A stretch of DNA of 64,000 nucleotides from NCBI GenBank assembly GCA_964581605.1, contig CAZOPF010000001.1, positions 45,786 to 109,785 on the forward strand, in the 5' to 3' direction. Positions within the stretch are counted from its first letter, which is position 1; each line of letters starts with the position of its first letter. This DNA comes from an uncultured Ardenticatenaceae bacterium (GTDB lineage Bacteria; Chloroflexota; Anaerolineae; Promineifilales; Promineifilaceae). This document shows positions 1 through 64,000 of the stretch, one piece after another. The position numbers and the translations under genes are program-made. The notes under the pieces were generated by a model. The model did no database searches. It was given only the letters and a program-made list of their open reading frames with translations, and was not told the origin of the DNA.

Positions 1-22
1 CATATGGCTTACCTTCGTCGGC

Positions 23-2227
23 ATGATGATCATCTGGCCGGCCTCAGTTTTGGTCCTCTCAGGATTTGGCATTATATTAGGCATGAGCCTGCCCATCCTT
101 GTTATTCTGATCACCGATAGCCTGTTACCCCCAAAAGGAATCACATTGGCGGCCGTCATAGCTACCATTGTGGGGGCGGTGACCGTGTTGATTGATCTAT
201 TCGGGCCGGCAAATCGCACACAGGTCCCTCCGGCCGTGGAAGCATTTTTGCCCGCCATGGTTATAGCCATCATCCTCATTTATGGCCTCTTTATTGCCTA
301 TAATTTTAAGAATTACAGTATGCGTGCCAAGCTGATTACGGCCACGGCCATGGTGTCCATTGTGTCTGTGGTTGCGGTCACTATCATTGTCGGTATTACT
401 ACTCGCAACGCTTTGATTGACCAGGTGGGCAATAACATGCAAAGTCTGGCTGAATCACAGGCGTTGGCGTTGGGCGAGGTATTGTCCCGCCAGATCAATA
501 TCATGGAAACCCTGGCCTTGAATCGGGCTGTGACCGATGCCGTGCAAGCCCGCAATGCGTTTTATGAGGGGCAAACGCCGCAAGAAATTGAAGCGGCGAA
601 TCTGGCATTGAGCCAACAATGGCATAATGCCGACAGCACCGACCGGCTGGTGTTAAGTATTATGAACAACTCTACTTCACAACAGTTGGTGAGCTTCCAG
701 CAAACGTTCCCTGATCATACCCTTCTTTTGCTTACCGACATAAACGGCGTTCTGGTAGCTGCTTCCCAACGGCCGGATCGTTTTGATTATAGTGAAGAAG
801 AATGGTGGCAAAATACCTATTCATCTGGTTTTGCTGCTGTGCATGTTGGCCAGCCTTATGTATCTGAGACTCGTGATGATGTGCTTGTGGATATTGCTGT
901 ACCTGTGCGTACTGTAAACAATACCGGACGTTCAAAGGTTGCGGGCGTACTGCTCACCTCATATAGTCTGGCTTCGGTAGCCGAAATTTTGCGGCAGTCT
1001 GTCTTTGGCGATTCGGGTCATTTTCATCTGCACTTTCCGAATTTCCGGCAGATGAAGTTACATGAAGGCGAAGAAGGAAAGTTGTTGGAATTTATACTTC
1101 CCGACGAAGCAAACATTGTAGATCGCTTGTGGTTCAATAACCTGCCTTTCTTAAACGACTTTTTTGAGGGCGTTCCCAGCCTGGTAAGCCAGGCGCGGGT
1201 GAATACGTTGGCTTATGAACCAAAGGTGGACAGCCTGGGGTGGCGGGTGGTTGCTGTGCAAGATGAAGCTGAGGCTTTGCAACCTGTGGAGCAACAACAG
1301 CGCACCAATATCTTGTTAGGCGTGTTTATTGTGCTGCTGGCTTCAGGGATGGCCGCACTTATTGCCCAGCTTCTTTCCCAACCCATTATCAGGCTGACGA
1401 ATACGGCCGTGCAAGTGGCTGAAGGCGACCTGTCTGCCCGTGCTGTTGTGCAAAGCAATGATGAAATTGGCACATTGGCGACCACCTTTAACCGGATGAC
1501 GGACCAACTGCAAGAATCTATTACAGGGCTGGAACAACGAGTTGGCGAACGTACCCGCGCTTTGACAGCCAGCGTAGAGGTGAGCCGCAGCCTTTCTACC
1601 GTATTAGACCCCGATCAATTGGTAGTGGAAGTGGTTGAACAGGTACGCGCAGCTTTTGGTTATTACTATGTCCAAATCTATCTGTTTGATGATCAACAAA
1701 ACCGGCTGTACATGGTGGGCGGTACTGGCGAAGCGGGGCAGGTTTTGCTGGCACGGGGTCATTCTTTAGCTGCCGGGCAAGGGCTGGTTGGCCGAGCGGC
1801 CGCCACCAATACCCCCGTCTTTATTCCTGATGTCTCTTTAGCACCTGAGTGGAAGCCAAACCCACTGCTGCCGGATACACGGGCGGAAATCACCCTGCCC
1901 ATTGCTATTGGTGAACGGGTTCTGGGTGTGCTAGACGTGCAGCATGATGTGTCTGATGGATTGGTTGAAGAAGATGTTCAGGTGTTGCAATCGGTGGCTT
2001 ATCAGGTGGCTATTGCCATCCAAAATGCCCAGTCATTTGACCAGGCGCGTAAGCAGGCAGAACGCGAAGCGATGATTAACGCAATTAACCAGAAAATCCA
2101 AAGCGCCACCTCAGTAATGGCCGTGTTACAAATTGCAGCCGAAGAATTGGGACATGTGTTCGATGAACAAAAGACCAGCGTCCAGCTTTTTAATCCGGCA
2201 CAAAAAGCAAACGGGAACGGCCGTTAA
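23..2227 (+). CDS. Membrane sensor protein: Cache-like extracytoplasmic domain, HAMP, GAF and a conserved C-terminal tail; no catalytic output domain
   Basis: 734-aa ORF from ATG 23. N-terminal TM helices are followed by a ~330-aa loop homologous to the N-terminus of the 2957-aa neighbour (EEWWQNTY vs QEAWWQAAY), then a second TM. HAMP-like PIIRLTNTAVQVAEGDLSARAVVQSNDEIGTLATTFNRMTDQL. GAF signature WKPNPLLPDTRAEITLPI..GERVLGVLDVQH. The promoter lies off-window. Confidence 0.85.
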   Translation: MMIIWPASVLVLSGFGIILGMSLPILVILITDSLLPPKGITLAAVIATIVGAVTVLIDLFGPANRTQVPPAVEAFLPAMVIAIILIYGLFIAYNFKNYSMRAKLITATAMVSIVSVVAVTIIVGITTRNALIDQVGNNMQSLAESQALALGEVLSRQINIMETLALNRAVTDAVQARNAFYEGQTPQEIEAANLALSQQWHNADSTDRLVLSIMNNSTSQQLVSFQQTFPDHTLLLLTDINGVLVAASQRPDRFDYSEEEWWQNTYSSGFAAVHVGQPYVSETRDDVLVDIAVPVRTVNNTGRSKVAGVLLTSYSLASVAEILRQSVFGDSGHFHLHFPNFRQMKLHEGEEGKLLEFILPDEANIVDRLWFNNLPFLNDFFEGVPSLVSQARVNTLAYEPKVDSLGWRVVAVQDEAEALQPVEQQQRTNILLGVFIVLLASGMAALIAQLLSQPIIRLTNTAVQVAEGDLSARAVVQSNDEIGTLATTFNRMTDQLQESITGLEQRVGERTRALTASVEVSRSLSTVLDPDQLVVEVVEQVRAAFGYYYVQIYLFDDQQNRLYMVGGTGEAGQVLLARGHSLAAGQGLVGRAAATNTPVFIPDVSLAPEWKPNPLLPDTRAEITLPIAIGERVLGVLDVQHDVSDGLVEEDVQVLQSVAYQVAIAIQNAQSFDQARKQAEREAMINAINQKIQSATSVMAVLQIAAEELGHVFDEQKTSVQLFNPAQKANGNGR

Positions 2228-2246
2228 CCGGATTTGAGGAATACTC

Positions 2247-4739
2247 ATGCGCACACGAATGAAGGCATTCTTAGCACCCCCCGTTTTTCCAGATGATGAA
2301 GACAAAAGCCGTATTGCCAGTCTGCTCAATATCATCTTGTTGGGCCTCCTTTGTTTCATGGGAGTCATCGTACTCACGACCCTCTTTACCAACCCCGCCC
2401 CTGGCTCGTTGTTGGTGAATAGTACAACACTGACAATCGCCATTTTCTTGTATTATCTGTTCCGGCGCGGCCATGTTTTTTTGGTCAGCACACTGACCAT
2501 CACTATCTTCTGGTCTGTTTTAGCTTTCCTCACCTTTTTTGGTGGCGGGCTAACATTGTCCATTGTCACCAGTTACTTTGTGATATTGGTTATGGCGGCC
2601 GCCCTGTTGGGCCAAACCGCTACAATCCTTGTTGCCGCTGCCTCTCTGGTGGTCTGGACAATAGTGGGCATTTTGCAGATAAACGGACAATTGCCCGAAT
2701 CCATAACCCCCTACAATCTGGCAACAGATATAGGCGGTACATTTGGCAGCCTGATCATCTGTGCCCTCATCCTTTACCTGACTGTTAGAAACCTGAACCA
2801 ATCCCTGGCCAATGAACGTGAGAGCAATCAGCGGCTTTATGTTTATCAATCTCAGCTTGAAGAACGTGTGCGTTCCCGCACACATATTCTGGCACTGGCG
2901 GCGGAAATTGGCCGTGATCTATCCCAGGTGCGTGATGTAGAAGATTTATTGCGTGGTGCTGCTAACAGTATTTATAAAGGATTTGGTTTATATCATGTCC
3001 AGATTTATCTGGTAGATGCTTCCGGGCAAAATCTGGTCTTGCGGGCCGGTACGGGTTCGGTAGGTCAGGAATTACGCTCGCGTGGGCACAGCCTTCCCCT
3101 GAATGCAGCCTCAACAAATGGGGCCGCGGCAATCAATCGTCAGGCTGTAATTGTGGCGGATACGGCCTTGAGCCTTACTTTCCGCCCTAATCCTTTGCTG
3201 CCAGAAACCCGTTCAGAGATGGCCGTACCGCTCATTGCCAGCGATATGGTTGTAGGTGTACTGGATTTGCAAAGCGCACAACCACATGCCTTTTCCACTG
3301 ACAACCTGGGCGCGTTTGAAATTTTGGCCGGGCAGTTAGCCATTGCTATTGAAAACGCCCGCCTGATTCGTGATACCAGCCAGGCACGGACTGAATTAGA
3401 AGCCCGGGTTCGGCAATCGGCCCGTACGGACTGGAATCAATATCTGGATGCCATTCGTCATGGGGAACGAATAGGTTTTGTATACAACGCTGGTGCATTG
3501 TCACCAATTTCAGAGTCAATAATGGAATACGGCCGTGCCCAAACTGTGCCTATTAAACTGGCGGGCGAAGAGATTGGCACGATAGCGTTGGAGGAAACAG
3601 TTGCAGAATTATCGGCGGCTGATAGAGAGATGATGAATGCTATTGCCCGTCAGGTGAGCCAACAAATTGAGAATTTGCGGCTGTTAGAAGAAGCCGAGCG
3701 CTATCGCCGTGAAGCTGAAGAAGCCGCTCATCGCCTGATTCGTGAGGGGTGGGCGGATGTGTGGCAGGCGGGAAAGGATATGGGATTTGTGTATGACCAG
3801 ACGGCCGTGCAGCCATTACCCGATATGCCCGATATGGCCGCCGATGTTGTGGTGCCGCTTGCCGTTCAAGGTGAGGTAATTGGTCAACTGGAATTGGCCG
3901 GTATTGCCGCCGATGATGCCGAGACGAAGGAATTGGTAACGGCCGTAGCTGCGCGCCTCAGTGCCCATCTGGAAAACCTGCGCCTCACGGTTCAAACAGA
4001 AGAAGCTCTTTCGGAAGCCAGGCAGCGCACGGCGGAGTTAAACATTCTCAATGAAATGGAGGTGGCGTTTGCCGCTGCCCGCGAGACCGACGAGATGCTG
4101 GCACTCATCCACACCTACGCCTCCCGCCTGATCCGTCCTACCGAAAACCTATATATTGCTCTTTATGATGAAGCTCAGGACGAGATAGTCATCTACCTGT
4201 ATTATAAACCCGGCGAGATAGTCATGTCAGACAAAGTAGAAAATATCATTCGTCGCCGCAGCGGTAATGGAGTGACGGAATATGTGATGCGTACACGCAA
4301 GCCCTTGCTGATAAATGGCGATATGACGGCCGTAGCGGCTGAAATGGGCTTTGATGCTATTGGCGCCCGTTCCCAATCCTGGATGGGCGCTCCTTTAGTT
4401 GTTGGTGATCATGTGTTGGGAGTGGTAGCTTTACAGAGTTTTAGCACCCCTCATTTATATGGTGAATACCAGTTGGAATTGCTGACAGCCATTGCCAGCG
4501 GTGCGGCTATCGCCCTGGAAAATATACATCTGCTGCAACAGGTGCAGTCGCGTGCCCGCCAGGAACAGATTTTGCGGGAAGTGACGGCACGGGTCTACAC
4601 GGCCGTTGATGCCGAATCCATTCTGCGCACGGCCGCGCAGGAATTGAACCTCCACCTGGGGCTGGAAACCTTTATCTACCTGGAAGAACAAACCGAACCT
4701 GATATCGTCGCTGCCAATGGTGGTAATGGACACCACTAG
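2247..4739 (+). CDS. Multi-TM, multi-GAF sensor protein without an output domain
   Basis: 830-aa ORF with GAGGAA about 6 nt upstream of ATG 2247. Hydrophobic N-terminal ~190 aa with several TM helices. GAF (RPNPLLPETRSEMAVPLIASDMVVGVLDLQS). A REGW-type module (LIREGWADVW..GFVYDQ..VVVPLAVQGEVIGQLEL). A second GAF type (SWMGAPLVVGDHVLGVVALQSF). Tail ILREVTARVYTAVDAESILRTAAQEL. Confidence 0.85.
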   Translation: MRTRMKAFLAPPVFPDDEDKSRIASLLNIILLGLLCFMGVIVLTTLFTNPAPGSLLVNSTTLTIAIFLYYLFRRGHVFLVSTLTITIFWSVLAFLTFFGGGLTLSIVTSYFVILVMAAALLGQTATILVAAASLVVWTIVGILQINGQLPESITPYNLATDIGGTFGSLIICALILYLTVRNLNQSLANERESNQRLYVYQSQLEERVRSRTHILALAAEIGRDLSQVRDVEDLLRGAANSIYKGFGLYHVQIYLVDASGQNLVLRAGTGSVGQELRSRGHSLPLNAASTNGAAAINRQAVIVADTALSLTFRPNPLLPETRSEMAVPLIASDMVVGVLDLQSAQPHAFSTDNLGAFEILAGQLAIAIENARLIRDTSQARTELEARVRQSARTDWNQYLDAIRHGERIGFVYNAGALSPISESIMEYGRAQTVPIKLAGEEIGTIALEETVAELSAADREMMNAIARQVSQQIENLRLLEEAERYRREAEEAAHRLIREGWADVWQAGKDMGFVYDQTAVQPLPDMPDMAADVVVPLAVQGEVIGQLELAGIAADDAETKELVTAVAARLSAHLENLRLTVQTEEALSEARQRTAELNILNEMEVAFAAARETDEMLALIHTYASRLIRPTENLYIALYDEAQDEIVIYLYYKPGEIVMSDKVENIIRRRSGNGVTEYVMRTRKPLLINGDMTAVAAEMGFDAIGARSQSWMGAPLVVGDHVLGVVALQSFSTPHLYGEYQLELLTAIASGAAIALENIHLLQQVQSRARQEQILREVTARVYTAVDAESILRTAAQELNLHLGLETFIYLEEQTEPDIVAANGGNGHH

Positions 4740-4766
4740 CCTACCCTTTTTCTCGATTGGAGAATT

Positions 4767-7700
4767 ATGATGACTGAACCAATTCAACCAGATATGTCGC
4801 AAACAATCCGTGTACGTATAGCCCGGCTTCTCGACAATCTGGCAAAACCATCCAGCACCATTACAGACCCCGCCGAGCGGCTACAGGTTCGCTTTCTGGC
4901 CACCATCACGCTGGTTATTGCTGGTTTAACGGCCGTCAACATTCCGCTGCGTCTGGTTTCAGGTAGTGCCTATGAACAACCGGTGGAATTTGTTGTTTAT
5001 CTGCTCGTAAGCCTCACATTGCTGTTGGCTTATGGGCTGAGCCGCACCGCATACTACCGCTGGTCGCCACTGGTCTCTGTGACTGCACTTACCTCCACCA
5101 TTTATGCCTCATTCTTTCTGGTAGACCCTCCTAGCCAAAGCGCCTTTCTTTTCCTAGTGGTCATTGTGTTATTTGCCAGCGCCATTCTTTCTAGCCGAGA
5201 CACCTTTTTATATGCGGCAGTCAACATTCTCTTTTTGCTCATAGGGCCTTTACTCATTCCCAGCCTGGAATACTCTTTTTTAGGTCAGGCCATTGGTTTG
5301 CTCATCATTTGCACCACGCTCATTACTGTGGCAAACCAGCATCGCGATCGTGTGGCAGAAGTGCAGCGGCAAGAATTGCGAGAAGCCAACCAACAATTAC
5401 AAAACTTCAGCCAGATTCTGGAAGCACGTGTGCAAGAGCGTACCAACGACCTGGCGCTGGCTTCAGAAGTGGGGCGGGCGATCTCGCAAATTCGAGACCT
5501 GGATGAATTGTTGCAGCAGGCTGTTAACTTGATTCGGGAACGGTTTGACCTGTATTACACCCAGGTTTACCTGATGGATGAAGCCGACCAGCGGTTGATG
5601 CTGCGTGCCGGTACGGGCATGGCCGGGCAAACGCTCCTGGCGCAGGGGCACAGTTTGCCGGTGGACGAACATTCCATCAACGGCCGTGCTGCCGCCTATC
5701 GCCAGCCAGTTATCGTGCCCGATACCGGAACCAGCGACTTCTTCCGCCCCAACCCAATTTTGCCGGCCACCCGCTCGGAAATGGCCGTGCCGTTGCTGGT
5801 GCAAGATCGGGTGGTGGGGGTGATTGACTTGCAAAGCAGCCAGCCCCACGCCCTGACCAATGAGAATCTGCCCGCTTTTGCCGCTCTGGCCGGGCAGTTA
5901 GCCATAGCTATTGCCAATGCTGACTTGCTCAACGAGATGCAAGTGGCTACAGGTTTCTTAGATTCGGTCATTGAAAATATCCCTTTGATGCTCTTTGTCA
6001 AAGAGGCGACTGATTTGCGTATGGTACGTTGGAATCGTGCCAGCGAAACCCTCAGTGGCTTTCCCCGAGAATTTGTTCTGGGCAAAACAGACAGAGACAT
6101 TGTGCCGGCTGATGAAGCAGAATTTTACATGAGTAAAGACCGGGAAGTGTTGAATAGTGGCCAGTCGTTGGTCATACCAGAAGAGGAGTTTCAGTCAGCC
6201 AGCCGTGGCTTGCGCATTCTGCGCACCACCAAAACGCCTATTTTTGATGTTTACGGCCGTCCTAAATACCTGCTAGGCATCTCTGAAGATGTGACGGAAC
6301 GCAAACAGATTGAAGAGCAGTTAGCAGAACGGTTAAAACAGCTCAACTTACTCAACGAAATTGGCCGCAGAGCTGAAGAATCAAACAACGTGCCGGAATT
6401 TATGACCTGGATTACCTGGCGTGTACCTCAGGCTATGGGCCACCCAGAGGCGTGTATTGCGGCGGTTACAATGGGGACAGAGTTGTTTGGAGATAGGCGA
6501 GCGGTGGAGATGCCCCGGCATATGGTAGAAGACCTGACGGTGCGTGGCGAAATGGTGGGGCGTATTCATATCGCTTACATTGAAAGCACCTTGAATTTCC
6601 GTGATGAAGATAGCGCCATTATTGGTGGGGTGGGGCGGCGCGTGAGTAGCTTTGTGGAAAACCAACAATTGCTGGCAAAGCTGCAAAGGCAGGCTGAAAA
6701 TTTGCAAAAAGTGGCCGAAATCGGTACGGCCGTTGCCGCCAGCCGCAACCCATATCAATTGATGCAAGATGTGGCCGAAAAGACACGCGCCGCTTTTGAT
6801 CTTTACCAGACGGCCGTATTTCTGTTAGAGGAAAACCAACTGATATTAACCGGCGCGGCCGGTAATCTGGGTGTGGAAGCCAGCAGCCAAAGCCCACGCA
6901 TTTCAGCCAAATCACCCAAGTCATTGGTGGCGCGGGTGGCCCGCACGGGCCTGGGTATTCTGGTGAATGATGTAACCACCGAACCGGACTTTTTGGCCCA
7001 TCCATTGTTGCCGGATACCAAATCTGAAATCGTAGTGCCGTTGCTGGTGGGCCGCCAGGTGTTAGGTGTGCTGGATATGCAGTCCAGCCAGCAAGATGCC
7101 TTTAACATAGACGACCTTAACATTTTCACCACCCTGGCTTCCCAGGTGGCTATTTCGTTGCAAAATGCCCGGCAGTATGAGCAAACTCAAATGGCGTTGG
7201 ATGAACTCAGTTCATTGCAGCGTGTCATCACGGGCGAAAGTTGGGAATTGTTCTTAAAAGGCCGTCAGCGTGGAGTAAAAGGGTTTATGGTCAACCGCCA
7301 AAGCGCGCGCCCCATTGTGCGCCAGACGGAGGATGAGGAGACGGCCGTGCCAGAATCTGCTGATGTAGCGCCACAACCCGTCTCACTTGCCGCGTTGGCG
7401 GATGCTCAGGCATATGCGACCCCCATACAGGTGCGCGGGATGACCATTGGCAAACTGGGGGTGCGTGTGGCGGACAACACACCCATTATGCCTGAAACGC
7501 AGGCATTACTGGCTGCCATCTCCCAGCAAGTAGCCGGGGCCCTGGAACGTGCCCGCCTGTTTGAAGAAACTGAACTGGCCCGTGCCCAAACAGAGCAACT
7601 CTTTGCTGGCAGCGAGCGTGTGGTGCGGGCCACCACCTTAGACGAAGTTTTGCAGGCACTCATTTCCTCTACACCATTGCAACAAATGGATCGTGTCAAT

Positions 7701-8321
7701 TTGATGTTTTTTGACCAACCCTGGAATGAGCAGATGCCGAATACGATGACGGTGACGGCCGTGTGGGAGAGGGAAGGCCAGAAATCATTGGCCCCGGTGG
7801 GCACCGTATACAAACTGGCCGATACCCCGTTTATGGCCCAAATCCATGCTGGCTACCCCACCATTATCCGCGATATAACAACTGATGAACGGGTAGATGC
7901 AGCCACCAGAAATGTCTTAACCCGGCTGAAAACAGTGGGGATGGGCATTTTCCCGCTCGTGGTTGGCCGTGATTGGCTGGGGGTGGCCAGTTGCCAGTCT
8001 CATGAGCCATTGGAACTGACCGATGCCGCTATTCGCCAGGTTAGCAGCCTGGTGGATCAGGCGGCTACGGTGGCCCAAACACAACGGTTGTTTGAGGCGG
8101 CCCAGGCTCGTGCCCAACAGGAACAGGTGCTGCGGCGCGTGTCGGAACGGGTATACACGGCCGTAGATGCCGAATCGGTGCTGCGCACGGCCGTGCAAGA
8201 AGTGGGCCGTGTGTTGGGGCTGGAAGCGTTTGTCTATCTCAATGACCGGGCAACGGCCGTGCCTGAAGCCGGCCCACTGCCCGAAAAAGCAGCCAACGGT
8301 GCGGCGGTCGGTGGCCTCTGA
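4767..8321 (+). CDS. Multi-TM GAF-PAS-GAF sensor protein without an output domain
   Basis: 1184-aa ORF with GGAGA upstream of ATG 4767. N-terminal TM block. GAF (RPNPILPATRSEMAVPL). PAS (FLDSVIENIPLMLFVKEATDLRMVRWNRA...GISEDVTERKQ). Further GAF-like modules (AHPLLPDTKSEIVVPL). REGW-type module. Tail VLRRVSERVYTAVDAESVLRTAVQEV. Confidence 0.85.
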   Translation: MMTEPIQPDMSQTIRVRIARLLDNLAKPSSTITDPAERLQVRFLATITLVIAGLTAVNIPLRLVSGSAYEQPVEFVVYLLVSLTLLLAYGLSRTAYYRWSPLVSVTALTSTIYASFFLVDPPSQSAFLFLVVIVLFASAILSSRDTFLYAAVNILFLLIGPLLIPSLEYSFLGQAIGLLIICTTLITVANQHRDRVAEVQRQELREANQQLQNFSQILEARVQERTNDLALASEVGRAISQIRDLDELLQQAVNLIRERFDLYYTQVYLMDEADQRLMLRAGTGMAGQTLLAQGHSLPVDEHSINGRAAAYRQPVIVPDTGTSDFFRPNPILPATRSEMAVPLLVQDRVVGVIDLQSSQPHALTNENLPAFAALAGQLAIAIANADLLNEMQVATGFLDSVIENIPLMLFVKEATDLRMVRWNRASETLSGFPREFVLGKTDRDIVPADEAEFYMSKDREVLNSGQSLVIPEEEFQSASRGLRILRTTKTPIFDVYGRPKYLLGISEDVTERKQIEEQLAERLKQLNLLNEIGRRAEESNNVPEFMTWITWRVPQAMGHPEACIAAVTMGTELFGDRRAVEMPRHMVEDLTVRGEMVGRIHIAYIESTLNFRDEDSAIIGGVGRRVSSFVENQQLLAKLQRQAENLQKVAEIGTAVAASRNPYQLMQDVAEKTRAAFDLYQTAVFLLEENQLILTGAAGNLGVEASSQSPRISAKSPKSLVARVARTGLGILVNDVTTEPDFLAHPLLPDTKSEIVVPLLVGRQVLGVLDMQSSQQDAFNIDDLNIFTTLASQVAISLQNARQYEQTQMALDELSSLQRVITGESWELFLKGRQRGVKGFMVNRQSARPIVRQTEDEETAVPESADVAPQPVSLAALADAQAYATPIQVRGMTIGKLGVRVADNTPIMPETQALLAAISQQVAGALERARLFEETELARAQTEQLFAGSERVVRATTLDEVLQALISSTPLQQMDRVNLMFFDQPWNEQMPNTMTVTAVWEREGQKSLAPVGTVYKLADTPFMAQIHAGYPTIIRDITTDERVDAATRNVLTRLKTVGMGIFPLVVGRDWLGVASCQSHEPLELTDAAIRQVSSLVDQAATVAQTQRLFEAAQARAQQEQVLRRVSERVYTAVDAESVLRTAVQEVGRVLGLEAFVYLNDRATAVPEAGPLPEKAANGAAVGGL

Positions 8322-8388
8322 CGCCCTACCACTTGTTTCAACACACGCGGTGGCCCATCTCAAACCAGGGCGCCGCCGGTAATGGACT

Positions 8389-11300
8389 ATGACTCAACTA
8401 AATCAAGAACTGGAAAACGCATCTGCGGAAGAAGCCAAACGAGCCAATCGCGCTTTTCGTTTGTTGTTAGCTATCGCCATCATCGTGGGGTTGGCGGCTT
8501 CCATCATTTTTTTGCGTCAGCTAGGAGATGGCGATGATGATTTTAGCGATCTGCTAGAACCAGGCCTGGGTATCATAGCTGCCGTGCTGATTGGCCTGGG
8601 AGCTTTTCTGGCCCGAAAAGGCCAGGTAACGCTGGCCCTGAGTGTGGTAGCCATTGTATTGTTTGGCTTAGACCTCATCCTTATCACCCGGCTGTCTGAA
8701 GTTGGCTTGCCTCTGACTATTTCTCTTACTTTGATACTTGTGTTGTTGTCTAGCCAGACATTACCGGCCAAAACCGTGACCTGGGGCGTTGTGATCACCT
8801 TCCTCGTCGGCGGTGCGTTGATCATTTTGGATTTGTTTTGGCCAACAGAACGGGGCGGTATAGCGGTTGTAGACCTGAGGATTGTTTACATGGCGGCCGT
8901 GAGCCTCTTTATTATCACCTTTGTTGTGGCGGTTCGGCAGTTTCCGACTTACTCGCTTCGTACCAAACTCGTGTCGGCGGCCGTCAGCCTGGTTATCATT
9001 ACCGTGATATTAACGACTGTTGTGGTTAATAACATCACCCGCCGTAATCTGATCAACCAGCTAAACAAACAATTTGATACCCTCAGTGCTTCCCAGGCTT
9101 CGGCCGTGAGCGAACTACTCAGCCGGGAAGTGAATGTGTTGCAGGCCTTTAGCCTGGACAGCGGCCTGGCCGGCCTTATCCGCAGCAACAATCGGGAGTA
9201 TGCGGGCACAGAAGCAGAAATTCGTACCATCATTGACCAGCAAAATGCCGAATGGTTAACTACTCCCGCCGGGCAAGGCATTGTGAACCAATATACTAAC
9301 AATGCCACGTCCAGCATCCTGCGAAACTACCAGTATAACTTCCCGGAAAATGTGGATACATTGGTTACAAACCGTTACGGCGCGTTGGTGGGCGTCACCA
9401 GCCAGACGGGATTATTTGACCACAGCCAGGAAGCATGGTGGCAAGCGGCATATAACAACGGGCAGGGCGCTGTTTATATTGGCATACCAGAACTTAACGA
9501 GGATACAGCCATTTTGGGTATTCCCATTGCCATGCCGATTTATTCCGGTGTAGAAGTCATTGGCATCTTGCGTACAACCCTGACTTTGGGGCAACTGCGT
9601 GAATTGTTAACCGAGACGGGCGAGTTGGGAGAATCGGTACAAAGCGATATGTTGTTTGGCAACCTGAGGCTGCATGATGAGGACGACCATGCAGTCGGTG
9701 AAGAACATCTGGTACCTATAGACATTGATCCGGCTGTGTTGGCGGCCCTGCGTGATAACCAGACGCCTAATGTGATTGGCGAAGTGGAAGGCGTAGACAG
9801 CCTGATACATGAGTCGCCTATCAGTACGTCTGGGCTTATTCCGGCTGTGGATGCTTTGGGTTGGTCTATTGTTATCCACCAGCCGGAACAGGATGCTCTG
9901 GCGGCGGTGGAAGCGCAGGAGCAGGTGAGCGTGGTGTTGGCGTTAACGGCCGTGGCTGTGGGCAGCTTGCTGGCGGCTTATTTTGCACGGCTATTTACCG
10001 GCCCCATCAACCGACTGACGGACACGGCCGTGATCATTGCCGCCGGCGATCTGAACCGGCAGGCCCCGGTGGAAACTCAGGACGAAATTGGTGTTCTGGC
10101 GCAGGCTTTTAACAACATGACCGGGCAGTTGCGGGCCTTTATTGGTTCACTGGAAAGCCGTGTGGCTGACCGTACCCAGGCGCTAGCCACCAGCACAGAG
10201 GTCAGCCGCCGCCTCTCCACCATATTGAACCTGGATGAATTAGTCAACGAGGTTGTAAACCAGACCCGTGATGCGTTCCACTATTACCACGCCCAGATTT
10301 ATTTATTTGACGCCACCAAACTGTATTTGTTGATGGCCGGGGGCACAGGGCAGGCTGGGCAAGATATGTTGGCGGCCGGGCATAAACTGCGCATCAGCCA
10401 GGGGGTGGTGGGCCGGGCCGCGGCCACCAACCAGGTAGTGCTCATCCCCGACGTAAGCCAGGATTCAAACTGGCTGCCCAACCCGCTGCTGCCGGACACA
10501 AAAGCAGAAGCTGCTATTCCCATTACGTTGGGGAATGAGGTGCTGGGCGTGCTGGATGTGCAGCATCATGTGGTTAATGGGTTGACGGAAGAAAGCGTGG
10601 CTTTGCTGCAATCTATTGCCAATCAGGTGGCCGTTGCTATTCAAAACGCGCAGCAAGTAGAACAGACCAACATTCAGTATGATGTGGCGTCTGAACTAAC
10701 CCAGGCCAGCCAACCCGAACAAATTTTGGAAGCAGCCAGCAGCTACGGCCGTCGGCTGGGTGCTACATCTGCTCAACTGCTTTTCATTGAAAATGATGCC
10801 TCGGGGCGGCCTGAATGGGCCGAAGTGCGGGCGGCCTGGTATACCGAAGAAGGTGGCATTCCCACCGGCACCCGCTATTACCTGCCGGACTTTGGCTTTA
10901 CCCCTTTGTGGCTGTCCTCTCCAGAACGGCCGTTGCTGATCACCGATACGACCACGCACGAAGCCATTGTTACAGAACTGCGCCGGTTGTATGCCCAGAT
11001 CAAAACATTGTCTACGGCCATACTACCTTTGTATGCCCAGGGCCGTTGGACCGGTTTGATCATTTTTAGCTGGAATTTCCCGCAGGCATTTACCAGCCGG
11101 GATGAACGGATTTTTACCAACCTGGCCCAGCAGACATTCTCCGTGGTGGAAGCGGTACAGGCCACGCAACGGATTCAAGACGCCCTACAAGAAGCTGAAC
11201 AACTCTACCAGGTTAGCCAGCGCCTCAGCCATGCTATTTCATTGGAAGACGCATTGGTAGCGGCCGTACAGACGGCCATAGACAGCAACGCTGCCAATGC

Positions 11301-14300
11301 CACTCTGCTCACCTTTGAACTGGACCAGACCGGGAAGCCCACATGGGCCGAAGTGGCGGCCGCCTGGGTGCAGGGCCAGCAAATGTCTTCATCCGCCCAA
11401 ACACGCTTTTACCTGCCAGATTTTCCTATGTCCCAATTATGGCTGGCCGACGCAGAAAACCCACTGTTTATCAGCGATTTGGAAGTGGACGAGCGGGTAG
11501 ACGACACGACTAAAATGATGTTCAAGCAGGCCGGGGCCATTGCTGCCATCATCTTGCCGCTCACCGTAGGCGGCCGTTGGGTTGGTCTGGCGGTTATTAG
11601 CTGGGGTCAGCAGCAGGAATTTTCAGCCCAGGAGCGACGTATTTACCGGGCTATTATGGGGCAGTTAGCTTCTGTTGTGGATCGCACCCGCCAGTTTGAA
11701 CGCAGTGAACTGCTCTCTTCCATTGTGGACAACCATCCAGATTTCATTGGGGTCAGCACATTGGAGGGCAAAGCCGTTTATGTAAACCCTTCCGGGCTGA
11801 AGCTTTTGGGTTACGCGCCGGATCAAGATGTATCTCAAATGGATATTACTAATTTCTTTACACCAACAGATGCCCAATTGCTGTTGCAAGAGGGCATTCC
11901 TAGGGCCAGACAGAGCGGTGGTTGGGCGGCGGAAGTGACTTTTGTCACAGCCAGCGGCATAGCCGTGCCCGCTGAGGAAACAATCGGCATTAACTATAAC
12001 GCTGAAAAACAAGCTACCAGTTTTAGTATGACCGTGCGGGACATTTCTGAACGCAAAGCGGCCGAAGCAGCCATACGCACCAGCGAACAACTGGCACGTG
12101 GTTTCCAGGAAAAATTAACCGTCTTGCAAGAAATCACAACGATCCTGGCTGGTATGGATACGCTGGAAGATACGTTCCGGCAGGCAATTCAACTCGGCCG
12201 TACCCGGTTGGGTTTTGATCGTCTCGGTCTGTGGTTGTTTGATAACGAGTTGAAGCTAATGAAAGGCACTTTTGGCACGAACCGCGCGGGTGAACTGATA
12301 GATGAAACGCACCTGAGTCACCTGATGTCGAATTATGAGGAGTGGTTTACCGATATTCTTAGCTCACGTGAGCATCGGTTGGTGCGCCAGGATATTGATT
12401 TGTATGAGGATTATGAGGTGGCCGGCCAGGGCTGGCATGTATCGGCCTTGTTGATGGACGAGGATCGGCCCATTGGGTATGTGGCGGTGGATAATTTGCT
12501 CAACCAACGGCCGTTACAACCCTATGAACCTGATCTGATCACCCTTTTTGCTAATGCCCTGGCCAGCCTGATTATCAATAAGCAGGCGCAGCAAGTGATG
12601 TCCAAGCAAGCGCGGGAACTGCAAACGGTGGCGGAACTCAGCCGTGTCGCATCCACCATTTTGGATACCAATGAGCTTTTACAGCAGGTCGCTGACCTGA
12701 CCAAGGCGCGGTTTAATCTGTATCACGCCCATATTTATCTCCTCAGTGATGATGAACAGCAGTTGGTGTTGGCGGCCGGGGCTGGCGACGTTGGCCGCCA
12801 GATGGCAGCCGAAGGGTGGCAAATTCTGTTGCGGCAAAAGCAATCCCTGGTAGCACAGGCGGCCCGTACGCGCCAGGGTGTTATGGCCCATGATGTGCAG
12901 GCAGAAGCTGGTTTCTTGCCCAATCCGCTGCTGCCGGATACCCGTTCTGAACTGGCTATGCCGCTGATTGCCGGGGAGCAGGTGTTAGGGGTGTTGGATA
13001 TTCAGGCCAACAAACCCAATTACTTTACGGAAATTGACATTAACATTCAGGCCACGTTGGCCGCGCAAATTGCCACGGCTATCCAAAATGCCCGGCAATA
13101 TCAACAAACGCAAGAAGCGTTGAATGAGCTGACTCGGATGCAGCAAATGTTAATTCGAGAAGGGTGGGATTCGTTCCTGACGACCCGTGAAATGGAATGG
13201 CAGGGGTATGTTTATGATCAACGTGAACTGCAACCAATCAAACGGAATGGCGGGCCGGAAACGGCCGTTTCCACTCATGAAAAACAAGTTGCGGTGGCAG
13301 ATGATACGGCCGTGCGTGCTCCGCTGACCGTGCGCGGGGAGACCATTGGCGTGTTAGGGGTACGTGACCCCTCCGGCAAGCCAGTATCGGCCGATAAACA
13401 GCAGCTACTTGCGTCCATCTCCCAGCAAGTAGCCGAAGCATTGGAACGCGCTCGCCTTTTTGAAGAATCAGAAATGAGCCGCCAGCAGTTGGATGCACGC
13501 GCCAAGCAGCTTGCTGCTATTAACCGGGTGGCAACGGTCGTAGCCCAACAATTACAGCCAGAACATTTGCTGGAGTCAGTCTATGAAGAAATCCAGCAAA
13601 TTGTCCCAACCGACAGTTTCTACGTATCCTTCTACCATGAAGAGAGCAATACCCTGGAAATTCCTGTCAACTTTGAAGACGGCCGGCGCATGGCGGCCGT
13701 AACAATGCAGGTTGCCCCTACTAGCAATTCCTACAAAGTGATTCAGACCGGCGAACGACTGCTGGTAAACCTTACCCCCGAACAGGTTCAAACATTACAA
13801 CGTCAGGTACAGGAAAACACGGCCACAGCCGTCGTCGGCGACCGAGACAAACCACCCACCGCCACCCAACTCTTTGTTCCCCTCAAAACAGGGCAGCGGG
13901 TCACGGGCATCATGTCCGTGCAAGCCTATGCTTACAATGCCTACTCACAAGCAGACGTAGAAATGCTCACCGGTATTGCTTCGTATGTGGCCGTTGGTCT
14001 GGAAAACAGCCGCCTCTTTACCCAAACCCAGAAAAGAGCCGAAGAGTTGGCCCTCATCAACGAAGTAGCTCAGGTTGTGTCGCAGCAGCTAGACATCGAA
14101 CAAGTACTGACCACTGTTTATGAGCGTGTTAGCCAGGTGATGAGCGCCGATGCCTTCTCCGTCAGCCGTTATGATGCCGCGACTAACATTTTGGAATACC
14201 TGTTTATCTATGATGCCGGTCAACGACATCAGCAGCCGCCCGCCACCATCCGCAAAGAGAGCATGTCTTATCAGGTCATCACTACCGGGCTGCCGCAATT

Positions 14301-17262
14301 ACGAAACTACACCCCGGAAGAAAATGCTGCCCTGCAACTCTCGTCACCCACGGTCGGATCCGCCAAATTGCCGCCATCTATCATTTTTGCCCCATTGGTC
14401 ATTGGTGGACATACCAGCGGCGTCATTTCGGTGCAAAGTTATGAGTTTAACGCTTATACCGAAAATGATTTGAACTTGCTGATGGGTATTGCAAACCATA
14501 TGGCCGTCGCTCTGGAAAATGCCCGGTTGTTTGCCGAAACGCAGCAGGCATTGGCCGAGACCCAAAAACGCACTGAAGAACTGGCAAGTATTAACGAGAT
14601 CGTAAGCCAGCTTGGTTCTTTGCTGGATATTCAACAGGCGATGAATGTGGTGGCGCAGGGCCTCGTGGAAAGTGTCGGCGTGGATCAGGCGCGGATTGCC
14701 TTGTTCGATGCAACCAAAGAGAACCTGGTTATTGTGGCCGAAGCCTATGATAAGGAGCGTAATGAAAGCGGCTTAGGACTGCAAATCCCGGTGGCCGGTA
14801 ACGAACTAACGGCAGAGGTATTGCGTACGCGCCGGGGCGTTGTGGTGGCCGACGTGGACACAAATCCGTTGGCGGCCCCGGTGCGCGAGATGCTCCAGGC
14901 GCAGGGCGTGCGAGTCTTAGCCGTATTGCCTATGCTGGTTGGTAATGAGGTCATTGGCACGGTGGGCATGGATATTTTGAGCGAGCACAAGACGATCACA
15001 GATGACATGCGCCGTCTGGCCGAAACGATTATTTTCCAGGCGGCCGCCGCCATTCAAAATGCCCGCCTGTTTAGCCAGACGGAAGCCGCACTGCAAGAAG
15101 TACAAACCTTGTTTGACATCAGCGCCCGTCTGAATGCGGCTACCACGCTTACCGAAGCAGTGATGGCAGCCTCTGCACCGGCGTTGGCAGTGGGCGCTCT
15201 TTCCGGGACGCTGTTTAAGTTTGAACTGGATGCGGCCGGAGAACCGGCAATGGTTGAACTGGTAGCTACTACCGCACCGGCCCCCATAATCCCGATTGGT
15301 ACACGTTTCGATCTGGCGCAAATGCCGTCGGCCCAATTGCGATTGGCTACAGGCGAAGGTGTGCTGCTGGTTGAAGATGTAACAACAGAGGAGCGATTAG
15401 ACCTGGCCTTCAGGCAGAATCTATTGCAAACGGGAACCAGGGCCTGTGTCTTTATGACGCTGGCTGTGGGTAATCGGCAATTGGGCAGCCTTCTCATCCG
15501 CTGGAGCGAGCCGCATCCCTTTACAGAATCAGATCGGCGGCTTTATCTCTCCATTGCCACGCAAACGGCATCGGTGGTAGATAGCCTCCTGTTGCTGGAT
15601 GAGGTGCAGAGCCGGGCGATGGAATTGCAGGAAACAACGGGTTTCCTGGATTCGGTTATCGAGAATCTGCCCGTTATGCTGTTTGTGAAGGACGCGGAAG
15701 ATCTGCGCTTTGTACGCTGGAATAGGGCGGGATCAGAGATTACGGGCTATCCGCAAGAGGCGTTTATTGGGAAGAATGATTATGACTTTTTTGGCCCCGA
15801 AGAGGCAGACTATTATACGGCCAAGGATCGAGAGGTATTGGCAAGTGGCACGGTCGTAGATATTCCCGATGAGCCAATTCAAACTGTACATCAAGGCGTG
15901 CGCACACTGCACACCCGTAAAGTACCTATTCTGGATTCTGAAGGTAAGCCGAGGTATCTGCTGGGTATTTCCGAGGATATTACGGAGCGGCGGCAGTTTG
16001 AAGAAGCATTGGCCAAACGTGCCCTGGAACTGCAAATGGTGGCGGAAATCAGTACCACGGTAGCCTCCACTCTGGAAGCCTCCCGTTTGTTGCAAGATGT
16101 GGTAGACCTGACGCGAGATAACTTTGATCTGTACCATGCCCACATTTACTTGCTGAATTCAGAGCAAAATGCTCTGGTGTTGGCGGCCGGGGCTGGCAAA
16201 GCTGGCGCAGAAATGGTGGCGGCGGGCTACAGCATCCCCCTCAACAGCGAGCGTTCGCTGGTAGCTCGTGCTGCCCGCAGCCGCCAGGGTGTGATCGCCA
16301 ATGACGTGCAGGCGGACGAGGGCTTTTTGCCCAACCCGCTGCTGCCAAAAACCCGGTCAGAGATGGCCCTACCGCTGTTGTCTGGTAATCAGGTCATTGG
16401 GGTGTTGGATGTGCAATCGGATAAGGTTGATCATTTTACCACCCAGGATATTAACATTCAGTCTACCTTGGCTACTCAGGTAGCCACGGCACTGCAAAAT
16501 GCCCGGCTGTTTAACCAGACGGAACAACGTGCGGCCGAGTTAGCCACCATTAACGCCATTAACCAGGTCGCCAGTTCGCAGCTTGACCTGGCGACGCTGG
16601 TACAGGCGGTGGGTATGCATTTGCTGGATACGTTTGAGGCTCATGCGGTGTATCTATCTTTGTATGATGAAGCCAGCAATATGTTGAGTTTCCCGTTTTT
16701 CTATGCCCGCGATGAAGGGCATGTTACGGTGCCGGGTCGGCCAGTAGATGATAAAGGTGGTTTTTCAGCGCAGATTGTGCGTAACCGCCAGCCGCTTTTG
16801 GTGCAATTGACTTCCGCTGAAGATGCAGAGAGCCGGGGCGCGAACCTGTCCGGCGGCGGCCGTATGACGGATAGTTTCCTGGGTGTGCCCATGATTTTGG
16901 GTAATCGCGTGGTAGGTGTCATTGGCCTTAGCTCTTATAAGGAAGTACGGGTTTACAATGAGGGCGATTTGAATTTGTTGATGACGCTGGCGGGTACGAT
17001 TGGTGTGGCTATCCAAAATGCACAGCAGTTTGAGACGACTCGCCGCCGCGCTGAACGGGAGCGGATTGTGAATGAGATTACGCAGAAGATTCAAAGCTCG
17101 TTGAGCATGGAGAGTGCGCTGCAAACGGCCGTGAAAGAACTAGGCCATGCTCTCGGCGCTAAATTCACCCAGGTGGAACTCAATTTAAGTGGCGAACCAT
17201 CCCACCAGCCAGCTCATGGTGGCGCTCATAGTGGCAATGGCTCGCGGCGGAAAGCTCGTTAG
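8389..17262 (+). CDS. Giant (2957 aa) membrane sensor: Cache-like domain, HAMP and more than 12 GAF-like modules with 2 PAS domains; no output domain
   Basis: Uninterrupted 8.9-kb ORF. TM helices flank a Cache-like loop. HAMP at about 9990-10140 (FTGPINRLTDTAVIIAAGDLNRQAPVETQDEIGVLAQAFNNMTGQL). Three canonical GAFs (LPNPLLPDTKAEAAIPI, LPNPLLPDTRSELAMPL, LPNPLLPKTRSEMALPL). Four GAFs of the LA.IN....LD type. Three RPEWAEV..AW modules. PAS at about 11710-12050 and about 15640-16000. Tail IVNEITQKIQSSLSMESALQTAVKELG. Confidence 0.9.
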   Translation: MTQLNQELENASAEEAKRANRAFRLLLAIAIIVGLAASIIFLRQLGDGDDDFSDLLEPGLGIIAAVLIGLGAFLARKGQVTLALSVVAIVLFGLDLILITRLSEVGLPLTISLTLILVLLSSQTLPAKTVTWGVVITFLVGGALIILDLFWPTERGGIAVVDLRIVYMAAVSLFIITFVVAVRQFPTYSLRTKLVSAAVSLVIITVILTTVVVNNITRRNLINQLNKQFDTLSASQASAVSELLSREVNVLQAFSLDSGLAGLIRSNNREYAGTEAEIRTIIDQQNAEWLTTPAGQGIVNQYTNNATSSILRNYQYNFPENVDTLVTNRYGALVGVTSQTGLFDHSQEAWWQAAYNNGQGAVYIGIPELNEDTAILGIPIAMPIYSGVEVIGILRTTLTLGQLRELLTETGELGESVQSDMLFGNLRLHDEDDHAVGEEHLVPIDIDPAVLAALRDNQTPNVIGEVEGVDSLIHESPISTSGLIPAVDALGWSIVIHQPEQDALAAVEAQEQVSVVLALTAVAVGSLLAAYFARLFTGPINRLTDTAVIIAAGDLNRQAPVETQDEIGVLAQAFNNMTGQLRAFIGSLESRVADRTQALATSTEVSRRLSTILNLDELVNEVVNQTRDAFHYYHAQIYLFDATKLYLLMAGGTGQAGQDMLAAGHKLRISQGVVGRAAATNQVVLIPDVSQDSNWLPNPLLPDTKAEAAIPITLGNEVLGVLDVQHHVVNGLTEESVALLQSIANQVAVAIQNAQQVEQTNIQYDVASELTQASQPEQILEAASSYGRRLGATSAQLLFIENDASGRPEWAEVRAAWYTEEGGIPTGTRYYLPDFGFTPLWLSSPERPLLITDTTTHEAIVTELRRLYAQIKTLSTAILPLYAQGRWTGLIIFSWNFPQAFTSRDERIFTNLAQQTFSVVEAVQATQRIQDALQEAEQLYQVSQRLSHAISLEDALVAAVQTAIDSNAANATLLTFELDQTGKPTWAEVAAAWVQGQQMSSSAQTRFYLPDFPMSQLWLADAENPLFISDLEVDERVDDTTKMMFKQAGAIAAIILPLTVGGRWVGLAVISWGQQQEFSAQERRIYRAIMGQLASVVDRTRQFERSELLSSIVDNHPDFIGVSTLEGKAVYVNPSGLKLLGYAPDQDVSQMDITNFFTPTDAQLLLQEGIPRARQSGGWAAEVTFVTASGIAVPAEETIGINYNAEKQATSFSMTVRDISERKAAEAAIRTSEQLARGFQEKLTVLQEITTILAGMDTLEDTFRQAIQLGRTRLGFDRLGLWLFDNELKLMKGTFGTNRAGELIDETHLSHLMSNYEEWFTDILSSREHRLVRQDIDLYEDYEVAGQGWHVSALLMDEDRPIGYVAVDNLLNQRPLQPYEPDLITLFANALASLIINKQAQQVMSKQARELQTVAELSRVASTILDTNELLQQVADLTKARFNLYHAHIYLLSDDEQQLVLAAGAGDVGRQMAAEGWQILLRQKQSLVAQAARTRQGVMAHDVQAEAGFLPNPLLPDTRSELAMPLIAGEQVLGVLDIQANKPNYFTEIDINIQATLAAQIATAIQNARQYQQTQEALNELTRMQQMLIREGWDSFLTTREMEWQGYVYDQRELQPIKRNGGPETAVSTHEKQVAVADDTAVRAPLTVRGETIGVLGVRDPSGKPVSADKQQLLASISQQVAEALERARLFEESEMSRQQLDARAKQLAAINRVATVVAQQLQPEHLLESVYEEIQQIVPTDSFYVSFYHEESNTLEIPVNFEDGRRMAAVTMQVAPTSNSYKVIQTGERLLVNLTPEQVQTLQRQVQENTATAVVGDRDKPPTATQLFVPLKTGQRVTGIMSVQAYAYNAYSQADVEMLTGIASYVAVGLENSRLFTQTQKRAEELALINEVAQVVSQQLDIEQVLTTVYERVSQVMSADAFSVSRYDAATNILEYLFIYDAGQRHQQPPATIRKESMSYQVITTGLPQLRNYTPEENAALQLSSPTVGSAKLPPSIIFAPLVIGGHTSGVISVQSYEFNAYTENDLNLLMGIANHMAVALENARLFAETQQALAETQKRTEELASINEIVSQLGSLLDIQQAMNVVAQGLVESVGVDQARIALFDATKENLVIVAEAYDKERNESGLGLQIPVAGNELTAEVLRTRRGVVVADVDTNPLAAPVREMLQAQGVRVLAVLPMLVGNEVIGTVGMDILSEHKTITDDMRRLAETIIFQAAAAIQNARLFSQTEAALQEVQTLFDISARLNAATTLTEAVMAASAPALAVGALSGTLFKFELDAAGEPAMVELVATTAPAPIIPIGTRFDLAQMPSAQLRLATGEGVLLVEDVTTEERLDLAFRQNLLQTGTRACVFMTLAVGNRQLGSLLIRWSEPHPFTESDRRLYLSIATQTASVVDSLLLLDEVQSRAMELQETTGFLDSVIENLPVMLFVKDAEDLRFVRWNRAGSEITGYPQEAFIGKNDYDFFGPEEADYYTAKDREVLASGTVVDIPDEPIQTVHQGVRTLHTRKVPILDSEGKPRYLLGISEDITERRQFEEALAKRALELQMVAEISTTVASTLEASRLLQDVVDLTRDNFDLYHAHIYLLNSEQNALVLAAGAGKAGAEMVAAGYSIPLNSERSLVARAARSRQGVIANDVQADEGFLPNPLLPKTRSEMALPLLSGNQVIGVLDVQSDKVDHFTTQDINIQSTLATQVATALQNARLFNQTEQRAAELATINAINQVASSQLDLATLVQAVGMHLLDTFEAHAVYLSLYDEASNMLSFPFFYARDEGHVTVPGRPVDDKGGFSAQIVRNRQPLLVQLTSAEDAESRGANLSGGGRMTDSFLGVPMILGNRVVGVIGLSSYKEVRVYNEGDLNLLMTLAGTIGVAIQNAQQFETTRRRAERERIVNEITQKIQSSLSMESALQTAVKELGHALGAKFTQVELNLSGEPSHQPAHGGAHSGNGSRRKAR

Positions 17263-17272
17263 GAGTGGTTGT

Positions 17273-20200
17273 ATGGCGATACGAAACAAGCCAAACGAAA
17301 TGGTGATGCCGGAACCGGACGTGTTGTTAGAGCAGCGGGTGGCTGTCTTTCAGCCCATGCTGGAGATTTCCCCTGATCCTTCGATCATTTATGATGCCAT
17401 CGGGCAGGTGGTGTATGTCAATCCGGCGTTTAGCCAAGTTTTTGGTTGGGAATTGTCGGAGCTGATTGGACATCGGCTGGATTTTGTGCCGGAAGAACGC
17501 AAAGAGGAGACAGCCATAGCCATCAATGCCTTATTGCAGAACGGCGTTGCCACCAACTTTATCACCAAACGATTGACCAAAGACGGCCGTGTGCTGGATG
17601 TGCAAACCAGCGCCATTGTTTTGCGGGAGCATGATTCCCCGATGTTTGGCTCTCTGGTCATGATCCGGGACATTACCGCCCAAAAAGAGGCCGAGCGTTC
17701 TCTACGTGCCAGCGAAATACGCTACCGGGAAATGCTAGAGAGTACGCCCGACGCTTATTATGAAGTGGATTTAAGCGGTGCTATTACGTATTACTCCCCT
17801 GGATTAGCTGAGGTGTTGGGCTACCCGGAAGAAGAACTGTTGGGCCTGAGCAACCGTGACTATGCCAATACCGCGAATGCTCGCCAGATTTATGAGGCTT
17901 TTAACCAGGTGTACCACACCGGCCAACCGGCTAAGGCCATTCTCATGCACACCATCCGCAAAGATGGTACGCCGCAAATACTGGAAACCTCTATCGCTTT
18001 GAGGAAAGATGAATCTGGTAATACCATCGGCTTTCGGGGGATTGCGCGTGATGTAACCGGGCTGGTTCGCAAGCGGCAGGAAGCAGAAGAAGCACTGTCT
18101 CACTCAGAAGAGCGGTATGGCACCATTCTGCAAACTATTGAAGATGGCTATTACGAAACGAATTTGAAAGGGGATTTCACTTTTGTAAATGAGCAGTGGG
18201 CGGCTATTCACGGCTGTTCTGTGGCGGAGATGCTGGGCACCAACTATAAAGACTATACCATTCCGGATCGGGTTGATGCCATCTATGCCCAGTTTAACCG
18301 GGTGTACGACTCTGGCGAACCAGTTAAGAGCCTGGTTAATGAAATTGCCACGAAGGACGGCCGTTACTGTCACCTGGAAATATCGGCCTCTCTGGTCCGC
18401 GATAATGATGGTCAGCCAATTGGCTTCTGCGGCATAGGGCGGGATGTGACCGACCGTATTCAAAATGAAGCGCAGTTGCGGGAGTCTGAAGCCCGTTACC
18501 GCACCATCATGGAAAGCATTGAAGATGGGTATTATGAAGCGGACCTGGATGGCAGCTTCACCTTCATGAATGATCAATTATGCGAGGTGATTGGCTACCC
18601 ACGCCATGAATTGATGGGGAAGAATTACCGCGACTATACGACTCCCGAAACGGCCGAACGGGTCTTTGCCACATTTAACCAGGTATATAAAACGGGTGAG
18701 CCGGTGAATGGGTTTGTATGGGAGGCGTTTGGCAAAGACGGCCGTATCCGCCACCTGGAAACCTTTATCCTACCCCGGTTTAATGAAGCGGGCGAGACCA
18801 TCGGCTTCCGCGGTGTGGGGCGGGATATTACACAGCGGGTGCAGGCCGAAGAAGCATTGGCAGAAGCGCTCATAGACCAGGAGCGTATTGCTTCGCAACT
18901 GGCAACAGTGGCTAAGGTGAGCACGGCCGTGTCCACCATCCTCGACCCGCAAGAAATGTTGCTCGCTGTCGTAGACCAGGTAAAAGAGAGCTTCAACCTG
19001 TATCACACCCATGTTTATCTGCTCAACGAAGCGGGAGATACGCTAGAACTTGTGGCTGGGGCCGGGGAAGTTGGCCGCCAGATGGTGCAAGAAGGGCGTT
19101 CCATTCCGCTGACGCAAGAACAATCCCTGGTGGCCCGTGCCGCTCGCAGCCGGTCTGGCATTATCGCCAATGATGTACGCAAAGACCCCCACTTTTTGCC
19201 TCACCCCCTGCTGCCCAACACACGCGCCGAGCTGGCTGTGCCCATGATCGTGGGGAATCAGGTGTTGGGCGTCTTAGACATGCAGGCTGATACCACCAAC
19301 CGATTTACCCAACGTTATGTTAATATACAGACCACATTAGCTACCCAGATTGCTGTGGCCTTGCAAAATGCCCGTCTGTATGCCCAGGCACAACGACAAA
19401 CGGTCGAACTACAAGAAACCTCCGCTCTGCTTGACCAGGTTGTGGAAATCCTGCCCGTAGGTCTCTTTATGAAAGAGGCTGAAAATTTGCGTTTTGTGCG
19501 CTGGAACAAAGCGAATGAAGAGATCACCGGCCTGAAACATGCCGAAGTCATTGGCAAAAACGATTATGACTTTTTTGCCAAAGAACAGGCTGATTTCTTT
19601 ACCTCCAAAGATCGAGAAGTATTGGGTGGTCGGGCAATGGTGGATATTGCCCAGGAAGCCATTGGCACGGCTCATCGCGGGCAGCGGCTGTTGCACACCC
19701 GCAAATTGCCTATCCTGGGAGCCGATGGCACGCCTCGTTACCTGTTGGGTGTTTCCGAAGATATTACCGAACGCCATCAGGCCGAAGAGACCCTGCAAGC
19801 ATCGCTGGCGTTGCAGCAGACGTTACATGATATAAGCCTGGAACTGACCCGTGCCGAAACGTTGAAGGAGTTGTTGCAGCAGGCAATTTTGTTGGGCCAT
19901 CAGCGCCTGAATTTTGATCGGCTCGGACTTTACTTGTTTGAGAGGGAGACACGGCGGTTTACCGGCACGTTTGGTACAGATAAGCAGGGCAATTTGATTG
20001 ATGAACGGGATAGCGTTTTTGATATTAGCGAAGAAGATTATCTGGCTCAGTTCAGTGATATACGGCAGCGGGTTTTTGTGCGGCATGATGCAGAGTTGTA
20101 TGACGCCAAACAGGTAGCCGGCCGGGGCTGGCATCTGACTGTGCCACTGTGGCAAAGCGACCAATTTGTAGGTGCTTTATTTGCGGATAATCTGGTGAGT

Positions 20201-23200
20201 CAACGGCCGTTACAGCCGTATGAGCCGGATTTGCTGGTGGCCTATGGTAGCACCATTGCCAGTTTGATAGAACGCAAACAGGTGGAACTCACCCTGCAAG
20301 AAACAAACACACGGGCGCAAGCCATCTTGGAATCGGTGACGATGCCCATGCTTATCTCCAGGGTGGCCAACGGCCGTATTCTCTATGCCAATGAACTGCT
20401 GGCCGATCTGGTGAATATGCCCCTGGCGATTCTGTTGGAACAGGGAACACCAGATTTTTATGTGCGGGCGGATGACCGGGCGGCCGTTGTGAGTGAGATT
20501 CAGGCCAAAGGCAGTGTAACCAGCTATGAGCTGGAACTCAAACGTACTAACGGAGAACATTTCTGGGCACTACTTTCGGCCCGTTTGTTTAGTTATCAAA
20601 ATGAACCGGCTATCCTGACCACGCTTATTGATATTACCGAACGGAAGCAGGCTCAAGAAGCCATACGCCAGAGTGAGCAGGACATTCAGGAATCATTGCG
20701 ATTGCAGCAAACCCTGCATGAAGTGGGGCTGGAACTGGCTAAAGTTGAATCTTTGGACGAACTATTCCGGCAGGCCATTGTGCTGGGAACGAGCCAACTT
20801 AATTTTGAACGCATTGGGCTGTTTACCTATAACAAAGCCACTAATCAGTTCAGCGGGACATACGGCCGTGATATGCAAAGTAATTTGCGAGATGAAAAGG
20901 AGTTCTCGTTCACCTTTCCAGAAGAAGATTTCAACCTGCGCTTTGGTGATATCCGGCGGCGTGTCGTTGTGGAGCGTGGTGTACCTTTGTATGATTTTGG
21001 CCTCCTCCTGGGGCATGGTTGGCATCTCACAGCGCCTATTTGGCAAAATGATGAACTGATAGGCGCATTGTTTGCTCAGGAACCAACAAATCCAGGACGG
21101 CCGTTGAAACCATATGAAGCAGATTTGTTGGCTTCTTACGGCGCTCTGCTGGCAAACCTCATTGAACGTTTACAAAATCAACTCGCTGTGCAGGAATCTC
21201 TGCGAATGCAACAAACCCTGCATGAAATAAACCTGGAACTTTCCCAGGCCGATAGTATGGACGACCTGTTTCGGCAGGTTATACATCTGGGTGAAAAACG
21301 GCTAAACCTGGAACGTTTTGCCCTGTTTCTATATAACGAGGCGCAAAACAATTTCTCTGGCACTTATGGAATTGATAAAAACGGCAATCTACGTGATGAA
21401 CATGGGGCAGAATATGTCATTAGTGTGCCAGAGATAGTAGACTATTTCCGTGACACGAAACAACGTATTTTAATTCAGGAAGCTTGTGACTTGTGGGATG
21501 ACGGTGTGGTGGTTGGGCAAGGCTGGCTGGTTACGGTACCTGTGCGGCAGGGTAATAGATTAGTGGGCATTTTGTTTACCGATAATTTGATCAGCCAACG
21601 GCCGTTATCCCCCTATTTGCGTGATATCGTTATTGCTTATAGCAATCTCATTGCTAACCTGATGGAGCGCAAACAGGCGGAAGGGTCGGTAACGGCCGCG
21701 CTGGCAGAAACTGAGCGGCTCTATGAGATGAGTGCCCGCTTGAATACCGCCACGTCCATAAGCGAAATCATGGAAGCGGTTGTAGGGCCGGTCGCCGGGC
21801 AAGGTCTGGCGGCGGCGAATTTGTTTTTGCTGGAGGTGGATGATAACGGCCGTCCTGAATGGATGGAAATGGCAGCCAATTGGGTTAACCCTGGCAGTTT
21901 GTTCGCTAATGTAAATTTCCCTATTGGCTCTCGTTTTTATCTGCCAGACCTGCCCGCAGCCAGGCATTGGATTGATAACCCCCACGGCCTCCTTTTGTAT
22001 AGCGACGTAGATCATGACGACCGGCTGGATGATGCCACCCGTGGGTTATATCAGTTGGTTGGCATAAAGGCCGGAGCGAACCTGCCTTTACGCACCGGTA
22101 ACAGATGGGTGGGTTTAGTTACACTTGCCTGGACCCATACGAAGATCTTCACCGAGGATGATCTGCGTACCTATCGGGCGCTGGCCGACCAGACCGCCAT
22201 TATTTTGAATAATCAACTCCTCTTTGAACAAACCCAAAAGCGAGCGGCCGAACTGGCAACAGTAGCCGAAGTGGGCGCTGCCATTACCACCATCCGTGAC
22301 GTAGATTCTCTGTTGCAGCGAGTGGTAGACCTGGCAAAAGAGCGGTTTAGTTTGTACCATGCCCACATTTACTTGTTAGATGAATCTGAAAATCTGATAC
22401 TTACCAGTGGCGCCGGCGAGGTGGGGCGGCGAATGGTAGCCGAGGGGCGTTCCATCCCGCTGACTCAGGGACAATCACTGGTAGCTCGTGCGGTGCGTAC
22501 GCGCCAGGGTGTGATTGTCAATGATGTTACGGCCGATGCGGGATTCTTGCCCCACCCCCTGCTGCCTGATACCAAATCGGAACTCGCCGTGCCCATGATT
22601 GTGGGTGTGGAGGTGCTGGGCGTGCTGGATATTCAGGCCAGCCGGATCAATCACTTTTCTGAAGAGGACATCCAGACTCAAACCACATTGGCCGCCCAAA
22701 TTGGCGTGGCGCTGCAAAATGCGCGTTCTTTTGCTCGTTCAGAAGCGGCCTTGAAGGAGCTGGAAGAGATCACCCGGCGTCTGCGCCGCGAAGGTTGGGA
22801 ATCCTATGTGCAGACCAGGGGACGAAATGGTTTGAGCTATGGGTATGATCAGAAGGAAGTGAAAGCGTTGGCTCTGGCAGCATCGGTGAAATCGCGCTCC
22901 CGAAAGAAAGATACGGCCGTAACCCCTACGCTAATCCACCCCTTGCAAGTGCAGGGCGAATCCATTGGTAATCTGATGCTGGCCGAGCCAACAGCCCTCA
23001 ATGATGATGCCCAGGATATTATGACGGCCGTTGCCGAACGCCTCAGTGCCCACATTGAAAACCTGCGCCTCTCTGAACAAACCGAGCAAGCCCGCCAACA
23101 AGCCGAGCAGTTATTCCAGGGTAGCGCTGCCCTCAATACCGCCCAAACCTATGAAGATGTGCTCAATGCCTTGCGCCAGCACACCATTATCGGTAGTGCA

Positions 23201-23830
23201 GGTATGAATAGCAGTACCATCAATTATTTTGATCGTCCCTGGACAAAAACAGAAACGCCAGAAATGATAGAGGTATTGGCGCGTTGGAGCCGTCTGCCCA
23301 TTGAGGCACTGCCCATGCGCTTCTCCTTTGCCACGTTTGCCTCCATGGCCCACCTGCTGCAACCGGAAGCGCCCACGCTCATTGCAGATGTCGCCAACGA
23401 TAAACGGTTGAGCAAAGAGGCGGCCGCCTTTTTCCAGAATTTCTTTCAGGCGGAAAGTCTGGTTTTCATGCCGTTGCTCAGTGGGTCGCAATGGGTGGGT
23501 TTCATCAATGCTATTTATGACCAAAAGACCCCATTCCCGGAGATAGAAATTCGTCGCCTCACCGTGTTGAGCCAGCAGGCCACTGTCGCCATTCAAAGTA
23601 TCCGCCTCTTTGCCCAGGCCCAGGCGCGGGCCGAACGTGAACGCCAGGTGCGTACCATCACGGATAAAATTCGGCGTGGCAATGATCGGGAGGCTATCCT
23701 GCGTATTGCCCGCGAAGAATTGAGCGTGTTGTTGGGCGCTTCAAAATCTGTGGTGCATTTAGGCGTGCCAGAGCAGTTACTACCCACCGTGGCAAATCTG
23801 GAGCAATCGCCAACGGGCCATGGTGAGTGA
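17273..23830 (+). CDS. Cytoplasmic multi-PAS/multi-GAF sensor protein (~2185 aa) without an output domain
   Basis: The ORF track starts at 17189, overlapping the upstream gene. ATG 17273 has AGGAG 8 nt upstream and lies 10 nt after the upstream stop. Four tandem N-terminal PAS domains (e.g. YRTIMESIEDGYYEADLDGSFTFMN), two further PAS, canonical GAFs (LPHPLLPNTRAELAVPM, LPHPLLPDTKSELAVPM) and three FDRLGL/FERIGL-type GAF-like modules. Tail QVRTITDKIRRGNDREAILRIAREEL. No TM segments. Confidence 0.88.
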   Translation: MAIRNKPNEMVMPEPDVLLEQRVAVFQPMLEISPDPSIIYDAIGQVVYVNPAFSQVFGWELSELIGHRLDFVPEERKEETAIAINALLQNGVATNFITKRLTKDGRVLDVQTSAIVLREHDSPMFGSLVMIRDITAQKEAERSLRASEIRYREMLESTPDAYYEVDLSGAITYYSPGLAEVLGYPEEELLGLSNRDYANTANARQIYEAFNQVYHTGQPAKAILMHTIRKDGTPQILETSIALRKDESGNTIGFRGIARDVTGLVRKRQEAEEALSHSEERYGTILQTIEDGYYETNLKGDFTFVNEQWAAIHGCSVAEMLGTNYKDYTIPDRVDAIYAQFNRVYDSGEPVKSLVNEIATKDGRYCHLEISASLVRDNDGQPIGFCGIGRDVTDRIQNEAQLRESEARYRTIMESIEDGYYEADLDGSFTFMNDQLCEVIGYPRHELMGKNYRDYTTPETAERVFATFNQVYKTGEPVNGFVWEAFGKDGRIRHLETFILPRFNEAGETIGFRGVGRDITQRVQAEEALAEALIDQERIASQLATVAKVSTAVSTILDPQEMLLAVVDQVKESFNLYHTHVYLLNEAGDTLELVAGAGEVGRQMVQEGRSIPLTQEQSLVARAARSRSGIIANDVRKDPHFLPHPLLPNTRAELAVPMIVGNQVLGVLDMQADTTNRFTQRYVNIQTTLATQIAVALQNARLYAQAQRQTVELQETSALLDQVVEILPVGLFMKEAENLRFVRWNKANEEITGLKHAEVIGKNDYDFFAKEQADFFTSKDREVLGGRAMVDIAQEAIGTAHRGQRLLHTRKLPILGADGTPRYLLGVSEDITERHQAEETLQASLALQQTLHDISLELTRAETLKELLQQAILLGHQRLNFDRLGLYLFERETRRFTGTFGTDKQGNLIDERDSVFDISEEDYLAQFSDIRQRVFVRHDAELYDAKQVAGRGWHLTVPLWQSDQFVGALFADNLVSQRPLQPYEPDLLVAYGSTIASLIERKQVELTLQETNTRAQAILESVTMPMLISRVANGRILYANELLADLVNMPLAILLEQGTPDFYVRADDRAAVVSEIQAKGSVTSYELELKRTNGEHFWALLSARLFSYQNEPAILTTLIDITERKQAQEAIRQSEQDIQESLRLQQTLHEVGLELAKVESLDELFRQAIVLGTSQLNFERIGLFTYNKATNQFSGTYGRDMQSNLRDEKEFSFTFPEEDFNLRFGDIRRRVVVERGVPLYDFGLLLGHGWHLTAPIWQNDELIGALFAQEPTNPGRPLKPYEADLLASYGALLANLIERLQNQLAVQESLRMQQTLHEINLELSQADSMDDLFRQVIHLGEKRLNLERFALFLYNEAQNNFSGTYGIDKNGNLRDEHGAEYVISVPEIVDYFRDTKQRILIQEACDLWDDGVVVGQGWLVTVPVRQGNRLVGILFTDNLISQRPLSPYLRDIVIAYSNLIANLMERKQAEGSVTAALAETERLYEMSARLNTATSISEIMEAVVGPVAGQGLAAANLFLLEVDDNGRPEWMEMAANWVNPGSLFANVNFPIGSRFYLPDLPAARHWIDNPHGLLLYSDVDHDDRLDDATRGLYQLVGIKAGANLPLRTGNRWVGLVTLAWTHTKIFTEDDLRTYRALADQTAIILNNQLLFEQTQKRAAELATVAEVGAAITTIRDVDSLLQRVVDLAKERFSLYHAHIYLLDESENLILTSGAGEVGRRMVAEGRSIPLTQGQSLVARAVRTRQGVIVNDVTADAGFLPHPLLPDTKSELAVPMIVGVEVLGVLDIQASRINHFSEEDIQTQTTLAAQIGVALQNARSFARSEAALKELEEITRRLRREGWESYVQTRGRNGLSYGYDQKEVKALALAASVKSRSRKKDTAVTPTLIHPLQVQGESIGNLMLAEPTALNDDAQDIMTAVAERLSAHIENLRLSEQTEQARQQAEQLFQGSAALNTAQTYEDVLNALRQHTIIGSAGMNSSTINYFDRPWTKTETPEMIEVLARWSRLPIEALPMRFSFATFASMAHLLQPEAPTLIADVANDKRLSKEAAAFFQNFFQAESLVFMPLLSGSQWVGFINAIYDQKTPFPEIEIRRLTVLSQQATVAIQSIRLFAQAQARAERERQVRTITDKIRRGNDREAILRIAREELSVLLGASKSVVHLGVPEQLLPTVANLEQSPTGHGE

Positions 23831-23920
23831 GCAGGTAAAATAAGCGAGAAGTTAACCGGCTGATGGTTGGTATAGGCAGCTAGCCACCAGTCACTAACGA
23901 CCATTTACGAAGGATATAAG

Positions 23921-24295
23921 ATGCCACAACAAGTGACTTTGATTGCCGCTAATATCGTCAAAATTGAGTTTATCGGTGATGTGACCGATGACGATGCCCT
24001 GCAAAACGCGGATCAAATTGATCAATTTATAGCGAATCTACCAGCCGATGAACGGCTTCATTTTTTGGTAGACGCCACGCGGATAGGTAAGATTTCCACC
24101 AGAGCACGCCATGTGTTTACCGAACGAAACAAGAATCCAAGGGTGGGCCACACAGCGATCTTTGGTGTTAACCGGGCACTCAAAGTATTGGGCGTATTTA
24201 TTGCCAAGGCGAGCAAACGAGACAATCTCCATTTTGTCAATGATGAAGCAGAAGGGTTGGCGTGGCTGCAAGAGAAGGCAAACCATAAGTGGTGA
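23921..24295 (+). CDS. Small STAS/SpoIIAA-like fold protein (tentative)
   Basis: 124-aa ORF with GAAGGA upstream of the ATG. The pattern IVKIEFIGDVTDDD....ERLHFLVDATRIGKIS..AR......NPRVGHTAIFGVN resembles STAS/SEC14-like (DUF3478-type) proteins. Assigned from recall of the family pattern only. Confidence 0.5.
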   Translation: MPQQVTLIAANIVKIEFIGDVTDDDALQNADQIDQFIANLPADERLHFLVDATRIGKISTRARHVFTERNKNPRVGHTAIFGVNRALKVLGVFIAKASKRDNLHFVNDEAEGLAWLQEKANHKW

Positions 24296-24332
24296 AGGTA
24301 ATATCACCCATTTTCAGTGAGAGGAATTGGCA

Positions 24333-25610
24333 ATGGCAGATAAGCTGACCTATGCACAGTATAAACGGATGGTGGAAGAGCAAGGACAGGCTATTCTGGA
24401 TGTGTTGGCTCTGGCTGCTACCGGCACGCTGGATGTGGAGCTTGAGATTCCCGAAGGGATCGAGGTGATGTCTGACCTGGCCATCGGGTTTTCTTATCTC
24501 ATGGATGATATTAAGGCCCTGCTCCGGCAGCAGCGTGAATATCAACGAGAACTGGAGCAACGAGTAGCCGAACGCACGGCCGAACTGGAACGGACACTGG
24601 CCGAGCTACGTAGTATGCAAAGCCGGTATGTCCGTGAGCAGTGGGAAGGATATAAGGTGGTAGACACGGCCGTACCCGATGACTCTCTCGACGCGCTCTG
24701 GCTGCCAGCTCTGGCTGAAGCGGTGCAATCACACAAAGCAGTGCATATGGCCCCCGCCGGCCATGGTGTGGCGCTGGCTTTGCCCATCATCTATGCAGAC
24801 GAACCAATTGGTGCGCTGGCTTTAGGCCGGGATGACGATATCCCCTGGGATGAAGAAGAAATAATGGCTGCCCAAGATATCGTAGAGCAGTTGGGTCTGG
24901 CATTGGAAAACCAACGGTTGTTTGATCAGTCACAACAACGGGCAGCGGAACTGGCTATCCTCAATGAAATGGTGGGTGAATTAGCCCAACTCCTGGACGA
25001 AAGCCCCATTCTGGAAGCCATTTATCGCTACAGTTCCCGGCTGATGGATACCACCAATTTTTATGTTGCCATCCACAATAAATACACAAATGAAGTTGCT
25101 TTTCCCATTGCTGTGGAAGATGGCAAACGAGTAACCTGGCGTTCACGGCCGTTTGGTAATGGCATGAGCGAATATCTGCTGCGCACCGGCCAATCCCTTT
25201 TTGTGGAAGATGGGTTGGAAAAGTGGCTGCGCAGCCAGGGTGTGGAATCCATTGGCAGCCCATCCCGGTCCTGGATGGGTGTGCCGCTGCGTGTGGGCAG
25301 CGATGTGGTGGGGCTGATTGCTCTGCAAAGTTTGCAGCCTCGTTTTTATACACGAGAACAATTCGACCTGCTCAACGCCGTGGCCAACCAGGCTGCCATT
25401 GCCATTCAAAATGCCCGCCAATTCCAACAGGAACAGGCACGTGCCCAACGCCAGCAAATGCTGCGTGAAATAGCCGCAAAGGTTCGTGGTTCGGCCGATG
25501 TAGATACGATTATGCGCACGGCCGTGCAAGAAATCGGCCAGGCATTGGGGCGGCAAGCCTACATTTACCTGGGCGCTCAAACTACCCAAACGGCCGATGA
25601 GGATGCCTGA
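24333..25610 (+). CDS. Soluble GAF protein with a REGW-type module and the conserved tail; no output domain
   Basis: The ORF track begins at TTG 24327. ATG 24333 lies 9 nt after GAGAGG. N-terminal coiled coil (QRELEQRVAERTAELERTLAELR). Module YVREQWEGY..LPIIYADEPIGALAL. GAF of the LAILNEMV...SWMGVPLRVGSDVVGLIALQS type. Tail MLREIAAKVRGSADVDTIMRTAVQEIG. Confidence 0.85.
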   Translation: MADKLTYAQYKRMVEEQGQAILDVLALAATGTLDVELEIPEGIEVMSDLAIGFSYLMDDIKALLRQQREYQRELEQRVAERTAELERTLAELRSMQSRYVREQWEGYKVVDTAVPDDSLDALWLPALAEAVQSHKAVHMAPAGHGVALALPIIYADEPIGALALGRDDDIPWDEEEIMAAQDIVEQLGLALENQRLFDQSQQRAAELAILNEMVGELAQLLDESPILEAIYRYSSRLMDTTNFYVAIHNKYTNEVAFPIAVEDGKRVTWRSRPFGNGMSEYLLRTGQSLFVEDGLEKWLRSQGVESIGSPSRSWMGVPLRVGSDVVGLIALQSLQPRFYTREQFDLLNAVANQAAIAIQNARQFQQEQARAQRQQMLREIAAKVRGSADVDTIMRTAVQEIGQALGRQAYIYLGAQTTQTADEDA

Positions 25611-28600
25611 TATGAGTAAGACAAATAATCACAACCTCTACCAGATTCTCTTTCAACAATCAAAAGATGGCGTTTTTATCATCAATAGCGAAGGCACCGT
25701 GGCCGACGCCAATGACGCTTTTTTGGAAATGGTGGGTTATACGGCCGCCCAAATCAAAAAGCTCAACGTATCCCAACTGATTGCTGAAGAAGAACTGCAA
25801 ATACTGACCAACGCCTTGCTGCGCGAAAATGCCGTTCGTGATTATTTGTTGCCCATTCGTCGCCACAATGGTCATGTACTGGAAGTGTTGACCTCCATAA
25901 CCGTGCAGCATGATGCCAATGGGCAAATACAAAACTATCTGGGCATTGTCCGCGAACTCCATTGGCGACAACAAGCCAACCGTGATTTTCAACAAAAACT
26001 ACGCACACTCCAACGTGTCACCACCGAGCTGGACCGCGCGACATCACTAGATGAGCTATATCGCCGGGCTATTGAATTTGGACACAATGATTTGGGCTTT
26101 GAACGCATGGGCCTGCTGCTGCTGGATGAGCATACCGGCTACATGCGGGGCACTTATGGCATCAATGAATTCGGGCAAATTGTGGACGAACATGATCTTT
26201 TTGTGCCACCTGACGAACGTCATCTGGAGCTGGTACGGGCCAAAGGGCGTTCCATCTTGTATGAAGATGTGCCCCTGTTTACCGGCGGCAAAGAGACTGG
26301 CCGAGGCTGGAACGCCATTGCTGTTTTGTGGGATGGCGAACAGGGGGTTGGCTGGCTGGCGGCCGATAATGGCCTCACCGGCGAGCCACCGTCCGAATAT
26401 GTATTAGACATCCTGACGTTATATGGAGATACCATTGGGCATCTGATCAGCCGCAAATTACATGAAGAATCCGAACGATTGTTTCAACAAAAACTGCAAA
26501 TTTTGCAGGAGGTTAATCTAGAACTTTCACGGGTTCAAGATATGGGTGAGTTATATCGCCGGGCGATTGAACGTGGACGAGATGCTCTTGGGTTTGATCG
26601 TATCGGCCTGCTTATGTATGACCAGTCTACCAATACCATGCAGGGCACATTTGGTACAGATGACAAAGGCCAACTGCGTGATGAACAGTATTTCCAGCAA
26701 GCAGTAACAGACCCGGATGTATTAGCTATTATTGTAGAGAAGAAGCGGCTGGGCTTTTGGCAAACCAAACCCTTGATGGATGAAGGGAAACCGGTGGGCA
26801 AGGGGTGGAATGCAATGGCCCCCTTGTGGTATGAAGATAGAATTTTAGGCTGGCTGGCGGCCGATAATTTGCTTAAACGTGAACCTCTGCTTTCTTTCCA
26901 ACCCGATCTACTGGCCTTGTATGCAGCCACGTTAGCCCATCTGATTGTGCGGTTGCAGGCGGCCGAAAACCTGCGTAAACAAGAGACCTTGTTGCGCCTG
27001 GTGCTGGATACTATTCCCCAATCTGTTTTTTGGAAGGATCGCAACTCAATTTATTTGGGTAGTAACCTGAACTTTGCCGCCGCCGCCGGGCTTCCTGCCC
27101 CGGAATATCTGGTGGGCAAATCCGATTATGATTTCTGGCCGCGGGAGCAGGCAGATATCTTTGTGGAAACTGATCGGCGGGTAATGCAGGGACATGAACC
27201 CTTGCTAGGAATCATAGAGTCCATTCCGCAGGCTGATGGTACCGTCGTCTGGGCAGAAACGAATAAAGCGCCACTGTATGATGTGCAGGGCAATGTTATT
27301 GGTGTCCTGGGTACATCCGAAAACATTACTAAACGCAAACAGGCTGAAGAGACGCTGTATCAGTCGCAGCAACAACTGGCTGAATCACTGGCCAGGCGTG
27401 AACGTGAAGTGGCCCTGGCTACCCAAATTGCCCAGGAAATTGCCAGTGCGGCTGATCTGAATGAGCTTTATGAAGGCGCGGTGGCCCAAATTCACGAGCA
27501 ATTTGGCTATTACCATACCCAACTGCTCCGTTATGATGCGGCTATGCAAACACTGGCGCTGGCGGTAGGTTATGGTGAAGTGGGCCAGAAGATGCTGGGA
27601 ATGCACCATTCGGTACCGGTGGGTGTGGGGCTTATTGGTAAAGCGGCCGCTACGGGGAAATCTATCTTGCGTGCGGATCTCACCGCCGATCCAGACTATC
27701 GCCCCAATCCTTTGCTGCCTGATACAAAAGGAGAATTGGCCATACCTATCAAGTTGCGAGATGAAGTGCTGGGTGTGCTGGACATACAAAGCAATCGAGT
27801 TAATGCCCTCAATGCCAATGACCAGTTAGTTTTGGAAGGGTTGTGTGGGCAAGTGGCGGTGGCTATTGAAGGTACAATTTTGCGCCAGGAGATGGAGTCT
27901 CGCTTACGTGAATTGAACGTGTTGCAGCGGCAAATGACGCGCGAGGGCTGGCGTGAATACCAGTCTGCCCGACCAGATTTGCCTGGTTATCAATATGATC
28001 ATGCCGGCGTGCAATTGTTGGCAGAGGGGATGATGCCCCAGACGAACGGCCATACTAATGGCACCGCAAAACGCAAACAGGGGGGTACGGCCGTGACCGC
28101 TGCCACCCTCCCCTTACAAATCCGCAACGAAACAATAGGCTTCCTGGGCATCCAGTCCCCCCCGGATAAACCCCTCACCCCAGACGAGCAGGAATTTCTG
28201 GACGCCGTCTCCAAAGAAGTGGCCGAAGCACTGGAGGCCGCCCGCCTCTTTGAGCAAACCCAGGACGCCCTATCCGAACAAGAACGCCTCACGGCCGAAC
28301 TGGAAACCGTAGCCCAGGTTAGCACTGTTGCCTCCACCATCCTGGAAGCGGATGCCCTGTTGCAAGCCGTAGTAGACCTGTCCAAGACCAGCTTCAACCT
28401 TTACCACGTCCACATCTACCTGCTCAACGAAACCGGCCGTAAGCTCACCCTTAAAGCAGGGGCCGGCAATGTTGGCCGACTGATGGCCCTGGAGGGGCGC
28501 GAAATTGCCATTGATGCTGATTCTTTGGTGGCACGCGCCGCCCGTACCCGCCAGGGTGTGCTGGAAAACAACGTCCGCAAGACAGTAGACTTTCTGCCAC

Positions 28601-29544
28601 ATCCCTTGCTGCCACACACCCAGGCCGAGATGGCCGTGCCCATGGTTTTGGGTGACAAACTCGTTGGCGTCCTTGACTTGCAATCAGACAAAGTTGACAG
28701 CTTCACCCCCGAAGACCTGAAAATCCAACGTACCCTGGCCTCCCAGATCGCTATCGCCATTGAAAACGCCCGCCAGTACGCCGAACAGGTGGAAACATCC
28801 AAGAAACTGCGCGAGGTAGACCAGCTCAAATCCGAATTCCTGGCCAGCATGAGCCATGAACTCCGCACCCCGCTCAATTCCATCATCGGTTTTGCCGATG
28901 TGCTGCTGGAAGGGTTAGACGGCGACCTGAACGAACGCATGGAAGAAGATGTGCGCCTCATTCGGGAGAGCGGCCGTCACCTGCGCGAACTCATCGGCGA
29001 TATTCTGGACATGTCCAAAATCGAAGCCGGCCGCATGGAACTGCGTTACGAAGATGTGGATATGCGGCAAATGGCCAACGACATCATGGCTACTGCGCAA
29101 CCGCTGGCCCAACAAAAGAACCTGGATATGTACCTCGACCTGGATAGCCGCGTAACCACCGTTCGTGCCGATCGCACGCGTATCCGCCAGGTATTGTGGA
29201 ACATCATGGGCAATGCCATCAAATTCACTGAAAAAGGGAGCGTCTCCCTCTCCATGCACGATCAAGGTAGCCATTTACTCATTGCCATCCGCGACACCGG
29301 CATTGGCATTAAGGAAGAAAATATACCGATTGTTTTTGAGCAGTTCCGGCAAATTGACGGCGGGCTAAACCGCGCGGCTGGCGGCACCGGCTTGGGCATG
29401 CCCATCACCAAAAAACTGGTAGAAATACATGGTGGCGACATCTGGATTGAAAGTGTGTACGGCCAGGGCAGCACCTTCTTCTTCACACTGCCCTATGTAC
29501 CTCCCGTAAACAGACCCGGCACTGGCCCACTGTCCGCTTCCTAA
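25597..29544 (+). CDS. Cytoplasmic PAS/GAF sensor histidine kinase (HisKA + HATPase_c)
   Basis: 1315-aa ORF. Candidate starts are ATG 25597, 25603 and 25612; 25597 overlaps the upstream stop by 14 nt. PAS, two FERMGL/FDRIGL-type GAF-like modules, PAS, GAF, REGW-type module, GAF. H-box SEFLASMSHELRTPLNSIIGF (His codon 28855-28857). N box NIMGNAIKFT. G boxes DTGIGI and GTGLGMPITKKLVEIHGG. Confidence 0.95.
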   Translation: MRMPDMSKTNNHNLYQILFQQSKDGVFIINSEGTVADANDAFLEMVGYTAAQIKKLNVSQLIAEEELQILTNALLRENAVRDYLLPIRRHNGHVLEVLTSITVQHDANGQIQNYLGIVRELHWRQQANRDFQQKLRTLQRVTTELDRATSLDELYRRAIEFGHNDLGFERMGLLLLDEHTGYMRGTYGINEFGQIVDEHDLFVPPDERHLELVRAKGRSILYEDVPLFTGGKETGRGWNAIAVLWDGEQGVGWLAADNGLTGEPPSEYVLDILTLYGDTIGHLISRKLHEESERLFQQKLQILQEVNLELSRVQDMGELYRRAIERGRDALGFDRIGLLMYDQSTNTMQGTFGTDDKGQLRDEQYFQQAVTDPDVLAIIVEKKRLGFWQTKPLMDEGKPVGKGWNAMAPLWYEDRILGWLAADNLLKREPLLSFQPDLLALYAATLAHLIVRLQAAENLRKQETLLRLVLDTIPQSVFWKDRNSIYLGSNLNFAAAAGLPAPEYLVGKSDYDFWPREQADIFVETDRRVMQGHEPLLGIIESIPQADGTVVWAETNKAPLYDVQGNVIGVLGTSENITKRKQAEETLYQSQQQLAESLARREREVALATQIAQEIASAADLNELYEGAVAQIHEQFGYYHTQLLRYDAAMQTLALAVGYGEVGQKMLGMHHSVPVGVGLIGKAAATGKSILRADLTADPDYRPNPLLPDTKGELAIPIKLRDEVLGVLDIQSNRVNALNANDQLVLEGLCGQVAVAIEGTILRQEMESRLRELNVLQRQMTREGWREYQSARPDLPGYQYDHAGVQLLAEGMMPQTNGHTNGTAKRKQGGTAVTAATLPLQIRNETIGFLGIQSPPDKPLTPDEQEFLDAVSKEVAEALEAARLFEQTQDALSEQERLTAELETVAQVSTVASTILEADALLQAVVDLSKTSFNLYHVHIYLLNETGRKLTLKAGAGNVGRLMALEGREIAIDADSLVARAARTRQGVLENNVRKTVDFLPHPLLPHTQAEMAVPMVLGDKLVGVLDLQSDKVDSFTPEDLKIQRTLASQIAIAIENARQYAEQVETSKKLREVDQLKSEFLASMSHELRTPLNSIIGFADVLLEGLDGDLNERMEEDVRLIRESGRHLRELIGDILDMSKIEAGRMELRYEDVDMRQMANDIMATAQPLAQQKNLDMYLDLDSRVTTVRADRTRIRQVLWNIMGNAIKFTEKGSVSLSMHDQGSHLLIAIRDTGIGIKEENIPIVFEQFRQIDGGLNRAAGGTGLGMPITKKLVEIHGGDIWIESVYGQGSTFFFTLPYVPPVNRPGTGPLSAS

Positions 29545-29595
29545 AATCGGCTCTATGCACAAGAAGTTGAACTTCTCTTCTTCTAAATCGGCAGT

Positions 29596-29624
29596 TTGCA
29601 CCTGAAATTTGGCAGCATTATTGT
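29596..29624 (+). promoter_or_regulatory. Weak candidate internal promoter for the receiver gene (TTGCAC-17 nt-TATTGT)
   Basis: -35 at 29596-29601 and -10 at 29619-29624 with a 17-nt spacer. It overlaps the second copy of a CTAAA(A)TCGGC..T.TGCAC direct repeat. Confidence 0.25.
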
Positions 29625-29689
29625 TACAATTGGTTGTTCATGGATCAGGCAAGTAGATGAAGTTGTAGAAATATAGTTAAAGAGGAATT

Positions 29690-30073
29690 ATGGAAGGTAC
29701 ACGTAAAAAAGTGATGTGCGTTGAAGACAATTCAGTCAATATGCTGTTGGTCTCGCGCATTGTGGAAGCTGAGGGGCATGAATTGGTGCAGGCTGTTGAT
29801 GGCTATGCCGCTCGTGATATTTTGAAAGAGATGGTGCCGGATATCATCTTGCTGGATATTAACTTGCCCGGCGTTTCTGGTTTGGAATTGGCGCGTGAGT
29901 TTAAGTCGGATGTCCGGTTGACAAAAGTGCCACTGATTGCCACAACAGCCCAGGTATTGGTGGGAGATAGGGAGCGCTGTTTGGAGGCTGGCTGTGATGA
30001 TTATCTGCCCAAACCATTAGACATACGGAAGCTGCGCGAAGTGCTGCGATTTTATTTGAATAACGGCCAATAA
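29690..30073 (+). CDS. Single-domain response regulator (CheY-like receiver)
   Basis: 127 aa with AAAGAGGAA 5 nt upstream of the ATG. Motifs KVMCVEDN and DIILLDINLPGVSG (acceptor Asp codon 29855-29857), PLIATTA, and DDYLPKPLD with the conserved Lys. No output domain. Confidence 0.95.
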   Translation: MEGTRKKVMCVEDNSVNMLLVSRIVEAEGHELVQAVDGYAARDILKEMVPDIILLDINLPGVSGLELAREFKSDVRLTKVPLIATTAQVLVGDRERCLEAGCDDYLPKPLDIRKLREVLRFYLNNGQ

Positions 30074-30081
30074 ATGGATAA

Positions 30082-30112
30082 AGAACCCGGTTTTAATCAG
30101 AAACCGGGTTCT
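30082..30112. terminator. Bidirectional hairpin between the convergent receiver and methyltransferase genes
   Basis: Perfect 12-bp stem AGAACCCGGTTT / AAACCGGGTTCT with a 7-nt loop. The methyltransferase stop codon lies in the loop and its last codons form the right arm. T-richness follows on the + strand. Confidence 0.6.
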
Positions 30113-31284
30113 TCATTTGTGGCAATAATAACTGACGGTTCCCCCTGAATGTGAGTCAAAAACAAAATACGATGATTCTCTTTTGAGCCAGTGAGCCGTA
30201 GCTGCCGTTGTAATTGTTCCGGTTCAATGGGTGAACCGCGCTTTTTAATAGTCACTTGCCCAATCTGGTTTTCGTGCAAATAGCGGCGGAGTTGTTTGAG
30301 TTGAAACGGCCGTACCCCCTCTACCACATACTTCCTGGCAAATGGCGTCTCCTGGGGAATATGGCTAGTCAGATAGGCGATCTCTGCATCAATCTTACTC
30401 GCCTCCAACTGTATGGCTAATGCTTCCACCAGATGCGCCCGAATGATGGCCCGGTCTGGTTCGTATAAATAAGTTCTGACGGCCGTGACTGGAACAGGTG
30501 TTGTCGGTAAATCAGCATCCGTTAGAAAATAACCTTCAGGCAGCAATGTGGCCCGCCTATTGGCGCCGCTGCGCAAATCCCCCATCCACAATATACACTC
30601 CTTCATTTCACCTTCCAGGGAAATAAATTCCGCTTCGGCCGTTGGTGGTATTTCGGCGTAGTTTATGGCCGGGCTGACTTTCACGGCCGTGTGCTGTACC
30701 CATCGTTCCACCAGATTGAGCGGCGGTTGATATTGCTGCACGGAATGAAAGCGACGGCCGTGTTCGTCTCGCCGCGCCGGATCAAAAAAGAGAGCCTCCA
30801 CCGGCAGCGGGGTCAGCTCGAGCAGGTCAGCCTGCAAGGGATGGAACTGCCCCCCATGCCCATACGCCCGCACATTTTCCTGGGCCATGGCCAGCCGCAC
30901 CACATCCCACTCCACCCCCGTCACGTGCGCATGGGCGGCCAACGCCAGCGCATCCCCGCCAATGCCGCACCCCAAATCAGCCACCTCGCGGAAACCGGCG
31001 GCCGCAAACCGTTCTGCCCGGTAATGGGAAATTGTCTCGGCCGATGCCTGTTCTAAAGCGGGGCGGGTGAAAAACATCCGGTCGGCGCGGCTGAATTTGG
31101 CGGCCGCCTGCTGGCGCAAAATGACCGTTTCCAGTACAGCCTGGGCTTTTTCGGGCGGCAATTGTTGGCGCAACTGAGCGGCAATTTGCAGGTGATTATG
31201 GGGCGTGATGGGGGTGGCGGCCGATTCTTTTAGCCAGCGTTCCCCCTCTGGTGAAAGTAAAAATTGTAAGTCATCTAAGGTCAT
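30097..31284 (-). CDS. Class I SAM-dependent methyltransferase, probably an RNA-type MTase with a THUMP-like C-terminal region
   Basis: 395-aa ORF from ATG 31284. SAM-binding motif I VADLGCGIGGDALALA. Motif IV-like LFFDPARRD. No DPPY/NPPY DNA-MTase motif seen. The family assignment beyond class I MTase is from recall. Confidence 0.75.
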   Translation of the reverse strand: MTLDDLQFLLSPEGERWLKESAATPITPHNHLQIAAQLRQQLPPEKAQAVLETVILRQQAAAKFSRADRMFFTRPALEQASAETISHYRAERFAAAGFREVADLGCGIGGDALALAAHAHVTGVEWDVVRLAMAQENVRAYGHGGQFHPLQADLLELTPLPVEALFFDPARRDEHGRRFHSVQQYQPPLNLVERWVQHTAVKVSPAINYAEIPPTAEAEFISLEGEMKECILWMGDLRSGANRRATLLPEGYFLTDADLPTTPVPVTAVRTYLYEPDRAIIRAHLVEALAIQLEASKIDAEIAYLTSHIPQETPFARKYVVEGVRPFQLKQLRRYLHENQIGQVTIKKRGSPIEPEQLQRQLRLTGSKENHRILFLTHIQGEPSVIIATNEEPGF

Positions 31285-31297
31285 GGGTGGGGGGCAA

Positions 31298-31362
31298 CGG
31301 ATGGGAAGCGGATGAGCGGACTGGCGTGCAGTTATCCGTTTATCTGCTCTTTCATCCTCTGC
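31298..31362. repeat. Word-repeat element (GCGGATG / TTATCCG words) in the nuclease-methyltransferase spacer
   Basis: CGGATGGGAAGCGGATGAGCGGA ... TTATCCGTTTATCTGCTCTTTCATCC. The two sides are imperfectly complementary and use the same word family as 33507-33580. Confidence 0.5.
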
Positions 31363-31367
31363 ACTAC

Positions 31368-32213
31368 TTATGGCAGCGCTGGTTCCAGCGGTATGGAGAA
31401 CAGGTCATCCGGTTCGTCGTCAGGAATGGGCACGGCCGTCACGAGCCCCATGTTCGTGCCCATCTCTTGCCGCCCACACAACGCCTGATAGGCACAAACC
31501 CGGCACTGCGCCCGCTCTTCCGTCAGCGGCCAGACGCCACCGGCACTTTGCTGCGCCTCAATCTGGGCCACAATTGCCCTGATCTCTGTCCAGTTTCGCT
31601 CGTGCCATGCCGGGCTGTAAACAAACGTGTGCGGTTTGTCGGGCGCTGCCACGTACCAGTAGGTGAGGCTGATCTGCTCTGGCAGCAGGGGCGCCTGCCC
31701 CTCGCCCCACAACGCCTGCCCACCTTCGGCCAGCATGGCCAGATAGAGCCGGGTTTGCCAGTCATGGCGCAGCATCGTTTCGTCCGGCGGCCGCCCCGTT
31801 TTCCAGTCATACAGATGGGCAAAGGCACGGCCGTCTGATTCCCCAATGATGAGCAGGTCAAAACGGCCATGTAACAAATGCTGACCAATCGGAATGGTAA
31901 GGGTGAGTTCGGGCAAGGTACGGACATGGGGCCTGTGACGGCCGTGCGGCAAGGTCGGCAAAAATCGGGCAAACGTCAGCCACCACCCCCGCAGTGTCCG
32001 GTCGGCAATCGTCGCCGGTTCAATCGTTAGCCCCAGAAAATGGCGCTGCACCAGTTGATGAAACTGCTGCCCCAGCCCCAGCCGCTCCTCATCGGCCACA
32101 GCCAGCGGTGCGGCCGGCCAGGCCGCCTCTTCCAGATACCGCAATTGAAAACGGCGGCGACATTCCAAAAAGGTAGTCAGTTTGCCCCGGCTGAGGAGGA
32201 GAGCGTCGTTCAT
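31368..32213 (-). CDS. Cas4-like PD-(D/E)XK nuclease with a four-Cys (Fe-S type) signature
   Basis: The track ORF (to 32300) reads through a heptamer repeat, so I take ATG 32213 (MNDALLLSRG). Nuclease motifs GRFDLLII and HLYDWKTG (D..D-x-K). QxxxY-like WQTRLYLAML. N-terminal Cys in FLECRRRF plus C-terminal CRVCAYQALC gives C...C-x2-C-x5-C, as in Cas4/AddB. Confidence 0.8.
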   Translation of the reverse strand: MNDALLLSRGKLTTFLECRRRFQLRYLEEAAWPAAPLAVADEERLGLGQQFHQLVQRHFLGLTIEPATIADRTLRGWWLTFARFLPTLPHGRHRPHVRTLPELTLTIPIGQHLLHGRFDLLIIGESDGRAFAHLYDWKTGRPPDETMLRHDWQTRLYLAMLAEGGQALWGEGQAPLLPEQISLTYWYVAAPDKPHTFVYSPAWHERNWTEIRAIVAQIEAQQSAGGVWPLTEERAQCRVCAYQALCGRQEMGTNMGLVTAVPIPDDEPDDLFSIPLEPALP

Positions 32214-32217
32214 GGTG

Positions 32218-32266
32218 GTAAGCAGTGAACAGTAAGCAGTGAACAGTAAGCAGTAAGCAGTGAACG
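32218..32266. repeat. Tandem heptamer array, (GTRARCA)x7
   Basis: GTAAGCA GTGAACA GTAAGCA GTGAACA GTAAGCA GTAAGCA GTGAAC, starting 5 nt upstream of the nuclease start codon on the - strand. The same word family as 57246-57325. One orientation only, so no hairpin. Confidence 0.85.
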
Positions 32267-32333
32267 TTCCCAAGGCACTGAAGCGCGTTTCCCATAACAA
32301 CCTGGGATGCCATCTCCAGGGACCTGGCGGATT

Positions 32334-33203
32334 CTATTCCAGCAACTTTCTCTCTACAGAGGTATACAACTCCTCAAATTCTGATGCCCGGTGCATATCG
32401 GCCGTCAGCGTATTCATGTTCTGCAAAATATCCATCAACCCAGCAATCGTATTTCGCACCCGCGTATACAGGTCAATATCGTCCCGAATCCCCTGCAAAT
32501 TCGCTTGCGAATCAATACTTTTCATCGCTTCGTTCAACTGCTTGATTTTCTCGTCCCAATACTTGATATATTCAATGCGATCCAGCGAGTCATAAATTTT
32601 GGCATCTGGCAGCACCACCGGGAAGATACGGCCGTAAAAATCATTGTGGCTGGCAATCTCCACCAGTTCAAACATGCAGTTCTTGGAGCGCAAATACTTG
32701 TCACTAATCACCGCCACAATCGCCTGCCCGGCTCCGATCTCCTGCATAAACTCCCGGATCAACCCCTTGAACCCCAAATCCCGCTTATCCCGTATCAGCG
32801 TAATGCCTCGCTCCTGAAATGCCTGGTCAATCTGATTCACGATATTCTCGCTGTCGCCGCCCCAGGCATAAGAGACAAACACCTTCTTCTCCCGCATGGG
32901 GGGAGGCGTGGGGGGTAGACCGGGCAGCGGTGGTTTGCCGGGGCCAGGCGGCAGATTGGGTTTGAAGCCATAGGGGGTCAAATCCAGGTGGGGGCGGAGG
33001 GTGGCAACGGCCGTCAGCAATTGCTGCTCCTGCCCCCGTCGTTTGGCGTATCCCTGTAAATCCTGCGCCATCCGGCTCACATTACCCGCCTGCGTAAACA
33101 CCTCACCCCCATCATACCCCAATTCCAGGCATAATTCTTCCAATTCTGTGGCGCTGAAACTGCCCCGGAGTTCCTTAAAAAACAAATTGTAATTGTCTGC
33201 CAT
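32334..33203 (-). CDS. TIR-domain protein with an N-terminal helical adaptor-like domain, a proline-rich linker and a C-terminal helical extension
   Basis: The start is taken at ATG 33203 (MADNYN), with AGGAGG 10 nt upstream. TIR core KKVFVSYAWGGDSE...AIVAVISDKYLRSKNCMFELVEI fits the Y..S.(W)C..EL pattern that contains the catalytic Glu of NADase TIRs. N-terminus FSATELEELCLELGYDGGEVF...AKRRGQEQQLLTAVATLRP. Linker KPNLPPGPGKPPLPGLPPTPPP. Confidence 0.8.
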   Translation of the reverse strand: MADNYNLFFKELRGSFSATELEELCLELGYDGGEVFTQAGNVSRMAQDLQGYAKRRGQEQQLLTAVATLRPHLDLTPYGFKPNLPPGPGKPPLPGLPPTPPPMREKKVFVSYAWGGDSENIVNQIDQAFQERGITLIRDKRDLGFKGLIREFMQEIGAGQAIVAVISDKYLRSKNCMFELVEIASHNDFYGRIFPVVLPDAKIYDSLDRIEYIKYWDEKIKQLNEAMKSIDSQANLQGIRDDIDLYTRVRNTIAGLMDILQNMNTLTADMHRASEFEELYTSVERKLLE

Positions 33204-33231
33204 GTGATGATTACCTCCTGAAAACTTATGG

Positions 33232-33250
33232 CGCGATTTGCCAAATCGCG
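33232..33250. promoter_or_regulatory. 19-bp perfect palindrome (operator-like) between the TIR promoter and its RBS
   Basis: CGCGATTTG-C-CAAATCGCG has 9-bp arms and a 1-nt centre, so an RNA hairpin is sterically unlikely. It lies just downstream of the predicted TSS of the TIR promoter. Confidence 0.4.
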
Positions 33251-33260
33251 TTACGCCGTC

Positions 33261-33288
33261 ACTATACAAACGAAACCCAGGTTGTCAA
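33261..33288 (-). promoter_or_regulatory. Near-consensus sigma70-type promoter for the TIR gene
   Basis: The minus strand reads TTGACA (33288-33283), a 16-nt spacer, then TATAGT (33266-33261). It lies about 60 nt upstream of ATG 33203. Confidence 0.5.
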
Positions 33289-33506
33289 GTAGGGGCAGGC
33301 AACCGGGCAACAAATCCGCCTGCGGTTGGGCCATAATCCCGGTCGCCTCGCCCCACGTTCGCAGAATTTACACCTTTTCCAACCGCCTCGCCCCTACGAT
33401 GGGTGATGGGTGGGGATATGACGGGGATGGAAAAATTTCAGTAGTTCGTCTTCACTCACCCGCCCTTGCAAGGAACGCAAAAGTTCTGTCGGATTCAGGT
33501 TTTTTA

Positions 33507-33580
33507 GGCAGCGGATAGGAACAAATAAGCGGATAGGTTTATGCGGTATTTATCCGCTTATCCGTTTATTATCCGCTGCC
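33507..33580. repeat. Long imperfect word-repeat hairpin (GCGGATA / TATCCGC words)
   Basis: GGCAGCGGATAGGAACAAATAAGCGGATAGG...TTTATCCGCTTATCCGTTTATTATCCGCTGCC. The outer 11 bp are perfectly complementary. It abuts the stop codon of the membrane-protein gene at 33581. Confidence 0.7.
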
Positions 33581-34063
33581 CTAATACGTCGGCGGGTTGG
33601 GGTTGTTGATGAACCAGAAGTAGTAAACCAGCAGCCCCAGGAATATGGTGAGCATATACAGGGCGTAGGACGTGCGCATGAACAGTTTATAGTTGTTGAA
33701 TTTGAGGGCGTTAATCATCAGCCCATTGGCCCGCAAGACCACAAAGACGCCCAACACAAAAGCAAAAAAGCCCACAATGCCGTGCAGGGTCGTCACCAGA
33801 TAAAACGGTTCACCCAGTAAATCTGGCACACCGGGAGCGACAAAATCCCGGTACGGTAAAATCATCAGCCAGAGAACGAGGATGACATTCAGGGCCACGG
33901 AAGCGGTCTGAATCCAGCGGTGGGTCTGGTATTTTTGTCGCCGGGCCATCACCACACCCACCGTCAGCGCCACGCCAATGAGGATCATCAATACCAACGT
34001 CATATCGGCCGCCCAGTTAGCAGCCGTGCCCAAAAAGCCGGGTTTGTGCATTAATTCAGTCAT
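33581..34063 (-). CDS. Small integral membrane protein (about 4 TM; possibly DUF420-like)
   Basis: The start is taken at ATG 34063 (MTELMHKPGF), because the track extension translates the word-repeat hairpin. Four hydrophobic helices and a basic loop ARRQKYQTHRW. The family name is uncertain. Confidence 0.6.
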   Translation of the reverse strand: MTELMHKPGFLGTAANWAADMTLVLMILIGVALTVGVVMARRQKYQTHRWIQTASVALNVILVLWLMILPYRDFVAPGVPDLLGEPFYLVTTLHGIVGFFAFVLGVFVVLRANGLMINALKFNNYKLFMRTSYALYMLTIFLGLLVYYFWFINNPNPPTY

Positions 34064-34076
34064 AATCTGTAATTGG

Positions 34077-34125
34077 GTAATTGAGTAATTGGGTAATTGC
34101 CTCAATTACCCAATTACTCAATTAC
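34077..34125. repeat. Perfect 23-bp word-repeat hairpin ((R)GTAATTG words)
   Basis: GTAATTGAGTAATTGGGTAATTG - CCT - CAATTACCCAATTACTCAATTAC. It lies between the ABC ATPase stop (34130) and the next start (34063). An extra word copy sits at 34069-34076. Confidence 0.9.
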
Positions 34126-34129
34126 TTCC

Positions 34130-34870
<741 letters not shown>

Positions 34871-34881
34871 GGTTGCCTCTA

Positions 34882-34915
34882 AAACCTGACAGGTCTTTGG
34901 AGACCTGTCAGGTTT
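34882..34915. repeat. Perfect 15-bp intercistronic hairpin (AGACCTGTCAGGTTT family)
   Basis: AAACCTGACAGGTCT - TTGG - AGACCTGTCAGGTTT. It lies between the permease stop (34917) and the ATPase start (34870). A near-identical arm recurs at 41169-41199. Confidence 0.9.
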
Positions 34916-34916
34916 G

Positions 34917-35711
34917 TTAACCTCTATCTTTGCCAATGCGTTGTTCGTACCAGCGCAGTAGCAGACTGAGGGCGATGGTCATAGATAAGTAGAGGAAGGT
35001 GAGTACCAGATAGGATTCGCGGAAGCGGAAAGTGCTGCCGGCGTGCAACCGGGCCAGTTGGGTGATGTCGCGCACGGCCAGGACGGAGACGAGAGAGGAG
35101 TCCTTGAGCATGGCGATGAAGTCATTGCCCAGAGCGGGGGAGATGTTGCGGATGGCCTGGGGCAGGATGATGTAACGCATGGATTGGGTGTAGGTCATGC
35201 CCAGGGAGCGGGCGGCTTCCATCTGCCCTTTGGAGATGGATTCAATGCCAGCGCGGAAGATTTCGGCCAGGAAGGCGCCGTAGATGACGGCGAGGGCGAT
35301 GATGGCGCGGGTGTTGGCACTGATGAAGCGGTTGTCTACGCCCAGAACGCCGGAAACAGGAGGGACGATGACGAAGGCGACGGTGAAGATGAGGACGAGG
35401 GTGGGCACGCCGCGAATGAATTCGACGTAGGTGATGGCGATGTTGCGCACGGCCGTGTTCCGGCTGATACGTCCTAACCCCGCCAATAATCCCAGCACCA
35501 GGGCGATGGCAAAAGCCGTAATTGTCGTATACAGTGTCACTTCAATACCGGGCACGATAAACTGGAAGGCTTCTCTATAGGCCGGATTACGAATAATCAG
35601 AATACCCATTAAGACTAGAAAGGTAAAAATTGCCACCAGCCACCAGGGAAATTCCCGCCAGCTATTTTGCCAGGTATTATCGGGGGTTGCTTGAATTTCG
35701 GGGCCTGTCAT
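34917..35711 (-). CDS. Polar amino-acid ABC transporter permease
   Basis: 264 aa with GGAGGAGAA directly upstream of ATG 35711. Multiple TM helices. EAA-type loop [22 protein letters not shown]. Confidence 0.93.
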
Positions 35712-35984
35712 TTCTCCTCCTATGAACGGTTAAGGCAAGGCAGTTGGGTGAAAATAGTCTTGGTAATGTCTTTACTTTTTCGCCGTGACTACAGCTGATA
35801 AAGTATTGAACGGATTCCCCCCCTCTGGAAAATTATCCATCTATTTCTCCATCCGTTTTAGTCTTAAGGAAGTGGCGAAAACTTCGTGACACTAACCTGG
35901 TCTTTGCCAGACAACCAGGCTCCCAACTGCCTCGCCCCCTACAGATAACAGGTAATGCCTGGATGATAACGTAATTTTGCCGGG

Positions 35985-36018
35985 AAACAAAAAAGCGCCA
36001 GAGGATTTCCTCTGGCGC
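35985..36018 (-). terminator. Rho-independent terminator after the binding-protein gene
   Basis: The minus strand reads GCGCCAGAGG-AAAT-CCTCTGGCGC (10-bp stem, 35995-36018) followed by TTTTTTGTTTCCC. It lies about 70 nt downstream of the stop at 36086. Confidence 0.8.
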
Positions 36019-36085
36019 AAGGGAAATTCAGGCAGGAGAAGGCTAGACACCCGATTTTTTAGAGAAATCGGATGTCTCGTGTTTA

Positions 36086-37720
36086 CTAATCTTCCAAATC
36101 TTCGTAGGTGATGGTGAATTCGGGGCCAAAGAAGCGTTGGTTCATTTCGGCCAGGAAGCCGCTGTCAATCATGGCGCGTAGGGCCTGGTTCACCGGCCCT
36201 ACCAGTTCGCTGCCTTTGGGGAAGACAAAACCCAGCTGGTCGCTGGAGAGGGAGTCGCCAACCAGTTTCAGTACGTCGGCATTTTCACCCTGGTAGCCCA
36301 GCCCGGCCGTTTCGTCAATGATCACCGCGTCAATATCCCCGGCAATGAGCGCCTGCACTGCAAAGGGGAACTGCTCAAACGCCTGGATGCGCTCGGCGGG
36401 CAGATATTCCAGGGCCGTTTCATAATTGGTGGTACCGGTTTGGGTGCCCAGAACCAATTCGGGGTTGTCCACGATGTCCTGAATGCTGGTGATGCGCTCT
36501 TCGTCAATGCGCACCAGCAGCCGTTGTTCCACATTGATGTAACCATCGGAGAAGTCTACGATTTCAGCGCGTTCTTCGGTGATGGTGATGCCGTCGGCGG
36601 CGGCGTCATACTGTCCATCAGCGACGGCCTGAATCATGCCTTCCCAACTGGCTTCAGTGTAGAGGGGGATGCAGTTAAGCAAGCGGCAAATCTCGTTCCA
36701 CACTTCATAATCCCAGCCGGCCGCTTCACCGGTTGCGGGATCAATGTAGTTGAAGGGGAGATAGGCGTTTTCGACGGCGATGGTGACAGCACGGCCGTCC
36801 AAATCCGGCAATGCACCCTCTGTCTCTTCTTCCGGCGGGAACAGGTCGTCATAGGTAATGGTGAAGTCCGGGCCAAAGAAACGCTGGTTGACTTCTGTTA
36901 AAAAGCCATTATTTGCCATTTCGCCCAAGGCGGTATTCACAGGAGCTACCAGATCGCTACCTTTGGGGAAGATAAAGCCTAACTGATCGCTGGACATAGA
37001 GGGGCCAACCAGTTGCAGGGCGTCGGCGTTTTCGCCCTGGTAGCCGAGGCCGGAAATTTCGTCAATGATCACCGCGTCAATGTCCCCGGCAATGAGCGCC
37101 TGCACGGCAAAGGGGAACTGTTCAAACGCCTGGATGCGCTCTTCAGGCAGGTATTCGAGGGCGGTTTCGTAATTAGTGGTGCCGGTTTGCGTGCCCAAAA
37201 CGAGTTCGGCATTGTTCACGATGTCTTCAATGCTGCTGATGCGATCTTCGCCGACGCGAACCAGTAGACGCTGTTCAATGTTGATGTACCCGGCGGAGTA
37301 GTCCACGATTTCGGCACGCTCTTCGGTGATGGTGATGCCGTCGGCGGCGGCGTCATACTGCCCATCGGCAACGGCCTGGATCATGCCTTCCCAACCAGCT
37401 TCCACATAAATGGGGGTGCAGTTGATCAGGCGGCAGATTTCGTCCCACACTTCATAATCCCAACCGGCCGGTTCGCCCGTTTCGGGATCAATGTAGTTGA
37501 AAGGCAGGTAGGCGTTTTCCACGGCGATGGTCACTTCACGGCCGCCCAGGTCAGGCAGGGCGCTCGTTTCTTCGGTTGTGGTTTCTTCAGCAACCGTCTC
37601 CTCTGTGGTTGTTGTTTCTTCGGTGGTGTCGGCCGTATCTCCACCACCACTGCTGCAAGCGGCCAACAACCACCCCAGCAGAAGGGCCATTAACAGCAAA
37701 ATAAGGCGTTTTTGTTTCAT
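36086..37720 (-). CDS. Amino-acid ABC substrate-binding lipoprotein with two tandem SBP (family 3-like) domains
   Basis: The start is taken at ATG 37720 (MKQKRLILLLMALLLGWLLAAC), with AAGGAG 7 nt upstream and a lipobox LLAAC. A T/E-rich linker is followed by two ~245-aa repeats, both starting ALPDL(G/D)GR.VTIAVENAYLPFNYIDP.TGE.AGWDYEVW. Confidence 0.9.
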   Translation of the reverse strand: MKQKRLILLLMALLLGWLLAACSSGGGDTADTTEETTTTEETVAEETTTEETSALPDLGGREVTIAVENAYLPFNYIDPETGEPAGWDYEVWDEICRLINCTPIYVEAGWEGMIQAVADGQYDAAADGITITEERAEIVDYSAGYINIEQRLLVRVGEDRISSIEDIVNNAELVLGTQTGTTNYETALEYLPEERIQAFEQFPFAVQALIAGDIDAVIIDEISGLGYQGENADALQLVGPSMSSDQLGFIFPKGSDLVAPVNTALGEMANNGFLTEVNQRFFGPDFTITYDDLFPPEEETEGALPDLDGRAVTIAVENAYLPFNYIDPATGEAAGWDYEVWNEICRLLNCIPLYTEASWEGMIQAVADGQYDAAADGITITEERAEIVDFSDGYINVEQRLLVRIDEERITSIQDIVDNPELVLGTQTGTTNYETALEYLPAERIQAFEQFPFAVQALIAGDIDAVIIDETAGLGYQGENADVLKLVGDSLSSDQLGFVFPKGSELVGPVNQALRAMIDSGFLAEMNQRFFGPEFTITYEDLED

Positions 37721-37766
37721 CTCTCGTCTCCTTTGTGACAAACCTAAAGTTGTAAAACGAAGGCAA

Positions 37767-37795
37767 ATTATGGGCAGACCCTAAGGGTTTGTCAA
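37767..37795 (-). promoter_or_regulatory. Sigma70-type promoter for the binding-protein gene
   Basis: The minus strand reads TTGACA (37795-37790), a 17-nt spacer, then CATAAT (37772-37767). It lies about 45 nt upstream of ATG 37720. Confidence 0.5.
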
Positions 37796-37816
37796 ACCAT
37801 AAACCTTCGGCCTTCG

Positions 37817-37877
37817 GTAATTATGTAATTGGGTAATTGAAGTAGCCAATTACTCAATTACCCAATTACTCAATTAC
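37817..37877. repeat. Word-repeat hairpin ((R)GTAATTG family), 22 of 24 bp paired
   Basis: GTAATTATGTAATTGGGTAATTGA (37817-37840) pairs with TCAATTACCCAATTACTCAATTAC (37854-37877). The right arm includes the ribF stop codon and its last two codons. It is preceded by CCTTCGG x2. Confidence 0.85.
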
Positions 37878-38796
37878 TAAACTTCCGTACCTGGGCCACA
37901 TCAACATGAATTTGGGCTTTTAGTTCGTCTAGGCCGCTGAATTTCTTTTCGGGGCGGATGTGGGCCAGGAATTCCAGGCAAAGTTCCTGATCATACAGGT
38001 CGTCGTCAAAGTCGAGCAGGTGGGCTTCCACAGTCAGGTGCAGGCCATCCACCGTGGGGCGAACGCCGACGTTGGTGGCAGCCCGGTAAGGCGTTTGCCC
38101 CACCCAGGCGGTAGTGGCATAGACGCCGTTGGCAGGGATGACCTGTTCGGGCCAGTAGGCGGTGTTGGCGGTGGGGAAGCCAATGGTACGGCCGCGCTGA
38201 TCACCCCGGACGACAATGCCACGCAGGCGATACGGCCGTCCCAAACACCCATTGGCCTGTTCAATTTCCCCCGCCTGCAAATGGCGGCGGATGCGGCTGC
38301 TGCTCACCCGTTCCCCCTGCCAGGCAACCATATCGTTCACCAGTTCCACCGTGTACCCTTTCTCCTGCCCTAATGCCCGCAAAAAGGGCACATCCCCTTC
38401 GCGCTGATAACCCAGGGCGAAGTTGCCACCCCATAGCTGGCGCATGTCCAGATAGCGGCAAAGCTGGTCCACAAAATCGGCGGCGCGGGTGTGGCGCACT
38501 TCGTCGTTAAAGGGGTGGGTGATAACCACATCCACGCCACAGTCGGCCAGCCACTGTACCCGGTCTTCCAGAGTGGCGATGTAGTATGGCCCGGTGAGAT
38601 TGCGTAAGACACGCTGGGGATGCGGGAAGAAGGTGAGTACGGCCGTGCGCATCCCCCTCTCTCTGGCCACAGCCACCATGCTTTGCAGGACGGCCTGATG
38701 CCCCAGATGCACACCATCAAACGAGCCGATGGCAACCAGAGTTGGGATGCCATTGGGAACCTCGGACAATTGGTTGACGGTTATAAAATCACTCAT
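37870..38796 (-). CDS. ribF: Bifunctional riboflavin kinase / FAD synthetase
   Basis: 308 aa. N-terminal GSFDGVHLGHQAV nucleotidyltransferase motif. C-terminal kinase motif GRTIGFPTAN. Confidence 0.9.
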   Translation of the reverse strand: MSDFITVNQLSEVPNGIPTLVAIGSFDGVHLGHQAVLQSMVAVARERGMRTAVLTFFPHPQRVLRNLTGPYYIATLEDRVQWLADCGVDVVITHPFNDEVRHTRAADFVDQLCRYLDMRQLWGGNFALGYQREGDVPFLRALGQEKGYTVELVNDMVAWQGERVSSSRIRRHLQAGEIEQANGCLGRPYRLRGIVVRGDQRGRTIGFPTANTAYWPEQVIPANGVYATTAWVGQTPYRAATNVGVRPTVDGLHLTVEAHLLDFDDDLYDQELCLEFLAHIRPEKKFSGLDELKAQIHVDVAQVRKFSN

Positions 38797-38828
38797 ACGG
38801 GGGGTATTTTACCAATTTCTGGTTGTTG

Positions 38829-39707
38829 TCATGCAGGATGAAACATTTTATGTGGCTGCCATGTGTGTGCCCCCTGTAACTGCACAACGCCCATGAATGA
38901 GTTATCAGGGGCATAAGCGCGGGCCAAGGGGGCTGGTGGATGTGCTGGCTGCCAGGGGGCAGTCTGCCCCTGCCACAAGTGGGTTGCGTCTGCCTGGCTG
39001 AAGGTGACGGGGGGCAGATGGTGAACGGCCGTGTCCGGCGGCAGCAGGCAGGTGTTCAAGTTTTCAGGTGTTAAGGTGCCCAGAGGGACGGCCGTGTCGA
39101 GCGTGAAATCGCCAACGGCCGTGCGCCGCAGCGCCGCCACATGGCCACCACAATCGAGCATCTCACCCAAATCATGCGCCAGCGAACGAATGTAGGTGCC
39201 GGAAGAGCAAACGACGCGCAGCGTCAGCAAGGGCTGGTTAAAGGCCAGTTGTGCCAGTTCGTAAATGGTGACGGGGCGGGCTTCTATTTCCACCTCTTGC
39301 CCCTGGCGCGCCAGTTTATAAAGCGGTTGCCCCCCTTTTTTGATGGCAGAATAGAGTGGGGGCATTTGTTGAATAGGGCCGCGAAATTGCGCCAGGGCGA
39401 GGGTCAGGTCGTTGGGAGTGAAGTGGCACGGCCGTTCCGCCACCACTTCCCCTTCAGCATCATACGTGTTTGTGCTTTGCCCCAGACGAATGACCACTTC
39501 ATACGTTTTGGGCTGCCCGATCACATACTCCACCAGCCGGGTGGCCCGCCCCAGGCAAACCAGCAGCACGCCGGTGGCCAATGGGTCGAGTGTGCCCGCG
39601 TGCCCCACCCGACGCAGCCCGGCCACTTGCCGCACCCGGTTCACCACATCATGCGAGGTGATGCCGGCGGGTTTATCAATGTTGAGGATACCTTCGGGGA
39701 GGGGCAT
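38829..39707 (-). CDS. truB: tRNA pseudouridine(55) synthase
   Basis: The start is taken at ATG 39707 (MPLPEGILNIDKPAGITSHDVV). Catalytic motif RVGHAGTLDPLATGVLLV. The track extension reads through the GGATATTG repeat. Confidence 0.9.
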   Translation of the reverse strand: MPLPEGILNIDKPAGITSHDVVNRVRQVAGLRRVGHAGTLDPLATGVLLVCLGRATRLVEYVIGQPKTYEVVIRLGQSTNTYDAEGEVVAERPCHFTPNDLTLALAQFRGPIQQMPPLYSAIKKGGQPLYKLARQGQEVEIEARPVTIYELAQLAFNQPLLTLRVVCSSGTYIRSLAHDLGEMLDCGGHVAALRRTAVGDFTLDTAVPLGTLTPENLNTCLLPPDTAVHHLPPVTFSQADATHLWQGQTAPWQPAHPPAPLARAYAPDNSFMGVVQLQGAHTWQPHKMFHPA

Positions 39708-39710
39708 GGT

Positions 39711-39737
39711 GGATATTGGGATATTGGGATATTGGAT
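39711..39737. repeat. Tandem octamer array, (GGATATTG)x3 plus a partial unit
   Basis: Three perfect 8-nt units at 39711-39734, starting 4 nt upstream of the truB start codon. They are followed by AATCTC..GAGATT words. Confidence 0.85.
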
Positions 39738-39770
39738 GCAGCCAGTAGCCCAATCTCTCAAAATTGGAGA

Positions 39771-40772
39771 TTATACCGATTTGTTTTGGCAGCGAATGGC
39801 TTCTTTGCAGGCGGCAACCACCCTTTGTTCGGCTTCAGCCAGGGTGCCAGGCAAAGTACAGCCGGCGGCCAGCGGATGCCCGCCGCCGCCCAGGTTTTGG
39901 GCCACCTCGGCCACATTGTAGGGTGGGCGGCAACGCAGCCCTACCCGGACGCTGCCATCCCCGGTTTCAATGATGACGACGCCCATGGCCGCTTCGTCTA
40001 CATCGGCCAGCATGTTGCTGAGGCCATTGGAGCTGGAACCGGTGTGCCCGGCCGCTTTGCGTTCCTGATGGGTGATAGTTGTCCAGATGAGGCCATCTTC
40101 AAAGCGCATGTTGTTCAGGCCATAACGCCAGAGTTGGATGGTGGATAGCTCTTTGAGGTTGAGCGCCTGGGTTGTCACCAGGGGCAGATCAGCCCCGGCG
40201 GCGACTAAGGTGGCGGCAATATGCAAGGTGTCCGCGCTGGTACCCATGGTGCGGAAGCCCATGGTGTCGGTGACGAGGCCGGTGAGCAGGCAGAGCGCCA
40301 GGTGGGGGTTCAGGTCTACTTCCCAGGCAGCAAACAGGTTATAGAGGATTTCGGTGGTGGACACGGCCGTGTCCATCACCAGGTTGATTTGCCCAAAACG
40401 GGTATTGGTGGTGTGGTGGTCAATGTTGATCAGCGGTGGGCGGGGGAGGGGCAGCGTGGCAAATGCCTGCCCCATGCGCTGCTCGTCGCCACAATCCACG
40501 GCCAGGAGCAAATCAACCGGGCCGCGATAGGGCGGCCGTTTGAGATGGGTGGCTTGCGGCAAAAAATGGAAACGCTCTGGTGCTTTATCATCACACAACA
40601 AGGTGACTTTTTTGTGCCATTGGGAGAGGGCCAGGGCAATGGCCGTTAGCGAGGCAATCGCGTCTCCGTCTGGGCCGGTATGGGTAATCACCACAATATG
40701 CGTGGCCTGCTGAATGGCGGCCTGTATCGTTTCGGCGATAGTGGCGTCTATGTCCGTGTTGGTGGGTGGCAA
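39771..40772 (-). CDS. nrnA: DHH-family phosphoesterase (NrnA-like oligoribonuclease / pAp phosphatase)
   Basis: 333 aa with an apparent TTG start at 40772 and no nearby in-frame ATG. Motifs HTGPDGDAIAS, NIDHHTTN and DHHA1 GGGGHPLAAG. Confidence 0.75.
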   Translation of the reverse strand: MPPTNTDIDATIAETIQAAIQQATHIVVITHTGPDGDAIASLTAIALALSQWHKKVTLLCDDKAPERFHFLPQATHLKRPPYRGPVDLLLAVDCGDEQRMGQAFATLPLPRPPLINIDHHTTNTRFGQINLVMDTAVSTTEILYNLFAAWEVDLNPHLALCLLTGLVTDTMGFRTMGTSADTLHIAATLVAAGADLPLVTTQALNLKELSTIQLWRYGLNNMRFEDGLIWTTITHQERKAAGHTGSSSNGLSNMLADVDEAAMGVVIIETGDGSVRVGLRCRPPYNVAEVAQNLGGGGHPLAAGCTLPGTLAEAEQRVVAACKEAIRCQNKSV

Positions 40773-40782
40773 GGCTCTTCCC

Positions 40783-41157
40783 CTACGGCCGTTCGGCCGT
40801 TTCGTCCACAGCCGGTGGAATGTCGAGCGTGTTCAAAATATCTTCCACTTCCTGAAAATGAACCAGGCGTGGGTCCCAATGAAAATGGAGTTGAGGCGCT
40901 TTGCGCAAACTCATACGGCCGGCCACTTCATGGCGCAAGTAGCCAGTCGCTTTAGCCAGCGTGGCCATCACCTCTTTCTGGCGCGATTCATCCCCCAGCG
41001 CGTTCACATACACATCGGCATGTTCCAATTCCCGGTCAATAGAAACTTCGGTAACGGTTACATCATGCAGGCGAGGATCATGGAGTTCACGCAGAAATAG
41101 TTCGCTTAAAAGCTGCTGCATCTGTTCGGCCGTTCGTTGTTGGCGGATTTTGCTCAT
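40783..41157 (-). CDS. rbfA: Ribosome-binding factor A
   Basis: 124 aa. RTAEQMQQLLSELFLRELHDPRL..VTVTEVSIDRELEHADVYV is typical of RbfA, and the gene sits in the conserved position after infB. Confidence 0.9.
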   Translation of the reverse strand: MSKIRQQRTAEQMQQLLSELFLRELHDPRLHDVTVTEVSIDRELEHADVYVNALGDESRQKEVMATLAKATGYLRHEVAGRMSLRKAPQLHFHWDPRLVHFQEVEDILNTLDIPPAVDETAERP

Positions 41158-41168
41158 GTTATGTGGGA

Positions 41169-41199
41169 GACCTGGCAGGTTTTACAAACCTGCCAGGTC
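41169..41199. repeat. Perfect 14-bp intercistronic hairpin (GACCTGGCAGGTTT family)
   Basis: GACCTGGCAGGTTT - TAC - AAACCTGCCAGGTC, between the infB stop (41205) and the rbfA start (41157). It differs by one base from the arm at 34901-34915. Confidence 0.9.
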
Positions 41200-41204
41200 C
41201 GTCA

Positions 41205-42998
41205 TTACACTTCAACTTTCTTCGTAATAAAGAACTCAATAATGTCGCCGGGCTGGTAATCCTGGCAATTTTCCAGGGCGACGCCAAATTCAAAACCAGC
41301 CTTTACTTCGCGCACGTTTTCTTGCAAATGTTTCAGGCTGGCAATGCGGGCTTCGTGCAGCATCTTGTTATTGCGAACGAGACGGCCGTAAGCATTCCGT
41401 CTCGTCTCACCACTGCGCATGTAGCTGCCTGCAATGTTGCCGATTCCCCGGATTTTGAACACCTGCCGCACTTCTGCTCGCCCAATCACCACCTCTTCGT
41501 AGGTAGGGGCCAACAGACCCTTCATCGCCTTTTCCACATCTTCAAACAGCTTGTAGATGATGTTATAGGTTTTGATCTGCACCCCTTCGTTAATGGCGGC
41601 ATTGCGGGCGATGGGGTCCGCCTCCACATTAAAACCGAGGACAACCGCCTGCGATGCTGAGGCCAGCATCACATCACTTTCGGAGATGTTGCCGGTGCCA
41701 GAGAGCAAAATTTCCAGAGAGACCTCTGCATTATCCTGGCTCATTTTGTTCAGCGTGGAAATGATAGGTTCCAGCGAACCCTGCACATCAGCCTTGACGA
41801 TGAGATTGAGTGTTTTATTCTCCCCTTCCTGCAAGCGGGCAAAAAAATCATCCAGGCTAACGCCCCGCGCCACTACGACGGCCCCGGCTCGTTTTTGTTC
41901 TTCCATTTCGGCGACGATGGCGCGGGCATCTTTTTCATTTTTGACGGTGGCAAACTGCTGCCCGGCACTGGGGACGCCGTTGAGGCCGGAGACGGAGACG
42001 GGGGTGGAGGGGCCAGCTTCATCAATGCGTTTGCCTTTGAAGTCATACATCGCTTTGACACGGCCGTAATACTCCCCAATGAGCAGCGTATCTCCCACGC
42101 GCAGTGTGCCGTTTTGCACTAACAAGGTGCTCACCGGGCCGCGCCCTTTTTCCACCCGTGCTTCCAAAACGGTGCCTGTTGGGCTGGCCTGGGGGTTGGC
42201 GCGGGGGTTTAAGTCGTCTGCCACCAACAGCACCGCACCCAACAAATCATCAATGCCATATTGCTCTCTGGCCGATACTTCCACCACCATCGTATCCCCA
42301 TCCCACTCCTGCGGGACGAGGCCAATCTCTGCCAGCCCTTGCAAAACACGCGGCGGGTTGGCGTTGGGCAAGTCAATTTTGTTCATGGCGACGATGATGG
42401 GCACATTGGCAGCGCGGGCGTGGTCGGCCGCTTCGCGGGTTTGGGGCATCACGCCGTCATCGGCCGCTACCACCAGAATGGCAATGTCGGTTGCCTGCGC
42501 CCCACGCGCCCGCATAGAAGTAAACGCTTCATGGCCGGGGGTGTCCAGGAATGTGATCAGCCGCCCTTCTTTGACCGCCTGATACGCGCCAATGTGTTGG
42601 GTGATGCCGCCTGCTTCACCAGCGGTGACGTTGGTTTCGCGGATAACATCTAGCAATGATGTCTTACCATGATCGACATGCCCTAACATGGTCACAACCG
42701 GCGGACGTGGGGCCAGGCTGCCCTCATCTTCATGCGCCAGCACTTGCCGCCAGATGGGTTTGTCTTCTACGGCCGTGCTTATTTCCTCTTCTTCCTCTGC
42801 TTCCGCCACCGCTTCATATCCCATTTCCTCAGCCACAATGGCGGCGGTGTCAAAGTCAATTTCCTGGTTGATGTTGGCCATGATGCCATTGCTCATCAAC
42901 TCTTTAATCACGTCAATGGGGCTAACCTTCATCAGGTCAGATAAAGCCCTGACGGTAATAAATTCTGGTATCTGGATGGCTGTTTTGGTTTTCGTCAT
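41205..42998 (-). CDS. infB: Translation initiation factor IF-2 (short form, 597 aa)
   Basis: G domain GHVDHGKTSLLD, DTPGHEAF and NKID. The C-terminal IF-2 domains are present. There is no long N-terminal extension. Confidence 0.95.
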   Translation of the reverse strand: MTKTKTAIQIPEFITVRALSDLMKVSPIDVIKELMSNGIMANINQEIDFDTAAIVAEEMGYEAVAEAEEEEEISTAVEDKPIWRQVLAHEDEGSLAPRPPVVTMLGHVDHGKTSLLDVIRETNVTAGEAGGITQHIGAYQAVKEGRLITFLDTPGHEAFTSMRARGAQATDIAILVVAADDGVMPQTREAADHARAANVPIIVAMNKIDLPNANPPRVLQGLAEIGLVPQEWDGDTMVVEVSAREQYGIDDLLGAVLLVADDLNPRANPQASPTGTVLEARVEKGRGPVSTLLVQNGTLRVGDTLLIGEYYGRVKAMYDFKGKRIDEAGPSTPVSVSGLNGVPSAGQQFATVKNEKDARAIVAEMEEQKRAGAVVVARGVSLDDFFARLQEGENKTLNLIVKADVQGSLEPIISTLNKMSQDNAEVSLEILLSGTGNISESDVMLASASQAVVLGFNVEADPIARNAAINEGVQIKTYNIIYKLFEDVEKAMKGLLAPTYEEVVIGRAEVRQVFKIRGIGNIAGSYMRSGETRRNAYGRLVRNNKMLHEARIASLKHLQENVREVKAGFEFGVALENCQDYQPGDIIEFFITKKVEV

Positions 42999-43041
42999 AC
43001 CTTGATTTCCAAATGATGTCGTTCTTAAAGATTAAAGAATT

Positions 43042-43087
43042 AGAGATTGGGGAGGGGAGATTGGTCAATCTCTAATTTCCAATCTCC
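43042..43087. repeat. Inverted word repeat (GAGATTGG / CCAATCTC)
   Basis: AGAGATTGG..GGAGATTGG-T-CAATCTC..CCAATCTCC lies between the ylxR stop (43072) and the infB start (42998). The right arm overlaps the last ylxR codons. Confidence 0.7.
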
Positions 43088-43380
43088 GCTCTCTGAGCCG
43101 GTTGATGTGCCAGAATTTCTGCCAATTCTTCGGCCGTAATCGTTGTTTTTAATGCCTGTGCCAGGATGTCTGGTTTGTGGCCGATTTTTTCCCAACAAGT
43201 TGGCTGGTCGCAAAGATAGGCGCCCCGGCCGTTCCGTTTCCCGGTGGGGTCAACGCTCACACCTGCCTCCGTGTTATGCACGATGCGGGTTAATCGTCTC
43301 TTGTCAAACTTCTGGCGGCAAACCACACAGCTTCGCTGTGGAATGTGCCTGGGGCGGGGCGATGGTTTTTGTTTCGCCAT
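43072..43380 (-). CDS. ylxR: YlxR-family (DUF448) RNA-binding protein
   Basis: 102 aa. Motif RSCVVCRQKFDKRRLTRIV...GRGAYLC. The ATG overlaps the nusA stop (TAATG). Confidence 0.85.
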   Translation of the reverse strand: MAKQKPSPRPRHIPQRSCVVCRQKFDKRRLTRIVHNTEAGVSVDPTGKRNGRGAYLCDQPTCWEKIGHKPDILAQALKTTITAEELAEILAHQPAQRAEIGN

Positions 43381-45314
43381 TATAAGTCTTCGTATTCGTC
43401 CCAGTCATCGCGGCGGCGGCTGCCTTTGCGTTGGCGTTTTACATATACCTCGCCCGCATCCTCGTCATAGACAATTTCTTTGCCTTTGCGTGTTTTCTTG
43501 CTCTTCTTTTTGTCATCGGCCACCTCTTCAAAGGCCGGGGCCGAACGGGCAATTTGCACGGCTGCTTTCTTTGGTTTGGGCTGTGGTTCTGGGGTTACCT
43601 GCACCAGCGGTTGCGAGAGGTCATCCAGAATGGGCACTATCTCTTCAGCGGGGGTCACGGCCGTTTCCGCTTCTGGTTCGGTGACCATTTCCCCGCTTAC
43701 CGCCGGCTCGGCAACGATGTCCATGCGTTCGGCAGCAGGTTCAGGCACGGCCGCACCTGTTTCCACGGCTGCCAGCGTTTCGGGGGCGGCCGTTTCCTCT
43801 GCCAGGGGGGCGGCCGTTTTGCCCTTCTCATACCGCGCCAGATGCTCTTTGGTCGTTTCTAACGCCACATCGCCCAGCCCCTTAAAGCCCAGGAAAACGT
43901 GGTCGCCCATTTCCAAGACCATCAACAAATCACCCACCGTTTCCACGTTGTTATCCAGCAGCAAATTGTGAATACGGCCGGGCAAATCCAGCGCATCCAA
44001 CGGCACCTGCCAGGCATTGTCGGGCACAGTGCGCCGGGCCAGTGCCCGCTTCTTGCGCCAATCTTCGTGTTCGGCCGCCCGCTCGGCAATAATGCGCCCT
44101 TCCACGCCACCCACAATCCGATCCAGGATGTGGTAATCTTCGGAGGTAATCGGCCGTCCTGCTTCCTTTTTTGCTAATACCACACGTGCCTTTTCAATCA
44201 GTTCTGGATTGGCGCGTAAGTGGTTGTCCACCGCCGGATGATCCAGATTTTGCAGCGATTCGGCGGCCGCTTCCGTCAGGCTCTTGATATCAATGCGCCA
44301 GCCAGTCAGTTTGGCGGCCAGCCGCGCATTTTGCCCTTCGCGGCCGATGGCTAAGGAAAGTTGATCATCGGGGACAATGACAACGGCCGTCTTCCCTTCT
44401 TGCGGGTCATCATCCAGAAACACATGCGAAACCCGTGCCGGGCTGAGTGCCTTGGCGATAAAAACACGCTGGTCGCCGTCCCACTCAATCACATCAATCT
44501 TCTCGTCATTCAGTTCGCGCACAATGCTCTGGATACGCACCCCACGCATACCCACACACGCCCCCACCGGATCAACACCAGGCTGGAGCGCCTGCACCGC
44601 CACTTTGGACCGCTGCCCCGCTTCGCGGGCGATGCTCTTAATTTCCACCTGCCCGTTATAAATTTCCGGTACTTCCAATTCCAGCAGGCGGCGCAGCAAA
44701 TTGCGGTGGTTGCGGCTGACAAAAATCTGTGGGCCACGATTGGTGCGGCGCACTTCCAGCACATAGACGCGAATTTTGTCATGCGGCCGGTAGCGTTCAC
44801 GCGGTACTTGCTGGCTCTTGGGCAAAATCGCTTCGGTGCGCCCCAGGCCAATGGTCAGGTTTTGGCCGCTGATGCTCTGCACTGTGCCGTTGACCAGTTC
44901 CCCTTCCCGGCCGGAAAAATCTTCATACAACTGCTCTCTTTCCGCTTCGCGTACCCGTTGCAGCAGCACCTGTTTGGCCGTTTGCGCGGCAATACGGCCG
45001 AAGCCAGCCGTGGTGCTATCAATCATCACCACATCGCCATATTCTGCCTCGGTGTGCCCATTGCGCCGGGCTTCTTCCATCGTCACTTCGGTGCGCCGAT
45101 CCAGGACGGAATCCACGATCTCTTTTTCGGCCAGAATCGTGGGGTCGCCGGTGCGGGGGTCAATTTCCACCACAATGTTTTGTAAATTGCTCACCTGGTT
45201 ATCCCGGCGGTAAGCGGAAACGAGCGCCGTTTTCAGGGCTTCGATTACCTCTTCTTTCGGTAAACCACGTGATTCACAAATTTCATTGAAGGCTAACAGG
45301 AATTCGCTTTTCAT
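43380..45314 (-). CDS. nusA: Transcription termination/antitermination factor NusA with a long C-terminal extension
   Basis: 644 aa. N-terminal domain, S1 ([10 protein letters not shown]) and two KH domains ([24 protein letters not shown]). One HhH-like repeat ([20 protein letters not shown]). Then a ~170-aa acidic/basic tail ending [10 protein letters not shown]...[12 protein letters not shown]. Confidence 0.95.
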
Positions 45315-45350
45315 TGAGTCAAAACCTTATTCAATTTTAGAAAATAGAAA

Positions 45351-45375
45351 CAAAAAAAGTGGGGGCTGCCCACTT
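45351..45375 (-). terminator. Terminator-like hairpin plus U-tract in the nusA leader (possible attenuator)
   Basis: The minus strand reads AAGTGGG-CAGCC-CCCACTT followed by TTTTTTGTTTC. It lies between the predicted promoter (45404-45432) and ATG 45314. Confidence 0.4.
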
Positions 45376-45403
45376 TGCGCATCAATCGCTCAACTAAGTA
45401 GGG

Positions 45404-45432
45404 ATTATAGCACGGCCGTTTGCATCCCGCAA
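45404..45432 (-). promoter_or_regulatory. Sigma70-type promoter for the nusA operon
   Basis: The minus strand reads TTGCGG (45432-45427), a 17-nt spacer, then TATAAT (45409-45404). Confidence 0.45.
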
Positions 45433-45492
45433 AAATATGTGGTTAACACATGGTTAAGATTGGAATTTCAGGTTACAAACGATAGGGTATGA

Positions 45493-45533
45493 GGCTGGTG
45501 GCTGGTGGCAGTGGCTTGTACCAGCCATCAGCC
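45493..45533. repeat. Word-repeat hairpin (GGCTGGT words)
   Basis: GGCTGGTGGCTGG (45493-45505) pairs with CCAGCCATCAGCC (45521-45533) at 12 of 13 positions, with a 15-nt loop. It lies just upstream of the RBS of the gene at 45551. Confidence 0.65.
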
Positions 45534-45550
45534 ACTATGGGAGATACTTT

Positions 45551-46285
45551 ATGAAAATTGCCTTGATTTCGGATATGCACGGCCATGCGATTGCGCTAGA
45601 GGCAGTGTTGGCCGATCTACGGCCGTGCCAGATTGACCAGATCGTTTGCCTGGGCGATGTTGCTACTATCGGTTTTCAGCCAAAACAAACGGTTGATCTG
45701 CTCAAGTCGCTCGATAGTGTGTGTCTCATGGGCAACCATGATGCCGCCTTGTTAGAGCCCCAGCGGGCGGCCGAGTTCCAGATTGCCCCGCCGCTTTTGC
45801 CCAATCTGGCCTGGTGTGGCGGGCAGCTTGCTGCCGAAGGGTTGGCCTTTATACAAACCTTCAAACCGCTGGCCGAGATAGCGTTAGGAGGGCAGGAGAC
45901 CATGCTCTGTTTTCATGGCTCACCACAGGCCAATACGGATCTGATTCTGGCAACAACGCCGGAGGAAGAGCTGGGGAGATTTTTTAACGGCCGTCAGGCC
46001 CTAATCTGGGCTGGCGGGCACACTCATTTACAAATGGTGCGCCAATATAATGGGATGCTCGTTCTCAATCCTGGCAGCGTGGGCAATTCATTTCGTTCCG
46101 CTTATACACCTGGCCATCCACCGATGTTAAACCCCTGGGCGGAATATGCCATCGTTACGTGGCACAAAGGGCAATTGAGTATAGACTGTCGCCGGGTAAC
46201 ATTTGACCTGCCAGCAACTATCGAAGCGATCATTGCCAGCCAGGTTCCCAACCAGGAATGGTGGCTGGCACAATATCGAAGTTGA
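45551..46285 (+). CDS. Metallophosphoesterase (calcineurin-like, YfcE/MJ0936-type)
   Basis: 244 aa with GGGAGA upstream of the ATG. Motifs ISDMHGH, CLGDV, GNHD and GGHTH. Confidence 0.8.
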   Translation: MKIALISDMHGHAIALEAVLADLRPCQIDQIVCLGDVATIGFQPKQTVDLLKSLDSVCLMGNHDAALLEPQRAAEFQIAPPLLPNLAWCGGQLAAEGLAFIQTFKPLAEIALGGQETMLCFHGSPQANTDLILATTPEEELGRFFNGRQALIWAGGHTHLQMVRQYNGMLVLNPGSVGNSFRSAYTPGHPPMLNPWAEYAIVTWHKGQLSIDCRRVTFDLPATIEAIIASQVPNQEWWLAQYRS

Positions 46286-46308
46286 AGGTGGTTTTATCGA
46301 GGTCACAG

Positions 46309-46968
46309 ATGAATATCGTGCATGAGCTATTGCAAAATAATCGCCAATGGGCAGCAGCTATTAAGCAGGAGCATCCAGACTTTTTTGCCAAACTGAGTAA
46401 ACAGCAAAAACCGTTATTTTTTTGGATTGGCTGCTGTGACAGCCGTGTTCCGGCCAATCAAATTATCGGATTGCTGCCCGGTGAGGTGTTTGTGCATCGC
46501 AATATCGCCAATATCGTGAATAGCGCGGATATGAACTGTATATCGGCCTTGCAATATGCAGTGGATTTGTTGCAGGTGCAGCATGTGATTTTGTGTGGGC
46601 ATTATGGCTGTGGTGGTGTACAGGCGGCCGTACACGGCGAAGGCCACGGCATAATTGATTACTGGATTTGGGATATCAAAGCGCTTTTGAACCGGCATGA
46701 GGCGTTGTTGGCCCAGGCACCGGCCGGGCGGCTGGTGGATTTGATGTGTGAGGTGAATGTGATCGAGCAGACCTATGAACTGTGCCGCACGAAGGTAATC
46801 CGGGAAGCGTGGCAGCGCGGGCAGACGGTGCAGGTGCATGGTTGGATTTACGGCATTCACGATGGGCTGCTGCAAGAGGTGATTCCAAAAGTGATCCGGT
46901 CAGGGGATGTGGAACAGGTGTATGAGGCGGCGTTGACGGCCGTAACTCAAAAATATACTGGTAGTTAG
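46309..46968 (+). CDS. can: Beta-class carbonic anhydrase
   Basis: The start is taken at ATG 46309 (MNIVHELLQNN). Zinc and active-site motifs CCDSRVP, HRNIANIV and CGHYGCGGV. Confidence 0.9.
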   Translation: MNIVHELLQNNRQWAAAIKQEHPDFFAKLSKQQKPLFFWIGCCDSRVPANQIIGLLPGEVFVHRNIANIVNSADMNCISALQYAVDLLQVQHVILCGHYGCGGVQAAVHGEGHGIIDYWIWDIKALLNRHEALLAQAPAGRLVDLMCEVNVIEQTYELCRTKVIREAWQRGQTVQVHGWIYGIHDGLLQEVIPKVIRSGDVEQVYEAALTAVTQKYTGS

Positions 46969-47043
46969 CACTGGTGGCTCAACAGGTAAGCTGGTTATTT
47001 TCCGTTATAATCGCGCCGCATTTTAGGATAATTGGAGATAGCT

Positions 47044-47610
47044 ATGTTGTTTCAATTTACTTCACTCGAAATTCCCGAAGTTATCCTTGTGGAAACCCGG
47101 CGTTTTGGGGATGACCGTGGCTTTTTCATGGAGACTTATCGGCAAGCAGAGTTTGCCGCCAATGGCATTCCCGGCCCATTTGTGCAGGATAACTGCTCCC
47201 ATTCCGCGCAGGGAGTGGTGCGGGGGTTGCATTACCAGGTTCCGCCCTATGCCCAGGGAAAATTTTTAGTCGCAGTACAGGGGGAGATTTTTGATGTCGC
47301 GGTAGACATTCGGCAGGGTTCACCCACATTTGGTCAATGGGTTGGAGCGGTGCTGTCAGCGCGTAACGGCCGTATGTTATATATCCCACCCGGTTTTGCG
47401 CACGGGTTCTGTGTCCTGAGCGAATCGGCGACGCTGACCTATAAAGTGACCGATGTCTACATGCCTGCCTACGAGCAAGGCATTTGTTGGAATGACCCGG
47501 CAATTGGCATCAACTGGCCTGTGAGCCACCCTATTCTTTCCGCCCGTGATAAACAATTGCCCTCTCTGGCAGAAAGTGGCAGCCCATTTGTTTGGGTGCG
47601 TGGGAATTGA
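47044..47610 (+). CDS. rfbC: dTDP-4-dehydrorhamnose 3,5-epimerase
   Basis: The track start at 47032 is TTG. ATG 47044 lies 5 nt after GGAGA. Motifs GDDRGFFMETY, RGLHYQ and GEIFDVAVDIRQGSPTFGQW. Confidence 0.9.
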   Translation: MLFQFTSLEIPEVILVETRRFGDDRGFFMETYRQAEFAANGIPGPFVQDNCSHSAQGVVRGLHYQVPPYAQGKFLVAVQGEIFDVAVDIRQGSPTFGQWVGAVLSARNGRMLYIPPGFAHGFCVLSESATLTYKVTDVYMPAYEQGICWNDPAIGINWPVSHPILSARDKQLPSLAESGSPFVWVRGN

Positions 47611-47611
47611 T

Positions 47612-48622
47612 ATGCCTATGTCTGGCAGGCAAATTCGGCGGCAGATTTTTATTGGAGGGTGCAGTCGTAGCGGCACCACGCTATTGGGTGCGATGTTGGG
47701 CAGCCACCCAGACCTCATTTGTACGCCGGAATCCCACTTCAAAATTGACGTTTTACGTTCACTGACGGTCACGCCAGCGGGGATTGATCTCCTGGCAGCG
47801 GCCGAATTGATCAACCGGCATTGGCGTTACCGTATTTGGGAGATGCCACTGGATGTTACGGCCGTGCCGTCAGCCACTATGGGCGGTTCATATGATGAGC
47901 TAATGGGCTATGTGGTGAACCGATACGCCATTCAGCATAAGAGGCCAGAAGCAACTGTCTGGGTAGACCACACCCCGGAAAATGCCAGTTATTTCAACAC
48001 CCTGTTTGCCCATTTCCCCCAGGCTAAAGGTATCCACATTGTGCGCGACGGCCGGGCCGTGGCGGCCTCCATTATGCCGCTCGATTGGGGGCCAAACTCC
48101 ATTATGAAAGCCTCTCGTTGGTGGATGCGCATGGTCTCATTTGGGCTGGCGGCCGAATCGGCCTTTGGGCCACGCCAGGTGATGCGGGTGAAATATGAGG
48201 AATTGGTGGCGGAACCAGAGCGGGTGCTGCGGCCGTTGTGTGAATTCTTAGAAATTCCATTTCAGCCAGAAATGACCCAGGCGAATGGTTTTACGCCTCC
48301 CCGTTACACCACCAATCAGCACACACTGGTCGGCCGTCAGCCAGACCAAAAAATAAGCAGCCGTTGGCAGCAAAAGTTAACCCGACGCCAGATTGAAATT
48401 TTTGAAAACCAGACCCGCGACTACCTTACTTATCTTGGCTACCCCCTTCAGTATGGGTTGAAAGCACAAGGGCCAACATTTAGCGAAGTGCAAAAAGACA
48501 AGTTGATTGAGCTGTGGCGAGGGGAAATAGTGAACAAAATAAAATGGTTGCGGCGCAGCTACCCTATGTGGCTCTCGCGTGATTTTTACCGGCAGGCTGG
48601 TTTCCGCGATAAAAACAATTAG
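47612..48622 (+). CDS. Sulfotransferase-family protein
   Basis: ATG 47612 lies 1 nt after the rfbC stop. 5'-PSB-like IFIGGCSRSGTTLLGAML. A downstream RDGR motif fits the 3'-PB region. Confidence 0.7.
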   Translation: MPMSGRQIRRQIFIGGCSRSGTTLLGAMLGSHPDLICTPESHFKIDVLRSLTVTPAGIDLLAAAELINRHWRYRIWEMPLDVTAVPSATMGGSYDELMGYVVNRYAIQHKRPEATVWVDHTPENASYFNTLFAHFPQAKGIHIVRDGRAVAASIMPLDWGPNSIMKASRWWMRMVSFGLAAESAFGPRQVMRVKYEELVAEPERVLRPLCEFLEIPFQPEMTQANGFTPPRYTTNQHTLVGRQPDQKISSRWQQKLTRRQIEIFENQTRDYLTYLGYPLQYGLKAQGPTFSEVQKDKLIELWRGEIVNKIKWLRRSYPMWLSRDFYRQAGFRDKNN

Positions 48623-48665
48623 CGGCTGTCACGCAACGGCCGCCAAACACTTTGCTGCGCCAGGC

Positions 48666-49376
48666 CTACACCTCAACACGGGCCAGGATGCCATTGGCAA
48701 CATTTGGCCCTATCACCTGGGTATGACCATCAATTTCTATGGTAATTGGCCCCTGAAAAGGAGCCACTGCCAAAACACGGATATGAGTGCCCGGCACCAG
48801 CCCCAGGTCAGCCAGGTAACGCAACAGCTCGGCGTTACTGTCATCCAAAATGCGGGTGATTGTTGCTTGCGAACCGGGGGCAACGGCCGTTAACGGCCGT
48901 GCTTCCACCCATGTCATTGCCCCTTCTTTGCTGGGGATCGGGTCGCCATGCGGGTCAAACTGCGGGTAGTTCAAGGCAGCGGCAATACGCTCCTCCAATT
49001 TCTCACTGATCACATGCTCCAAAATATCCGCCTGCTCATGCACCTCATCCCAGGTAAAACCTAAAGCCTCAATTAGATAAAGCTCAATCAGTCGGTGATG
49101 GCGAATCACCTCCAACGCCACCTTTTCCCCTGCGTCGGTGAGTGTAACGCCATAATGCTTTTCATAATTCACCAGCTTAAACTTTGCCAACCGTTGAATC
49201 ATACTGGTGGCTGACGCCGGTTTCACGCCGCGTGCCTCCGCAATGCGCGAGGTAGAAACAGGTGACTCCTCCTGAGCCAGCATGTAGATGGTTTTTAGAT
49301 AATCTTCAACCGCCTGATGGTTCAGGTTATGGCGTTGAAGAGATGTGCCTTCCGGCAGTGATTCGATTTCGGGCAT
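48666..49376 (-). CDS. DtxR/MntR-family metal-dependent transcriptional regulator with a C-terminal FeoA/SH3-like domain
   Basis: The start is taken at ATG 49376 (MPEIESLP). wHTH VSTSRIAEARGVKPASATSMIQRLA. Metal-site region RHHRLIELYL..VHEQADILEH. C-terminal domain ATITRILDD..LLRYLADLGLVPGT. Confidence 0.85.
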   Translation of the reverse strand: MPEIESLPEGTSLQRHNLNHQAVEDYLKTIYMLAQEESPVSTSRIAEARGVKPASATSMIQRLAKFKLVNYEKHYGVTLTDAGEKVALEVIRHHRLIELYLIEALGFTWDEVHEQADILEHVISEKLEERIAAALNYPQFDPHGDPIPSKEGAMTWVEARPLTAVAPGSQATITRILDDSNAELLRYLADLGLVPGTHIRVLAVAPFQGPITIEIDGHTQVIGPNVANGILARVEV

Positions 49377-49382
49377 GATGCG

Positions 49383-49388
49383 ATTATA
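49383..49388 (-). promoter_or_regulatory. -10 box (TATAAT) 6 nt upstream of the regulator ATG; candidate leaderless promoter
   Basis: The minus strand reads TATAAT-CGCATC-ATG. TTTACC sits about 16 nt upstream as a weak -35. Confidence 0.4.
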
Positions 49389-49445
49389 ACAGAAAGGGGA
49401 AGGTGGTAAACACGGCCGCACCTGGGCACGGCCGCCTCCCCTCAC

Positions 49446-49451
49446 TATAAT
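49446..49451 (+). promoter_or_regulatory. -10 box (TATAAT) 6 nt upstream of the hydrolase ATG; candidate leaderless promoter
   Basis: TATAAT-CCCCCC-ATG(49458). The -35 (TGGGCA, 17 nt upstream) is weak. There is no SD. Confidence 0.4.
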
Positions 49452-49457
49452 CCCCCC

Positions 49458-50822
49458 ATGCACAGTTCAAGACAGACCATCTGGCGGCTGGCGGTAGCGT
49501 TGGCATCTCTGGGCCTGCTAATTTCTTTGTTCCCGGCTGCCACCTCGCTCTATGACCTCACCGGCGAGGTTGAACTGGTGGGGCAGGCCCGCGGCGTGTT
49601 GCATTGGCTCAATACGGCCGTGCGCCCCCAACCCTGGCTTGCCCCCAACGCGCTGGTAGAAAACACAGCCGTTTCCCCCTTCGGCGTGAACACCTTTTTG
49701 CAGAGCGAAGTAGAAGAGGCCAAACGTGCCCGCAGCCTGGAACTGGCCCGGCAGGCCGGTTTCACCTTCATTCGCCAGGAATTCCCCTGGGAAGATATAG
49801 AAATTCATGGCAAAGGAGAGTTCGTAGACCGGCGTAATGACCCCAACGGCGTGGATGCCTGGCTGAAATATGACCATATGGTGCAACTGACCGCGGAATA
49901 TGATATGGAGATCATCGCCCGGTTGAGCAATCCGCCAGCCTGGTCACGGGCATTGCCCGAAGAACAAACTGGCTCATTGGCCCCCCCGGATGATTACCAG
50001 GATTTTGTAGATTTTGTTACGGCCGTAGCCACCCGCTACAAAGGGCGCATCCATTATTACCAGATTTGGAACGAACCCAACGGCAACAGCGAATGGGGCA
50101 ATCACCAGCCCGTCAACCCGGAGCAGTATACCGACCTGCTATGCCGTGCCTATGAAGCGATAAAAGCGGTAGACCCCACAGCCGTCGTGCTGGCTGGCGC
50201 GCTCACCCCCACGGTGGAACTCAGCCCCGCCAATGTCAACGACCTGGTATTTTTGCAACGCATGTACAATGCTGGTGCGGCTGCCTGTTTTGATGTCATG
50301 TCCGCCCAGGGGTACGGTTTATGGTCAGGCGCGGCCGATCGGCGGCTGCGGCCAACCGTCATCAACTTTCCCCATCACCTGCTCATCCGCGATCTAATGG
50401 TACGAAACGGCGACGCCGCCAAACCAATCTGGATTAGCGAAATGGGTTGGAACGTGGTACCGGAAGAGATAGAAGCCCGCTTTGGCCGGGTAACAGAAAC
50501 ACAGCAGGCACAGTTTACTGTGGAAGCCTATGAACGTACACAGGCCGAATGGCCCTGGGTTGGCGTCAATGCGTATTGGTTTTTGAAACGGCCGTCCGAC
50601 GCCGAACAAGATCAATCCTGGTATTACTTCCGCCTGCTGGAACCAGACTTCACCCCCCTGCCCGTTTTCCACGCCCTGGTTGAATCTGCCGCCCTGGCCC
50701 AACCAATCAAACCAGTGCCCTCATGGCTTTATACCTGGGAACAGATGCGCCCCGCTCTATTTGCCATCAGCGCGGCCGTGCTCTTTTTTGCCTTGTTACA
50801 CTGGTTGATGCCACAGGAGTAA
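49458..50822 (+). CDS. Membrane-anchored glycoside hydrolase, clan GH-A-like (family 5/39-like TIM barrel)
   Basis: 454 aa with N- and C-terminal hydrophobic helices. FIRQEFPWEDIE. YYQIWNEPN carries the acid/base Glu in an NEP motif. WISEMGW is a candidate nucleophile Glu. The family number cannot be determined by eye. Confidence 0.6.
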   Translation: MHSSRQTIWRLAVALASLGLLISLFPAATSLYDLTGEVELVGQARGVLHWLNTAVRPQPWLAPNALVENTAVSPFGVNTFLQSEVEEAKRARSLELARQAGFTFIRQEFPWEDIEIHGKGEFVDRRNDPNGVDAWLKYDHMVQLTAEYDMEIIARLSNPPAWSRALPEEQTGSLAPPDDYQDFVDFVTAVATRYKGRIHYYQIWNEPNGNSEWGNHQPVNPEQYTDLLCRAYEAIKAVDPTAVVLAGALTPTVELSPANVNDLVFLQRMYNAGAAACFDVMSAQGYGLWSGAADRRLRPTVINFPHHLLIRDLMVRNGDAAKPIWISEMGWNVVPEEIEARFGRVTETQQAQFTVEAYERTQAEWPWVGVNAYWFLKRPSDAEQDQSWYYFRLLEPDFTPLPVFHALVESAALAQPIKPVPSWLYTWEQMRPALFAISAAVLFFALLHWLMPQE

Positions 50823-50846
50823 TTACCCAATTACCCCATTACCTTC
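50821..50846. repeat. Single-arm copy of the CAATTAC word repeat
   Basis: TAATTACCCAATTACCCCATTACC lies between the hydrolase stop and the holB start, in one orientation only. Confidence 0.6.
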
Positions 50847-50852
50847 TAAAAT
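50847..50852 (+). promoter_or_regulatory. -10-like box (TAAAAT) 6 nt upstream of the holB ATG; candidate leaderless promoter
   Basis: TAAAAT-ACCCCC-ATG(50859) has the same geometry and C-rich spacer as at 49446. There is no SD. Confidence 0.3.
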
Positions 50853-50858
50853 ACCCCC

Positions 50859-51878
50859 ATGAGCAATTGGCAAAACGTCATTGGGCACCATTGGGCAGTG
50901 ACCATGCTGCGGCAGAGCCTGGCGCACGGCCGTAACGGACACGCCTACCTCATCACCGGCCCCGACCAAATTGGCAAAACCACCCTGGCCCGCGCCTTTG
51001 CCCAGGCGCTTAACTGCACCGGCGAAGCAGACGGAAGCTGCCAGCCCGGCCATTTATGCCGCGCCTGCACTCTCATCGCCAACGGCCGTCACCCCGATGT
51101 GCGCCAGATCGAGCCAGAAGTGAGCGGCCGGGGCAAACTGACCCTAAAGATCGAAACGATCCGGCAGCTTCAACAAGAGTTGAGCCTCTCAGCTTATGAA
51201 GCCCGCACCAAAATCGCCATCCTGAAACGGTTCGACGCCGCCACCATTGGCGCATCAAACGCTTTCCTGAAAACATTGGAAGAGCCACCCCCGCGTGTAT
51301 TGCTCATCCTGACAGCTACCGATGCCGATACCCTGCTGCCCACTATCGCCTCACGCTGCCGCACACTCAATCTCCGGCCGCTGCTCCCCGAATTGATTGA
51401 ACAAAGCCTGACCACCCGATGGCAGGTGGATGAGGATAAAGCCGCACTACTGGCACACCTGGCAGACGGCCGTCTTGGTTGGGCCGTGGCGGCCTCCCAA
51501 AACGTAGCTATTTTGGAGGAACGCGCCGCACATCTGGCACAGCTTCAGGAGGCATTAACAGGCAATCGAGTACGTCGTTTTCAACTGGCCGACAAACTGG
51601 CGGACAAGCCTGAAACAGCCCCCCTTGTGCTGCAAACCTGGGTCAGTTGGTGGCGCGATGCCAGTTTACTGGCACAAAATGGTAATGCTTACACAGGTAT
51701 CACCAACATTGATCAACTTGACCCCCTCCGCCAGACGGCCGCCGCTGTGCCTGAATCAGCCCTCCTTGTCAGCCTCAGACAAACGACCCTCTCCCTCTGG
51801 CAATTAGAGCATAATGCCAACGCCCGCCTCGTACTGGAAAACCTCCTGCTCACCTACCCCTATCTCCATCCCACCTGA
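50859..51878 (+). CDS. holB: DNA polymerase III subunit delta'
   Basis: 339 aa. GHAYLITGPDQIGKTTLARAFAQALNC. Zinc-module-like C..C..CRAC..I..G.HPDV. SRCRTL motif. Confidence 0.85.
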   Translation: MSNWQNVIGHHWAVTMLRQSLAHGRNGHAYLITGPDQIGKTTLARAFAQALNCTGEADGSCQPGHLCRACTLIANGRHPDVRQIEPEVSGRGKLTLKIETIRQLQQELSLSAYEARTKIAILKRFDAATIGASNAFLKTLEEPPPRVLLILTATDADTLLPTIASRCRTLNLRPLLPELIEQSLTTRWQVDEDKAALLAHLADGRLGWAVAASQNVAILEERAAHLAQLQEALTGNRVRRFQLADKLADKPETAPLVLQTWVSWWRDASLLAQNGNAYTGITNIDQLDPLRQTAAAVPESALLVSLRQTTLSLWQLEHNANARLVLENLLLTYPYLHPT

Positions 51879-51903
51879 CACCCAACACCTGATACATGGC
51901 ACC

Positions 51904-53322
51904 TCACTGCGTCACATCTACAAACACCGTCATCCCCCACCGCAGCGGCAAATTGGCCGTATCACCCAATTCAATCGTTACCACATACGTCACATCCCCC
52001 CGCGCCGGAGTAGCCACACTGTCAATATCGGTAATCACGCCGCGCAGCGTTTCGTTGGCAATAGCGTCAATCTGTAATTCCACCTCATCTCCCGGTTCAA
52101 TGTTGACCACGTCCAGTTCCGTCAGGTCGGTGGTTTTCACCAGCCACACACTCAAATCCGCCAAAGTGAGAACCGGCGCACCAAGGGCCACCAATTCGCC
52201 CACTTCCGGCTGAATGGTGGCAATGGTTCCGGCAAACGGCGCCCGCAGGGTCATTCGGGCCAGGGCCACTTCTGCGGCCTGCACATTGGCCTGCGCTTGC
52301 AGCAGGGCCGCCTCTGCCTGAGCCACGCCCGCTTCTGCCTGGGCCACGGCCGTTTCCGCCTGAGACACGGCCGTTTGCGCCAGATCCACCCCCACCTCCG
52401 CCTGGGCAATCTGTTCGGCCGTCACCCCCTCCTGCGCCAGCGCCAACCGCGCTACCGCCAGATCGCGGTTCGCCTGGGCAATGGTCACACCACCACTGGC
52501 CGCCGCCCGCTGCCCGGCCGTAGGCCCTGCTTGCAACGCCTCTAGCGCCGCCTGGGCCGCGTCCGCCTGCAACTGCGCCTGCTCCAATTGGGCGCGGGTG
52601 GCCTCTTCAACCGTCCCATACAACGGGCACACCTCCTGCGTCGAACCGTCCGGCTGTGGCACCTGGTAACAGCCATTGATGATGGCGTCATATTGCTCTT
52701 GAATGGCATTGAGCGTGGCCTGGCTGGAGGCCACATTGGCCTGCGCCGCCAGAATTTGTGACTGCGGAATTTGCAAGGCCGCCTCCCGGTTGGCCACCGC
52801 TTGAGCAAAACCCGCCTCGGCCGCCGTCACATCAAACTGCGCGGCGGCGATGTCTTCTGGGCGGGGGCCAGCTTGCAACAGCGCCAACTGCGCTTCCGCC
52901 TCCGTCACGCCCGTTTGCGCCGTTTGCACGGCCGCCTGGGCCGCCGCCAATCGCGCCTGGGCTGCCGCCAACCCCGCTTCGGCAATGGCCACATCGGCCA
53001 ATGCCTGGTCGCGGGCAATTTCTAATTGTGTGCTTTCCAGCCGCATGAGTGGGTCGCCGACCTGCACCGTCTCCCCTTCCTGCACCAGAATTTCGGCCAC
53101 ACGGCCGCCGTTTTGGAAGGAGAGGTCTACCTGACGCTGTGGCACAAGCTGCCCTTCGGCCGCCACAAACTCATTGGCCGGTATCTCCGTTTCCGCCGTA
53201 GTGGTCATGGGCGTGGCGGCGGCTTCGGTAGCAACGGCCGTTTGCTGTTGATACACATAATAGCCCCCAGCCGCCAATACCCCCCCCACCACCAGCACGG
53301 CAATCAATCGTCCCCATCTCAT
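51904..53322 (-). CDS. HlyD-family periplasmic adaptor (MacA-like) with an Ala/Gln-rich coiled coil
   Basis: The track start at 53328 is TTG. ATG 53322 (MRWGRLIAVLVV) has AGGAG 8 nt upstream. N-terminal TM anchor, lipoyl-like QEGETVQVGDPLMRLES, a long A/Q-rich hairpin, and a beta-barrel LRAPFAGTIA. Confidence 0.85.
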   Translation of the reverse strand: MRWGRLIAVLVVGGVLAAGGYYVYQQQTAVATEAAATPMTTTAETEIPANEFVAAEGQLVPQRQVDLSFQNGGRVAEILVQEGETVQVGDPLMRLESTQLEIARDQALADVAIAEAGLAAAQARLAAAQAAVQTAQTGVTEAEAQLALLQAGPRPEDIAAAQFDVTAAEAGFAQAVANREAALQIPQSQILAAQANVASSQATLNAIQEQYDAIINGCYQVPQPDGSTQEVCPLYGTVEEATRAQLEQAQLQADAAQAALEALQAGPTAGQRAAASGGVTIAQANRDLAVARLALAQEGVTAEQIAQAEVGVDLAQTAVSQAETAVAQAEAGVAQAEAALLQAQANVQAAEVALARMTLRAPFAGTIATIQPEVGELVALGAPVLTLADLSVWLVKTTDLTELDVVNIEPGDEVELQIDAIANETLRGVITDIDSVATPARGDVTYVVTIELGDTANLPLRWGMTVFVDVTQ

Positions 53323-53349
53323 TGGCAATTCTCCTGAAAATTAAATTAA

Positions 53350-53405
53350 CGCAGAGACGCTGAGGCGCAGAGATAAAAATTCGCGCTTCTTCGCGTACTT
53401 CGCGG
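53350..53405. repeat. Intercistronic word repeats (CGCAGAGA x3-like, then TTCGCG x3-like)
   Basis: CGCAGAGA CGCTGAGG CGCAGAGA TAAAAAT TCGCGCTT CTTCGCG TACTTCGCGG. The two halves are only weakly complementary. Confidence 0.5.
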
Positions 53406-53409
53406 ATTA

Positions 53410-54789
53410 TTATTCATTCGCCTCAATATCTACAAAGGCGGTCATGCCCCAGCGCAGGGGCAGGTCGCTTACGTCGCCCAGGGCGATGTGCACGCGGTAG
53501 GTCACATCCCCTTGTGACAAATTGGCGACACGGGCGATGTCGTTCACCGTGCCGGTCAAGGATTCGTCGGGCAGGGCATCAACACGCACGGCCGTCTTAA
53601 ACCCATTGGCAATCGCCACCACATCCAGTTCCGTCAGGTCGGTGGTCTCCACCAGCCATTGGCTAAAATCGGCCAGCGTGACGATGGGCGCACCAGCCGA
53701 GACCACTTCGCCCAACTCCGCATCCAGCCGGGCTACCGTTCCGGCAAAGGGGGCGGTGAGCGTGCGCTGGTCTAACGCTTCCTGAGCGGCAGCGACCAAC
53801 GCTTCGGCCTGGGTGACGGCCGCCTGCGCTTGCGTCACGGCCGTGTCCGTTTGCTGTAACCCGATTTCGGCTTCAGCTTTGGCGGCGGTGGCGCGGGCCA
53901 CGGCCGTTTCCGCAAGGGCGATCTGCTCCGGCCTGGCCCCCGCCAGCAGCAAAGCCAACTGCGCCTGGGCCGCATCCCGCTGCGCCTGGGCCGCGCCCAC
54001 CGCATTGGCGGCGGCTGCCCGCTCCGCGCTGGTTGCGCCTGCATCCAGCTCGGCCAATGCTGCCTCGGCCGCCAGCAGATTGGCGGCCGCTGCATTGTAT
54101 TGGGTGGTGATGTCGTCAATCGTGTCCTGGGGCGCTTCAAAGGCGGTGGCTGCGCCCAGCGCATCTTGCACCGGCTTTTGCGCCGCCTCGGCCGCCAAAA
54201 TCTGTGCTTCGGCCAGCAACCGTTCCCCTTCACTGGGGCCTTCCAGAGCCAACGCCTGGTTGCCCGCCGCCGCGCTGATTTGCGCCTGCGCCAACGCCAC
54301 AGTCGCTTCACTTACGGCAATTTGCGCGGCGGTGGGCGGGGCCTGGGCTAAGGCCAGGGCCGCTTCGGCGGCGCGGATATTCACGTTGGCGGCGGCGATG
54401 CCTGCTTCGGCCGCCTGTTTGCCAGCCTGGGCTGCTTCTAAGCCAGCCTGCGCCTGGGCCAAGGCGGCCTGCGCCTGCTGCAACGCAATCTCCTGGTCGG
54501 TACTGTCCAGCCGCAAGATCGGGTCGCCGGGTTGTACCAGGCTATCTTCCGGGGCCAGGATTTCTACCACTTCACCCGTCGTGGCGAAGGAGAGGAAGGC
54601 GTACCGGGCAGGCACAAGCTGCCCTTCGGCGGAAACTTCGCTGACGCCGGTTTGAATGGAAAGGGTGTTGACGTCGGGCACGGCCGTAGCCTCTCCTTCA
54701 GTGGTGGCAGGCTGCATGCGTTGGTAAATAAAATACCCACCCGCCACCACCACACCGATGATGACCAGGGCGATGATAAGTCGCTTCAT
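53410..54789 (-). CDS. Second HlyD-family periplasmic adaptor
   Basis: 459 aa with GGAG 8 nt upstream of ATG 54789. Same architecture as the downstream paralogue (LTAPFAGTVA, PLRWGMTAFVDIE vs PLRWGMTVFVDVT). Confidence 0.85.
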   Translation of the reverse strand: MKRLIIALVIIGVVVAGGYFIYQRMQPATTEGEATAVPDVNTLSIQTGVSEVSAEGQLVPARYAFLSFATTGEVVEILAPEDSLVQPGDPILRLDSTDQEIALQQAQAALAQAQAGLEAAQAGKQAAEAGIAAANVNIRAAEAALALAQAPPTAAQIAVSEATVALAQAQISAAAGNQALALEGPSEGERLLAEAQILAAEAAQKPVQDALGAATAFEAPQDTIDDITTQYNAAAANLLAAEAALAELDAGATSAERAAAANAVGAAQAQRDAAQAQLALLLAGARPEQIALAETAVARATAAKAEAEIGLQQTDTAVTQAQAAVTQAEALVAAAQEALDQRTLTAPFAGTVARLDAELGEVVSAGAPIVTLADFSQWLVETTDLTELDVVAIANGFKTAVRVDALPDESLTGTVNDIARVANLSQGDVTYRVHIALGDVSDLPLRWGMTAFVDIEANE

Positions 54790-54805
54790 AAATGTACTCC
54801 GTCAG

Positions 54806-54839
54806 GTTCGTAGTAGGCGATTTATCGCCTACTACGAAC
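54806..54839. repeat. Perfect 15-bp intercistronic hairpin
   Basis: GTTCGTAGTAGGCGA - TTTA - TCGCCTACTACGAAC, between the permease stop (54847) and the adaptor start (54789). Confidence 0.9.
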
Positions 54840-54846
54840 GAAGAAT

Positions 54847-57243
54847 TTATTCATACGCCAGGGTTTGCCGCACACTGAGCCGAGAGGCGTTCCAGGCGGG
54901 CAGGAAGCTGGCGAACAGGGCGATAAAAATGATGAGAAAGAGCCAGATGATGGCCCAATCGCTGGCAAAGCGGTAATTGAGCGGCGCTTCCAGCAGTTCC
55001 CGGCCCACCGTGTCGCTGAGGAATTTGCCGATGGGGTAGGCCAACAGGCTGCCAAAGAGCCAGCTAATCAACCCCACAGTGATACCTTCAACCAGGACAA
55101 TTTTCAAGATGGCGTTGTCGGATGCGCCCACAGCCCGCATGACGCCAATTTCGCGGGTGCGCTCCAGGACGTTGATGCTCATGGCCCCGGTCAGCCCCAG
55201 CCCACCCACGAGTGCCAGCAAAACGGCCATGACGGTGAGCAAAACGACGATGATGTTGAACTGGTATTCGATGGTTTCACGCAAATCGGCCGTGACGCTG
55301 CTGTTGGCGATTTCCATGCCCGCGCTTTCAAACTGTTCCCGTAGTTCGCGCTCTAGCTGGCGCTGGAAGGCGGGGCTGTTGTCTGTGCCGATGATCTGCA
55401 CGCCAGCCGATTTGCCTACCTGGCGCAGTTCGCGGGCCAGATAGTCCTGGTTGGCGTAGGCGATGGGGCCGGTGAGAACGCCCTGCACGATGCCGACGAC
55501 ATGCCAGGTGGTTTCACGGCCGTTGTTGACTTTCAGCGTGATCTCATCCCCCAATTGAATGTCCGGTTCTTCCTTGATGACCAATGAGTTCAAGACCAGG
55601 GCGTTTTGGTCGCCGGGCTGCACCCAGCGCCCTTCCAGCAGCGTGGGCTGGATGGTTTGGGCGTTGTCCGGGATGCCGAGCAGGAAGTAGTTCTCGCTTT
55701 CCTCTCCGTCCTCAATCCGTTGGAAACCGGCCCCAATCCAGCTTTCGGCGGCGGCGACGCCGGGCAGTTCATAGGCCAGCCGTTGGATCTCACTGATACG
55801 GTGTTCCTGAGCGAAATCTATGTTCACGTCGTAGGAAAAATAGCGCAGGGCGTCATCGAGTGTACCCAGCAACGAAGCGTGAACGCTGAGGACGCCGACA
55901 AAAATTGCGCCGCCGAGGGTGAGGGTGAAGAGGGTGAGGGCCAGGCGGGCTTTGCGGCGGATGGTGTTGCGCAGGGAGATGCGCATGGGGCGGGAGAGGC
56001 GCAGGATGGTGGCGGAGAGCCAGTTGACAAACCGATCCAGCCAGCCCGCGCCGAAGTGCCCTTTGCCCAGGCCGGTTTCGCTGAGGGCTTCGCGCACGGT
56101 GATGGCCGAGCCACGCACGACGGGTACCATGGCGGCGATGGTAGGTACGAGGAGGGCGACGGCCGTTTGCGTGATGATGACGTTGGTCGGAATACGAAAC
56201 CCGGCCAGATCAAAATTGATGAGGCTGGCGATGTAGCTGCTGAGGGCGTAGGCGGCCAATCCGCCCAGCGGCACAGCCACCAGCAAGGAGAGCAGACCAA
56301 AGATCAACACGCAGATGAGGTACATGACCATAATCTGGCCGCGGCGCGCACCTACGGCTTTCATAATGCCGATTTGTTGGGTATGCTGCGCCAACAGGCC
56401 GTTGATGATGTTGACCACCAGGAATCCGCTGGCGAAGAGGGAGAGGAAGCCGAGGATGCCCAAAATTGCCAGGAGGGGTTGTACCACGTCGTTGGCGGGG
56501 TGTTCACCGGGTTCGGGTATCCAGGTGAAGAAATGGTTCATGCCGGCGCGTTCGATTTTGTCTTCGACGCGGCCGGCGACTTTTTCGATTTGGGCGGTGG
56601 TGACGTTTTCTTCGGCCAGGCGGATGTGCAGTTGGTCGAAGTCACGGCCGTGACCCAACCAGTCCATCGTTTCCACATTTACATAGCCGTAGGGTTCGTT
56701 GGTGAACTGCACGGGTTCGGTGAAGATGTCGTGGACTGTTCCTACAATAGGGAGTGTGCGGGTACGGCCGTCGGCCGTTTCCACCTGTATGATGTCGCCC
56801 ATTTCGGCGTGGGTGTAAGGCAGGGAGGTGCGCTCAATGACAACGGCCCGGTCGGGCGGCGGCCATGTGCCACTCACCGGGGCGAGTGTGTGCAGCACCA
56901 TCTGCTCAAAGTCAGGCCGGGCGGTGAGGTGCAACCGCACCTCTTCGCCGTCGGCAGTGTGCAGGATGACGGTGAATTCACGGCGGGCATCTACCTGGGA
57001 GACGCCGTCTACTTTTTCAATCACACCCAGGAAGTCTGGCGCGAAACTTTCCATGTTGAGGATGGCGTGGGCGGGATGGGTCACGGTGTAAGCGTCGGAC
57101 AGGTCTTCGGACAATAGGGTTTGGGTGCCCGAAATCATGCCCACGGCCAGGACACCGATGGCTATGGAGAGGACAACCAGCACGGTACGCACTTTGTTGC
57201 CGCCCAGGTCTTTGAGGATTTTTTGCCAGCGTGGTCTTAACAT
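54847..57243 (-). CDS. ABC transporter permease with two FtsX-type domains (MacB/DevC-like)
   Basis: 798 aa. N-terminal MLRPRWQKILKDLGGNKVRT is typical of FtsX-family permeases. There are two 4-TM blocks, each preceded by a large extracytoplasmic domain, and two GVMRAVGA / GIMKAVGA motifs. Confidence 0.9.
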   Translation of the reverse strand: MLRPRWQKILKDLGGNKVRTVLVVLSIAIGVLAVGMISGTQTLLSEDLSDAYTVTHPAHAILNMESFAPDFLGVIEKVDGVSQVDARREFTVILHTADGEEVRLHLTARPDFEQMVLHTLAPVSGTWPPPDRAVVIERTSLPYTHAEMGDIIQVETADGRTRTLPIVGTVHDIFTEPVQFTNEPYGYVNVETMDWLGHGRDFDQLHIRLAEENVTTAQIEKVAGRVEDKIERAGMNHFFTWIPEPGEHPANDVVQPLLAILGILGFLSLFASGFLVVNIINGLLAQHTQQIGIMKAVGARRGQIMVMYLICVLIFGLLSLLVAVPLGGLAAYALSSYIASLINFDLAGFRIPTNVIITQTAVALLVPTIAAMVPVVRGSAITVREALSETGLGKGHFGAGWLDRFVNWLSATILRLSRPMRISLRNTIRRKARLALTLFTLTLGGAIFVGVLSVHASLLGTLDDALRYFSYDVNIDFAQEHRISEIQRLAYELPGVAAAESWIGAGFQRIEDGEESENYFLLGIPDNAQTIQPTLLEGRWVQPGDQNALVLNSLVIKEEPDIQLGDEITLKVNNGRETTWHVVGIVQGVLTGPIAYANQDYLARELRQVGKSAGVQIIGTDNSPAFQRQLERELREQFESAGMEIANSSVTADLRETIEYQFNIIVVLLTVMAVLLALVGGLGLTGAMSINVLERTREIGVMRAVGASDNAILKIVLVEGITVGLISWLFGSLLAYPIGKFLSDTVGRELLEAPLNYRFASDWAIIWLFLIIFIALFASFLPAWNASRLSVRQTLAYE

Positions 57244-57245
57244 TT

Positions 57246-57325
57246 CAGTGAACAGTGAACAGTGAACAGTGAGCGGTCAGCAAGAAACACAACTGCTTAC
57301 TGCTCACGGCTCACTGCTCACTAAC
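57246..57325. repeat. Heptamer-word imperfect hairpin (CAGTGAA / CTGCTCA words)
   Basis: CAGTGAA x3, CAGTGAG, CGGTCAG, a loop, then CTGCTTA CTGCTCA CGGCTCA CTGCTCA. About 19 of 22 positions pair between 57261-57282 and 57301-57322. It fills the ATPase-permease spacer. Same word family as 32218-32266. Confidence 0.8.
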
Positions 57326-58080
57326 TAATGATGAACTTCGTCTACGATACGGCCGTCGGCAATCACAATGGTGCGGGTAACGCGGCTGGCCAGTTCGTTG
57401 TCATGTGTAACCATGAGGATGGTTTTGCCTTCGCCGATGAGCCGTTGGAATAGTTTGAAGATGGAATCGGCCGTTTTGGAGTCCAGGTTGCCGGTGGGTT
57501 CGTCGGCAGCCAGAATGGGCGGGTCGTTGGCCAGGGCGCGAGCGATGGCCACGCGCTGTTGCTGGCCGCCGGAGACTTCGGAGGGCAGTTTGTAGGCCTG
57601 GTCGGCCATGTCTACCAGTTCCAGCAGGTGCAGGGCGCGTTCGCTGCGCTCTTTCTGGCTGTACATGTTGCAGAAGTCCATGGGCAGCATGATGTTTTCG
57701 ATGCAGGTGAGCATGGGTAGTAGCTGGAAGAATTGGAAGATGACGCCCACAGTACGGCCGCGCCATTCGGCCATGGGGCCTTCTTTGAGGGTGTGTACGG
57801 CCGTGCCGTTGATGTTCACTTGCCCGGCGGTGGGGCGGTCTATGCCGGTGATCATGTTGATGAGCGTGGTCTTGCCGCTGCCCGATTTGCCCACGACGGC
57901 CACAAATTCGCCCCGGTCAATTTGCAGGTCTACACCATTCAGGGCAATGAATTCACCGACGGGGGTGATGAACGCTTTCATCACCTGCTGCAAATCTATG
58001 AGGTGGGTGGGGGTAGGGGAATCGCCGTTGGCGGCACGGCCGTTGGCTTTGTTATCGCTGCGAAAAAACTGCTTTATCAT
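57325..58080 (-). CDS. ABC transporter ATP-binding protein (MacB/LolD-type)
   Basis: The start is taken at ATG 58080 (MIKQFF). Walker [10 protein letters not shown], signature [15 protein letters not shown], Walker [14 protein letters not shown]-loop MVTHD. The longer track ORF would overlap a consensus + strand promoter. Confidence 0.93.
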
Positions 58081-58163
58081 ACAACAGAACCTTAAACAGG
58101 GTGGGTTGCCAAAACCAGCCCCTATACGGCATGTTTTTGGCAGAGTTGCCGGTTTGGGCAAAA

Positions 58164-58192
58164 TTGACAAGCCCTAAGTGTACCGTTATAAT
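58164..58192 (+). promoter_or_regulatory. Consensus sigma70-type promoter (TTGACA-17 nt-TATAAT), probably the distal rpsA promoter
   Basis: Both hexamers are perfect, at 58164-58169 and 58187-58192. This would give a ~240-nt AT-rich leader before rpsA ATG 58441. Confidence 0.5.
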
Positions 58193-58261
58193 CCCCCGCT
58201 TGGGTACTGTTGGCTGGATCATTCTCATTTTGGCGTCGCTTACCAATTTGTAAACCTGTGA

Positions 58262-58290
58262 AATACCTGAATTTTAGCCATTCAGGTATT
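58262..58290 (+). promoter_or_regulatory. Perfect 11-bp hairpin in the putative rpsA leader
   Basis: AATACCTGAAT - TTTAGCC - ATTCAGGTATT. Confidence 0.35.
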
Positions 58291-58388
58291 CTCGGAGGCA
58301 TTTGTACCACAAAGTATAAACCTGATTATCGGTTCGTAAACGACACATATTTTGAAAATGACTCGGCCAGTCCCACAAAAAAGCTTGG

Positions 58389-58417
58389 TTGACTGCCGAG
58401 TTTTTTTATCCTATACC
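58389..58417 (+). promoter_or_regulatory. Second, weaker promoter candidate proximal to rpsA (TTGACT-17 nt-TATACC)
   Basis: -35 at 58389-58394 and -10 at 58412-58417, about 24 nt upstream of the ATG. Confidence 0.3.
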
Positions 58418-58440
58418 ACTTGAGAAGAGATTGTTGAAGC

Positions 58441-59814
58441 ATGATGGAAGATACCAATTTTGAAGAATTTTTGGAAACGCACAATTATGAACTGCCTGAG
58501 GTTGGCGACATCCGCAAAGGGATTATTGTGGCAGTGACGCAGCAAGGGGTCATTGTGGATTTGGGCCTGAAGCGGGATGGCATTGTGCCCAGCACAGACT
58601 TGGCTAAACTGGAACCGGAAGAGCGAGCCGAACTGCGCGTCAATGATGAGATTTCTGTGTATGTGATGAACACGGAAGCGCCAGACAGCTTGCAGGTATC
58701 TATCCATCTGGCAAAGATGAACCAGGATTGGATTGAAGCCGAAGAGTTGATGAAAACGGGCGATATTTTTGAAGGGGAAGTGATTGGCTATAACAAAGGG
58801 GGGGCCATTGTGCCTTACGGCCGTCTGCGTGGCTTTATTCCCGCTTCCCATCTGGCTGTGCTCACGCGCGGCTTGAATGACCGGCAGCGCCAGCAAAAAT
58901 TAGCCAAACTGCGCGGCACAAAAATTCCGTTGAAGGTGATTGAAGTAGATCGCCAGCGCCGCCGCCTGGTCTTTTCGCAACGTGACGCGCAAAAAGAGTG
59001 GGACGAATTGCAAAAAGGGGAACTGCTGGATCGGCTGCAAGAAGGGGATACGCTGCACGGCCGTGTGAGCGGACTGCGTGACTTTGGCATCTTTGTAGAT
59101 TTGGGCGGCGTGGATGGGCTGGTGCATATTTCTGAACTGGCCTGGCACCGCATTGACCATCCCCGCGAAGTGGTAAAAGTGGGCGATGAAATTGATGTCT
59201 ACGTGATGAAAATTGACCGCGACGACCAGCGTATCAGCCTCAGCCGCAAGAAGATGTTGCCCAATCCCTGGGATACGGTGGAACAACGATACCACATCAA
59301 CCAGTTGGTGGAAGGTTGCATTACGCGCATTGTAGATTATGGCGCGTTTGCCGAAATTGAACCGGGCGTGGAAGGGCTTTTGCATCTGTCACAGCTTTCA
59401 CGCGGCCAGGTGGAAAATGCCGGGGAAGTGGTCAAGGAAGGCGAAGTTCACCTGTTGCGAGTGGTCAGCATTGAGAAAGACCGGCAGCGTATTGGCCTGA
59501 GCCTGCGCCAGGTGAGCGCGAACGAGCAGATTGAGTGGATGTCTCGCAAGCAGGCAGAAGCGGACGCAAAAGCGGATGCCAAAGCTGCCAGCAAGCAGGA
59601 ATCCGGCAAACCGGCCGCTAAAGTGAAAACGGCCGTACCCGCGGAAACCGCCGTAGAAGAAGCTGAAGAGGTTGAGGAAATAGCCGGGGCAATGACCGAC
59701 AGCGTGGAAATGGCAGATGCGGTAATAGAAGCGGAAGAAACTGTGATCGAGATCATGGATATGGAAGATTTTGCTCCTGCCATTGAAGAAGCAGAAGAAG
59801 TTGAAGAGAGCTAA
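58441..59814 (+). CDS. rpsA: 30S ribosomal protein S1 (four S1 domains plus an acidic C-terminal tail)
   Basis: 457 aa. Repeated S1-domain motifs (GDIRKGIIVAV, GDIFEGEVIGYNKGGAIV, GDTLHGRVSGLRDFGIFVDL, NQLVEGCITRIVDYGAFAEI). Tail rich in E and A. Confidence 0.9.
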   Translation: MMEDTNFEEFLETHNYELPEVGDIRKGIIVAVTQQGVIVDLGLKRDGIVPSTDLAKLEPEERAELRVNDEISVYVMNTEAPDSLQVSIHLAKMNQDWIEAEELMKTGDIFEGEVIGYNKGGAIVPYGRLRGFIPASHLAVLTRGLNDRQRQQKLAKLRGTKIPLKVIEVDRQRRRLVFSQRDAQKEWDELQKGELLDRLQEGDTLHGRVSGLRDFGIFVDLGGVDGLVHISELAWHRIDHPREVVKVGDEIDVYVMKIDRDDQRISLSRKKMLPNPWDTVEQRYHINQLVEGCITRIVDYGAFAEIEPGVEGLLHLSQLSRGQVENAGEVVKEGEVHLLRVVSIEKDRQRIGLSLRQVSANEQIEWMSRKQAEADAKADAKAASKQESGKPAAKVKTAVPAETAVEEAEEVEEIAGAMTDSVEMADAVIEAEETVIEIMDMEDFAPAIEEAEEVEES

Positions 59815-59827
59815 AAATTATCTGATG

Positions 59828-59863
59828 AAGACCCTAAGAGTTTTAGAAAACCCTTAGGGTCTT
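59828..59863. repeat. Hairpin after rpsA (AAGACCCTAAG / CTTAGGGTCTT)
   Basis: An 11-bp perfect stem with a 14-nt loop that can partly pair (GTTTT/AAAAC). There is no clear U-tract. The arm resembles the AGACC....GGTTT family. Confidence 0.7.
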
Positions 59864-59878
59864 TGTCAACTACTCAGT

Positions 59879-60130
59879 ATGGCAAAAAACGACAAGCTGG
59901 AAGTGGAAGGCACGATTGTGGAACTGCTGCCCAACACCCAATTCAAGGTGGAATTGGATAATGGGCATCATGTGTTGGCATACCTGTCTGGCCGTATGCG
60001 TAAGTATTACATTCGCATCTTGCTGGGCGACCGGGTGCGCGTAGAGATGACGCCGTATGATCTGGCACGCGGCCGTATCACTTACCGCTACCGCAATCGC
60101 GCCGAAGCAGGCGCTCCTATCGAAGAGTAG
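59879..60130 (+). CDS. infA: Translation initiation factor IF-1
   Basis: 83 aa. [67 protein letters not shown] is a canonical IF-1 S1 fold, with an 11-aa C-terminal extension. Confidence 0.95.
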
Positions 60131-60171
60131 CCAGACTGCCCCATCTCGTTTGTAAGCCTGAATGGAACAAT

Positions 60172-60209
60172 AAACACGCTGCGCCAAAACCGCAGCGTGT
60201 TTTGTTTTG
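60172..60209 (+). terminator. Rho-independent terminator after infA
   Basis: ACACGCTGCG-CCAAAAC-CGCAGCGTGT (10-bp stem) followed by TTTTGTTTTG. Confidence 0.85.
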
Positions 60210-60219
60210 AGGACACATC

Positions 60220-61689
60220 TTGGAATTACAACACGATTGGCTTCTCAGCCGGGTGCAGGCAGCACCTACCCAAATGGCCTTGTGGATGGGCGAGCGGCAG
60301 TGGAGCTATGCCGAACTAAACCACCTGGTGAACGGTTGTTGTGCCCGGCTGGCGGAGATGGGAGTACGGCCGTATGACTTTGTGGGCGTCCTCATGCCCA
60401 ATTCACTGCTCTATGTCTGCCTGGTTCACGCCCTGGCGCGGCTGGGTGCGGTGCTGGTGCCCCTGAATACGCGCCTGACGCCCGCTGAATGGCAGTGGCA
60501 GGCGGAGCATGTGGGCTGCAAACTGGTGTTGTGTGCGCCAGAGATAGTGGCGACGGAGCAATCCCCCATTCGCCTGGAATTGATGGATGAGACATGGTTG
60601 GTTGGGGAAACGGCCGTGCCTTCGGCCGTCAGTTTTTCGCTGGATCGGATACAGGCGGTGGTGTTTACATCGGGCACATCAGGACGGCCGAAAGGGGCCA
60701 TGCTCACCTTTGCTAACCATTTTTACAGCGCCCTGGCTTCGGCGTATGGCCTGGGGGTGCAGCCGGATGATCTCTGGTTAAGCTGCCTGCCGTTGTACCA
60801 TGTGGGTGGGCTGGCCGTTATCTGGCGCAGTTGTCTGGCGGGCACGGCCGTAGACCTGCACCCCAAATTTGACCTGACGGCCGTAAACGACAGCCTGAAC
60901 CACAAACCCATCACGCTCATCTCTCTGGTGCCTACCATGCTGGCGCGGTTGCTGGAAAGCCGGGCAAGCTGGCCGGAGACGCTGCGATTGGCGCTCATTG
61001 GCGGGGCCGCGCTGCCGCCAGATTTGCTGGCCGCGGCGTTGCGGGTGGGTGTGCCCATTGCCACCACGTATGGGCTAACGGAAGCGGCGTCGCAGGTGGC
61101 GACGATGCGCCCGGAAGATGTCGAACGCAAACCAGGCAGTGTGGGACGGCCGTTGCTTTTTACCACCGTGCGTATAATGGACGACGACGGCCGTGAGTGC
61201 CCCCCTGGCGAAATTGGCGAAATTGTGGTCAGCGGCCCCACCGTGATGGCCGGATATTGGGATGAAGCGACATTAGCTGACAATACATTTCACACCGGGG
61301 ACATGGGGTATGTGGATGGGGATGGTGATTTGTGGGTGGTGCAGCGGCGCAGCGACCTGATTGTGACGGGTGGTGAGAATGTATATCCGGCGGAAGTGGA
61401 GGCGGTGCTGAAAAGCCATCCAGCGGTGACAGCCGTTTGTGTAGTGGGGCTGCCAGATGCGGAATGGGGACAGGTGGTCGTGGCGGCAGTGGTGGTGGGG
61501 AAGGCGGGTACGGCCGTGACCGCCCAGGAACTCACCCACTTTTGCCGGGAACGTCTGGCCGGTTACAAAACCCCCCGCCAGATTTACTTTGTAGACGACC
61601 TGCCCTTAACTGCCTCCGGTAAAATTGCCCGGCCAGAAGTAGCGCAGATAGTGGGGATACGGAATGCCGGAGTATCGTCCTCGTTGTAA
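60220..61689 (+). CDS. menE: AMP-dependent acyl-CoA synthetase/ligase, possibly o-succinylbenzoate-CoA ligase
   Basis: 489 aa with an apparent TTG start at 60220. AMP-binding motif VVFTSGTSGRPKGAM, YGLTEA, GDMGYVDGDGDLWVVQRRSDLI, and a C-terminal SGKIAR Lys. The size and LIGGAALPP pattern fit MenE, but substrate assignment is uncertain. Confidence 0.6.
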   Translation: MELQHDWLLSRVQAAPTQMALWMGERQWSYAELNHLVNGCCARLAEMGVRPYDFVGVLMPNSLLYVCLVHALARLGAVLVPLNTRLTPAEWQWQAEHVGCKLVLCAPEIVATEQSPIRLELMDETWLVGETAVPSAVSFSLDRIQAVVFTSGTSGRPKGAMLTFANHFYSALASAYGLGVQPDDLWLSCLPLYHVGGLAVIWRSCLAGTAVDLHPKFDLTAVNDSLNHKPITLISLVPTMLARLLESRASWPETLRLALIGGAALPPDLLAAALRVGVPIATTYGLTEAASQVATMRPEDVERKPGSVGRPLLFTTVRIMDDDGRECPPGEIGEIVVSGPTVMAGYWDEATLADNTFHTGDMGYVDGDGDLWVVQRRSDLIVTGGENVYPAEVEAVLKSHPAVTAVCVVGLPDAEWGQVVVAAVVVGKAGTAVTAQELTHFCRERLAGYKTPRQIYFVDDLPLTASGKIARPEVAQIVGIRNAGVSSSL

Positions 61690-61712
61690 AGCCGCCACGC
61701 TTACTTTATAAT
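61684..61712 (+). promoter_or_regulatory. Promoter candidate for the lipoprotein gene (TTGTAA-17 nt-TATAAT)
   Basis: -35 at 61684-61689 overlaps the ligase stop codon. -10 at 61707-61712. GAGGAGAGG RBS before ATG 61736. Confidence 0.4.
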
Positions 61713-61735
61713 CCCTCCATGCTGAGGAGAGGATT

Positions 61736-63529
61736 ATGAGACAAACTGTGATTGTTCTATTGGCTTGCGGGTTGATTTTTCTGCTGGTCGCTTGTGGCGA
61801 TCTGGCCAGTGAAATTGTAGGCGCTACCGCTACACCAGAGAGACCAACAGATACCCCACCAACTGCCACGCTCCCCCCTACGACTGAACCAACAGCTACC
61901 CAATCTGTTTCTACCGAGGTACAACAAGGCATTGCGGCCGTAGACAGTGTGGATGTGCAAATGATGGAATCGTTCCCCGTGCAGGTAAACGCCCGGGCAC
62001 AGGGTAATTTGCCAGATGGCTGCACCCTTATTGAGCAGAGTCGTGTTGAACAACAAGAAAACACCTTTGTTGTCACCATTTCCACCATTCGGCCGGCCGA
62101 TATGCTTTGCACCCAGGCGGTTGTGCCCTTTGAGGAGATCGTGTCGCTGGATGTGGAAGGGCTGCCTGCGGGCACGTATACGGTAGATGTGAATGGAGTC
62201 ACCACCACCTTTACTTTGGATGTAGACAATGTGCAGCCAACCGAACCGGCCGCCACGCCTACCGTTGCAGACTCAGCCAGTGCCATCATCAACGGCCGTG
62301 TCTGGCATGATCTCTGCACTGTTCTCACCGATGAAACTGGTGGGCAAATTGCTCTTTCCACCGGTTGTGTGCCGCTCAATGAAGGTACAGCCTTTGAGGC
62401 AAACGGCCGTCTGGAAGATGGCGAACCAGGCATAAGCGACATCACCGTGAGCCTGGGCAGTGGCCCATGCCCGGCCGACGGTCTGGCCACCACACTAACC
62501 GATGCCGATGGGGATTATCTGTTTGAGGGATTGACGGCCGGTGATTACTGCGTCTCCATTGACACGGAAGCGGCCGAAAATGCGGCCATGCTGCCTGGCG
62601 TCTGGACGTATCCGGGGGTTAATGTGACGGCCGTTACCCTGGCCGATGGTGAAATCAAAACCGATGTCAACTTTGGTTGGGACTTTGCTCAACTGCCTGA
62701 ACCAGACGTAGACCTGGCCAATTGCACCAACAGTATGGCTTTCCTGGCCGATCTGAGCATTCCAGACGACACGGTCATTGCCCCCGGCGAAACTTTTGAA
62801 AAGGGCTGGCGGCTGCGCAACAGCGGTACCTGCCCCTGGACAACCGGCTATGCCCTCACCTTTGCTGGTGGCGAGCAAATGGGCGCACCGGAAACGGCCC
62901 CTCTGCCAAACCCGGTTGCCCCTGGCGAAGAAGTCAGCGTTTTTATAGATTTTGTAGCCCCGGAAACGGTAGGCACATACCGCAGTGATTGGTTAATGAC
63001 AACGGCCGCCGGGCAGATTTTTGGTGTGGATGGTTTTGCCGACCAGGTGATCTGGACGCAAATAGTGGTTGGTGTGCCGGAGCCAACGGCCGAACCCAAT
63101 TCGGCCGCCATTGGTGGTGTGGTGTGGGAAGATATCTGCTTTATCCGCGCCGATGGCTCCCCCTCGCCCGGTTGCGTGGAAATTGAAGGTACCGGCCAAT
63201 TTCGGGGAGATGGCTCACTCATCAACGAGCCACGCCTGGCGGGTGTAACGGTGATATTGGCTGAAGGCGCTTGCCCGGATACCGGAGCGCCATTGGCTGA
63301 TGCTATTTTACAAACGGCCGTAACCGACGCCGATGGCCTTTACCGGTTTACGAACCTGGACGAAGGTCTGTACTGCGTCGCCATTGATGCCCTCAGCCCG
63401 GCCAATGTAAATCTGTTTATTCCAGGTAATTGGACCTGGCCGGCACCCGGCACTGGCGGCCAGGGCGTTAACCTGGCTGCTGGCGAGCAGCGCCTGGAAG
63501 TAGATTTTGGTTGGGATTATCAGGAGTAA
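61736..63529 (+). CDS. Secreted lipoprotein with SdrD-B/Cna-B-like repeats and an NBR1-like Ig-fold domain
   Basis: 597 aa. Signal plus lipobox LLVAC. Three TDADG.Y.F..L..G.YCV repeats. A central segment, PGETFEKGWRLRNSGTCPW..GYALTF..G, resembles NBR1-FW-type domains. The function is unknown. Confidence 0.6.
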   Translation: MRQTVIVLLACGLIFLLVACGDLASEIVGATATPERPTDTPPTATLPPTTEPTATQSVSTEVQQGIAAVDSVDVQMMESFPVQVNARAQGNLPDGCTLIEQSRVEQQENTFVVTISTIRPADMLCTQAVVPFEEIVSLDVEGLPAGTYTVDVNGVTTTFTLDVDNVQPTEPAATPTVADSASAIINGRVWHDLCTVLTDETGGQIALSTGCVPLNEGTAFEANGRLEDGEPGISDITVSLGSGPCPADGLATTLTDADGDYLFEGLTAGDYCVSIDTEAAENAAMLPGVWTYPGVNVTAVTLADGEIKTDVNFGWDFAQLPEPDVDLANCTNSMAFLADLSIPDDTVIAPGETFEKGWRLRNSGTCPWTTGYALTFAGGEQMGAPETAPLPNPVAPGEEVSVFIDFVAPETVGTYRSDWLMTTAAGQIFGVDGFADQVIWTQIVVGVPEPTAEPNSAAIGGVVWEDICFIRADGSPSPGCVEIEGTGQFRGDGSLINEPRLAGVTVILAEGACPDTGAPLADAILQTAVTDADGLYRFTNLDEGLYCVAIDALSPANVNLFIPGNWTWPAPGTGGQGVNLAAGEQRLEVDFGWDYQE

Positions 63530-63532
63530 CAC

Positions 63533-64000
63533 ATGGCCTCTCCCCCCTTCATCGTTGCTGCCCAAACAGAAGCCAAATTACCTGGCCACTCTGAGAATCA
63601 GGATTCAATTCACACCAGCCTCTACACAGCCGGGCAAACAGCCTGTGGCCTCTTTATGGTGGCTGATGGGGTAGGCGGCCATAAGGATGGCAATCTGGCA
63701 AGCCAGACGGCCGTTGCCACCATCCACCATGCCATGCAGCCCCTGTGGGAACAAATTCCGGCCGTTCCTGCCCAGGCCGCCCAATTCTTGCAATCCCATC
63801 TCTATCAGGCCATTGTGGCGGCCAACGAAAAAATCTTTGCCCAGGCCAAAGAACAAAATGTGCGCATGGCCAGTACCCTCACCTGTGCGCTGGTGTGCGG
63901 CACATTGGCTGTCATTGCCAACATTGGCGACAGCCGAACTTACCTCTACCGCAATCAGCAGCTAGAGCAAATTACAGTTGATCACTCGGTGGTGGATTGG
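63533..64000 (+). CDS. PP2C-family Ser/Thr protein phosphatase (3' end truncated by the window)
   Basis: I translated this manually from ATG 63533, which has AGGAG 7 nt upstream. It is open to the window end and is absent from the ORF track. Motifs SENQDS, FMVADGVGGH, IANIGDSRTYLY and TVDHS. Confidence 0.85.
   Translation, partial: MASPPFIVAAQTEAKLPGHSENQDSIHTSLYTAGQTACGLFMVADGVGGHKDGNLASQTAVATIHHAMQPLWEQIPAVPAQAAQFLQSHLYQAIVAANEKIFAQAKEQNVRMASTLTCALVCGTLAVIANIGDSRTYLYRNQQLEQITVDHSVVDW

Follow-up and report, generated by a model that had tools for sequence, protein, structure and literature searches.

HIP1, the highly iterated palindrome of cyanobacteria, has the octamer GCGATCGC. Its one-base variants are concentrated at the outer positions (Elhai, PMC4390886), and all cyanobacterial genomes with HIP or alternate HIP encode a methyltransferase able to modify the motif (PMC4390886). 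The sequence analysed here (the window) is 64 kb of DNA from an uncultured member of the Chloroflexota, order Promineifilales. It has 0 copies of the HIP1 octamer, and is rich in another palindromic octamer, ACGGCCGT, of which no earlier description was found in the searchable literature. ACGGCCGT is almost certainly a real HIP-type highly iterated palindrome driven at the DNA level, and thus gives the unexplained repeat of cyanobacteria a counterpart in another phylum. The HIP-like character proposed in the first-pass annotation is borne out by its presence in all frames, on both strands and in non-coding DNA, by unconserved flanks, by variants at the outer positions, by restriction to one lineage, and by conservation between genomes that exceeds the amino-acid requirement.

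Abundance and positions of the octamer

Exact search of the window found 108 copies of ACGGCCGT (1.7/kb, about 1 expected), an excess of about 100-fold, in agreement with the earlier estimate of more than 100 copies. The runner-up palindromic octamer, GCGGCCGC, has 12 copies. One hundred dinucleotide-preserving shuffles yielded on average 0.91 copies of ACGGCCGT and never more than 3, and Markov models of orders 0, 1, 2, and 3 predicted 1.3, 1.1, 2.5, and 4.8, respectively. Expectations of 51 and 85 at orders 5 and 6 are high solely because these models contain the 6- and 7-mers of the motif itself.

Genes carry 107 of the 108 copies, distributed over about 35 unrelated genes or ORFs on both strands and in three frames: 59 read as ACG-GCC-GTn (Thr-Ala-Val, T-A-V), 33 as nAC-GGC-CGT ([N/D/H/Y]-Gly-Arg, [NDHY]-G-R), and 15 as A-CGG-CCG-T (Arg-Pro, R-P). 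All exact matches to ACGGCCGT in the window are given below by ORF span, ORF strand, and frame.

ORF 23-2227 (+): T-A-V 1403-1410; [NDHY]-G-R 2217-2224
ORF 2247-4739 (+): T-A-V 3801-3808, 3939-3946, 4326-4333, 4599-4606; [NDHY]-G-R 3529-3536
ORF 4767-8321 (+): T-A-V 4929-4936, 6726-6733, 6810-6817, 7341-7348, 7755-7762, 8157-8164, 8187-8194, 8253-8260; [NDHY]-G-R 5680-5687, 6253-6260
ORF 8389-17262 (+): T-A-V 9946-9953, 10024-10031, 13261-13268, 13306-13313, 17125-17132; [NDHY]-G-R 10745-10752; R-P 10926-10933, 12507-12514
ORF 17189-23830 (+): T-A-V 18923-18930, 22913-22920, 23024-23031; [NDHY]-G-R 17583-17590, 18357-18364, 18738-18745, 20370-20377, 20862-20869, 21846-21853; R-P 20203-20210, 21097-21104, 21598-21605
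ORF 24327-25610 (+): T-A-V 24666-24673, 25518-25525; R-P 25145-25152
ORF 25597-29544 (+): T-A-V 28087-28094
ORF 30097-31284 (-): T-A-V 30479-30486, 30683-30690; [NDHY]-G-R 30754-30761; R-P 30306-30313
ORF 31368-32300 (-): T-A-V 31432-31439; [NDHY]-G-R 31827-31834, 31938-31945
ORF 32334-33269 (-): T-A-V 33007-33014; [NDHY]-G-R 32628-32635
ORF 34917-35711 (-): T-A-V 35449-35456
ORF 36086-37741 (-): [NDHY]-G-R 36791-36798
ORF 37870-38796 (-): T-A-V 38639-38646; R-P 38232-38239
ORF 38829-39761 (-): T-A-V 39025-39032, 39088-39095, 39115-39122; R-P 39428-39435
ORF 39771-40772 (-): T-A-V 40363-40370
ORF 40783-41157 (-): R-P 40785-40792
ORF 41205-42998 (-): T-A-V 42769-42776; [NDHY]-G-R 41382-41389, 42060-42067
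ORF 43380-45314 (-): T-A-V 43657-43664, 44383-44390
Intergenic, nusA upstream region: 45412-45419
ORF 45551-46285 (+): [NDHY]-G-R 45987-45994; R-P 45619-45626
ORF 46258-46968 (+): T-A-V 46936-46943
ORF 47032-47610 (+): [NDHY]-G-R 47366-47373
ORF 47546-48622 (+): T-A-V 47858-47865
ORF 48666-49463 (-): T-A-V 48883-48890; R-P 48893-48900
ORF 49458-50822 (+): T-A-V 49614-49621, 50019-50026; R-P 50588-50595
ORF 50859-51878 (+): [NDHY]-G-R 50926-50933, 51082-51089, 51466-51473
ORF 51904-53328 (-): T-A-V 52346-52353, 52367-52374, 53234-53241
ORF 53410-54789 (-): T-A-V 53588-53595, 53837-53844, 53900-53907, 54680-54687
ORF 54847-57243 (-): T-A-V 56159-56166; [NDHY]-G-R 55516-55523, 56644-56651, 56764-56771
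ORF 57325-58170 (-): T-A-V 57797-57804; [NDHY]-G-R 57349-57356, 58036-58043
ORF 58441-59814 (+): T-A-V 59629-59636; [NDHY]-G-R 58817-58824, 59057-59064
ORF 60220-61689 (+): T-A-V 60610-60617, 60844-60851, 60877-60884, 61510-61517; [NDHY]-G-R 61187-61194; R-P 60366-60373, 61146-61153
ORF 61736-63529 (+): T-A-V 62627-62634, 63314-63321; [NDHY]-G-R 62292-62299, 62403-62410
ORF 63533-64000 (+): T-A-V 63707-63714

The counts by eye in the first-pass annotation, at least 17 copies in 1-8,300 and 9 in 30,100-33,100, were confirmed, at 17 and 9 copies. The region 38,000-45,000 is rich in the octamer as described, with 13 copies rather than about 14. A copy placed at 3949-3956 exists at 3939-3946, and the sole intergenic copy, correctly recognized as such, lies one base downstream of the position first given (45411-45418).

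As the first-pass annotation had argued, codon or peptide bias is not sufficient to explain the excess. When synonymous codons were shuffled with all proteins unchanged, 11.5 copies were expected (maximum 21), and shuffling of codon order gave 2.4. The observed/expected ratio is thus about 9 even under the protein-preserving shuffle, not near 1, and codon bias as a cause was rejected on this excess together with the occurrence in three frames and on both strands. Peptide bias was rejected likewise, as the copies are in about 35 unrelated genes and have three different peptide readings, and are not confined to one frame of one gene family. A longer repeat containing ACGGCCGT was rejected because the flanking bases are uninformative (at most 0.16 bit per position); the unit is the octamer itself. 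The same sites are present in three independent assemblies, and an assembly artefact was rejected on these grounds. Spacing of the copies is Poisson-like, with a coefficient of variation of 1.0, an index of dispersion of 1.05, and p = 0.36 in a KS test against the exponential distribution.

Saturation of permitted sites and effect on proteins

In the window, the tripeptide Thr-Ala-Val is encoded by ACGGCCGT in 59 of 64 occurrences and [N/D/H/Y]-Gly-Arg in 33 of 37, and 15 of 18 Arg-Pro contexts bear the octamer, so that about 90% of the synonymously permitted places are filled. Relative to background codon use, the motif spelling has a log-odds of 4.4 to 5.2. Across the clade, Thr-Ala-Val was observed 226 times against 35 expected, while in two relatives lacking the motif it was observed 7 times against 4.8 expected. 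As the tripeptide is about 6-fold in excess, the DNA motif reshapes proteins, and these are pushed by it towards Thr-Ala-Val, [N/D/H/Y]-Gly-Arg, and Arg-Pro. The density of ACGGCCGT over 245 kb of pooled clade sequence is 1.75/kb in coding and 1.47/kb in non-coding DNA. Judged by frames, strands, and these two densities, the force is exerted on DNA and is not translational; wherever the sequence permits, the octamer is made and retained at the DNA level.

One-base variants

One-base variants of ACGGCCGT cluster at the first and last base of the octamer, like those of HIP1, and these outer-position variants exceed expectation 2- to 10-fold. Counts of internal variants match or fall short of what composition predicts; for ACCGCCGT, built from the most frequent Thr and Ala codons, about 5 copies were expected and 0 to 2 observed. 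The sole internal excess is that of the C2>T products ATGGCCGT and ACGGCCAT (8 observed for 4.0 expected, and 19 for 4.3), small counts that hint at a hypermutable outer cytosine, with the caveat that transitions generally outnumber transversions. Deamination of 5-methylcytosine at mCGGCCG would yield these products.

Proposed mechanism

A mechanism of methylation plus biased repair may drive and maintain the ACGGCCGT sites, and is proposed tentatively, at slightly less than an even chance. The first-pass annotation had named a link with a CGGCCG methyltransferase, repair or recombination as no more than conceivable. The force would be a directional bias, equivalent at each site to a log-odds of roughly 4.4 to 5.2, and its putative source is a dimeric protein that recognizes the palindrome. 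The likeliest candidate would be an orphan DNA methyltransferase specific either for CGGCCG, the EagI-type core, or for the whole octamer. Marking by this enzyme would bias mismatch repair or gene conversion in favour of the site-bearing strand, one-base neighbours would then be turned into ACGGCCGT, existing sites would be protected, and the outcome would be a molecular ratchet resembling that proposed by Elhai for HIP1.

No DNA methyltransferase gene was found in the window, cytosine-5 methyltransferase motifs turned up in no ORF of the related loci examined, and about 0.6 Mb of related DNA yielded no methyltransferase that could be tied to ACGGCCGT. Elhai's rule needs the methylated C to be preceded by a G, whereas the outer bases of ACGGCCGT are A and T, and the rule therefore fails to explain its flanks. 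Neighbours of ACGGCCGT of every kind are depleted, and since transversions are among them, simple very-short-patch repair of T:G mismatches does not suffice. A repair-saturation model predicts interference between adjacent sites, while the spacing of ACGGCCGT is random, not even.

Distribution among related lineages, phages, and mobile elements

All 10 related lineages with IF-2 73-90% identical carry ACGGCCGT, at 1.2 to 2.3/kb. Density is 0.2/kb in Ca. Promineofilum glycogenicum (IF-2 identity 71%) and 0/kb in another relative (70%). Phage and mobile-element contigs have 3.0 to 4.4/kb, and transposase and toxin-antitoxin genes, 8.8 kb in all, have only 3 copies, against about 1.9/kb in their surroundings. 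We read this pattern, rich in phage and mobile-element contigs and poor in transposase genes, as action on resident DNA. The octamer is genome-wide, exceeds chance about 100-fold in this genome, in the relatives and in their phages, and is restricted to one family-level clade within the Chloroflexota (Ardenticatenia, Promineifilales) and its resident phages and mobile elements. Since phages carry ACGGCCGT at a higher density than the chromosome does, selection for a role in protection or recombination would account for its maintenance at least as well as the passive ratchet does.

Where amino acids are conserved between genomes, motif sites were identical in nucleotides in 49 of 49 comparisons, against 20 to 40% for control octamers. 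ACGGCCGT sites are maintained across genomes beyond the amino-acid constraint. Of 32 motif positions in the alignments, 17 occur in a single lineage only, a sign of ongoing gains of the octamer.

Abundance of the Octamer in the Window

The palindromic octamer ACGGCCGT was found by exact search at 108 sites of the 64,000-base window, which is 1.69 copies per kb, or one per 593 bases. Dinucleotide-preserving shuffles gave a mean of 0.91 copies and a maximum of 3, and 1.3 to 4.8 copies are expected under Markov models of orders 0 to 3. Orders 5 and 6 predict 51 and 85 copies, values uninformative on chance because these models are built from the octamer's own 6- and 7-mers. The runner-up among palindromic octamers, GCGGCCGC, occurs 12 times, and the core hexamer CGGCCG was counted 235 times vs. 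about 30 expected. The first-pass annotation had supposed more than 100 octamers where base composition would give about 1–2, in agreement with these counts. Its regional counts were correct within one, but two of its coordinates are shifted (3949 should read 3939, and 45411 should read 45412).

The window ORFs, with 107 octamers observed, retained 11.5 (maximum 21) when synonymous codons were shuffled with the proteins unchanged, and 2.4 when the codon order was shuffled. Codon or peptide bias was rejected, as both shuffles fall far below the observed number; the same annotation had held such bias to be insufficient, and the codon-shuffle comparison it had proposed gave an observed/expected ratio well over 1 (107 vs. 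11.5). The same sites are present on independently assembled contigs 99.97–100% identical to the window, from two JGI metagenomes and one SRA run, and an assembly or sequencing artefact was rejected on this ground.

Placement in Genes and Effect on Proteins

Thirty-nine ORFs were called, covering 96% of the window, and the nusA-infB block was corrected against the gene calls of the identical public contigs. About 35 of these ORFs carry 107 of the 108 octamers, and one copy is intergenic. The octamer is read on both coding strands and in all three frames, 59 times as ACG-GCC-GTn (Thr-Ala-Val), 33 times as nAC-GGC-CGT ([N/D/H/Y]-Gly-Arg), and 15 times as A-CGG-CCG-T (Arg-Pro). It is carried by unrelated genes, among them those for GAF/PAS sensor kinases, nusA, infB, rbfA, truB, ribF, and genes for ABC transporters, an acyl-CoA ligase, ribosomal protein S1, and TIR and PD-(D/E)XK proteins. 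The occurrence in every codon phase, on both strands, in unrelated families, and in intergenic DNA is thus as first described. In a clade pool of 245 kb, the density is 1.75/kb in coding and 1.47/kb in non-coding DNA. No tRNA or Rfam features were found in the window.

Thr-Ala-Val tripeptides of the window are spelled with the octamer in 59 of 64 cases, where background codon use predicts 12%; for [N/D/H/Y]-Gly-Arg it is 33 of 37 (4.5% predicted), and for compatible Arg-Pro contexts 15 of 18. The log-odds of this spelling against background codon use is 4.4 to 5.2, which may roughly be taken as the scaled strength of the bias. The tripeptide Thr-Ala-Val itself is in excess, with 64 in the window vs. 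about 11 expected from amino-acid composition (hand calculation), and 226 vs. 35 expected in the clade pool. Two relatives without the octamer have 7 vs. 4.8 expected. From the excess in the clade and the near-expected count in the octamer-less relatives it follows that the DNA motif drives amino-acid replacements. In the window 1.6% of all codons are touched by the octamer; this, together with the 6- to 10-fold rise of Thr-Ala-Val, gives a measure of the force with which a process at the DNA level rewrites proteins.

Spacing, Flanks, and One-Base Neighbours

Gap lengths between the octamers in the window follow an exponential (coefficient of variation 1.0, KS p = 0.36), and the counts per 2-kb bin have an index of dispersion of 1.05. 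The octamer occurs wherever the sequence tolerates it, with no sign of regular spacing at the scale of the 64-kb window. The giant GAF-repeat gene, the PAS/GAF histidine kinase, and the ABC-transporter/DUF420 region hold the four longest octamer-free stretches, and the overall spacing is still Poisson-compatible.

Longest octamer-free stretches of the window
13314-17124, 3.8 kb
25526-28086, 2.6 kb
28095-30305, 2.2 kb
33015-35448, 2.4 kb

None of the ten positions to either side of the octamer has more than 0.16 bit of information, and no 12-mer containing the octamer exceeds 4 copies in the window. A larger repeat of REP/MITE type was rejected, as the flanks are uninformative and all but one of the 108 copies fall within ordinary genes; like the octamer, REP and MITE elements are over-represented short words scattered round the chromosome, but they are intergenic, with a long conserved sequence (an extended imperfect palindrome or terminal inverted repeats), while 99% of the octamers are intragenic. 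That the octamer is only a by-product of codon usage or amino-acid motifs, such a dispersed repeat, or an artefact is therefore given next to no probability. GCC, GGC, and ACG, the commonest codons in the octamer frames, are indeed fairly frequent in the genome, but this explanation is opposed by both codon shuffles, by the presence in three frames and on both strands at similar coding and non-coding density, by the unconserved flanks of copies inside ordinary genes, and by the identical sites of the independent assemblies.

One-base variants at the outer positions of the octamer are 2 to 10 times over the composition expectation, and those at positions 2 to 7 are at or under it. ACCGCCGT, which has the commonest Thr and Ala codons, is present in 0 to 2 copies vs. 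about 5 expected. The same outer-position pattern was reported for HIP1 by Elhai (PMC4390886). The only internal variant in excess is C2>T (ATGGCCGT/ACGGCCAT, 8 vs. 4.0 and 19 vs. 4.3 expected), which, on these small counts, would be the product expected from deamination of a methylated outer cytosine.

Host and Related Genomes with and without the Octamer

Translation initiation factor IF-2, encoded on the minus strand at 41205-42998, assigns the window to the order Promineifilales of Chloroflexota. The nusA-infB neighbourhoods of relatives were fetched by falling IF-2 identity, and the octamer was present at 1.2 to 2.3/kb in 10 of 10 lineages with IF-2 from 90% down to 73% identical, among them a Ca. 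Leptofilum genome (6.36 Mb), an Ardenticatenaceae MAG, and a Promineifilaceae MAG. Ca. Promineofilum glycogenicum (IF-2 71%; 66% GC) has 4 octamers in 20 kb, and a relative with 70% IF-2 identity has none at the fetched locus. Ca. Leptofilum with the octamer and Ca. Promineofilum glycogenicum without it belong to one family, Promineifilaceae. The octamer-bearing set comprises GCA_016860925.1, GCA_013112725.1, GCA_014584575.1, GCA_024223125.1, GCA_012329075.1, GCA_020634565.1, GCA_016713825.1, the Ca. Leptofilum contig of ERZ25072999, and the MAG from which the window comes; Ca. Promineofilum glycogenicum (JADJHJ01), other Promineofilum genomes, and the MAG with JAICPS010000003 are grouped as octamer-less.

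CGGCCG sites are bordered by A (3' by T) in 60 to 91% of cases and by G in just 1 to 20%. Two forms were recognized, which suggests that the specificity of the underlying system varies between lineages of the clade.

Forms of the motif in octamer-bearing genomes
Octamer-dominant (L086, L089, L092, L093, L112, L113): A/T outer base at 78 to 91% of CGGCCG sites; bare hexamer at random level
Hexamer-rich (window, L084, L088, L091): outer base A at about 60%; bare hexamer enriched too, about 5-fold

Bare CGGCCG occurs 6 times in 17.8 kb of the octamer-dominant locus L089, and the hexamer-rich genomes also have a several-fold excess of CGGCCG in other contexts, often flanked by G. CGGCCG is also the commonest palindromic hexamer at the locus of Ca. 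Promineofilum glycogenicum (75 in 20 kb), with unbiased flanks. GCCGCGGC has 16 copies there; this excess is probably an Ala-Ala codon effect, as other high-GC genomes in the set share it.

A metagenome scan for three closely spaced octamers gave 120 loci. A GC-rich chromosomal locus from the scan (L136) has the octamer at 3.1/kb. A second phylum was considered for such GC-rich loci and rejected, as they belong to the same order; the glycyl-tRNA synthetase of L136 is 89–90% identical to those of Ardenticatenaceae and Anaerolineales genomes, and L136 is assigned to Promineifilales by this enzyme. Many other loci of the scan were excluded as a non-coding satellite of GTACACGGCCGTGTAC type with 10 to 18 octamers/kb, on contigs L183, L160, L182, L157, L147, L226, and about 30 other short ones from sample series Ga0056108, Ga0056133-135, Ga0209259, and Ga0209459. 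These contigs are degenerate tandem/satellite DNA with long ORFs on both strands in several frames and strongly conserved flanks, and the satellite is unrelated to the octamer of coding regions.

Conservation of Sites across Genomes

Codon alignments of nusA, infB, rbfA, nrnA, truB, and ribF in eight octamer-bearing genomes gave 32 aligned octamer positions. About 10 of them fall on conserved residues and are common to five to nine genomes, which match the window at only 67–82% of nucleotides in these genes. Seventeen others belong to a single lineage each, and many of those sit in variable segments such as the C-terminal region of NusA. The first-pass annotation had proposed that site conservation be compared between related genomes: wherever the window and a partner genome encode identical amino acids, the octamer is nucleotide-identical in 49 of 49 cases, vs. 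20 to 40% for other octamers under the same constraint. The sites are thus maintained long-term while gains continue, which is compatible with selection and with recurrent drive alike; recurrent regeneration of the octamer in each genome would also predict the 49 identities.

Xu et al. argued from conservation and long-range periodicity that HIP1 sites are selected (PMC5861425), and the same can be proposed here, each octamer being under direct selection through binding of a chromosome-organising or nucleoid protein. The conservation past the amino-acid level is evidence of the type used for HIP1 (PMC5861425), and the ten or so positions shared at such nucleotide distance agree with it. Conservation is, however, equally expected from regeneration wherever Thr-Ala-Val is fixed, the spacing over the 64 kb does not differ from random, half of the aligned sites occur in one lineage only, and DNA of phages and conjugative elements is richer in the octamer than the chromosome. 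Direct selection on each site is considered unlikely.

Phages, Plasmid-Like Elements, and Transposases

IMG/VR was scanned for three closely spaced octamers, and more than 15 viral/mobile contigs with 1.7 to 4.7 octamers/kb were found. The phage and plasmid-like contigs listed here carry about 2.5 to 4.7 octamers/kb, which is about twice the chromosomal density.

Octamer-rich phage and plasmid-like contigs
L103/L239/L263 (IMGVR_UViG_3300048592_001391): tailed phage with major head protein, portal, and large terminase; 3.5 to 4.0 octamers/kb
L095/L242 (IMGVR_UViG_3300033417_000002): plasmid-like/conjugative element with ParA, FtsK/VirD4-like protein, and transglycosylase
L257/L267/L235/L251 (IMGVR_UViG_3300033072_001034): octamer-rich phage
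L094, L110, L234, L253, L262, L264: further phage/plasmid-like contigs

In the pooled viral/mobile contigs the octamer reaches 3.0/kb in coding and 4.4/kb in non-coding DNA, and Thr-Ala-Val is 10-fold over-represented. When 150 ORFs of these loci were compared with protein families, terminases, portals, an integrase, and antirepressors were identified. A PLSDB search for a related annotated plasmid gave distant matches only, with less than 35% identity. Transposase and toxin-antitoxin genes within octamer-bearing chromosomes hold 3 octamers in 8.8 kb vs. about 1.9/kb around them, likely due to their recent arrival.

Octamer-poor transposase/toxin-antitoxin regions
L093:895-4948
L089:130-1392
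L091:13912-14514
L092:462-2192
L113:19741-20860

With phage and plasmid contigs rich and transposases poor, the octamer builds up in DNA that has long resided or replicated in these hosts. Phages normally avoid restriction targets and here the opposite is found, CGGCCG being enriched in the window and present at 4.5 to 6.7/kb in the phage contigs; the octamer is thus not the target of an active EagI-type restriction-modification system.

The octamer could instead mark DNA as self against a host nuclease, as an orientation-independent Chi-like site or a methylated identity tag, and be selected in the chromosome and in successful phages. This is regarded as quite improbable. The 3 to 4.4 octamers/kb of phage and plasmid-like contigs, an abundance opposite to that of a restriction target, agree with it, as does the poverty of insertion-sequence DNA that has probably arrived recently. 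Chi, too, is an over-represented short word scattered round the chromosome, but Chi sites known to us are asymmetric, strand-skewed, enriched only few-fold, and do not rewrite proteins. The octamer is symmetric, and because it reads alike on both strands no strand skew is possible; its enrichment of about 100-fold and saturation of about 90% are far over those of any Chi site that we know of.

Search for a Methyltransferase

No DNA methyltransferase is encoded in the window. A THUMP-like methyltransferase at 30097-31284 was considered as a candidate and rejected, as it looks RNA-type. The fetched loci, which total about 2.7 Mb, contained no ORF with cytosine-5 methyltransferase motifs. An N4-cytosine methyltransferase was identified in one octamer-rich phage (L257:9015-9839); it matches PF01555, and its nearest solved structures are N4-cytosine methyltransferases. 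It is part of a complete MvaI/BcnI-type restriction-modification pair of methyltransferase and endonuclease (L257:8314-9839). It belongs to a very large family, chromosomal members of which adjoin an MvaI/BcnI-type restriction enzyme in octamer-less genomes. It was rejected as the octamer methyltransferase because of this partner enzyme and of the octamer-less genomes that hold the family. Judged by these neighbours and by the same enzyme type in the phage, its target is most likely CCWGG or CCSGG, with no relation to the octamer.

Comparison with Known Systems and Proposed Mechanism

The octamer shows every phenomenological property of a highly iterated palindrome (HIP) that was tested, but it is not HIP1 and does not fit the flank rule of Elhai. 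The HIP class (Elhai 2015; Xu et al. 2018) consists of short, GC-rich, perfect palindromes with roughly 0.5 to 2.5 copies/kb, a periodic distribution over 10 to 90 kb, and a methyltransferase for the motif in the same genome; the 1.69 copies/kb of the octamer lie in this density range. The parallel with HIP1 that had been drawn from the sequence holds for abundance, frames, flanks, outer variants, and conservation. Both are GC-rich palindromes of 8 bp with a 6-bp restriction-type core, present at about 1 to 2 copies/kb and enriched about 100-fold. Both are found in every frame and on either strand, non-coding DNA included, and lack conserved flanks, with one-base variants gathered at positions 1 and 8. 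In both, conservation of sites between genomes exceeds the amino-acid constraint, and the trait is clade-wide with exceptions inside the clade. HIP1 in the strict sense is the cyanobacterial GCGATCGC, which goes together with methyltransferases of Dam type and for CGATCG; the octamer is another sequence, its host is a member of Chloroflexota and not of Cyanobacteria, and the window contains 0 copies of GCGATCGC and 3 of CGATCG. The outer bases of the octamer are A/T and those of HIP1 G/C, so the G-methyl-C rule of Elhai is inapplicable to its flanks: that rule has G 5' of the methylated C, and A is outermost here in 60 to 91%. The octamer is therefore not accounted for by the existing G-methyl-C model. 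It also lacks a central GATC, and therefore a Dam-type partner, and unlike HIP1 it is richer in phages and mobile elements than in the chromosome.

Alternate HIPs are GGCGCC in Calothrix PCC 7103, rCCGGy in Oscillatoria PCC 10802, GCsGC in Cyanothece PCC 7822, GGGATCCC, and TCGATCGA (Elhai 2015, PMC4390886). They resemble the present case in that another GC-rich palindrome stands in the place of HIP1, at comparable density and in a lineage-specific manner, and their genomes encode a methyltransferase able to modify the site. Those described so far are, however, sporadic, single-strain exceptions within cyanobacteria and mostly 5- or 6-mers (PMC4390886), whereas the octamer is a strict 8-mer in six lineages with the bare hexamer at random level, and it is common to at least 11 sampled lineages (the window and ten relatives with IF-2 73–90% identical). 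Full-text literature searches gave no paper linking ACGGCCGT or CGGCCG to a highly iterated palindrome, nor HIPs to Chloroflexota.

Dcm methylation with Vsr repair at CCWGG in E. coli is similar in that a methyltransferase and a sequence-specific repair nuclease shift a short palindrome and its one-base neighbours. The skew by very-short-patch repair at these sites is well under two-fold and confined to T:G deamination products, whereas the octamer is enriched about 100-fold and its transversion neighbours are drained too.

A strong, sequence-specific, directional force acting at the DNA level on chromosomal, phage, and plasmid-like DNA of one clade is shown by these data, and it drains all one-base neighbours into the palindromic octamer. 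To judge from its perfect dyad symmetry and EagI-type core, the agent would be a dimeric enzyme of the restriction-modification kind. An orphan methyltransferase may mark the site, and the mark may bias mismatch repair or gene conversion toward the strand carrying it. With somewhat less than even confidence, this is put forward as the most likely agent, by analogy with HIP-bearing cyanobacteria, every one of which encodes a methyltransferase able to modify its HIP (PMC4390886). Several results point against methylation and repair: no methyltransferase in the window or the fetched loci could be linked with the octamer, flanks of A/T conflict with the G-methyl-C rule, the drained neighbours include transversions, the spacing has no interference, and the octamer is denser in phages than in the chromosome.

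Alternatively, the octamer could be a signal that enhances DNA uptake or recombination, like DUS of Neisseria and USS of Haemophilus, and spread by preferential uptake or recombination. A density of about one copy/kb (1 to 2 for the octamer), an enrichment of about 100-fold, and the distortion of protein sequence are, to our knowledge, features of such sequences as well, which accumulate by molecular drive, and a clade-wide trait is expected of a mate-recognition signal. According to the abstracts of two preprints (bioRxiv 10.1101/2024.09.10.611283; 10.64898/2026.06.24.733823), HIP1 raises transformation efficiency in a methylation-dependent manner and its abundance correlates with DNA-uptake genes, and such a signal has lately been proposed for HIP1 too; these links favour the uptake reading. 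DUS and USS are, however, asymmetric and often form inverted pairs in terminators, whereas the octamer is a perfect palindrome with a restriction-site-like core, is intragenic in 107 of 108 cases, and shows no terminator pairing. Tailed phages with twice the chromosomal density are not readily predicted by transformation drive. No competence gene lies within the window, and we know of no competence in these uncultured filaments. An uptake signal is thus considered rather doubtful, though it retains a minor share of the probability.

Chances are about even that the HIP phenomenon arose a second time, independently and outside cyanobacteria, through a system reading all 8 bp that saturates a family-level clade of Chloroflexota and its phages with ACGGCCGT. 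HIP1 has been known for three decades, and its origin and function are disputed between biased repair, chromosome structure, and DNA uptake. HIP1 is nearly universal in a single phylum, so that comparisons offer little contrast, which is one reason why the dispute persists. The main value of a second hyper-abundant palindromic octamer, with another sequence and in a distant phylum, is that of an independent replicate with close relatives both bearing it and without it. The contrast inside Promineifilaceae is the setting required for finding co-travelling methyltransferase, repair, or uptake genes by presence and absence. If the second origin is true, profiling of octamer-bearing against octamer-less genomes could reveal the machinery and make the 30-year-old question of HIP1 function testable. 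In metagenomes from wastewater and the environment, the octamer could also serve for contig binning and for tracing phages and plasmids to hosts within Promineifilales.

Other Features of the Window

Other short words are skewed in the window as well. CCWGG has 344 copies vs. 160 expected and GATC 164 vs. 246 expected from base composition; ACGT has 117 vs. about 246 expected (hand calculation, base composition). These skews and that of CGATCG may reflect other modification or restriction pressures.

Eight consecutive sensory genes on the same strand occupy 23-29544, six of them with GAF, PAS, HAMP, or dCache domains. A SpoIIAA-like gene is among the members, followed by a histidine kinase, and a single-domain response regulator (29690-30073) comes last. 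Two of the six genes with these sensory domains are giant.

Giant sensory genes
8389-17262, 2,957 aa, about 9 GAF domains
17189-23830, 2,213 aa, 6 PAS and 3 GAF domains

An EAD7-TIR protein and a PD-(D/E)XK nuclease are encoded at 31368-33269, adjoining the DUF420 gene, and the 90%-related genome has an EAD7-NACHT-FGE-sulfatase protein in the same place (L084:20466-21797). The site looks like a variable defence-type locus with exchanged effector domains. The solute-binding protein gene at 36086-37741 has an internal tandem duplication (36099-37548), the 703-bp halves of which are 82% identical and each contain SBP_bac_3.

Follow-up and report, generated by a model that had tools for sequence, protein, structure and literature searches.

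In bacterial signalling theory, a sensor is assumed either to carry its own output domain or to bind a dedicated kinase. To our knowledge, there are few systems, among them chemoreceptor arrays and the stressosome, for which it is understood how cells combine many inputs into a single decision. In phytochromes and tandem-GAF proteins, signals are established to run along a continuous helical spine. In plants, ethylene-receptor isoforms without kinase activity work by associating non-covalently with active ones, a contact in which the GAF domain has been implicated.

The locus described here, from a Chloroflexota (Anaerolineae) chromosome, resembles chemoreceptor arrays (MCPs, CheW, CheA, and CheY) in that its inert sensors, often dCache/HAMP membrane proteins, share a C-terminal module that may couple them, and in that its genes predict one histidine kinase phosphorylating a free single-domain receiver and a small adaptor protein encoded in the operon. 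The putative coupling module differs from that of these arrays in being part of a GAF domain, and the sensors may form a series instead of standing side by side; Pfam detects no MCPsignal, CheW, or CheA-type kinase (Hpt, CheW-like domain) in the nine proteins of the window. As in the stressosome (RsbR paralogues, RsbS, and RsbT), a STAS-fold protein is present and paralogous sensors may co-assemble in one hub. Here, however, the STAS-like protein (PF11964) stands alone and many operons do without it, the sensors lack STAS domains, and the window operon encodes no STAS-fused sensor, RsbT/SpoIIAB-type serine kinase, or PP2C phosphatase.

Seven sensors, one kinase, and one receiver

The window, a stretch of 64,000 nucleotides, contains nine plus-strand ORFs (g1–g9, Table 1), each start being preceded by a GGAG/GAGG-type ribosome-binding site. 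ORF calls bear out the nine co-directional genes of the initial annotation, with intergenic spacers of −14 to +145 nt, but its gene complement was incomplete. The 5′ end of g1 is cut by the window, and its ORF, read from position 23, had been taken for a 734-aa protein; an identical 22-kb metagenome contig covers the missing part, so that the full length is 818 aa. Upstream of g1, across a 340-nt intergenic region, lies g0, which encodes an output-less protein of 458 aa with 5–6 transmembrane segments and a GAF domain. The unit, putatively transcribed as one, therefore has ten genes (∼32 kb) and seven output-less proteins. For g5 we took the ATG at 17273 with its GGAG site as the start, the ORF itself opening at a GTG (17189); the g7 ORF starts at 24327 or 24333. 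A possible internal promoter is located at 29602–29630. A 16-bp hairpin behind g9 is probably a bidirectional terminator and the end of the unit. An Rfam scan of the whole window returned no RNA family.

Table 1. Genes and features of the operon, in window coordinates (tail, C-terminal GAF fragment; mini, half-GAF module; leaf, protein with a tail and no mini; TM, transmembrane segment)
Feature	Coordinates	Strand	Description
g1, 3′ part (741/818 codons)	1..2227	+	start upstream of window; multi-TM, dCache, TM, HAMP, GAF, tail; leaf
g2, 830 aa	2247..4739	+	5 TM, GAF, mini, mini, GAF, tail
g3, 1184 aa	4767..8321	+	5–6 TM, GAF, PAS, GAF-like region, GAF, mini, GAF, tail
g4, 2957 aa	8389..17262	+	multi-TM, dCache, TM, HAMP, about 13 GAF and 2 PAS including one mini, tail
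g5, 2185 aa	17273..23830	+	cytoplasmic; 6–7 PAS, about 8 GAF including one mini, tail
g6, 124 aa	23921..24295	+	SpoIIAA-like/STAS-like (PF11964)
g7, 425 aa	24333..25610	+	soluble; HAMP-like helices and coiled coil, mini, GAF, tail
g8, 1315 aa	25597..29544	+	histidine kinase; PAS, GAF, GAF, PAS, GAF, mini, GAF, HisKA, HATPase_c; no tail
g9, 127 aa	29690..30073	+	single-domain receiver
g1 tail	2030..2224	+	linker helix, GAF helix 1 and strand 1, low-complexity end
g2 tail	4527..4736	+	
g3 tail	8085..8318	+	
g4 tail	17023..17259	+	
g5 tail	23603..23827	+	
g7 tail	25416..25607	+	
g2 tandem mini pair	3381..3989	+	residues 379–481 and 484–581
g3 mini	7191..7565	+	residues 809–933
g4 mini	13111..13464	+	residues 1575–1692
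g5 mini	22742..23077	+	residues 1824–1935
g7 mini	24588..24923	+	residues 86–197, atypical N-terminal variant
g8 mini	27895..28254	+	residues 767–886, only special module of the kinase
g8 H1087 codon	28855..28857	+	phospho-accepting His in SHELRTP
g9 Asp56 codon	29855..29857	+	phospho-accepting Asp
16-bp hairpin	30078..30116	.	between convergent g9 and THUMP-like methyltransferase gene

The only Pfam families found in the six large window proteins are dCache_1, HAMP, PAS, and GAF. When stretches without Pfam cover (tails, transmembrane N-termini, and inter-domain gaps) were rescanned at E ≤ 10, one extra PAS and no hidden output domain emerged, and NCBIfam returned nothing above cut-off (scans of g2, g6, and g7). 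No recognizable output domain is present in g0–g5 and g7, so that the sensor-only, effector-free composition first described for six proteins really extends to seven. Hydropathy locates multiple transmembrane segments in the N-termini of g1–g4 and none in g5, g7, and g8, in line with the earlier division into four membrane-anchored and three cytoplasmic proteins.

Catalytic signalling parts are confined to g8 and g9, as had been proposed, and both have the sequence hallmarks of classical two-component proteins: in g8 a HisKA domain (PF00512, 73.6 bits, residues 1078–1145) with its H-box and a HATPase_c domain (PF02518, 99 bits, residues 1192–1300), and in g9 a receiver (PF00072, 82.9 bits) whose translation shows the acidic pocket (E12-D13), D56, T85/T86, and K108. 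Phosphotransfer from g8 to g9 is predicted from the adjacency of the two genes, which is kept in about 30 loci. The closest solved relative of g9 is DivK (E = 2.6e-27). Like DivK-type single-domain regulators it has no output domain and therefore must bind a partner or pass its phosphoryl group on; the likeness is one of sequence, and unlike in DivK systems no DivL, PleC, DivJ, or Hpt partner is encoded in the locus. The mid-operon protein g6, initially called STAS-like, indeed passes the Pfam gathering score of SpoIIAA-like PF11964 (28.3 bits, cut-off 25) over the full model (positions 1–106), and has no sequence relative among PDB structures.

Complementary fragments of a GAF domain

All seven output-less proteins end in a common tail of ∼56 aa, which comprises an inter-GAF linker helix and, of the GAF domain that would follow, just helix 1 and strand 1. 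Its motif, RAxREQxLRxIxxKIxxSxDxExILRTAVxELGxxLGxxxxVxL, is followed by a disordered end. The tail can be aligned residue by residue with the linker and first part of internal GAFs, and also with the N-terminal helix and strand of phytochrome/CBCR GAFs and with the GAF-PHY linker in PDB entry 8w26. The likeness to phytochrome and cyanobacteriochrome GAF-PHY spines is limited to this N-terminal part. The tail lacks the complete GAF fold (helix 1, 5–6 strands, and a closing helix), and alone it does not match Pfam GAF (PF01590/PF13185/PF13492). In phytochromes and tandem-GAF proteins GAFs and effector sit on one chain, whereas here the chain ends with the first helix and first strand of a GAF, and a different protein carries the effector. 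Because the tail occupies the place that HisKA has in g8, we considered a pseudo-DHp hairpin, but rejected it since the tail aligns to GAF starts.

By sequence comparison among orthologues, the tail is the best-conserved segment of these proteins: its identity is 0.73–0.79 in g3 orthologues (0.36–0.52 for GAF cores) and 0.85–0.88 in those of g7 (compared with 0.65). A tail profile matches 9868 representative proteins. A separate homologue search with the profile gave almost exclusively short fragments from contig ends, under the taxon names Anaerolineae, Anaerolineales, and Chloroflexota. Among the best 150 of these 9868, about 80 have a strong match no more than 40 aa from the C-terminus. The 38 diverse family members inspected contain sensor domains only, and none of 462 retrieved proteins combines a tail with HisKA/HATPase.

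These data bear on the idea that mutation or assembly error has split one giant kinase gene, or a few, into the present genes, with the tails as accidental truncations. In one long-read MAG (contig_10546) genes are indeed split as if by frameshift errors, and g2 and g3 share one reading frame with 27 nt between them. Each gene nevertheless comes with a separate ribosome-binding site and start codon, the gene boundaries repeat in independent assemblies, including the identical second contig, and the membrane-spanning N-termini of g0–g4 cannot be internal to one protein. A truncation point identical to the residue across thousands of proteins, within their most conserved region, effectively refutes fragmentation or pseudogenization, which we regard as extremely improbable.

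A second module, the mini (∼110 aa), carries a REGW motif and two short strands, followed by the last two strands and the last helix of a GAF. Its last ∼60 residues map to positions ∼72–136 of the 136-position Pfam GAF model. The AlphaFold2 (AF2) model, of lower confidence than for full GAFs, shows a helix, four strands, and a helix, with neither helix 1 nor strand 1; by Pfam mapping and AF2 the mini thus falls short of the complete fold. The mini is a GAF minus helix 1 and strand 1, the very elements found in the tail. The unit encodes seven minis (two in g2, one each in g3, g4, g5, g7, and g8) and, with g0, seven tails. Both fragments, which carry our argument, are absent from the initial annotation. 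Our literature search returned no description of output-less GAF arrays, the tail, or the REGW module; both fragments are unannotated and deserve family definitions even if the docking discussed below is wrong. Annotations as 'GAF domain-containing protein' hide a coherent system.

We consider it possible, and hold it tentatively, that tail and mini are the halves of a naturally split GAF that reassemble between polypeptides, as a modular connector joining seven or more sensors in series, with two-into-one branches, to one kinase at the end. An unlikely alternative is that the sensors regulate the kinase without tail-mini docking, by assembling into mixed dimers or oligomers via the GAF/helical spine, much as ethylene-receptor subfamilies associate by their GAF domains, or through the STAS-like adaptor, the tail being a helical cap that ends and stabilizes the parallel coiled-coil dimer of each sensor. 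Structure prediction gives this alternative some room: AF2 models show the tail as a long helix, a 16-residue helix, and an unpaired end, i.e. a helix-to-helix continuation of the spine. The g7 model matches tandem-GAF structures, and this whole-protein fold is that of the dimeric regulators CyaB2, PDE2 (PDE2A), PDE5, and PDE6. In the monomer models neither protein has its tail placed on its own mini, a result that counts neither for nor against docking in trans. A mere cap leaves unexplained why it includes the first strand of a GAF, and why kinases adjacent to tail genes carry a half-GAF without exactly that helix and strand. The adaptor version has the further difficulty that a g6-type gene is optional, many related operons having none.

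Tails and minis in related operons

The gene order of the window is found again in other genomes and metagenomes of Chloroflexota with g7 identities as low as 34–41%: TM/Cache-HAMP-GAF proteins, a PAS-GAF protein, a STAS-like protein, a small GAF protein, a PAS/GAF kinase, and a single receiver. The synteny search suggested with the initial annotation thus identifies the gene set as a conserved unit and not a chance neighbourhood. The core order of sensor(s), kinase, and receiver is kept in Ardenticatenaceae, Promineifilaceae, Anaerolinea, Thermoflexales, and many metagenome lineages, frequently with overlapping starts and stops; in the window, the stop of the last sensor gene (g7) overlaps or abuts the g8 start. 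Synteny with kinase and receiver and this last overlap would also be expected if the sensors acted on the kinase without docking. Among orthologues, the number of GAF and PAS domains varies widely, while mini count and tail are kept.

Across about 60 related loci, many of them orthologous, so that the statistics overstate independence, kinases encoded directly after a tail gene have at least one mini in 30/30 cases, compared with 1/10 for other kinases of the same loci (Fisher p = 4e-8). In 20 of 24 loci, the gene that follows the leading tail-only genes has as many minis as there are such genes, and in 17 loci two leaf genes precede a tandem mini pair, an arrangement that is left unexplained if tails do not dock. 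In an advance prediction, a kinase chosen solely for its two minis proved to have exactly two dCache-HAMP-GAF-tail genes directly upstream. In five related genomes of one lineage g5 and g7 are fused, and the g5 tail, the STAS gene, and the g7 mini are lost together.

Tails (plugs) and minis (sockets) are equal in number in the window unit (7/7), in CAYXUZ010000005 (6/6), in L018 (3/3, an apparent third mini there being an ordinary GAF half), and in five loci with 2/2 each (L038, L041, L042, L045, and L051). A larger metagenome sample ruled out equality as a law. One recurrent operon type (L056, L059, L061, and L076), composed of two leaves, a tail protein with two minis, and a kinase with two full minis and an N-terminal partial one, has three plugs for 4–5 sockets; L040 and L043 have one plug and two sockets, and L033 has eight plugs, seven sockets, and a kinase without a mini. 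Such unequal counts favour regulation without docking, and equal counts fit several matchings, including one in which a dimer pairs the tail and the mini of the same protein. Tail and mini could also co-occur simply as lineage-specific traits of a single paralogous family in expansion.

The output-less proteins might instead be independent of the kinase, as ligand buffers, scaffolds, or sensors whose tail acts on an unrelated target, their adjacency reflecting local duplication within the lineage. They have no detectable output domain, their interaction with the kinase is putative, the paralogues are ancient and diverse, two tail-protein arrays (L029 and L028) show no kinase within the stretch covered, and the L033 kinase has no mini. 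We consider independence improbable in view of the order kept across many lineages, the strong tail-mini association with kinases, and the g5–g7 fusion, which drops one tail and one mini together. The initial annotation had left the choice between a multiprotein sensory assembly and a paralogue array under diversification. The shared C-terminal tail and the tight link of tail genes with socket-bearing kinases speak for an assembly, physical or functional, rather than for independent sensors; a recent array does not fit the paralogues, which are 14–46% identical in their last GAFs and 18–59% in their tails, each having its own orthologues elsewhere.

A possible chain of sensors and its significance

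Our preferred reading, to which we give a little less than an even chance, is a non-covalent plug-and-socket assembly of sensors that converges on one phosphorelay, the seven output-less proteins supplying input to the g8 kinase and the DivK-like g9 receiver. By fragment complementation, the tail of one protein would dock on the mini of another: strand 1 of the tail (xFVYL) would join the mini sheet, and helix 1 would pack beside the last helix of the mini, extending the signalling helix from protein to protein. The membrane sensors g0 and g1 would feed the double socket of g2, and the signal would then pass from g2 via g3, g4, g5, and g7 to the kinase, or the same plugs and sockets would be paired in another way. 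Numerous PAS, GAF, and Cache modules that bind ligands would thereby jointly set the activity of the kinase toward its free receiver. Because g6 always precedes a protein that starts with HAMP-like helices and a mini, it may regulate the g5–g7 joint. The proposed arrangement recalls ethylene-receptor heteromers, in which inactive members likewise act through a kinase-active partner with GAF involvement; there, however, whole GAFs of homologous full-length receptors take part rather than complementary fragments, and organism and architecture are unrelated.

Anaerolineae are abundant in sludge, sediments, and soils. The locus belongs to an extensive family that lacks annotation and counts thousands of representative proteins, most of them from Anaerolineae, in which a conserved domain fragment stands in place of the sensor output domain and the complementary fragment is found in the partner kinase. 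If these fragments dock, sensors would be wired in series in a genetically modular way. Multi-input kinases would then have a model open to direct testing, and synthetic biology would gain two new portable connectors between proteins. If the split-GAF reading is true, it would represent a new principle by which signal-integration circuits are built from separate genes, a chain being lengthened by insertion of a gene with one socket and one plug and shortened by fusion, as for g5 and g7.

Gene content and boundaries of the unit

ORF calling located nine + strand genes (g1-g9) within the first 30 kb of the window, exactly where the initial annotation had placed them, with intergenic spacers of -14 to +145 nt and a GGAG/GAGG-type ribosome-binding site at each start. 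A 22-kb metagenome contig of identical sequence reaches further upstream than the window. It reveals that the g1 product, previously taken to be 734 aa long, has a full length of 818 aa, and that g1 is preceded by a further gene, g0 (458 aa; a single GAF and 5-6 TM segments, without output domain). The nine genes and six output-less sensors counted in the initial annotation are correctly sited but incomplete, and with g0 the unit comprises ten genes and seven output-less proteins. A 340-nt intergenic region lies directly 5' of g0. The upstream genes, encoding a squalene-hopene-cyclase-like 509-aa protein, a 291-aa secreted-looking protein and a 284-aa protein without Pfam match, recur before the operon in a relative at 65% identity, and the 5' boundary at g0 is therefore conserved. 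g2 and g3 share a reading frame; since g3 is equipped with a ribosome-binding site of its own and its product has a membrane N-terminus, read-through from g2 is not needed. A sigma-70-like site in the 145-nt g8-g9 spacer suggests that g9 may also have its own promoter, a weak candidate because our scan returned fewer promoter-like sites than in shuffled sequence.

Pfam assigns only dCache_1, HAMP, PAS and GAF domains to the six large proteins, a SpoIIAA-like domain (PF11964) to the STAS-like g6, HisKA and HATPase_c to g8, and a receiver to g9. We mapped domains with iterated, window-derived GAF, PAS and HAMP profiles. Rescanning the uncovered stretches at E<=10 yielded one additional PAS and no hidden output domain, and NCBIfam gave nothing more above its cut-offs, so that the absence of recognizable effector domains, set beforehand as a check, is borne out. 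Hydropathy assigns multi-TM N-termini to g1-g4 but to none of g5, g7 and g8, in agreement with the proposed four membrane and three cytoplasmic proteins, and the phospho-acceptors H1087 of g8 and D56 of g9 are both encoded at the codons named earlier. The original observation is real, and richer than first described.

The remainder of the window is ordinary chromosome (nusA, infB, truB, ribF, S1 protein, ABC transporters), and no Rfam RNA family was found in the window. The three genes convergent to the operon, or a CHAT/NPHP3_N variant, recur at the equivalent place in four distant relatives (L002, L004, L008, L009) and may form a conserved defence-like island beside it.

Coordinates of features in the window and in related loci
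Locus	Position	Strand	Feature
Window	4737-4769		One TAG + 27 nt between g2 and g3
Window	29602-29630		Sigma-70-like -35/-10 with extended TG (g9 promoter candidate)
Window	30078-30116		16-bp hairpin common to unit and convergent gene; putative end of unit
Window	30097-33269	-	THUMP-like methyltransferase, PD-(D/E)XK nuclease, TIR/EAD7 protein
Window	49458-50822	+	454-aa ORF between opposite-strand 265-aa ORF and 339-aa ORF; no Pfam match at E<=1e-5
Window	52000-56000		G+C 0.61-0.64 vs ~0.53 elsewhere; HlyD-like and MacB/FtsX-like exporter genes
L001	710-4306		Conserved upstream genes
L034	1-3207		Conserved upstream genes
L010 (Herpetosiphonaceae, BPHZ01000011.1)	5499-13439		GAF-only proteins (1499 and 679 aa) directly 5' of small GAF-PAS kinase
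L038	13357-17037		PALP (pyridoxal-phosphate enzyme)-receiver fusion, two single receivers, another PALP protein, downstream of two-socket kinase

The C-terminal tail and the half-GAF module

Alignment of the C-termini revealed that all seven output-less proteins end in a motif of ~56 residues followed by a short low-complexity end (the tail, or plug); g8 has its HisKA domain at the equivalent position. Position by position, the tail corresponds in alignment to the linker helix of internal GAFs and to their first helix and strand. Among solved structures it matches best the helix/strand at the N-terminus of phytochrome and cyanobacteriochrome GAFs, together with the GAF-to-PHY linker of SyB-Cph1 (8w26); a Pfam scan at E<=10 returned no family covering it. 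In AF2 models of g7 (pLDDT 78.6) and of g3 residues 640-1184 (pLDDT 77.1), the tail begins with a helix of 45 residues, continues with one of 16 and ends unpaired. No other part of the proteins is as well conserved (identity 0.73-0.79 vs 0.36-0.52 for the GAF cores among 23 g3 orthologues; 0.85-0.88 vs 0.65 in g7). Alongside such conservation, we regard broken genes as an extremely improbable origin of these proteins.

A tail profile searched against 1.84 billion representatives gave 9868 matches at E<=1e-3; at E<=1e-10 there were 2124, a mixed set that includes multi-GAF kinases matching weakly at each GAF start. About 80 of the top 150 have a strong match <=40 residues from the C-terminus. 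Thirty-eight diverse members contain sensor domains only, with GAF in 38/38 and HAMP, PAS, dCache, Cache3-Cache2, sCache, 4HB_MCP, periplasmic binding domains or MASE11 besides. None of 462 fetched proteins combines a tail with a kinase core.

Six GAF matches in the unit are too short for full domains and align as a distinct module of ~110 aa (the mini, or socket). Its elements are, in order, a linker helix that ends in REGWxxY, the motif GYxYDQxxVQPL, a variable loop, a hairpin (PLxVxGExIG) and a closing helix (ENxRL). A profile search detects seven full minis, two in tandem in g2 and one each in g3, g4, g5, g7 and g8, and none in g0 and g1. Pfam covers only the last ~60 residues, corresponding to GAF positions ~72-136 of 136, and AF2 predicts a helix, four strands and a helix, at a confidence below that of neighbouring full GAFs; the mini is therefore a GAF without helix 1 and strand 1. 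The absent parts are exactly those held by the tail.

Tails and minis across related operons

All named homologues are Chloroflexota (Anaerolineae, Ardenticatenaceae, Promineifilaceae, Thermoflexales). The synteny that the initial annotation wished to see examined can be followed down to a g7 identity of 34-41%: membrane Cache/HAMP/GAF proteins come first, then a PAS-GAF protein, the STAS-like protein, a small GAF protein, the kinase and the receiver. Sampling one genome per species yielded 23 loci, and in nearly all of these the tail genes are followed immediately by a kinase gene and one single receiver; only part of the loci contain the STAS-like gene. Orthologues differ greatly in how many GAF and PAS domains they contain, whereas tails and mini counts are constant. 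That these are independent proteins held together by descent appears to us improbable. Five genomes encode g5 and g7 as one polypeptide; with the fusion, the g5 tail, the STAS-like gene and the g7 N-terminus with its mini are gone, so that one plug and one socket are lost together.

An operon version of >39 kb in an uncultured Chloroflexia MAG (contig_10546; L035+L027) encodes at least nine tail proteins. Several of its genes appear split into a large ORF and a tail-bearing ORF of ~190 aa (847+186, 1125+192, 597+606 aa), probably by long-read frameshift errors. The L010 GAF-only proteins have no detectable tail or mini; they may represent a separate, or else a strongly diverged, version of output-less GAF proteins adjoining a kinase. 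The output side of L038 is unusual within this operon family.

Tails and minis are equal in number in the window unit (7 and 7), in its fused relative CAYXUZ010000005 (6 and 6), in L018 (3 and 3) and in L038, L041, L042, L045 and L051 (2 and 2 each). Among 40 kinases with a visible upstream gene, those directly preceded by a tail gene have at least one mini in 30/30 cases, the others in 1/10, that one with a tail gene one ORF further upstream (Fisher p = 4e-8, a figure inflated by orthology among loci). Leaf genes, which encode a tail and no mini, stand first in operon order, and in 20/24 loci there are as many of them as the next gene has minis (two leaves then a tandem pair in 17, one leaf then a single mini in 3). 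As predicted in advance, a kinase picked solely for its two minis has immediately upstream of it two, and no more, dCache-HAMP-GAF-tail genes that lack minis.

A general 1:1 rule is not upheld across operons. A recurrent type (L056, L059, L061, L076) has 3 plugs vs 4-5 sockets, made up of a pair of leaves, one tail protein with two sockets, and a kinase that has an N-terminal partial mini besides two full ones; L040 and L043 have 1 plug vs 2 sockets, and in L033, whose kinase lacks a mini, the numbers are 8 plugs vs 7 sockets. The kinases of the recurrent type, all from metagenomes, open with a coiled coil and a partial mini like the g7 N-terminus, then tandem minis. Just upstream of the leaf genes, a ~790-aa hybrid GAF-kinase-receiver and a GAF protein of ~900 aa, neither with tail or mini, are conserved.

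Equal counts also fit other matchings, such as the pairing of tail and mini from the same protein within a dimer, and in the AF2 monomer models of g7 and g3 (640-1184) the tails are undocked. Sensor coupling by way of other surfaces, in which the tail would serve as a dimer cap, is a minority possibility in our estimate. The sole firm point is that kinases carry sockets without a plug, and leaves plugs without a socket.

Proposed sensor coupling and known systems

Our best reading, which we hold at just under an even chance, is non-covalent coupling of sensor to sensor and sensor to kinase by tail-mini complementation. The tail of one polypeptide would complement the mini of another, in sensors and kinase alike, and the joint would carry the helical signalling spine known from tandem GAF/phytochrome proteins across polypeptides. 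The g8 kinase would then phosphorylate the DivK-like free receiver g9. A naturally split GAF domain as the connector has, in our view, a substantial chance, a shade below that of the reading as a whole.

The unit is a bona fide HisKA two-component system. It is similar in logic to chemoreceptor arrays, the stressosome and ethylene-receptor heteromers; it contains no MCPsignal, CheW or CheA of the chemotaxis type, and no sensor-fused STAS, RsbT or PP2C of the stressosome. The searchable literature yielded no account of the tail, of the mini or of operons of this kind. The known part is a two-component system supplied with accessory sensors; the input side is unprecedented, and a split-GAF connector, if true, would be a new principle.

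Follow-up and report, generated by a model that had tools for sequence, protein, structure and literature searches.

The window, the 64,000-nucleotide stretch of DNA analysed here, carries on its forward strand a row of genes for six sensors, a small STAS-like protein, a histidine kinase and a single-domain receiver (Table 1). Pfam recognises dCache, HAMP, PAS and GAF domains alone in the sensors and sees no output domain in them, in agreement with the first-pass annotation of this DNA, which had described a tail on proteins that lack outputs. The genes of sensor F and kinase G overlap by 14 nt, and the true start of sensor E probably lies near 17300. Genes encoding kinases make up ~1.7% of this genome.

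Table 1. Genes of the sensor row and C-terminal tails of its sensors (window coordinates)
Feature	Position	Strand	Content or basis
Sensor A (5' end outside window)	2..2227	+	dCache-HAMP-GAF-tail
Tail of sensor A (QARKQAEREAMINAINQKIQSATSVMAVLQIAAEELGHVFDEQKTSVQLFNP)	2042..2197	+	tail HMM; GAF-HMM register
Sensor B	2247..4739	+	membrane N-terminus, GAF, two REGW degenerate GAFs, GAF, tail
Tail of sensor B	4542..4691	+	tail HMM; GAF-HMM register
Sensor C	4767..8321	+	membrane N-terminus, GAF, PAS, GAFs, REGW module, GAF, tail
Tail of sensor C	8100..8249	+	tail HMM; GAF-HMM register
Sensor D, 2957 aa	8389..17262	+	dCache-HAMP, 12 GAF, 2 PAS, tail
Tail of sensor D	17038..17190	+	tail HMM; GAF-HMM register
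Sensor E	17189..23830	+	6 PAS, 8 GAF, tail; ORF from GTG at 17189
Tail of sensor E	23618..23770	+	tail HMM; without register placement by local GAF HMM
F0, small SpoIIAA-like/STAS-like protein	23921..24295	+	Pfam PF11964; alpha/beta fold, pLDDT 75-84
Sensor F	24327..25610	+	HAMP-like helices, degenerate GAF, GAF, tail
Tail of sensor F	25431..25580	+	tail HMM, GAF-HMM register, AlphaFold; type best conserved elsewhere
Terminal histidine kinase G	25597..29544	+	PAS/GAF array, REGW module, GAF, HisKA, HATPase; no tail
Single-domain receiver	29690..30073	+	Pfam PF00072

All six sensors end in the same tail, which lies 9-23 residues before the stop codon in each of them and is always preceded by a junction of the form (A/S/R)RAxxE(R/Q). 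In a search of the 6 Mb genome with an HMM of the six tails, covering every one of its 83,290 six-frame ORFs, the window tails scored 69-76 bits, and the only other gene found was a seventh, directly upstream of the window (C1:44133-45527), at 24 bits, or 36 bits with a longer profile; the next match had E=0.06. The specificity of the tail in this genome far exceeds chance. A common tail on six sensors, its coordinates, a junction before each copy and its absence from the kinase had all been proposed from a first reading. The genome-wide search bears out the first and raises the number of tail-bearing C-termini to seven by the gene outside the window, the mapped positions match, the junction recurs, and kinase G gives no match to the tail profile (best -0.5 bits).

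Homology, signature and predicted fold of the tail

The tail corresponds, in register, to the opening elements of a GAF domain (linker helix, first helix, first strand). In a local GAF HMM of 171 positions, built from the 30 full GAFs of the operon with the tails left out, six of the seven tails align to positions 2-50 with 13-20 bits. The likeness to a GAF start that had been noted earlier is therefore real, but the same proteins' own GAFs, to which it had been drawn, score at most 4 bits against the tail. Its closest relatives are not the operon's 30 GAFs but the N-termini of phytochrome/cyanobacteriochrome (CBCR)-class GAFs, that is, their alpha1(RIT)-alpha2 segment. The best PDB matches of the tail profile are SyB-Cph1 residues 10-54 (8W26, 2LB5), 6OAP residues 138-182 and the CBCR GAFs 6XHG and 6BHN, aligned over 45 residues with 21-35 bits; the aligned part includes I-T from the RIT motif and the S-x-D kink as well as the second helix and first strand. 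In PAS-less phytochrome GAFs the motif, Arg-Ile-Thr, belongs to a conserved 15-residue helix directly ahead of the GAF core. Tail positions 12-15, R (72%), E (58%), I/V (96%) and T/S (74%), align with N-R-I-T of SyB-Cph1, so the I-T of the motif is kept in the tail and the Arg is one position off.

A complete GAF has ~150 residues, with a six-stranded sheet, flanking helices and a ligand pocket. The tail alone is not such a domain, as the protein ends 2-55 residues past the first strand and the Pfam GAF models (PF01590, PF13185 and PF13492) are silent; Pfam and NCBIfam searches on the tails alone returned no family, only a weak match to the GAF start in the Tlr1612/SesC model. The tail profile scores 45-85 bits at C-termini (median 71) versus 10-35 bits at ordinary GAF starts (median 21), and R4, Q9, E13, R/K17, R29, T30, A31, G36 and G40 are conserved in tails only. 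The junction helix is continuous and hydrophobic at positions 10/11, 14 and 18. The second helix is amphipathic, with a tail-specific A-x4-G-x3-G pattern, and the strand is strongly conserved and hydrophobic on both faces (F/V/Y/L). Over 521 paralogue pairs, the tail equals the best-conserved part of the GAF fold in conservation (35% and 32%). Judged by its sequence, the tail stands as a distinct C-terminal module, conserved over ~50 residues. A junction helix that carries R-E-I-T, a RIT-like motif, is followed by a kink, then a second helix and a hydrophobic strand. The alignments relate it to the N-terminal segment, dimer-forming in SyB-Cph1, and first strand of a phytochrome/CBCR-class GAF from which the rest of the fold is absent, and score and signature together mark it as a family of its own, set apart from ordinary GAF starts.

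In position and helix-turn-helix outline the tail resembles HisKA/DHp, a helical hairpin that follows the last sensor domain and bears an H-box (H-E-L-R-T-P-L); the tails gave no HisKA match, and no conserved His (no H-box) was found in 151 tails. A STAS/SpoIIAA-like fold is an alpha/beta unit of ~110 residues, and the tail is a 50-residue helix-helix-strand unit; in this row the STAS-like fold is that of F0, a separate protein. The continuous junction helix invites comparison with the signalling helix (S-helix), a coiled coil of ~40 residues that joins sensor and output domains and has a conserved signature of its own (Anantharaman, Balaji and Aravind 2006, PMC1592074). A C-terminal degron or sorting signal was rejected because the residues after the strand vary in length (2-55) and sequence, and a membrane-targeting helix was rejected on composition.

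AlphaFold models the last GAF of sensor F as a complete domain that has a first helix and strand of its own and whose final helix continues through the junction as a single helix of 45 residues (341-385). A kink, a helix at 390-405 and an unpaired strand of low confidence follow, which is the appearance expected of a piece that needs a partner. The first reading had taken the tail for a truncated fold, and it is indeed not the end of a complete known domain, as the preceding GAF is already complete and the tail lies beyond the long helix. Completion of that GAF in cis is ruled out by the same model, the tail being ~27 helical residues beyond it. A fold search with the F model returned ordinary tandem GAFs and nothing on the tail.

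Tail rows and their terminal kinases in other Chloroflexota

At least 95 tail-bearing protein clusters are present among the best 150 matches, and there are probably many more beyond those 95. None of the 95 representatives has a kinase core. The motif, which the first-pass annotation had expected to recur in orthologous clusters, is thus found there, confined to proteins without a kinase core. Genomes that carry the tail have 1-18 matches apiece, almost always several, arranged in one or two co-directional rows. Twenty-one arrays from Anaerolineae and two other Chloroflexota lineages were inspected. Each comprises 3-18 tail genes in a single co-directional row, and the 3'-most gene encodes a tail-less GAF histidine kinase in all 21. 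A full-text literature search found no published description of the tail or of such arrays.

The terminal kinases contain no tail-type segment (at most 17 bits), and their architectures vary between families. In one Anaerolineae family they open with a basic peptide, followed by a low-complexity stretch and a half-GAF without the first helix and strand. Some arrays have a ParA-like gene between the last sensor and the kinase; where this gene is missing, the sensor adjacent to the kinase usually has the top-scoring tail. Natural fusions of consecutive array members exist, e.g., P0013, and P0016, whose cluster occurs in 7 records, bears one tail internally and another at its terminus. The arrays yielded no acceptor shared by all of them.

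Candidate roles of the tail

Because a shared stub marks the output-less sensors and their rows always end in one histidine kinase, the stub is probably the means by which the sensors associate into one signalling complex. In SyB-Cph1, sister RIT helices form the dimer contact, and deletion of residues 2-29 converts the dimer to a monomer (PMC11264168). By analogy with this protein, we infer that tails associate with each other, and that this association couples the sensors to one another and to the kinase. In the kinase-less PAS/GAF sensors the helical spine terminates in the tail, the place taken by the DHp domain in the operon's kinase. Within a sensor dimer, the pair of tails would pack there as a small helical cap and, because one module is common to all sensors of a row, tails could also join different sensors into a mixed assembly that is encoded together with its single readout kinase. 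Like-with-like association that links the sensors with each other and with the kinase in one complex is given an even chance of being correct. Three observations weigh against it. The SyB-Cph1 bundle also employs the last helix of its domain, which is absent from the tail; the terminal kinases have no tail-type segment, so like-with-like contacts alone cannot link sensors to kinase; and a strand conserved on both faces is no less compatible with burial in a sheet than with a helical cap. A bolder version, unlikely on present evidence, would make the tail the universal joint of an unrecognised higher-order array in Anaerolineae, in which up to 18 output-less membrane and cytoplasmic PAS/GAF sensors surround one kinase, like chemoreceptors around CheA, and in which, in one family, a row-encoded ParA-like ATPase positions the assembly via the conserved basic N-terminal peptide of the kinase.

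The tail might instead dock a partner that has no tail. This could be the terminal kinase itself, bound for instance at the DHp hairpin or the last GAF, or some other shared protein, with many sensors competing for or jointly regulating one kinase. The invariable last place of the kinase gene, the overlap of the F and G genes and the usual position of the best-scoring tail next to the kinase in arrays that lack the ParA-like gene would all fit such docking. So would the location of the tail in the DHp position, with the kink 26 residues from ENAR, similar to the 30 residues that separate ENAR and phospho-histidine in the kinase, and the polar positions conserved only in tails, which suggest a common interface. 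Docking of this kind is nevertheless doubtful, as the kinases revealed no conserved acceptor and vary in architecture between families. A more specific partner would be F0, the STAS-like protein encoded within the row. Its gene directly follows a tail gene, in the same reading frame, both here and at the corresponding position of array G018, and some relatives of sensor F (P0167 and P0169) carry a C-terminal RsbR-type STAS in place of the tail. Yet, of the 20 other arrays searched with F0, G018 alone yielded a STAS-like gene. Furthermore, an AlphaFold model of a single chain made of the last helix and tail of sensor E, a spacer (three stops read as Gly) and F0 showed no docking; F0 folded (pLDDT 75-84), and the tail reached pLDDT 44-53, its strand modelled as coil. 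The negative is a weak one, since the alignment had only 7 rows and its tail part was without alignment (MAFFT misplacement). Docking onto F0 was already disfavoured and is extremely improbable.

Fold complementation, which the first reading had put forward as speculation, would have the helix and strand of a tail fill in an incomplete GAF in trans, and it has a basis in natural sequences. In P0013, P0014, P0016, P0080, P0094 and P0114, an internal tail-type segment precedes a low-complexity linker and a half-GAF (beta-hairpin and last helix), and the two read together as one pocket-less GAF. Complete GAFs that open with a tail-type sequence also occur (G139, G218), the half-GAF at the N-terminus of some terminal kinases has no first helix or strand, and hydrophobic residues occupy both faces of the tail strand. 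These points stand against the facts that kinase G opens with PAS and contains no orphan half-GAF, that AlphaFold left the half-GAF and the tail of sensor F unpaired although both are present in the model, and that the arrays do not contain half-GAFs and tails in matching numbers. The REGW half-GAF modules as pairing partners, kept as a minor rival, meet the same objections of unpaired elements in the F model and unequal numbers, and they bear their own strand equivalents (GYxYD). Complementation in trans is quite unlikely overall. A purely structural end-cap that stabilises the last helix, or an inert remnant of a truncated ancestral GAF spread by tandem duplication, would have no signalling role at all. 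The tail has just 50 residues, and its presence can be put down to common descent, since the tail genes are without exception paralogues arranged in tandem rows. An inert remnant would not be expected to be conserved above ordinary GAF starts, to have its own signature or to be kept across classes of Chloroflexota. The tails of sensors B and C are 64% identical in amino acids and 73% in nucleotides, versus 33% in the flanking 150 nt and <20% between their adjacent GAFs, and this genome encodes 17 further GAF proteins that lack a kinase core and manage without a tail. A role confined to capping or descent is accordingly very unlikely.

Relation to known systems

Many bacterial sensors bear no annotation beyond "GAF domain-containing protein" and lack a visible output. 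The tail provides a concrete, searchable handle for such sensors, is linked to a strict gene order of a sensor row followed by one kinase, and has an experimentally proven dimerisation helix, that of SyB-Cph1, as its nearest relative. Should tails mediate assembly, many inputs would be fed to one two-component kinase via non-catalytic subunits, and the tail would be an example of a domain fragment retained for its interface alone.

Several known systems resemble parts of this arrangement. In stressosomes, RsbR paralogues combine variable N-terminal sensors with a common STAS assembly domain at the C-terminus, and their genes accompany those of RsbS and the RsbT kinase. The likeness, by analogy only, lies in sensors of varied input that share one conserved C-terminal module beside a kinase gene, with a STAS-like gene also present in the row described here. 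Unlike the stressosome, the module is a 50-residue GAF fragment rather than STAS, the kinase is a two-component histidine kinase rather than a serine kinase, and the assembly is putative. In RetS-GacS DHp heterodimers and in the accessory sensors of three-component systems, proteins without catalytic output act by contact with a histidine kinase, as output-less sensors encoded beside a histidine kinase might do here. However, RetS retains its DHp, for which the tail has neither H-box nor HisKA match, and partners there are single, whereas here they come in rows of 3-18. The NWETF pentapeptide of chemoreceptors is a short C-terminal tether, common to several receptors, that recruits a common partner; it is likewise a short conserved C-terminal element on several sensors, but it is an unstructured peptide of five residues after a flexible linker, and the tail is a helix-helix-strand unit continuous with the helical spine.

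The closest match remains the SyB-Cph1-type alpha1(RIT)-alpha2 segment (8W26/2LB5; 6OAP; 6XHG; 6BHN), alike over 45 residues, for which the known dimer contact (PMC11264168) is that of SyB-Cph1. In PAS-less phytochromes and CBCRs, this segment starts a complete bilin-binding GAF and packs on the last helix of that domain. In contrast, the tail is C-terminal, has nothing of the fold past the first strand, and has residues of its own at R4, T30, A31, G36 and G40.

The sensor row and its shared C-terminus

Window 2-30073 holds a single gene row, entirely co-directional, in an Anaerolineae assembly of 6.06 Mb (window, C1:45786-109785). According to Pfam, sensors A-F of this row carry no output domain, and the first-pass annotation had given all six a common C-terminal tail. 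This was borne out: about 50 residues align and the junction (A/S/R)RAxxE(R/Q) is shared. All 83,290 six-frame ORFs in this genome were searched with the tail profile: the six window tails scored 69-76 bits, and one extra match was obtained, a 458-aa membrane-GAF protein (sensor Z; next-best match, E=0.06). There are therefore seven tail-bearing sensors, all within one row, and the earlier count stands for the six but misses one that precedes the window. The terminal histidine kinase G lacks the tail, as had been claimed (best score -0.5 bits), and the genome's 17 further GAF proteins that have no kinase core do not carry it either.

Features of the sensor row and of related arrays (window positions unless marked C1)
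Feature	Location	Composition	REGW module
Sensor Z	C1:44133-45527, immediately 5' of window position 1	458 aa: membrane N-terminus, GAF, tail	
Sensor A		dCache-HAMP-GAF (Pfam)	
Sensor B		membrane N-terminus + GAFs (Pfam)	~3340-4040
Sensor C		GAF, PAS, GAFs (Pfam)	~7170-7610
Sensor D		2957 aa; dCache-HAMP, ~12 GAF, 2 PAS (Pfam)	~13080-13510
Sensor E		6 PAS + 8 GAF (Pfam)	~22710-23120
F0	23921-24295	SpoIIAA-like, 124 aa (Pfam)	
Sensor F		GAFs (Pfam)	~24690-24920
Kinase G	25597-29544	PAS/GAF-HisKA-HATPase (Pfam)	~27860-28310
Receiver	29690-30073	single-domain receiver (Pfam)	
Tails of B and C	4542-4691 (B); 8100-8249 (C)		
B to C	4737-4769	one reading frame, gap 27 nt	
E to F0	23828-23923	one reading frame, gap 90 nt, two further stops	
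F and G	25597-25610	14-nt overlap	
N-terminal peptide of membrane sensors	2247-2340 (B); C1:44154-44250 (Z); small sensors in L022-L026	(R/K)xFLAPPVFxDxEKxRxAxLLNxxL	
ParA/MinD-type ATPase gene	loci L023-L035 (arrays of G083, G289, G059, G120, G138, G305, G265); also G033, G025, G040	~265 aa, KGGVAKTT; AAA_31/CbiA (Pfam)	

The row begins with Z, and the window edge therefore cuts through the array. Some adjacent genes lie in one reading frame or overlap (see table), and neighbouring array members are also known as fusions in metagenomes, e.g., P0013 (E-like + F-like). A peptide is conserved at the N-terminus of the polytopic membrane sensors, ahead of the first membrane helix, and Pfam has no model for their membrane domain. 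F0 is predicted to adopt a STAS-like alpha/beta fold (pLDDT 75-84), and the array of genome G018 has a matching gene in the equivalent place, before the last sensor.

Relation of the tail to GAF domains

The proposal that the tail is the start of a GAF was upheld by an HMM of 30 full-length GAFs from the eight proteins, tails excluded, with which six of seven tails align in register (13-20 bits) at positions 2-50 of 171, comprising the linker helix, first helix and first strand. A close likeness to the GAFs of the same proteins was not found, the tail profile giving operon GAF starts at most 4 bits. Its top PDB matches are the N-termini of phytochrome/cyanobacteriochrome (CBCR)-class GAFs: SyB-Cph1 residues 10-54 (8W26, 2LB5), together with the start of the SyB-Cph1 PHY domain, the dual-sensor kinase 6OAP (residues 138-182, 35 bits) and the CBCR GAFs 6XHG, 6BHN and 6OZA. 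The R-E-I-T at tail positions 12-15 is aligned with N-R-I-T in SyB-Cph1. The tail has no Pfam model, and NCBIfam yielded only a weak match to the GAF start in the cyanobacterial Tlr1612 model.

The tail is not simply the end of a complete known domain. In an AlphaFold model of F (mean pLDDT 79.7), the last GAF is already complete, since a first helix (223-237) and a first strand (243-249) of its own are present. The last-GAF helix extends through the junction as one helix (341-385); the chain then kinks over four residues and forms a second helix (390-405; pLDDT ~68-70), and the tail strand residues are modelled as coil with dropping confidence. The tail thus lies ~27 helical residues past the last GAF, where, on this model, it would occupy the site of a chain's next domain, or of a kinase's DHp.

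A search of 1.84 billion cluster representatives with the six-tail profile gave 7632 matches at E<=1e-3 and 1204 at E<=1e-10. The best 150 of the 7632 fell into two groups: 95 proteins have one strong match each (45-85 bits), which stops 4-45 residues short of the C-terminus, and 55 are long multi-GAF proteins, one from the cyanobacterium Leptolyngbya, with many weak internal matches (10-35 bits) to ordinary GAF starts. A kinase core was present in none of the 95, versus 21 of the 55. Comparison of 151 terminal tails with 172 internal GAF starts showed that R4, Q9, E13, R/K17, D/E25, R29, T30, A31, E34, G36 and G40 are conserved specifically in tails, while L22 and R43 of ordinary GAF starts are absent from them; the tail strand (F45, V/I46, Y47, L48) is hydrophobic on both faces. 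Conservation of the tail across 521 paralogue pairs from 20 arrays (35%) matches that of the beta5-beta6-alpha5 core in the module before it (32%). The tails of B and C share 64% aa and 73% nt identity, versus 33%, the background level, in the 150 nt preceding them and <20% between the last GAFs; such a contrast suggests local gene conversion or, alternatively, far stronger selection for the tail than for the GAF next to it.

Distribution and organization of tail-bearing rows

Orthologous clusters carry the motif, with profile matches in 27 of 41 related genomes. In a phylum-wide sample, 28 of 301 genomes matched, most of them belonging to the class of this genome; two families of other classes also matched, and in one of these (kinases of G139 and G218) a tail-type start (52 bits) belongs to complete GAFs rather than terminal tails. 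All named records with a tail are from Chloroflexota (Ardenticatenaceae, Promineifilaceae, Leptofilum, Anaerolinea, Anaerolineales). In each genome the matches are confined to one row, or two, of 3-18 co-directional genes, and in the two complete single-contig genomes of the sample all listed matches lie in one row. In all 21 arrays retrieved and annotated with local models, the final gene encodes a GAF histidine kinase that has no tail-type segment (<=17 bits); because this genome has only 91 kinase-core ORFs among ~5500 genes, this placement is not due to chance.

Some sensor rows include a ParA/MinD-type ATPase gene, which is absent from the window's own array. In one family it invariably stands between the last sensor and the kinase, whose conserved, basic N-terminus (MPKKPKxxKRLDxLFxD) precedes a low-complexity stretch and a half-GAF. 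The ATPase gene and the basic N-terminus suggest a positioned assembly. In some relatives of F (P0167, P0169), the place of the tail is taken by a C-terminal RsbR-type STAS domain.

Possible roles of the tail

Proteins B, C, E, F and G close with one common pattern, REGW module-GAF-X: the sensors have the tail at X, the kinase has DHp-CA. In A and D, both transmembrane receptors of dCache-HAMP type, the signal must exit at the C-terminus, and the tail is the only conserved feature there. The favoured reading, held at about an even chance, is that the tail serves as a self-association stub, since its nearest characterised relative is a dimerisation element. The counterpart segment of SyB-Cph1 is the alpha1(RIT) helix plus alpha2, which form a three-helix bundle with the domain's last helix; sister RIT helices make contact at the dimer interface, and removal of residues 2-29 converts the dimer to a monomer on SEC (PMC11264168). 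By analogy, the tail would cap each sensor dimer, tails common to all row members could link different sensors, and the co-encoded kinase would act as the readout.

Self-association alone does not explain how the kinase is contacted, and direct docking of the tail onto it is considered unlikely. Fold complementation, in which the tail would supply the missing start of a partner GAF, is less probable still: kinase G of the window starts with a PAS domain, although elsewhere a linker and then a half-GAF come after internal tail-type segments (P0013, P0014, P0016, P0080, P0094, P0114; P0016 is a cluster with seven records), and terminal kinases of one Anaerolineae family carry, after a basic peptide and a low-complexity stretch, a half-GAF without first helix and strand. 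Judging from these sequences, a pocket-less GAF can include a tail-type start in cis.

Half-GAF matches correspond to a recurrent module, REGW...GYxYD...PLxVxGExIGxL, a degenerate GAF with low-complexity sequence in place of its middle and the pocket half missing. As a tail acceptor this module is improbable: it has its own strand equivalents, is unpaired with the tail in the AlphaFold model of F, and its numbers do not track those of tails. When the last helix and tail of E, the spacer and F0 were modelled as one chain in AlphaFold, F0 was folded and the tail undocked, a weak negative.

Searches of Pfam, NCBIfam and full-text literature turned up no account of the tail or the row syntax. Its parts, namely GAF domains, the RIT helix and kinase-less sensors, are of known kinds; their combination, in which a piece of a GAF, retained as a C-terminal module, marks rows of output-less sensors ending in one kinase, appears to be undescribed.
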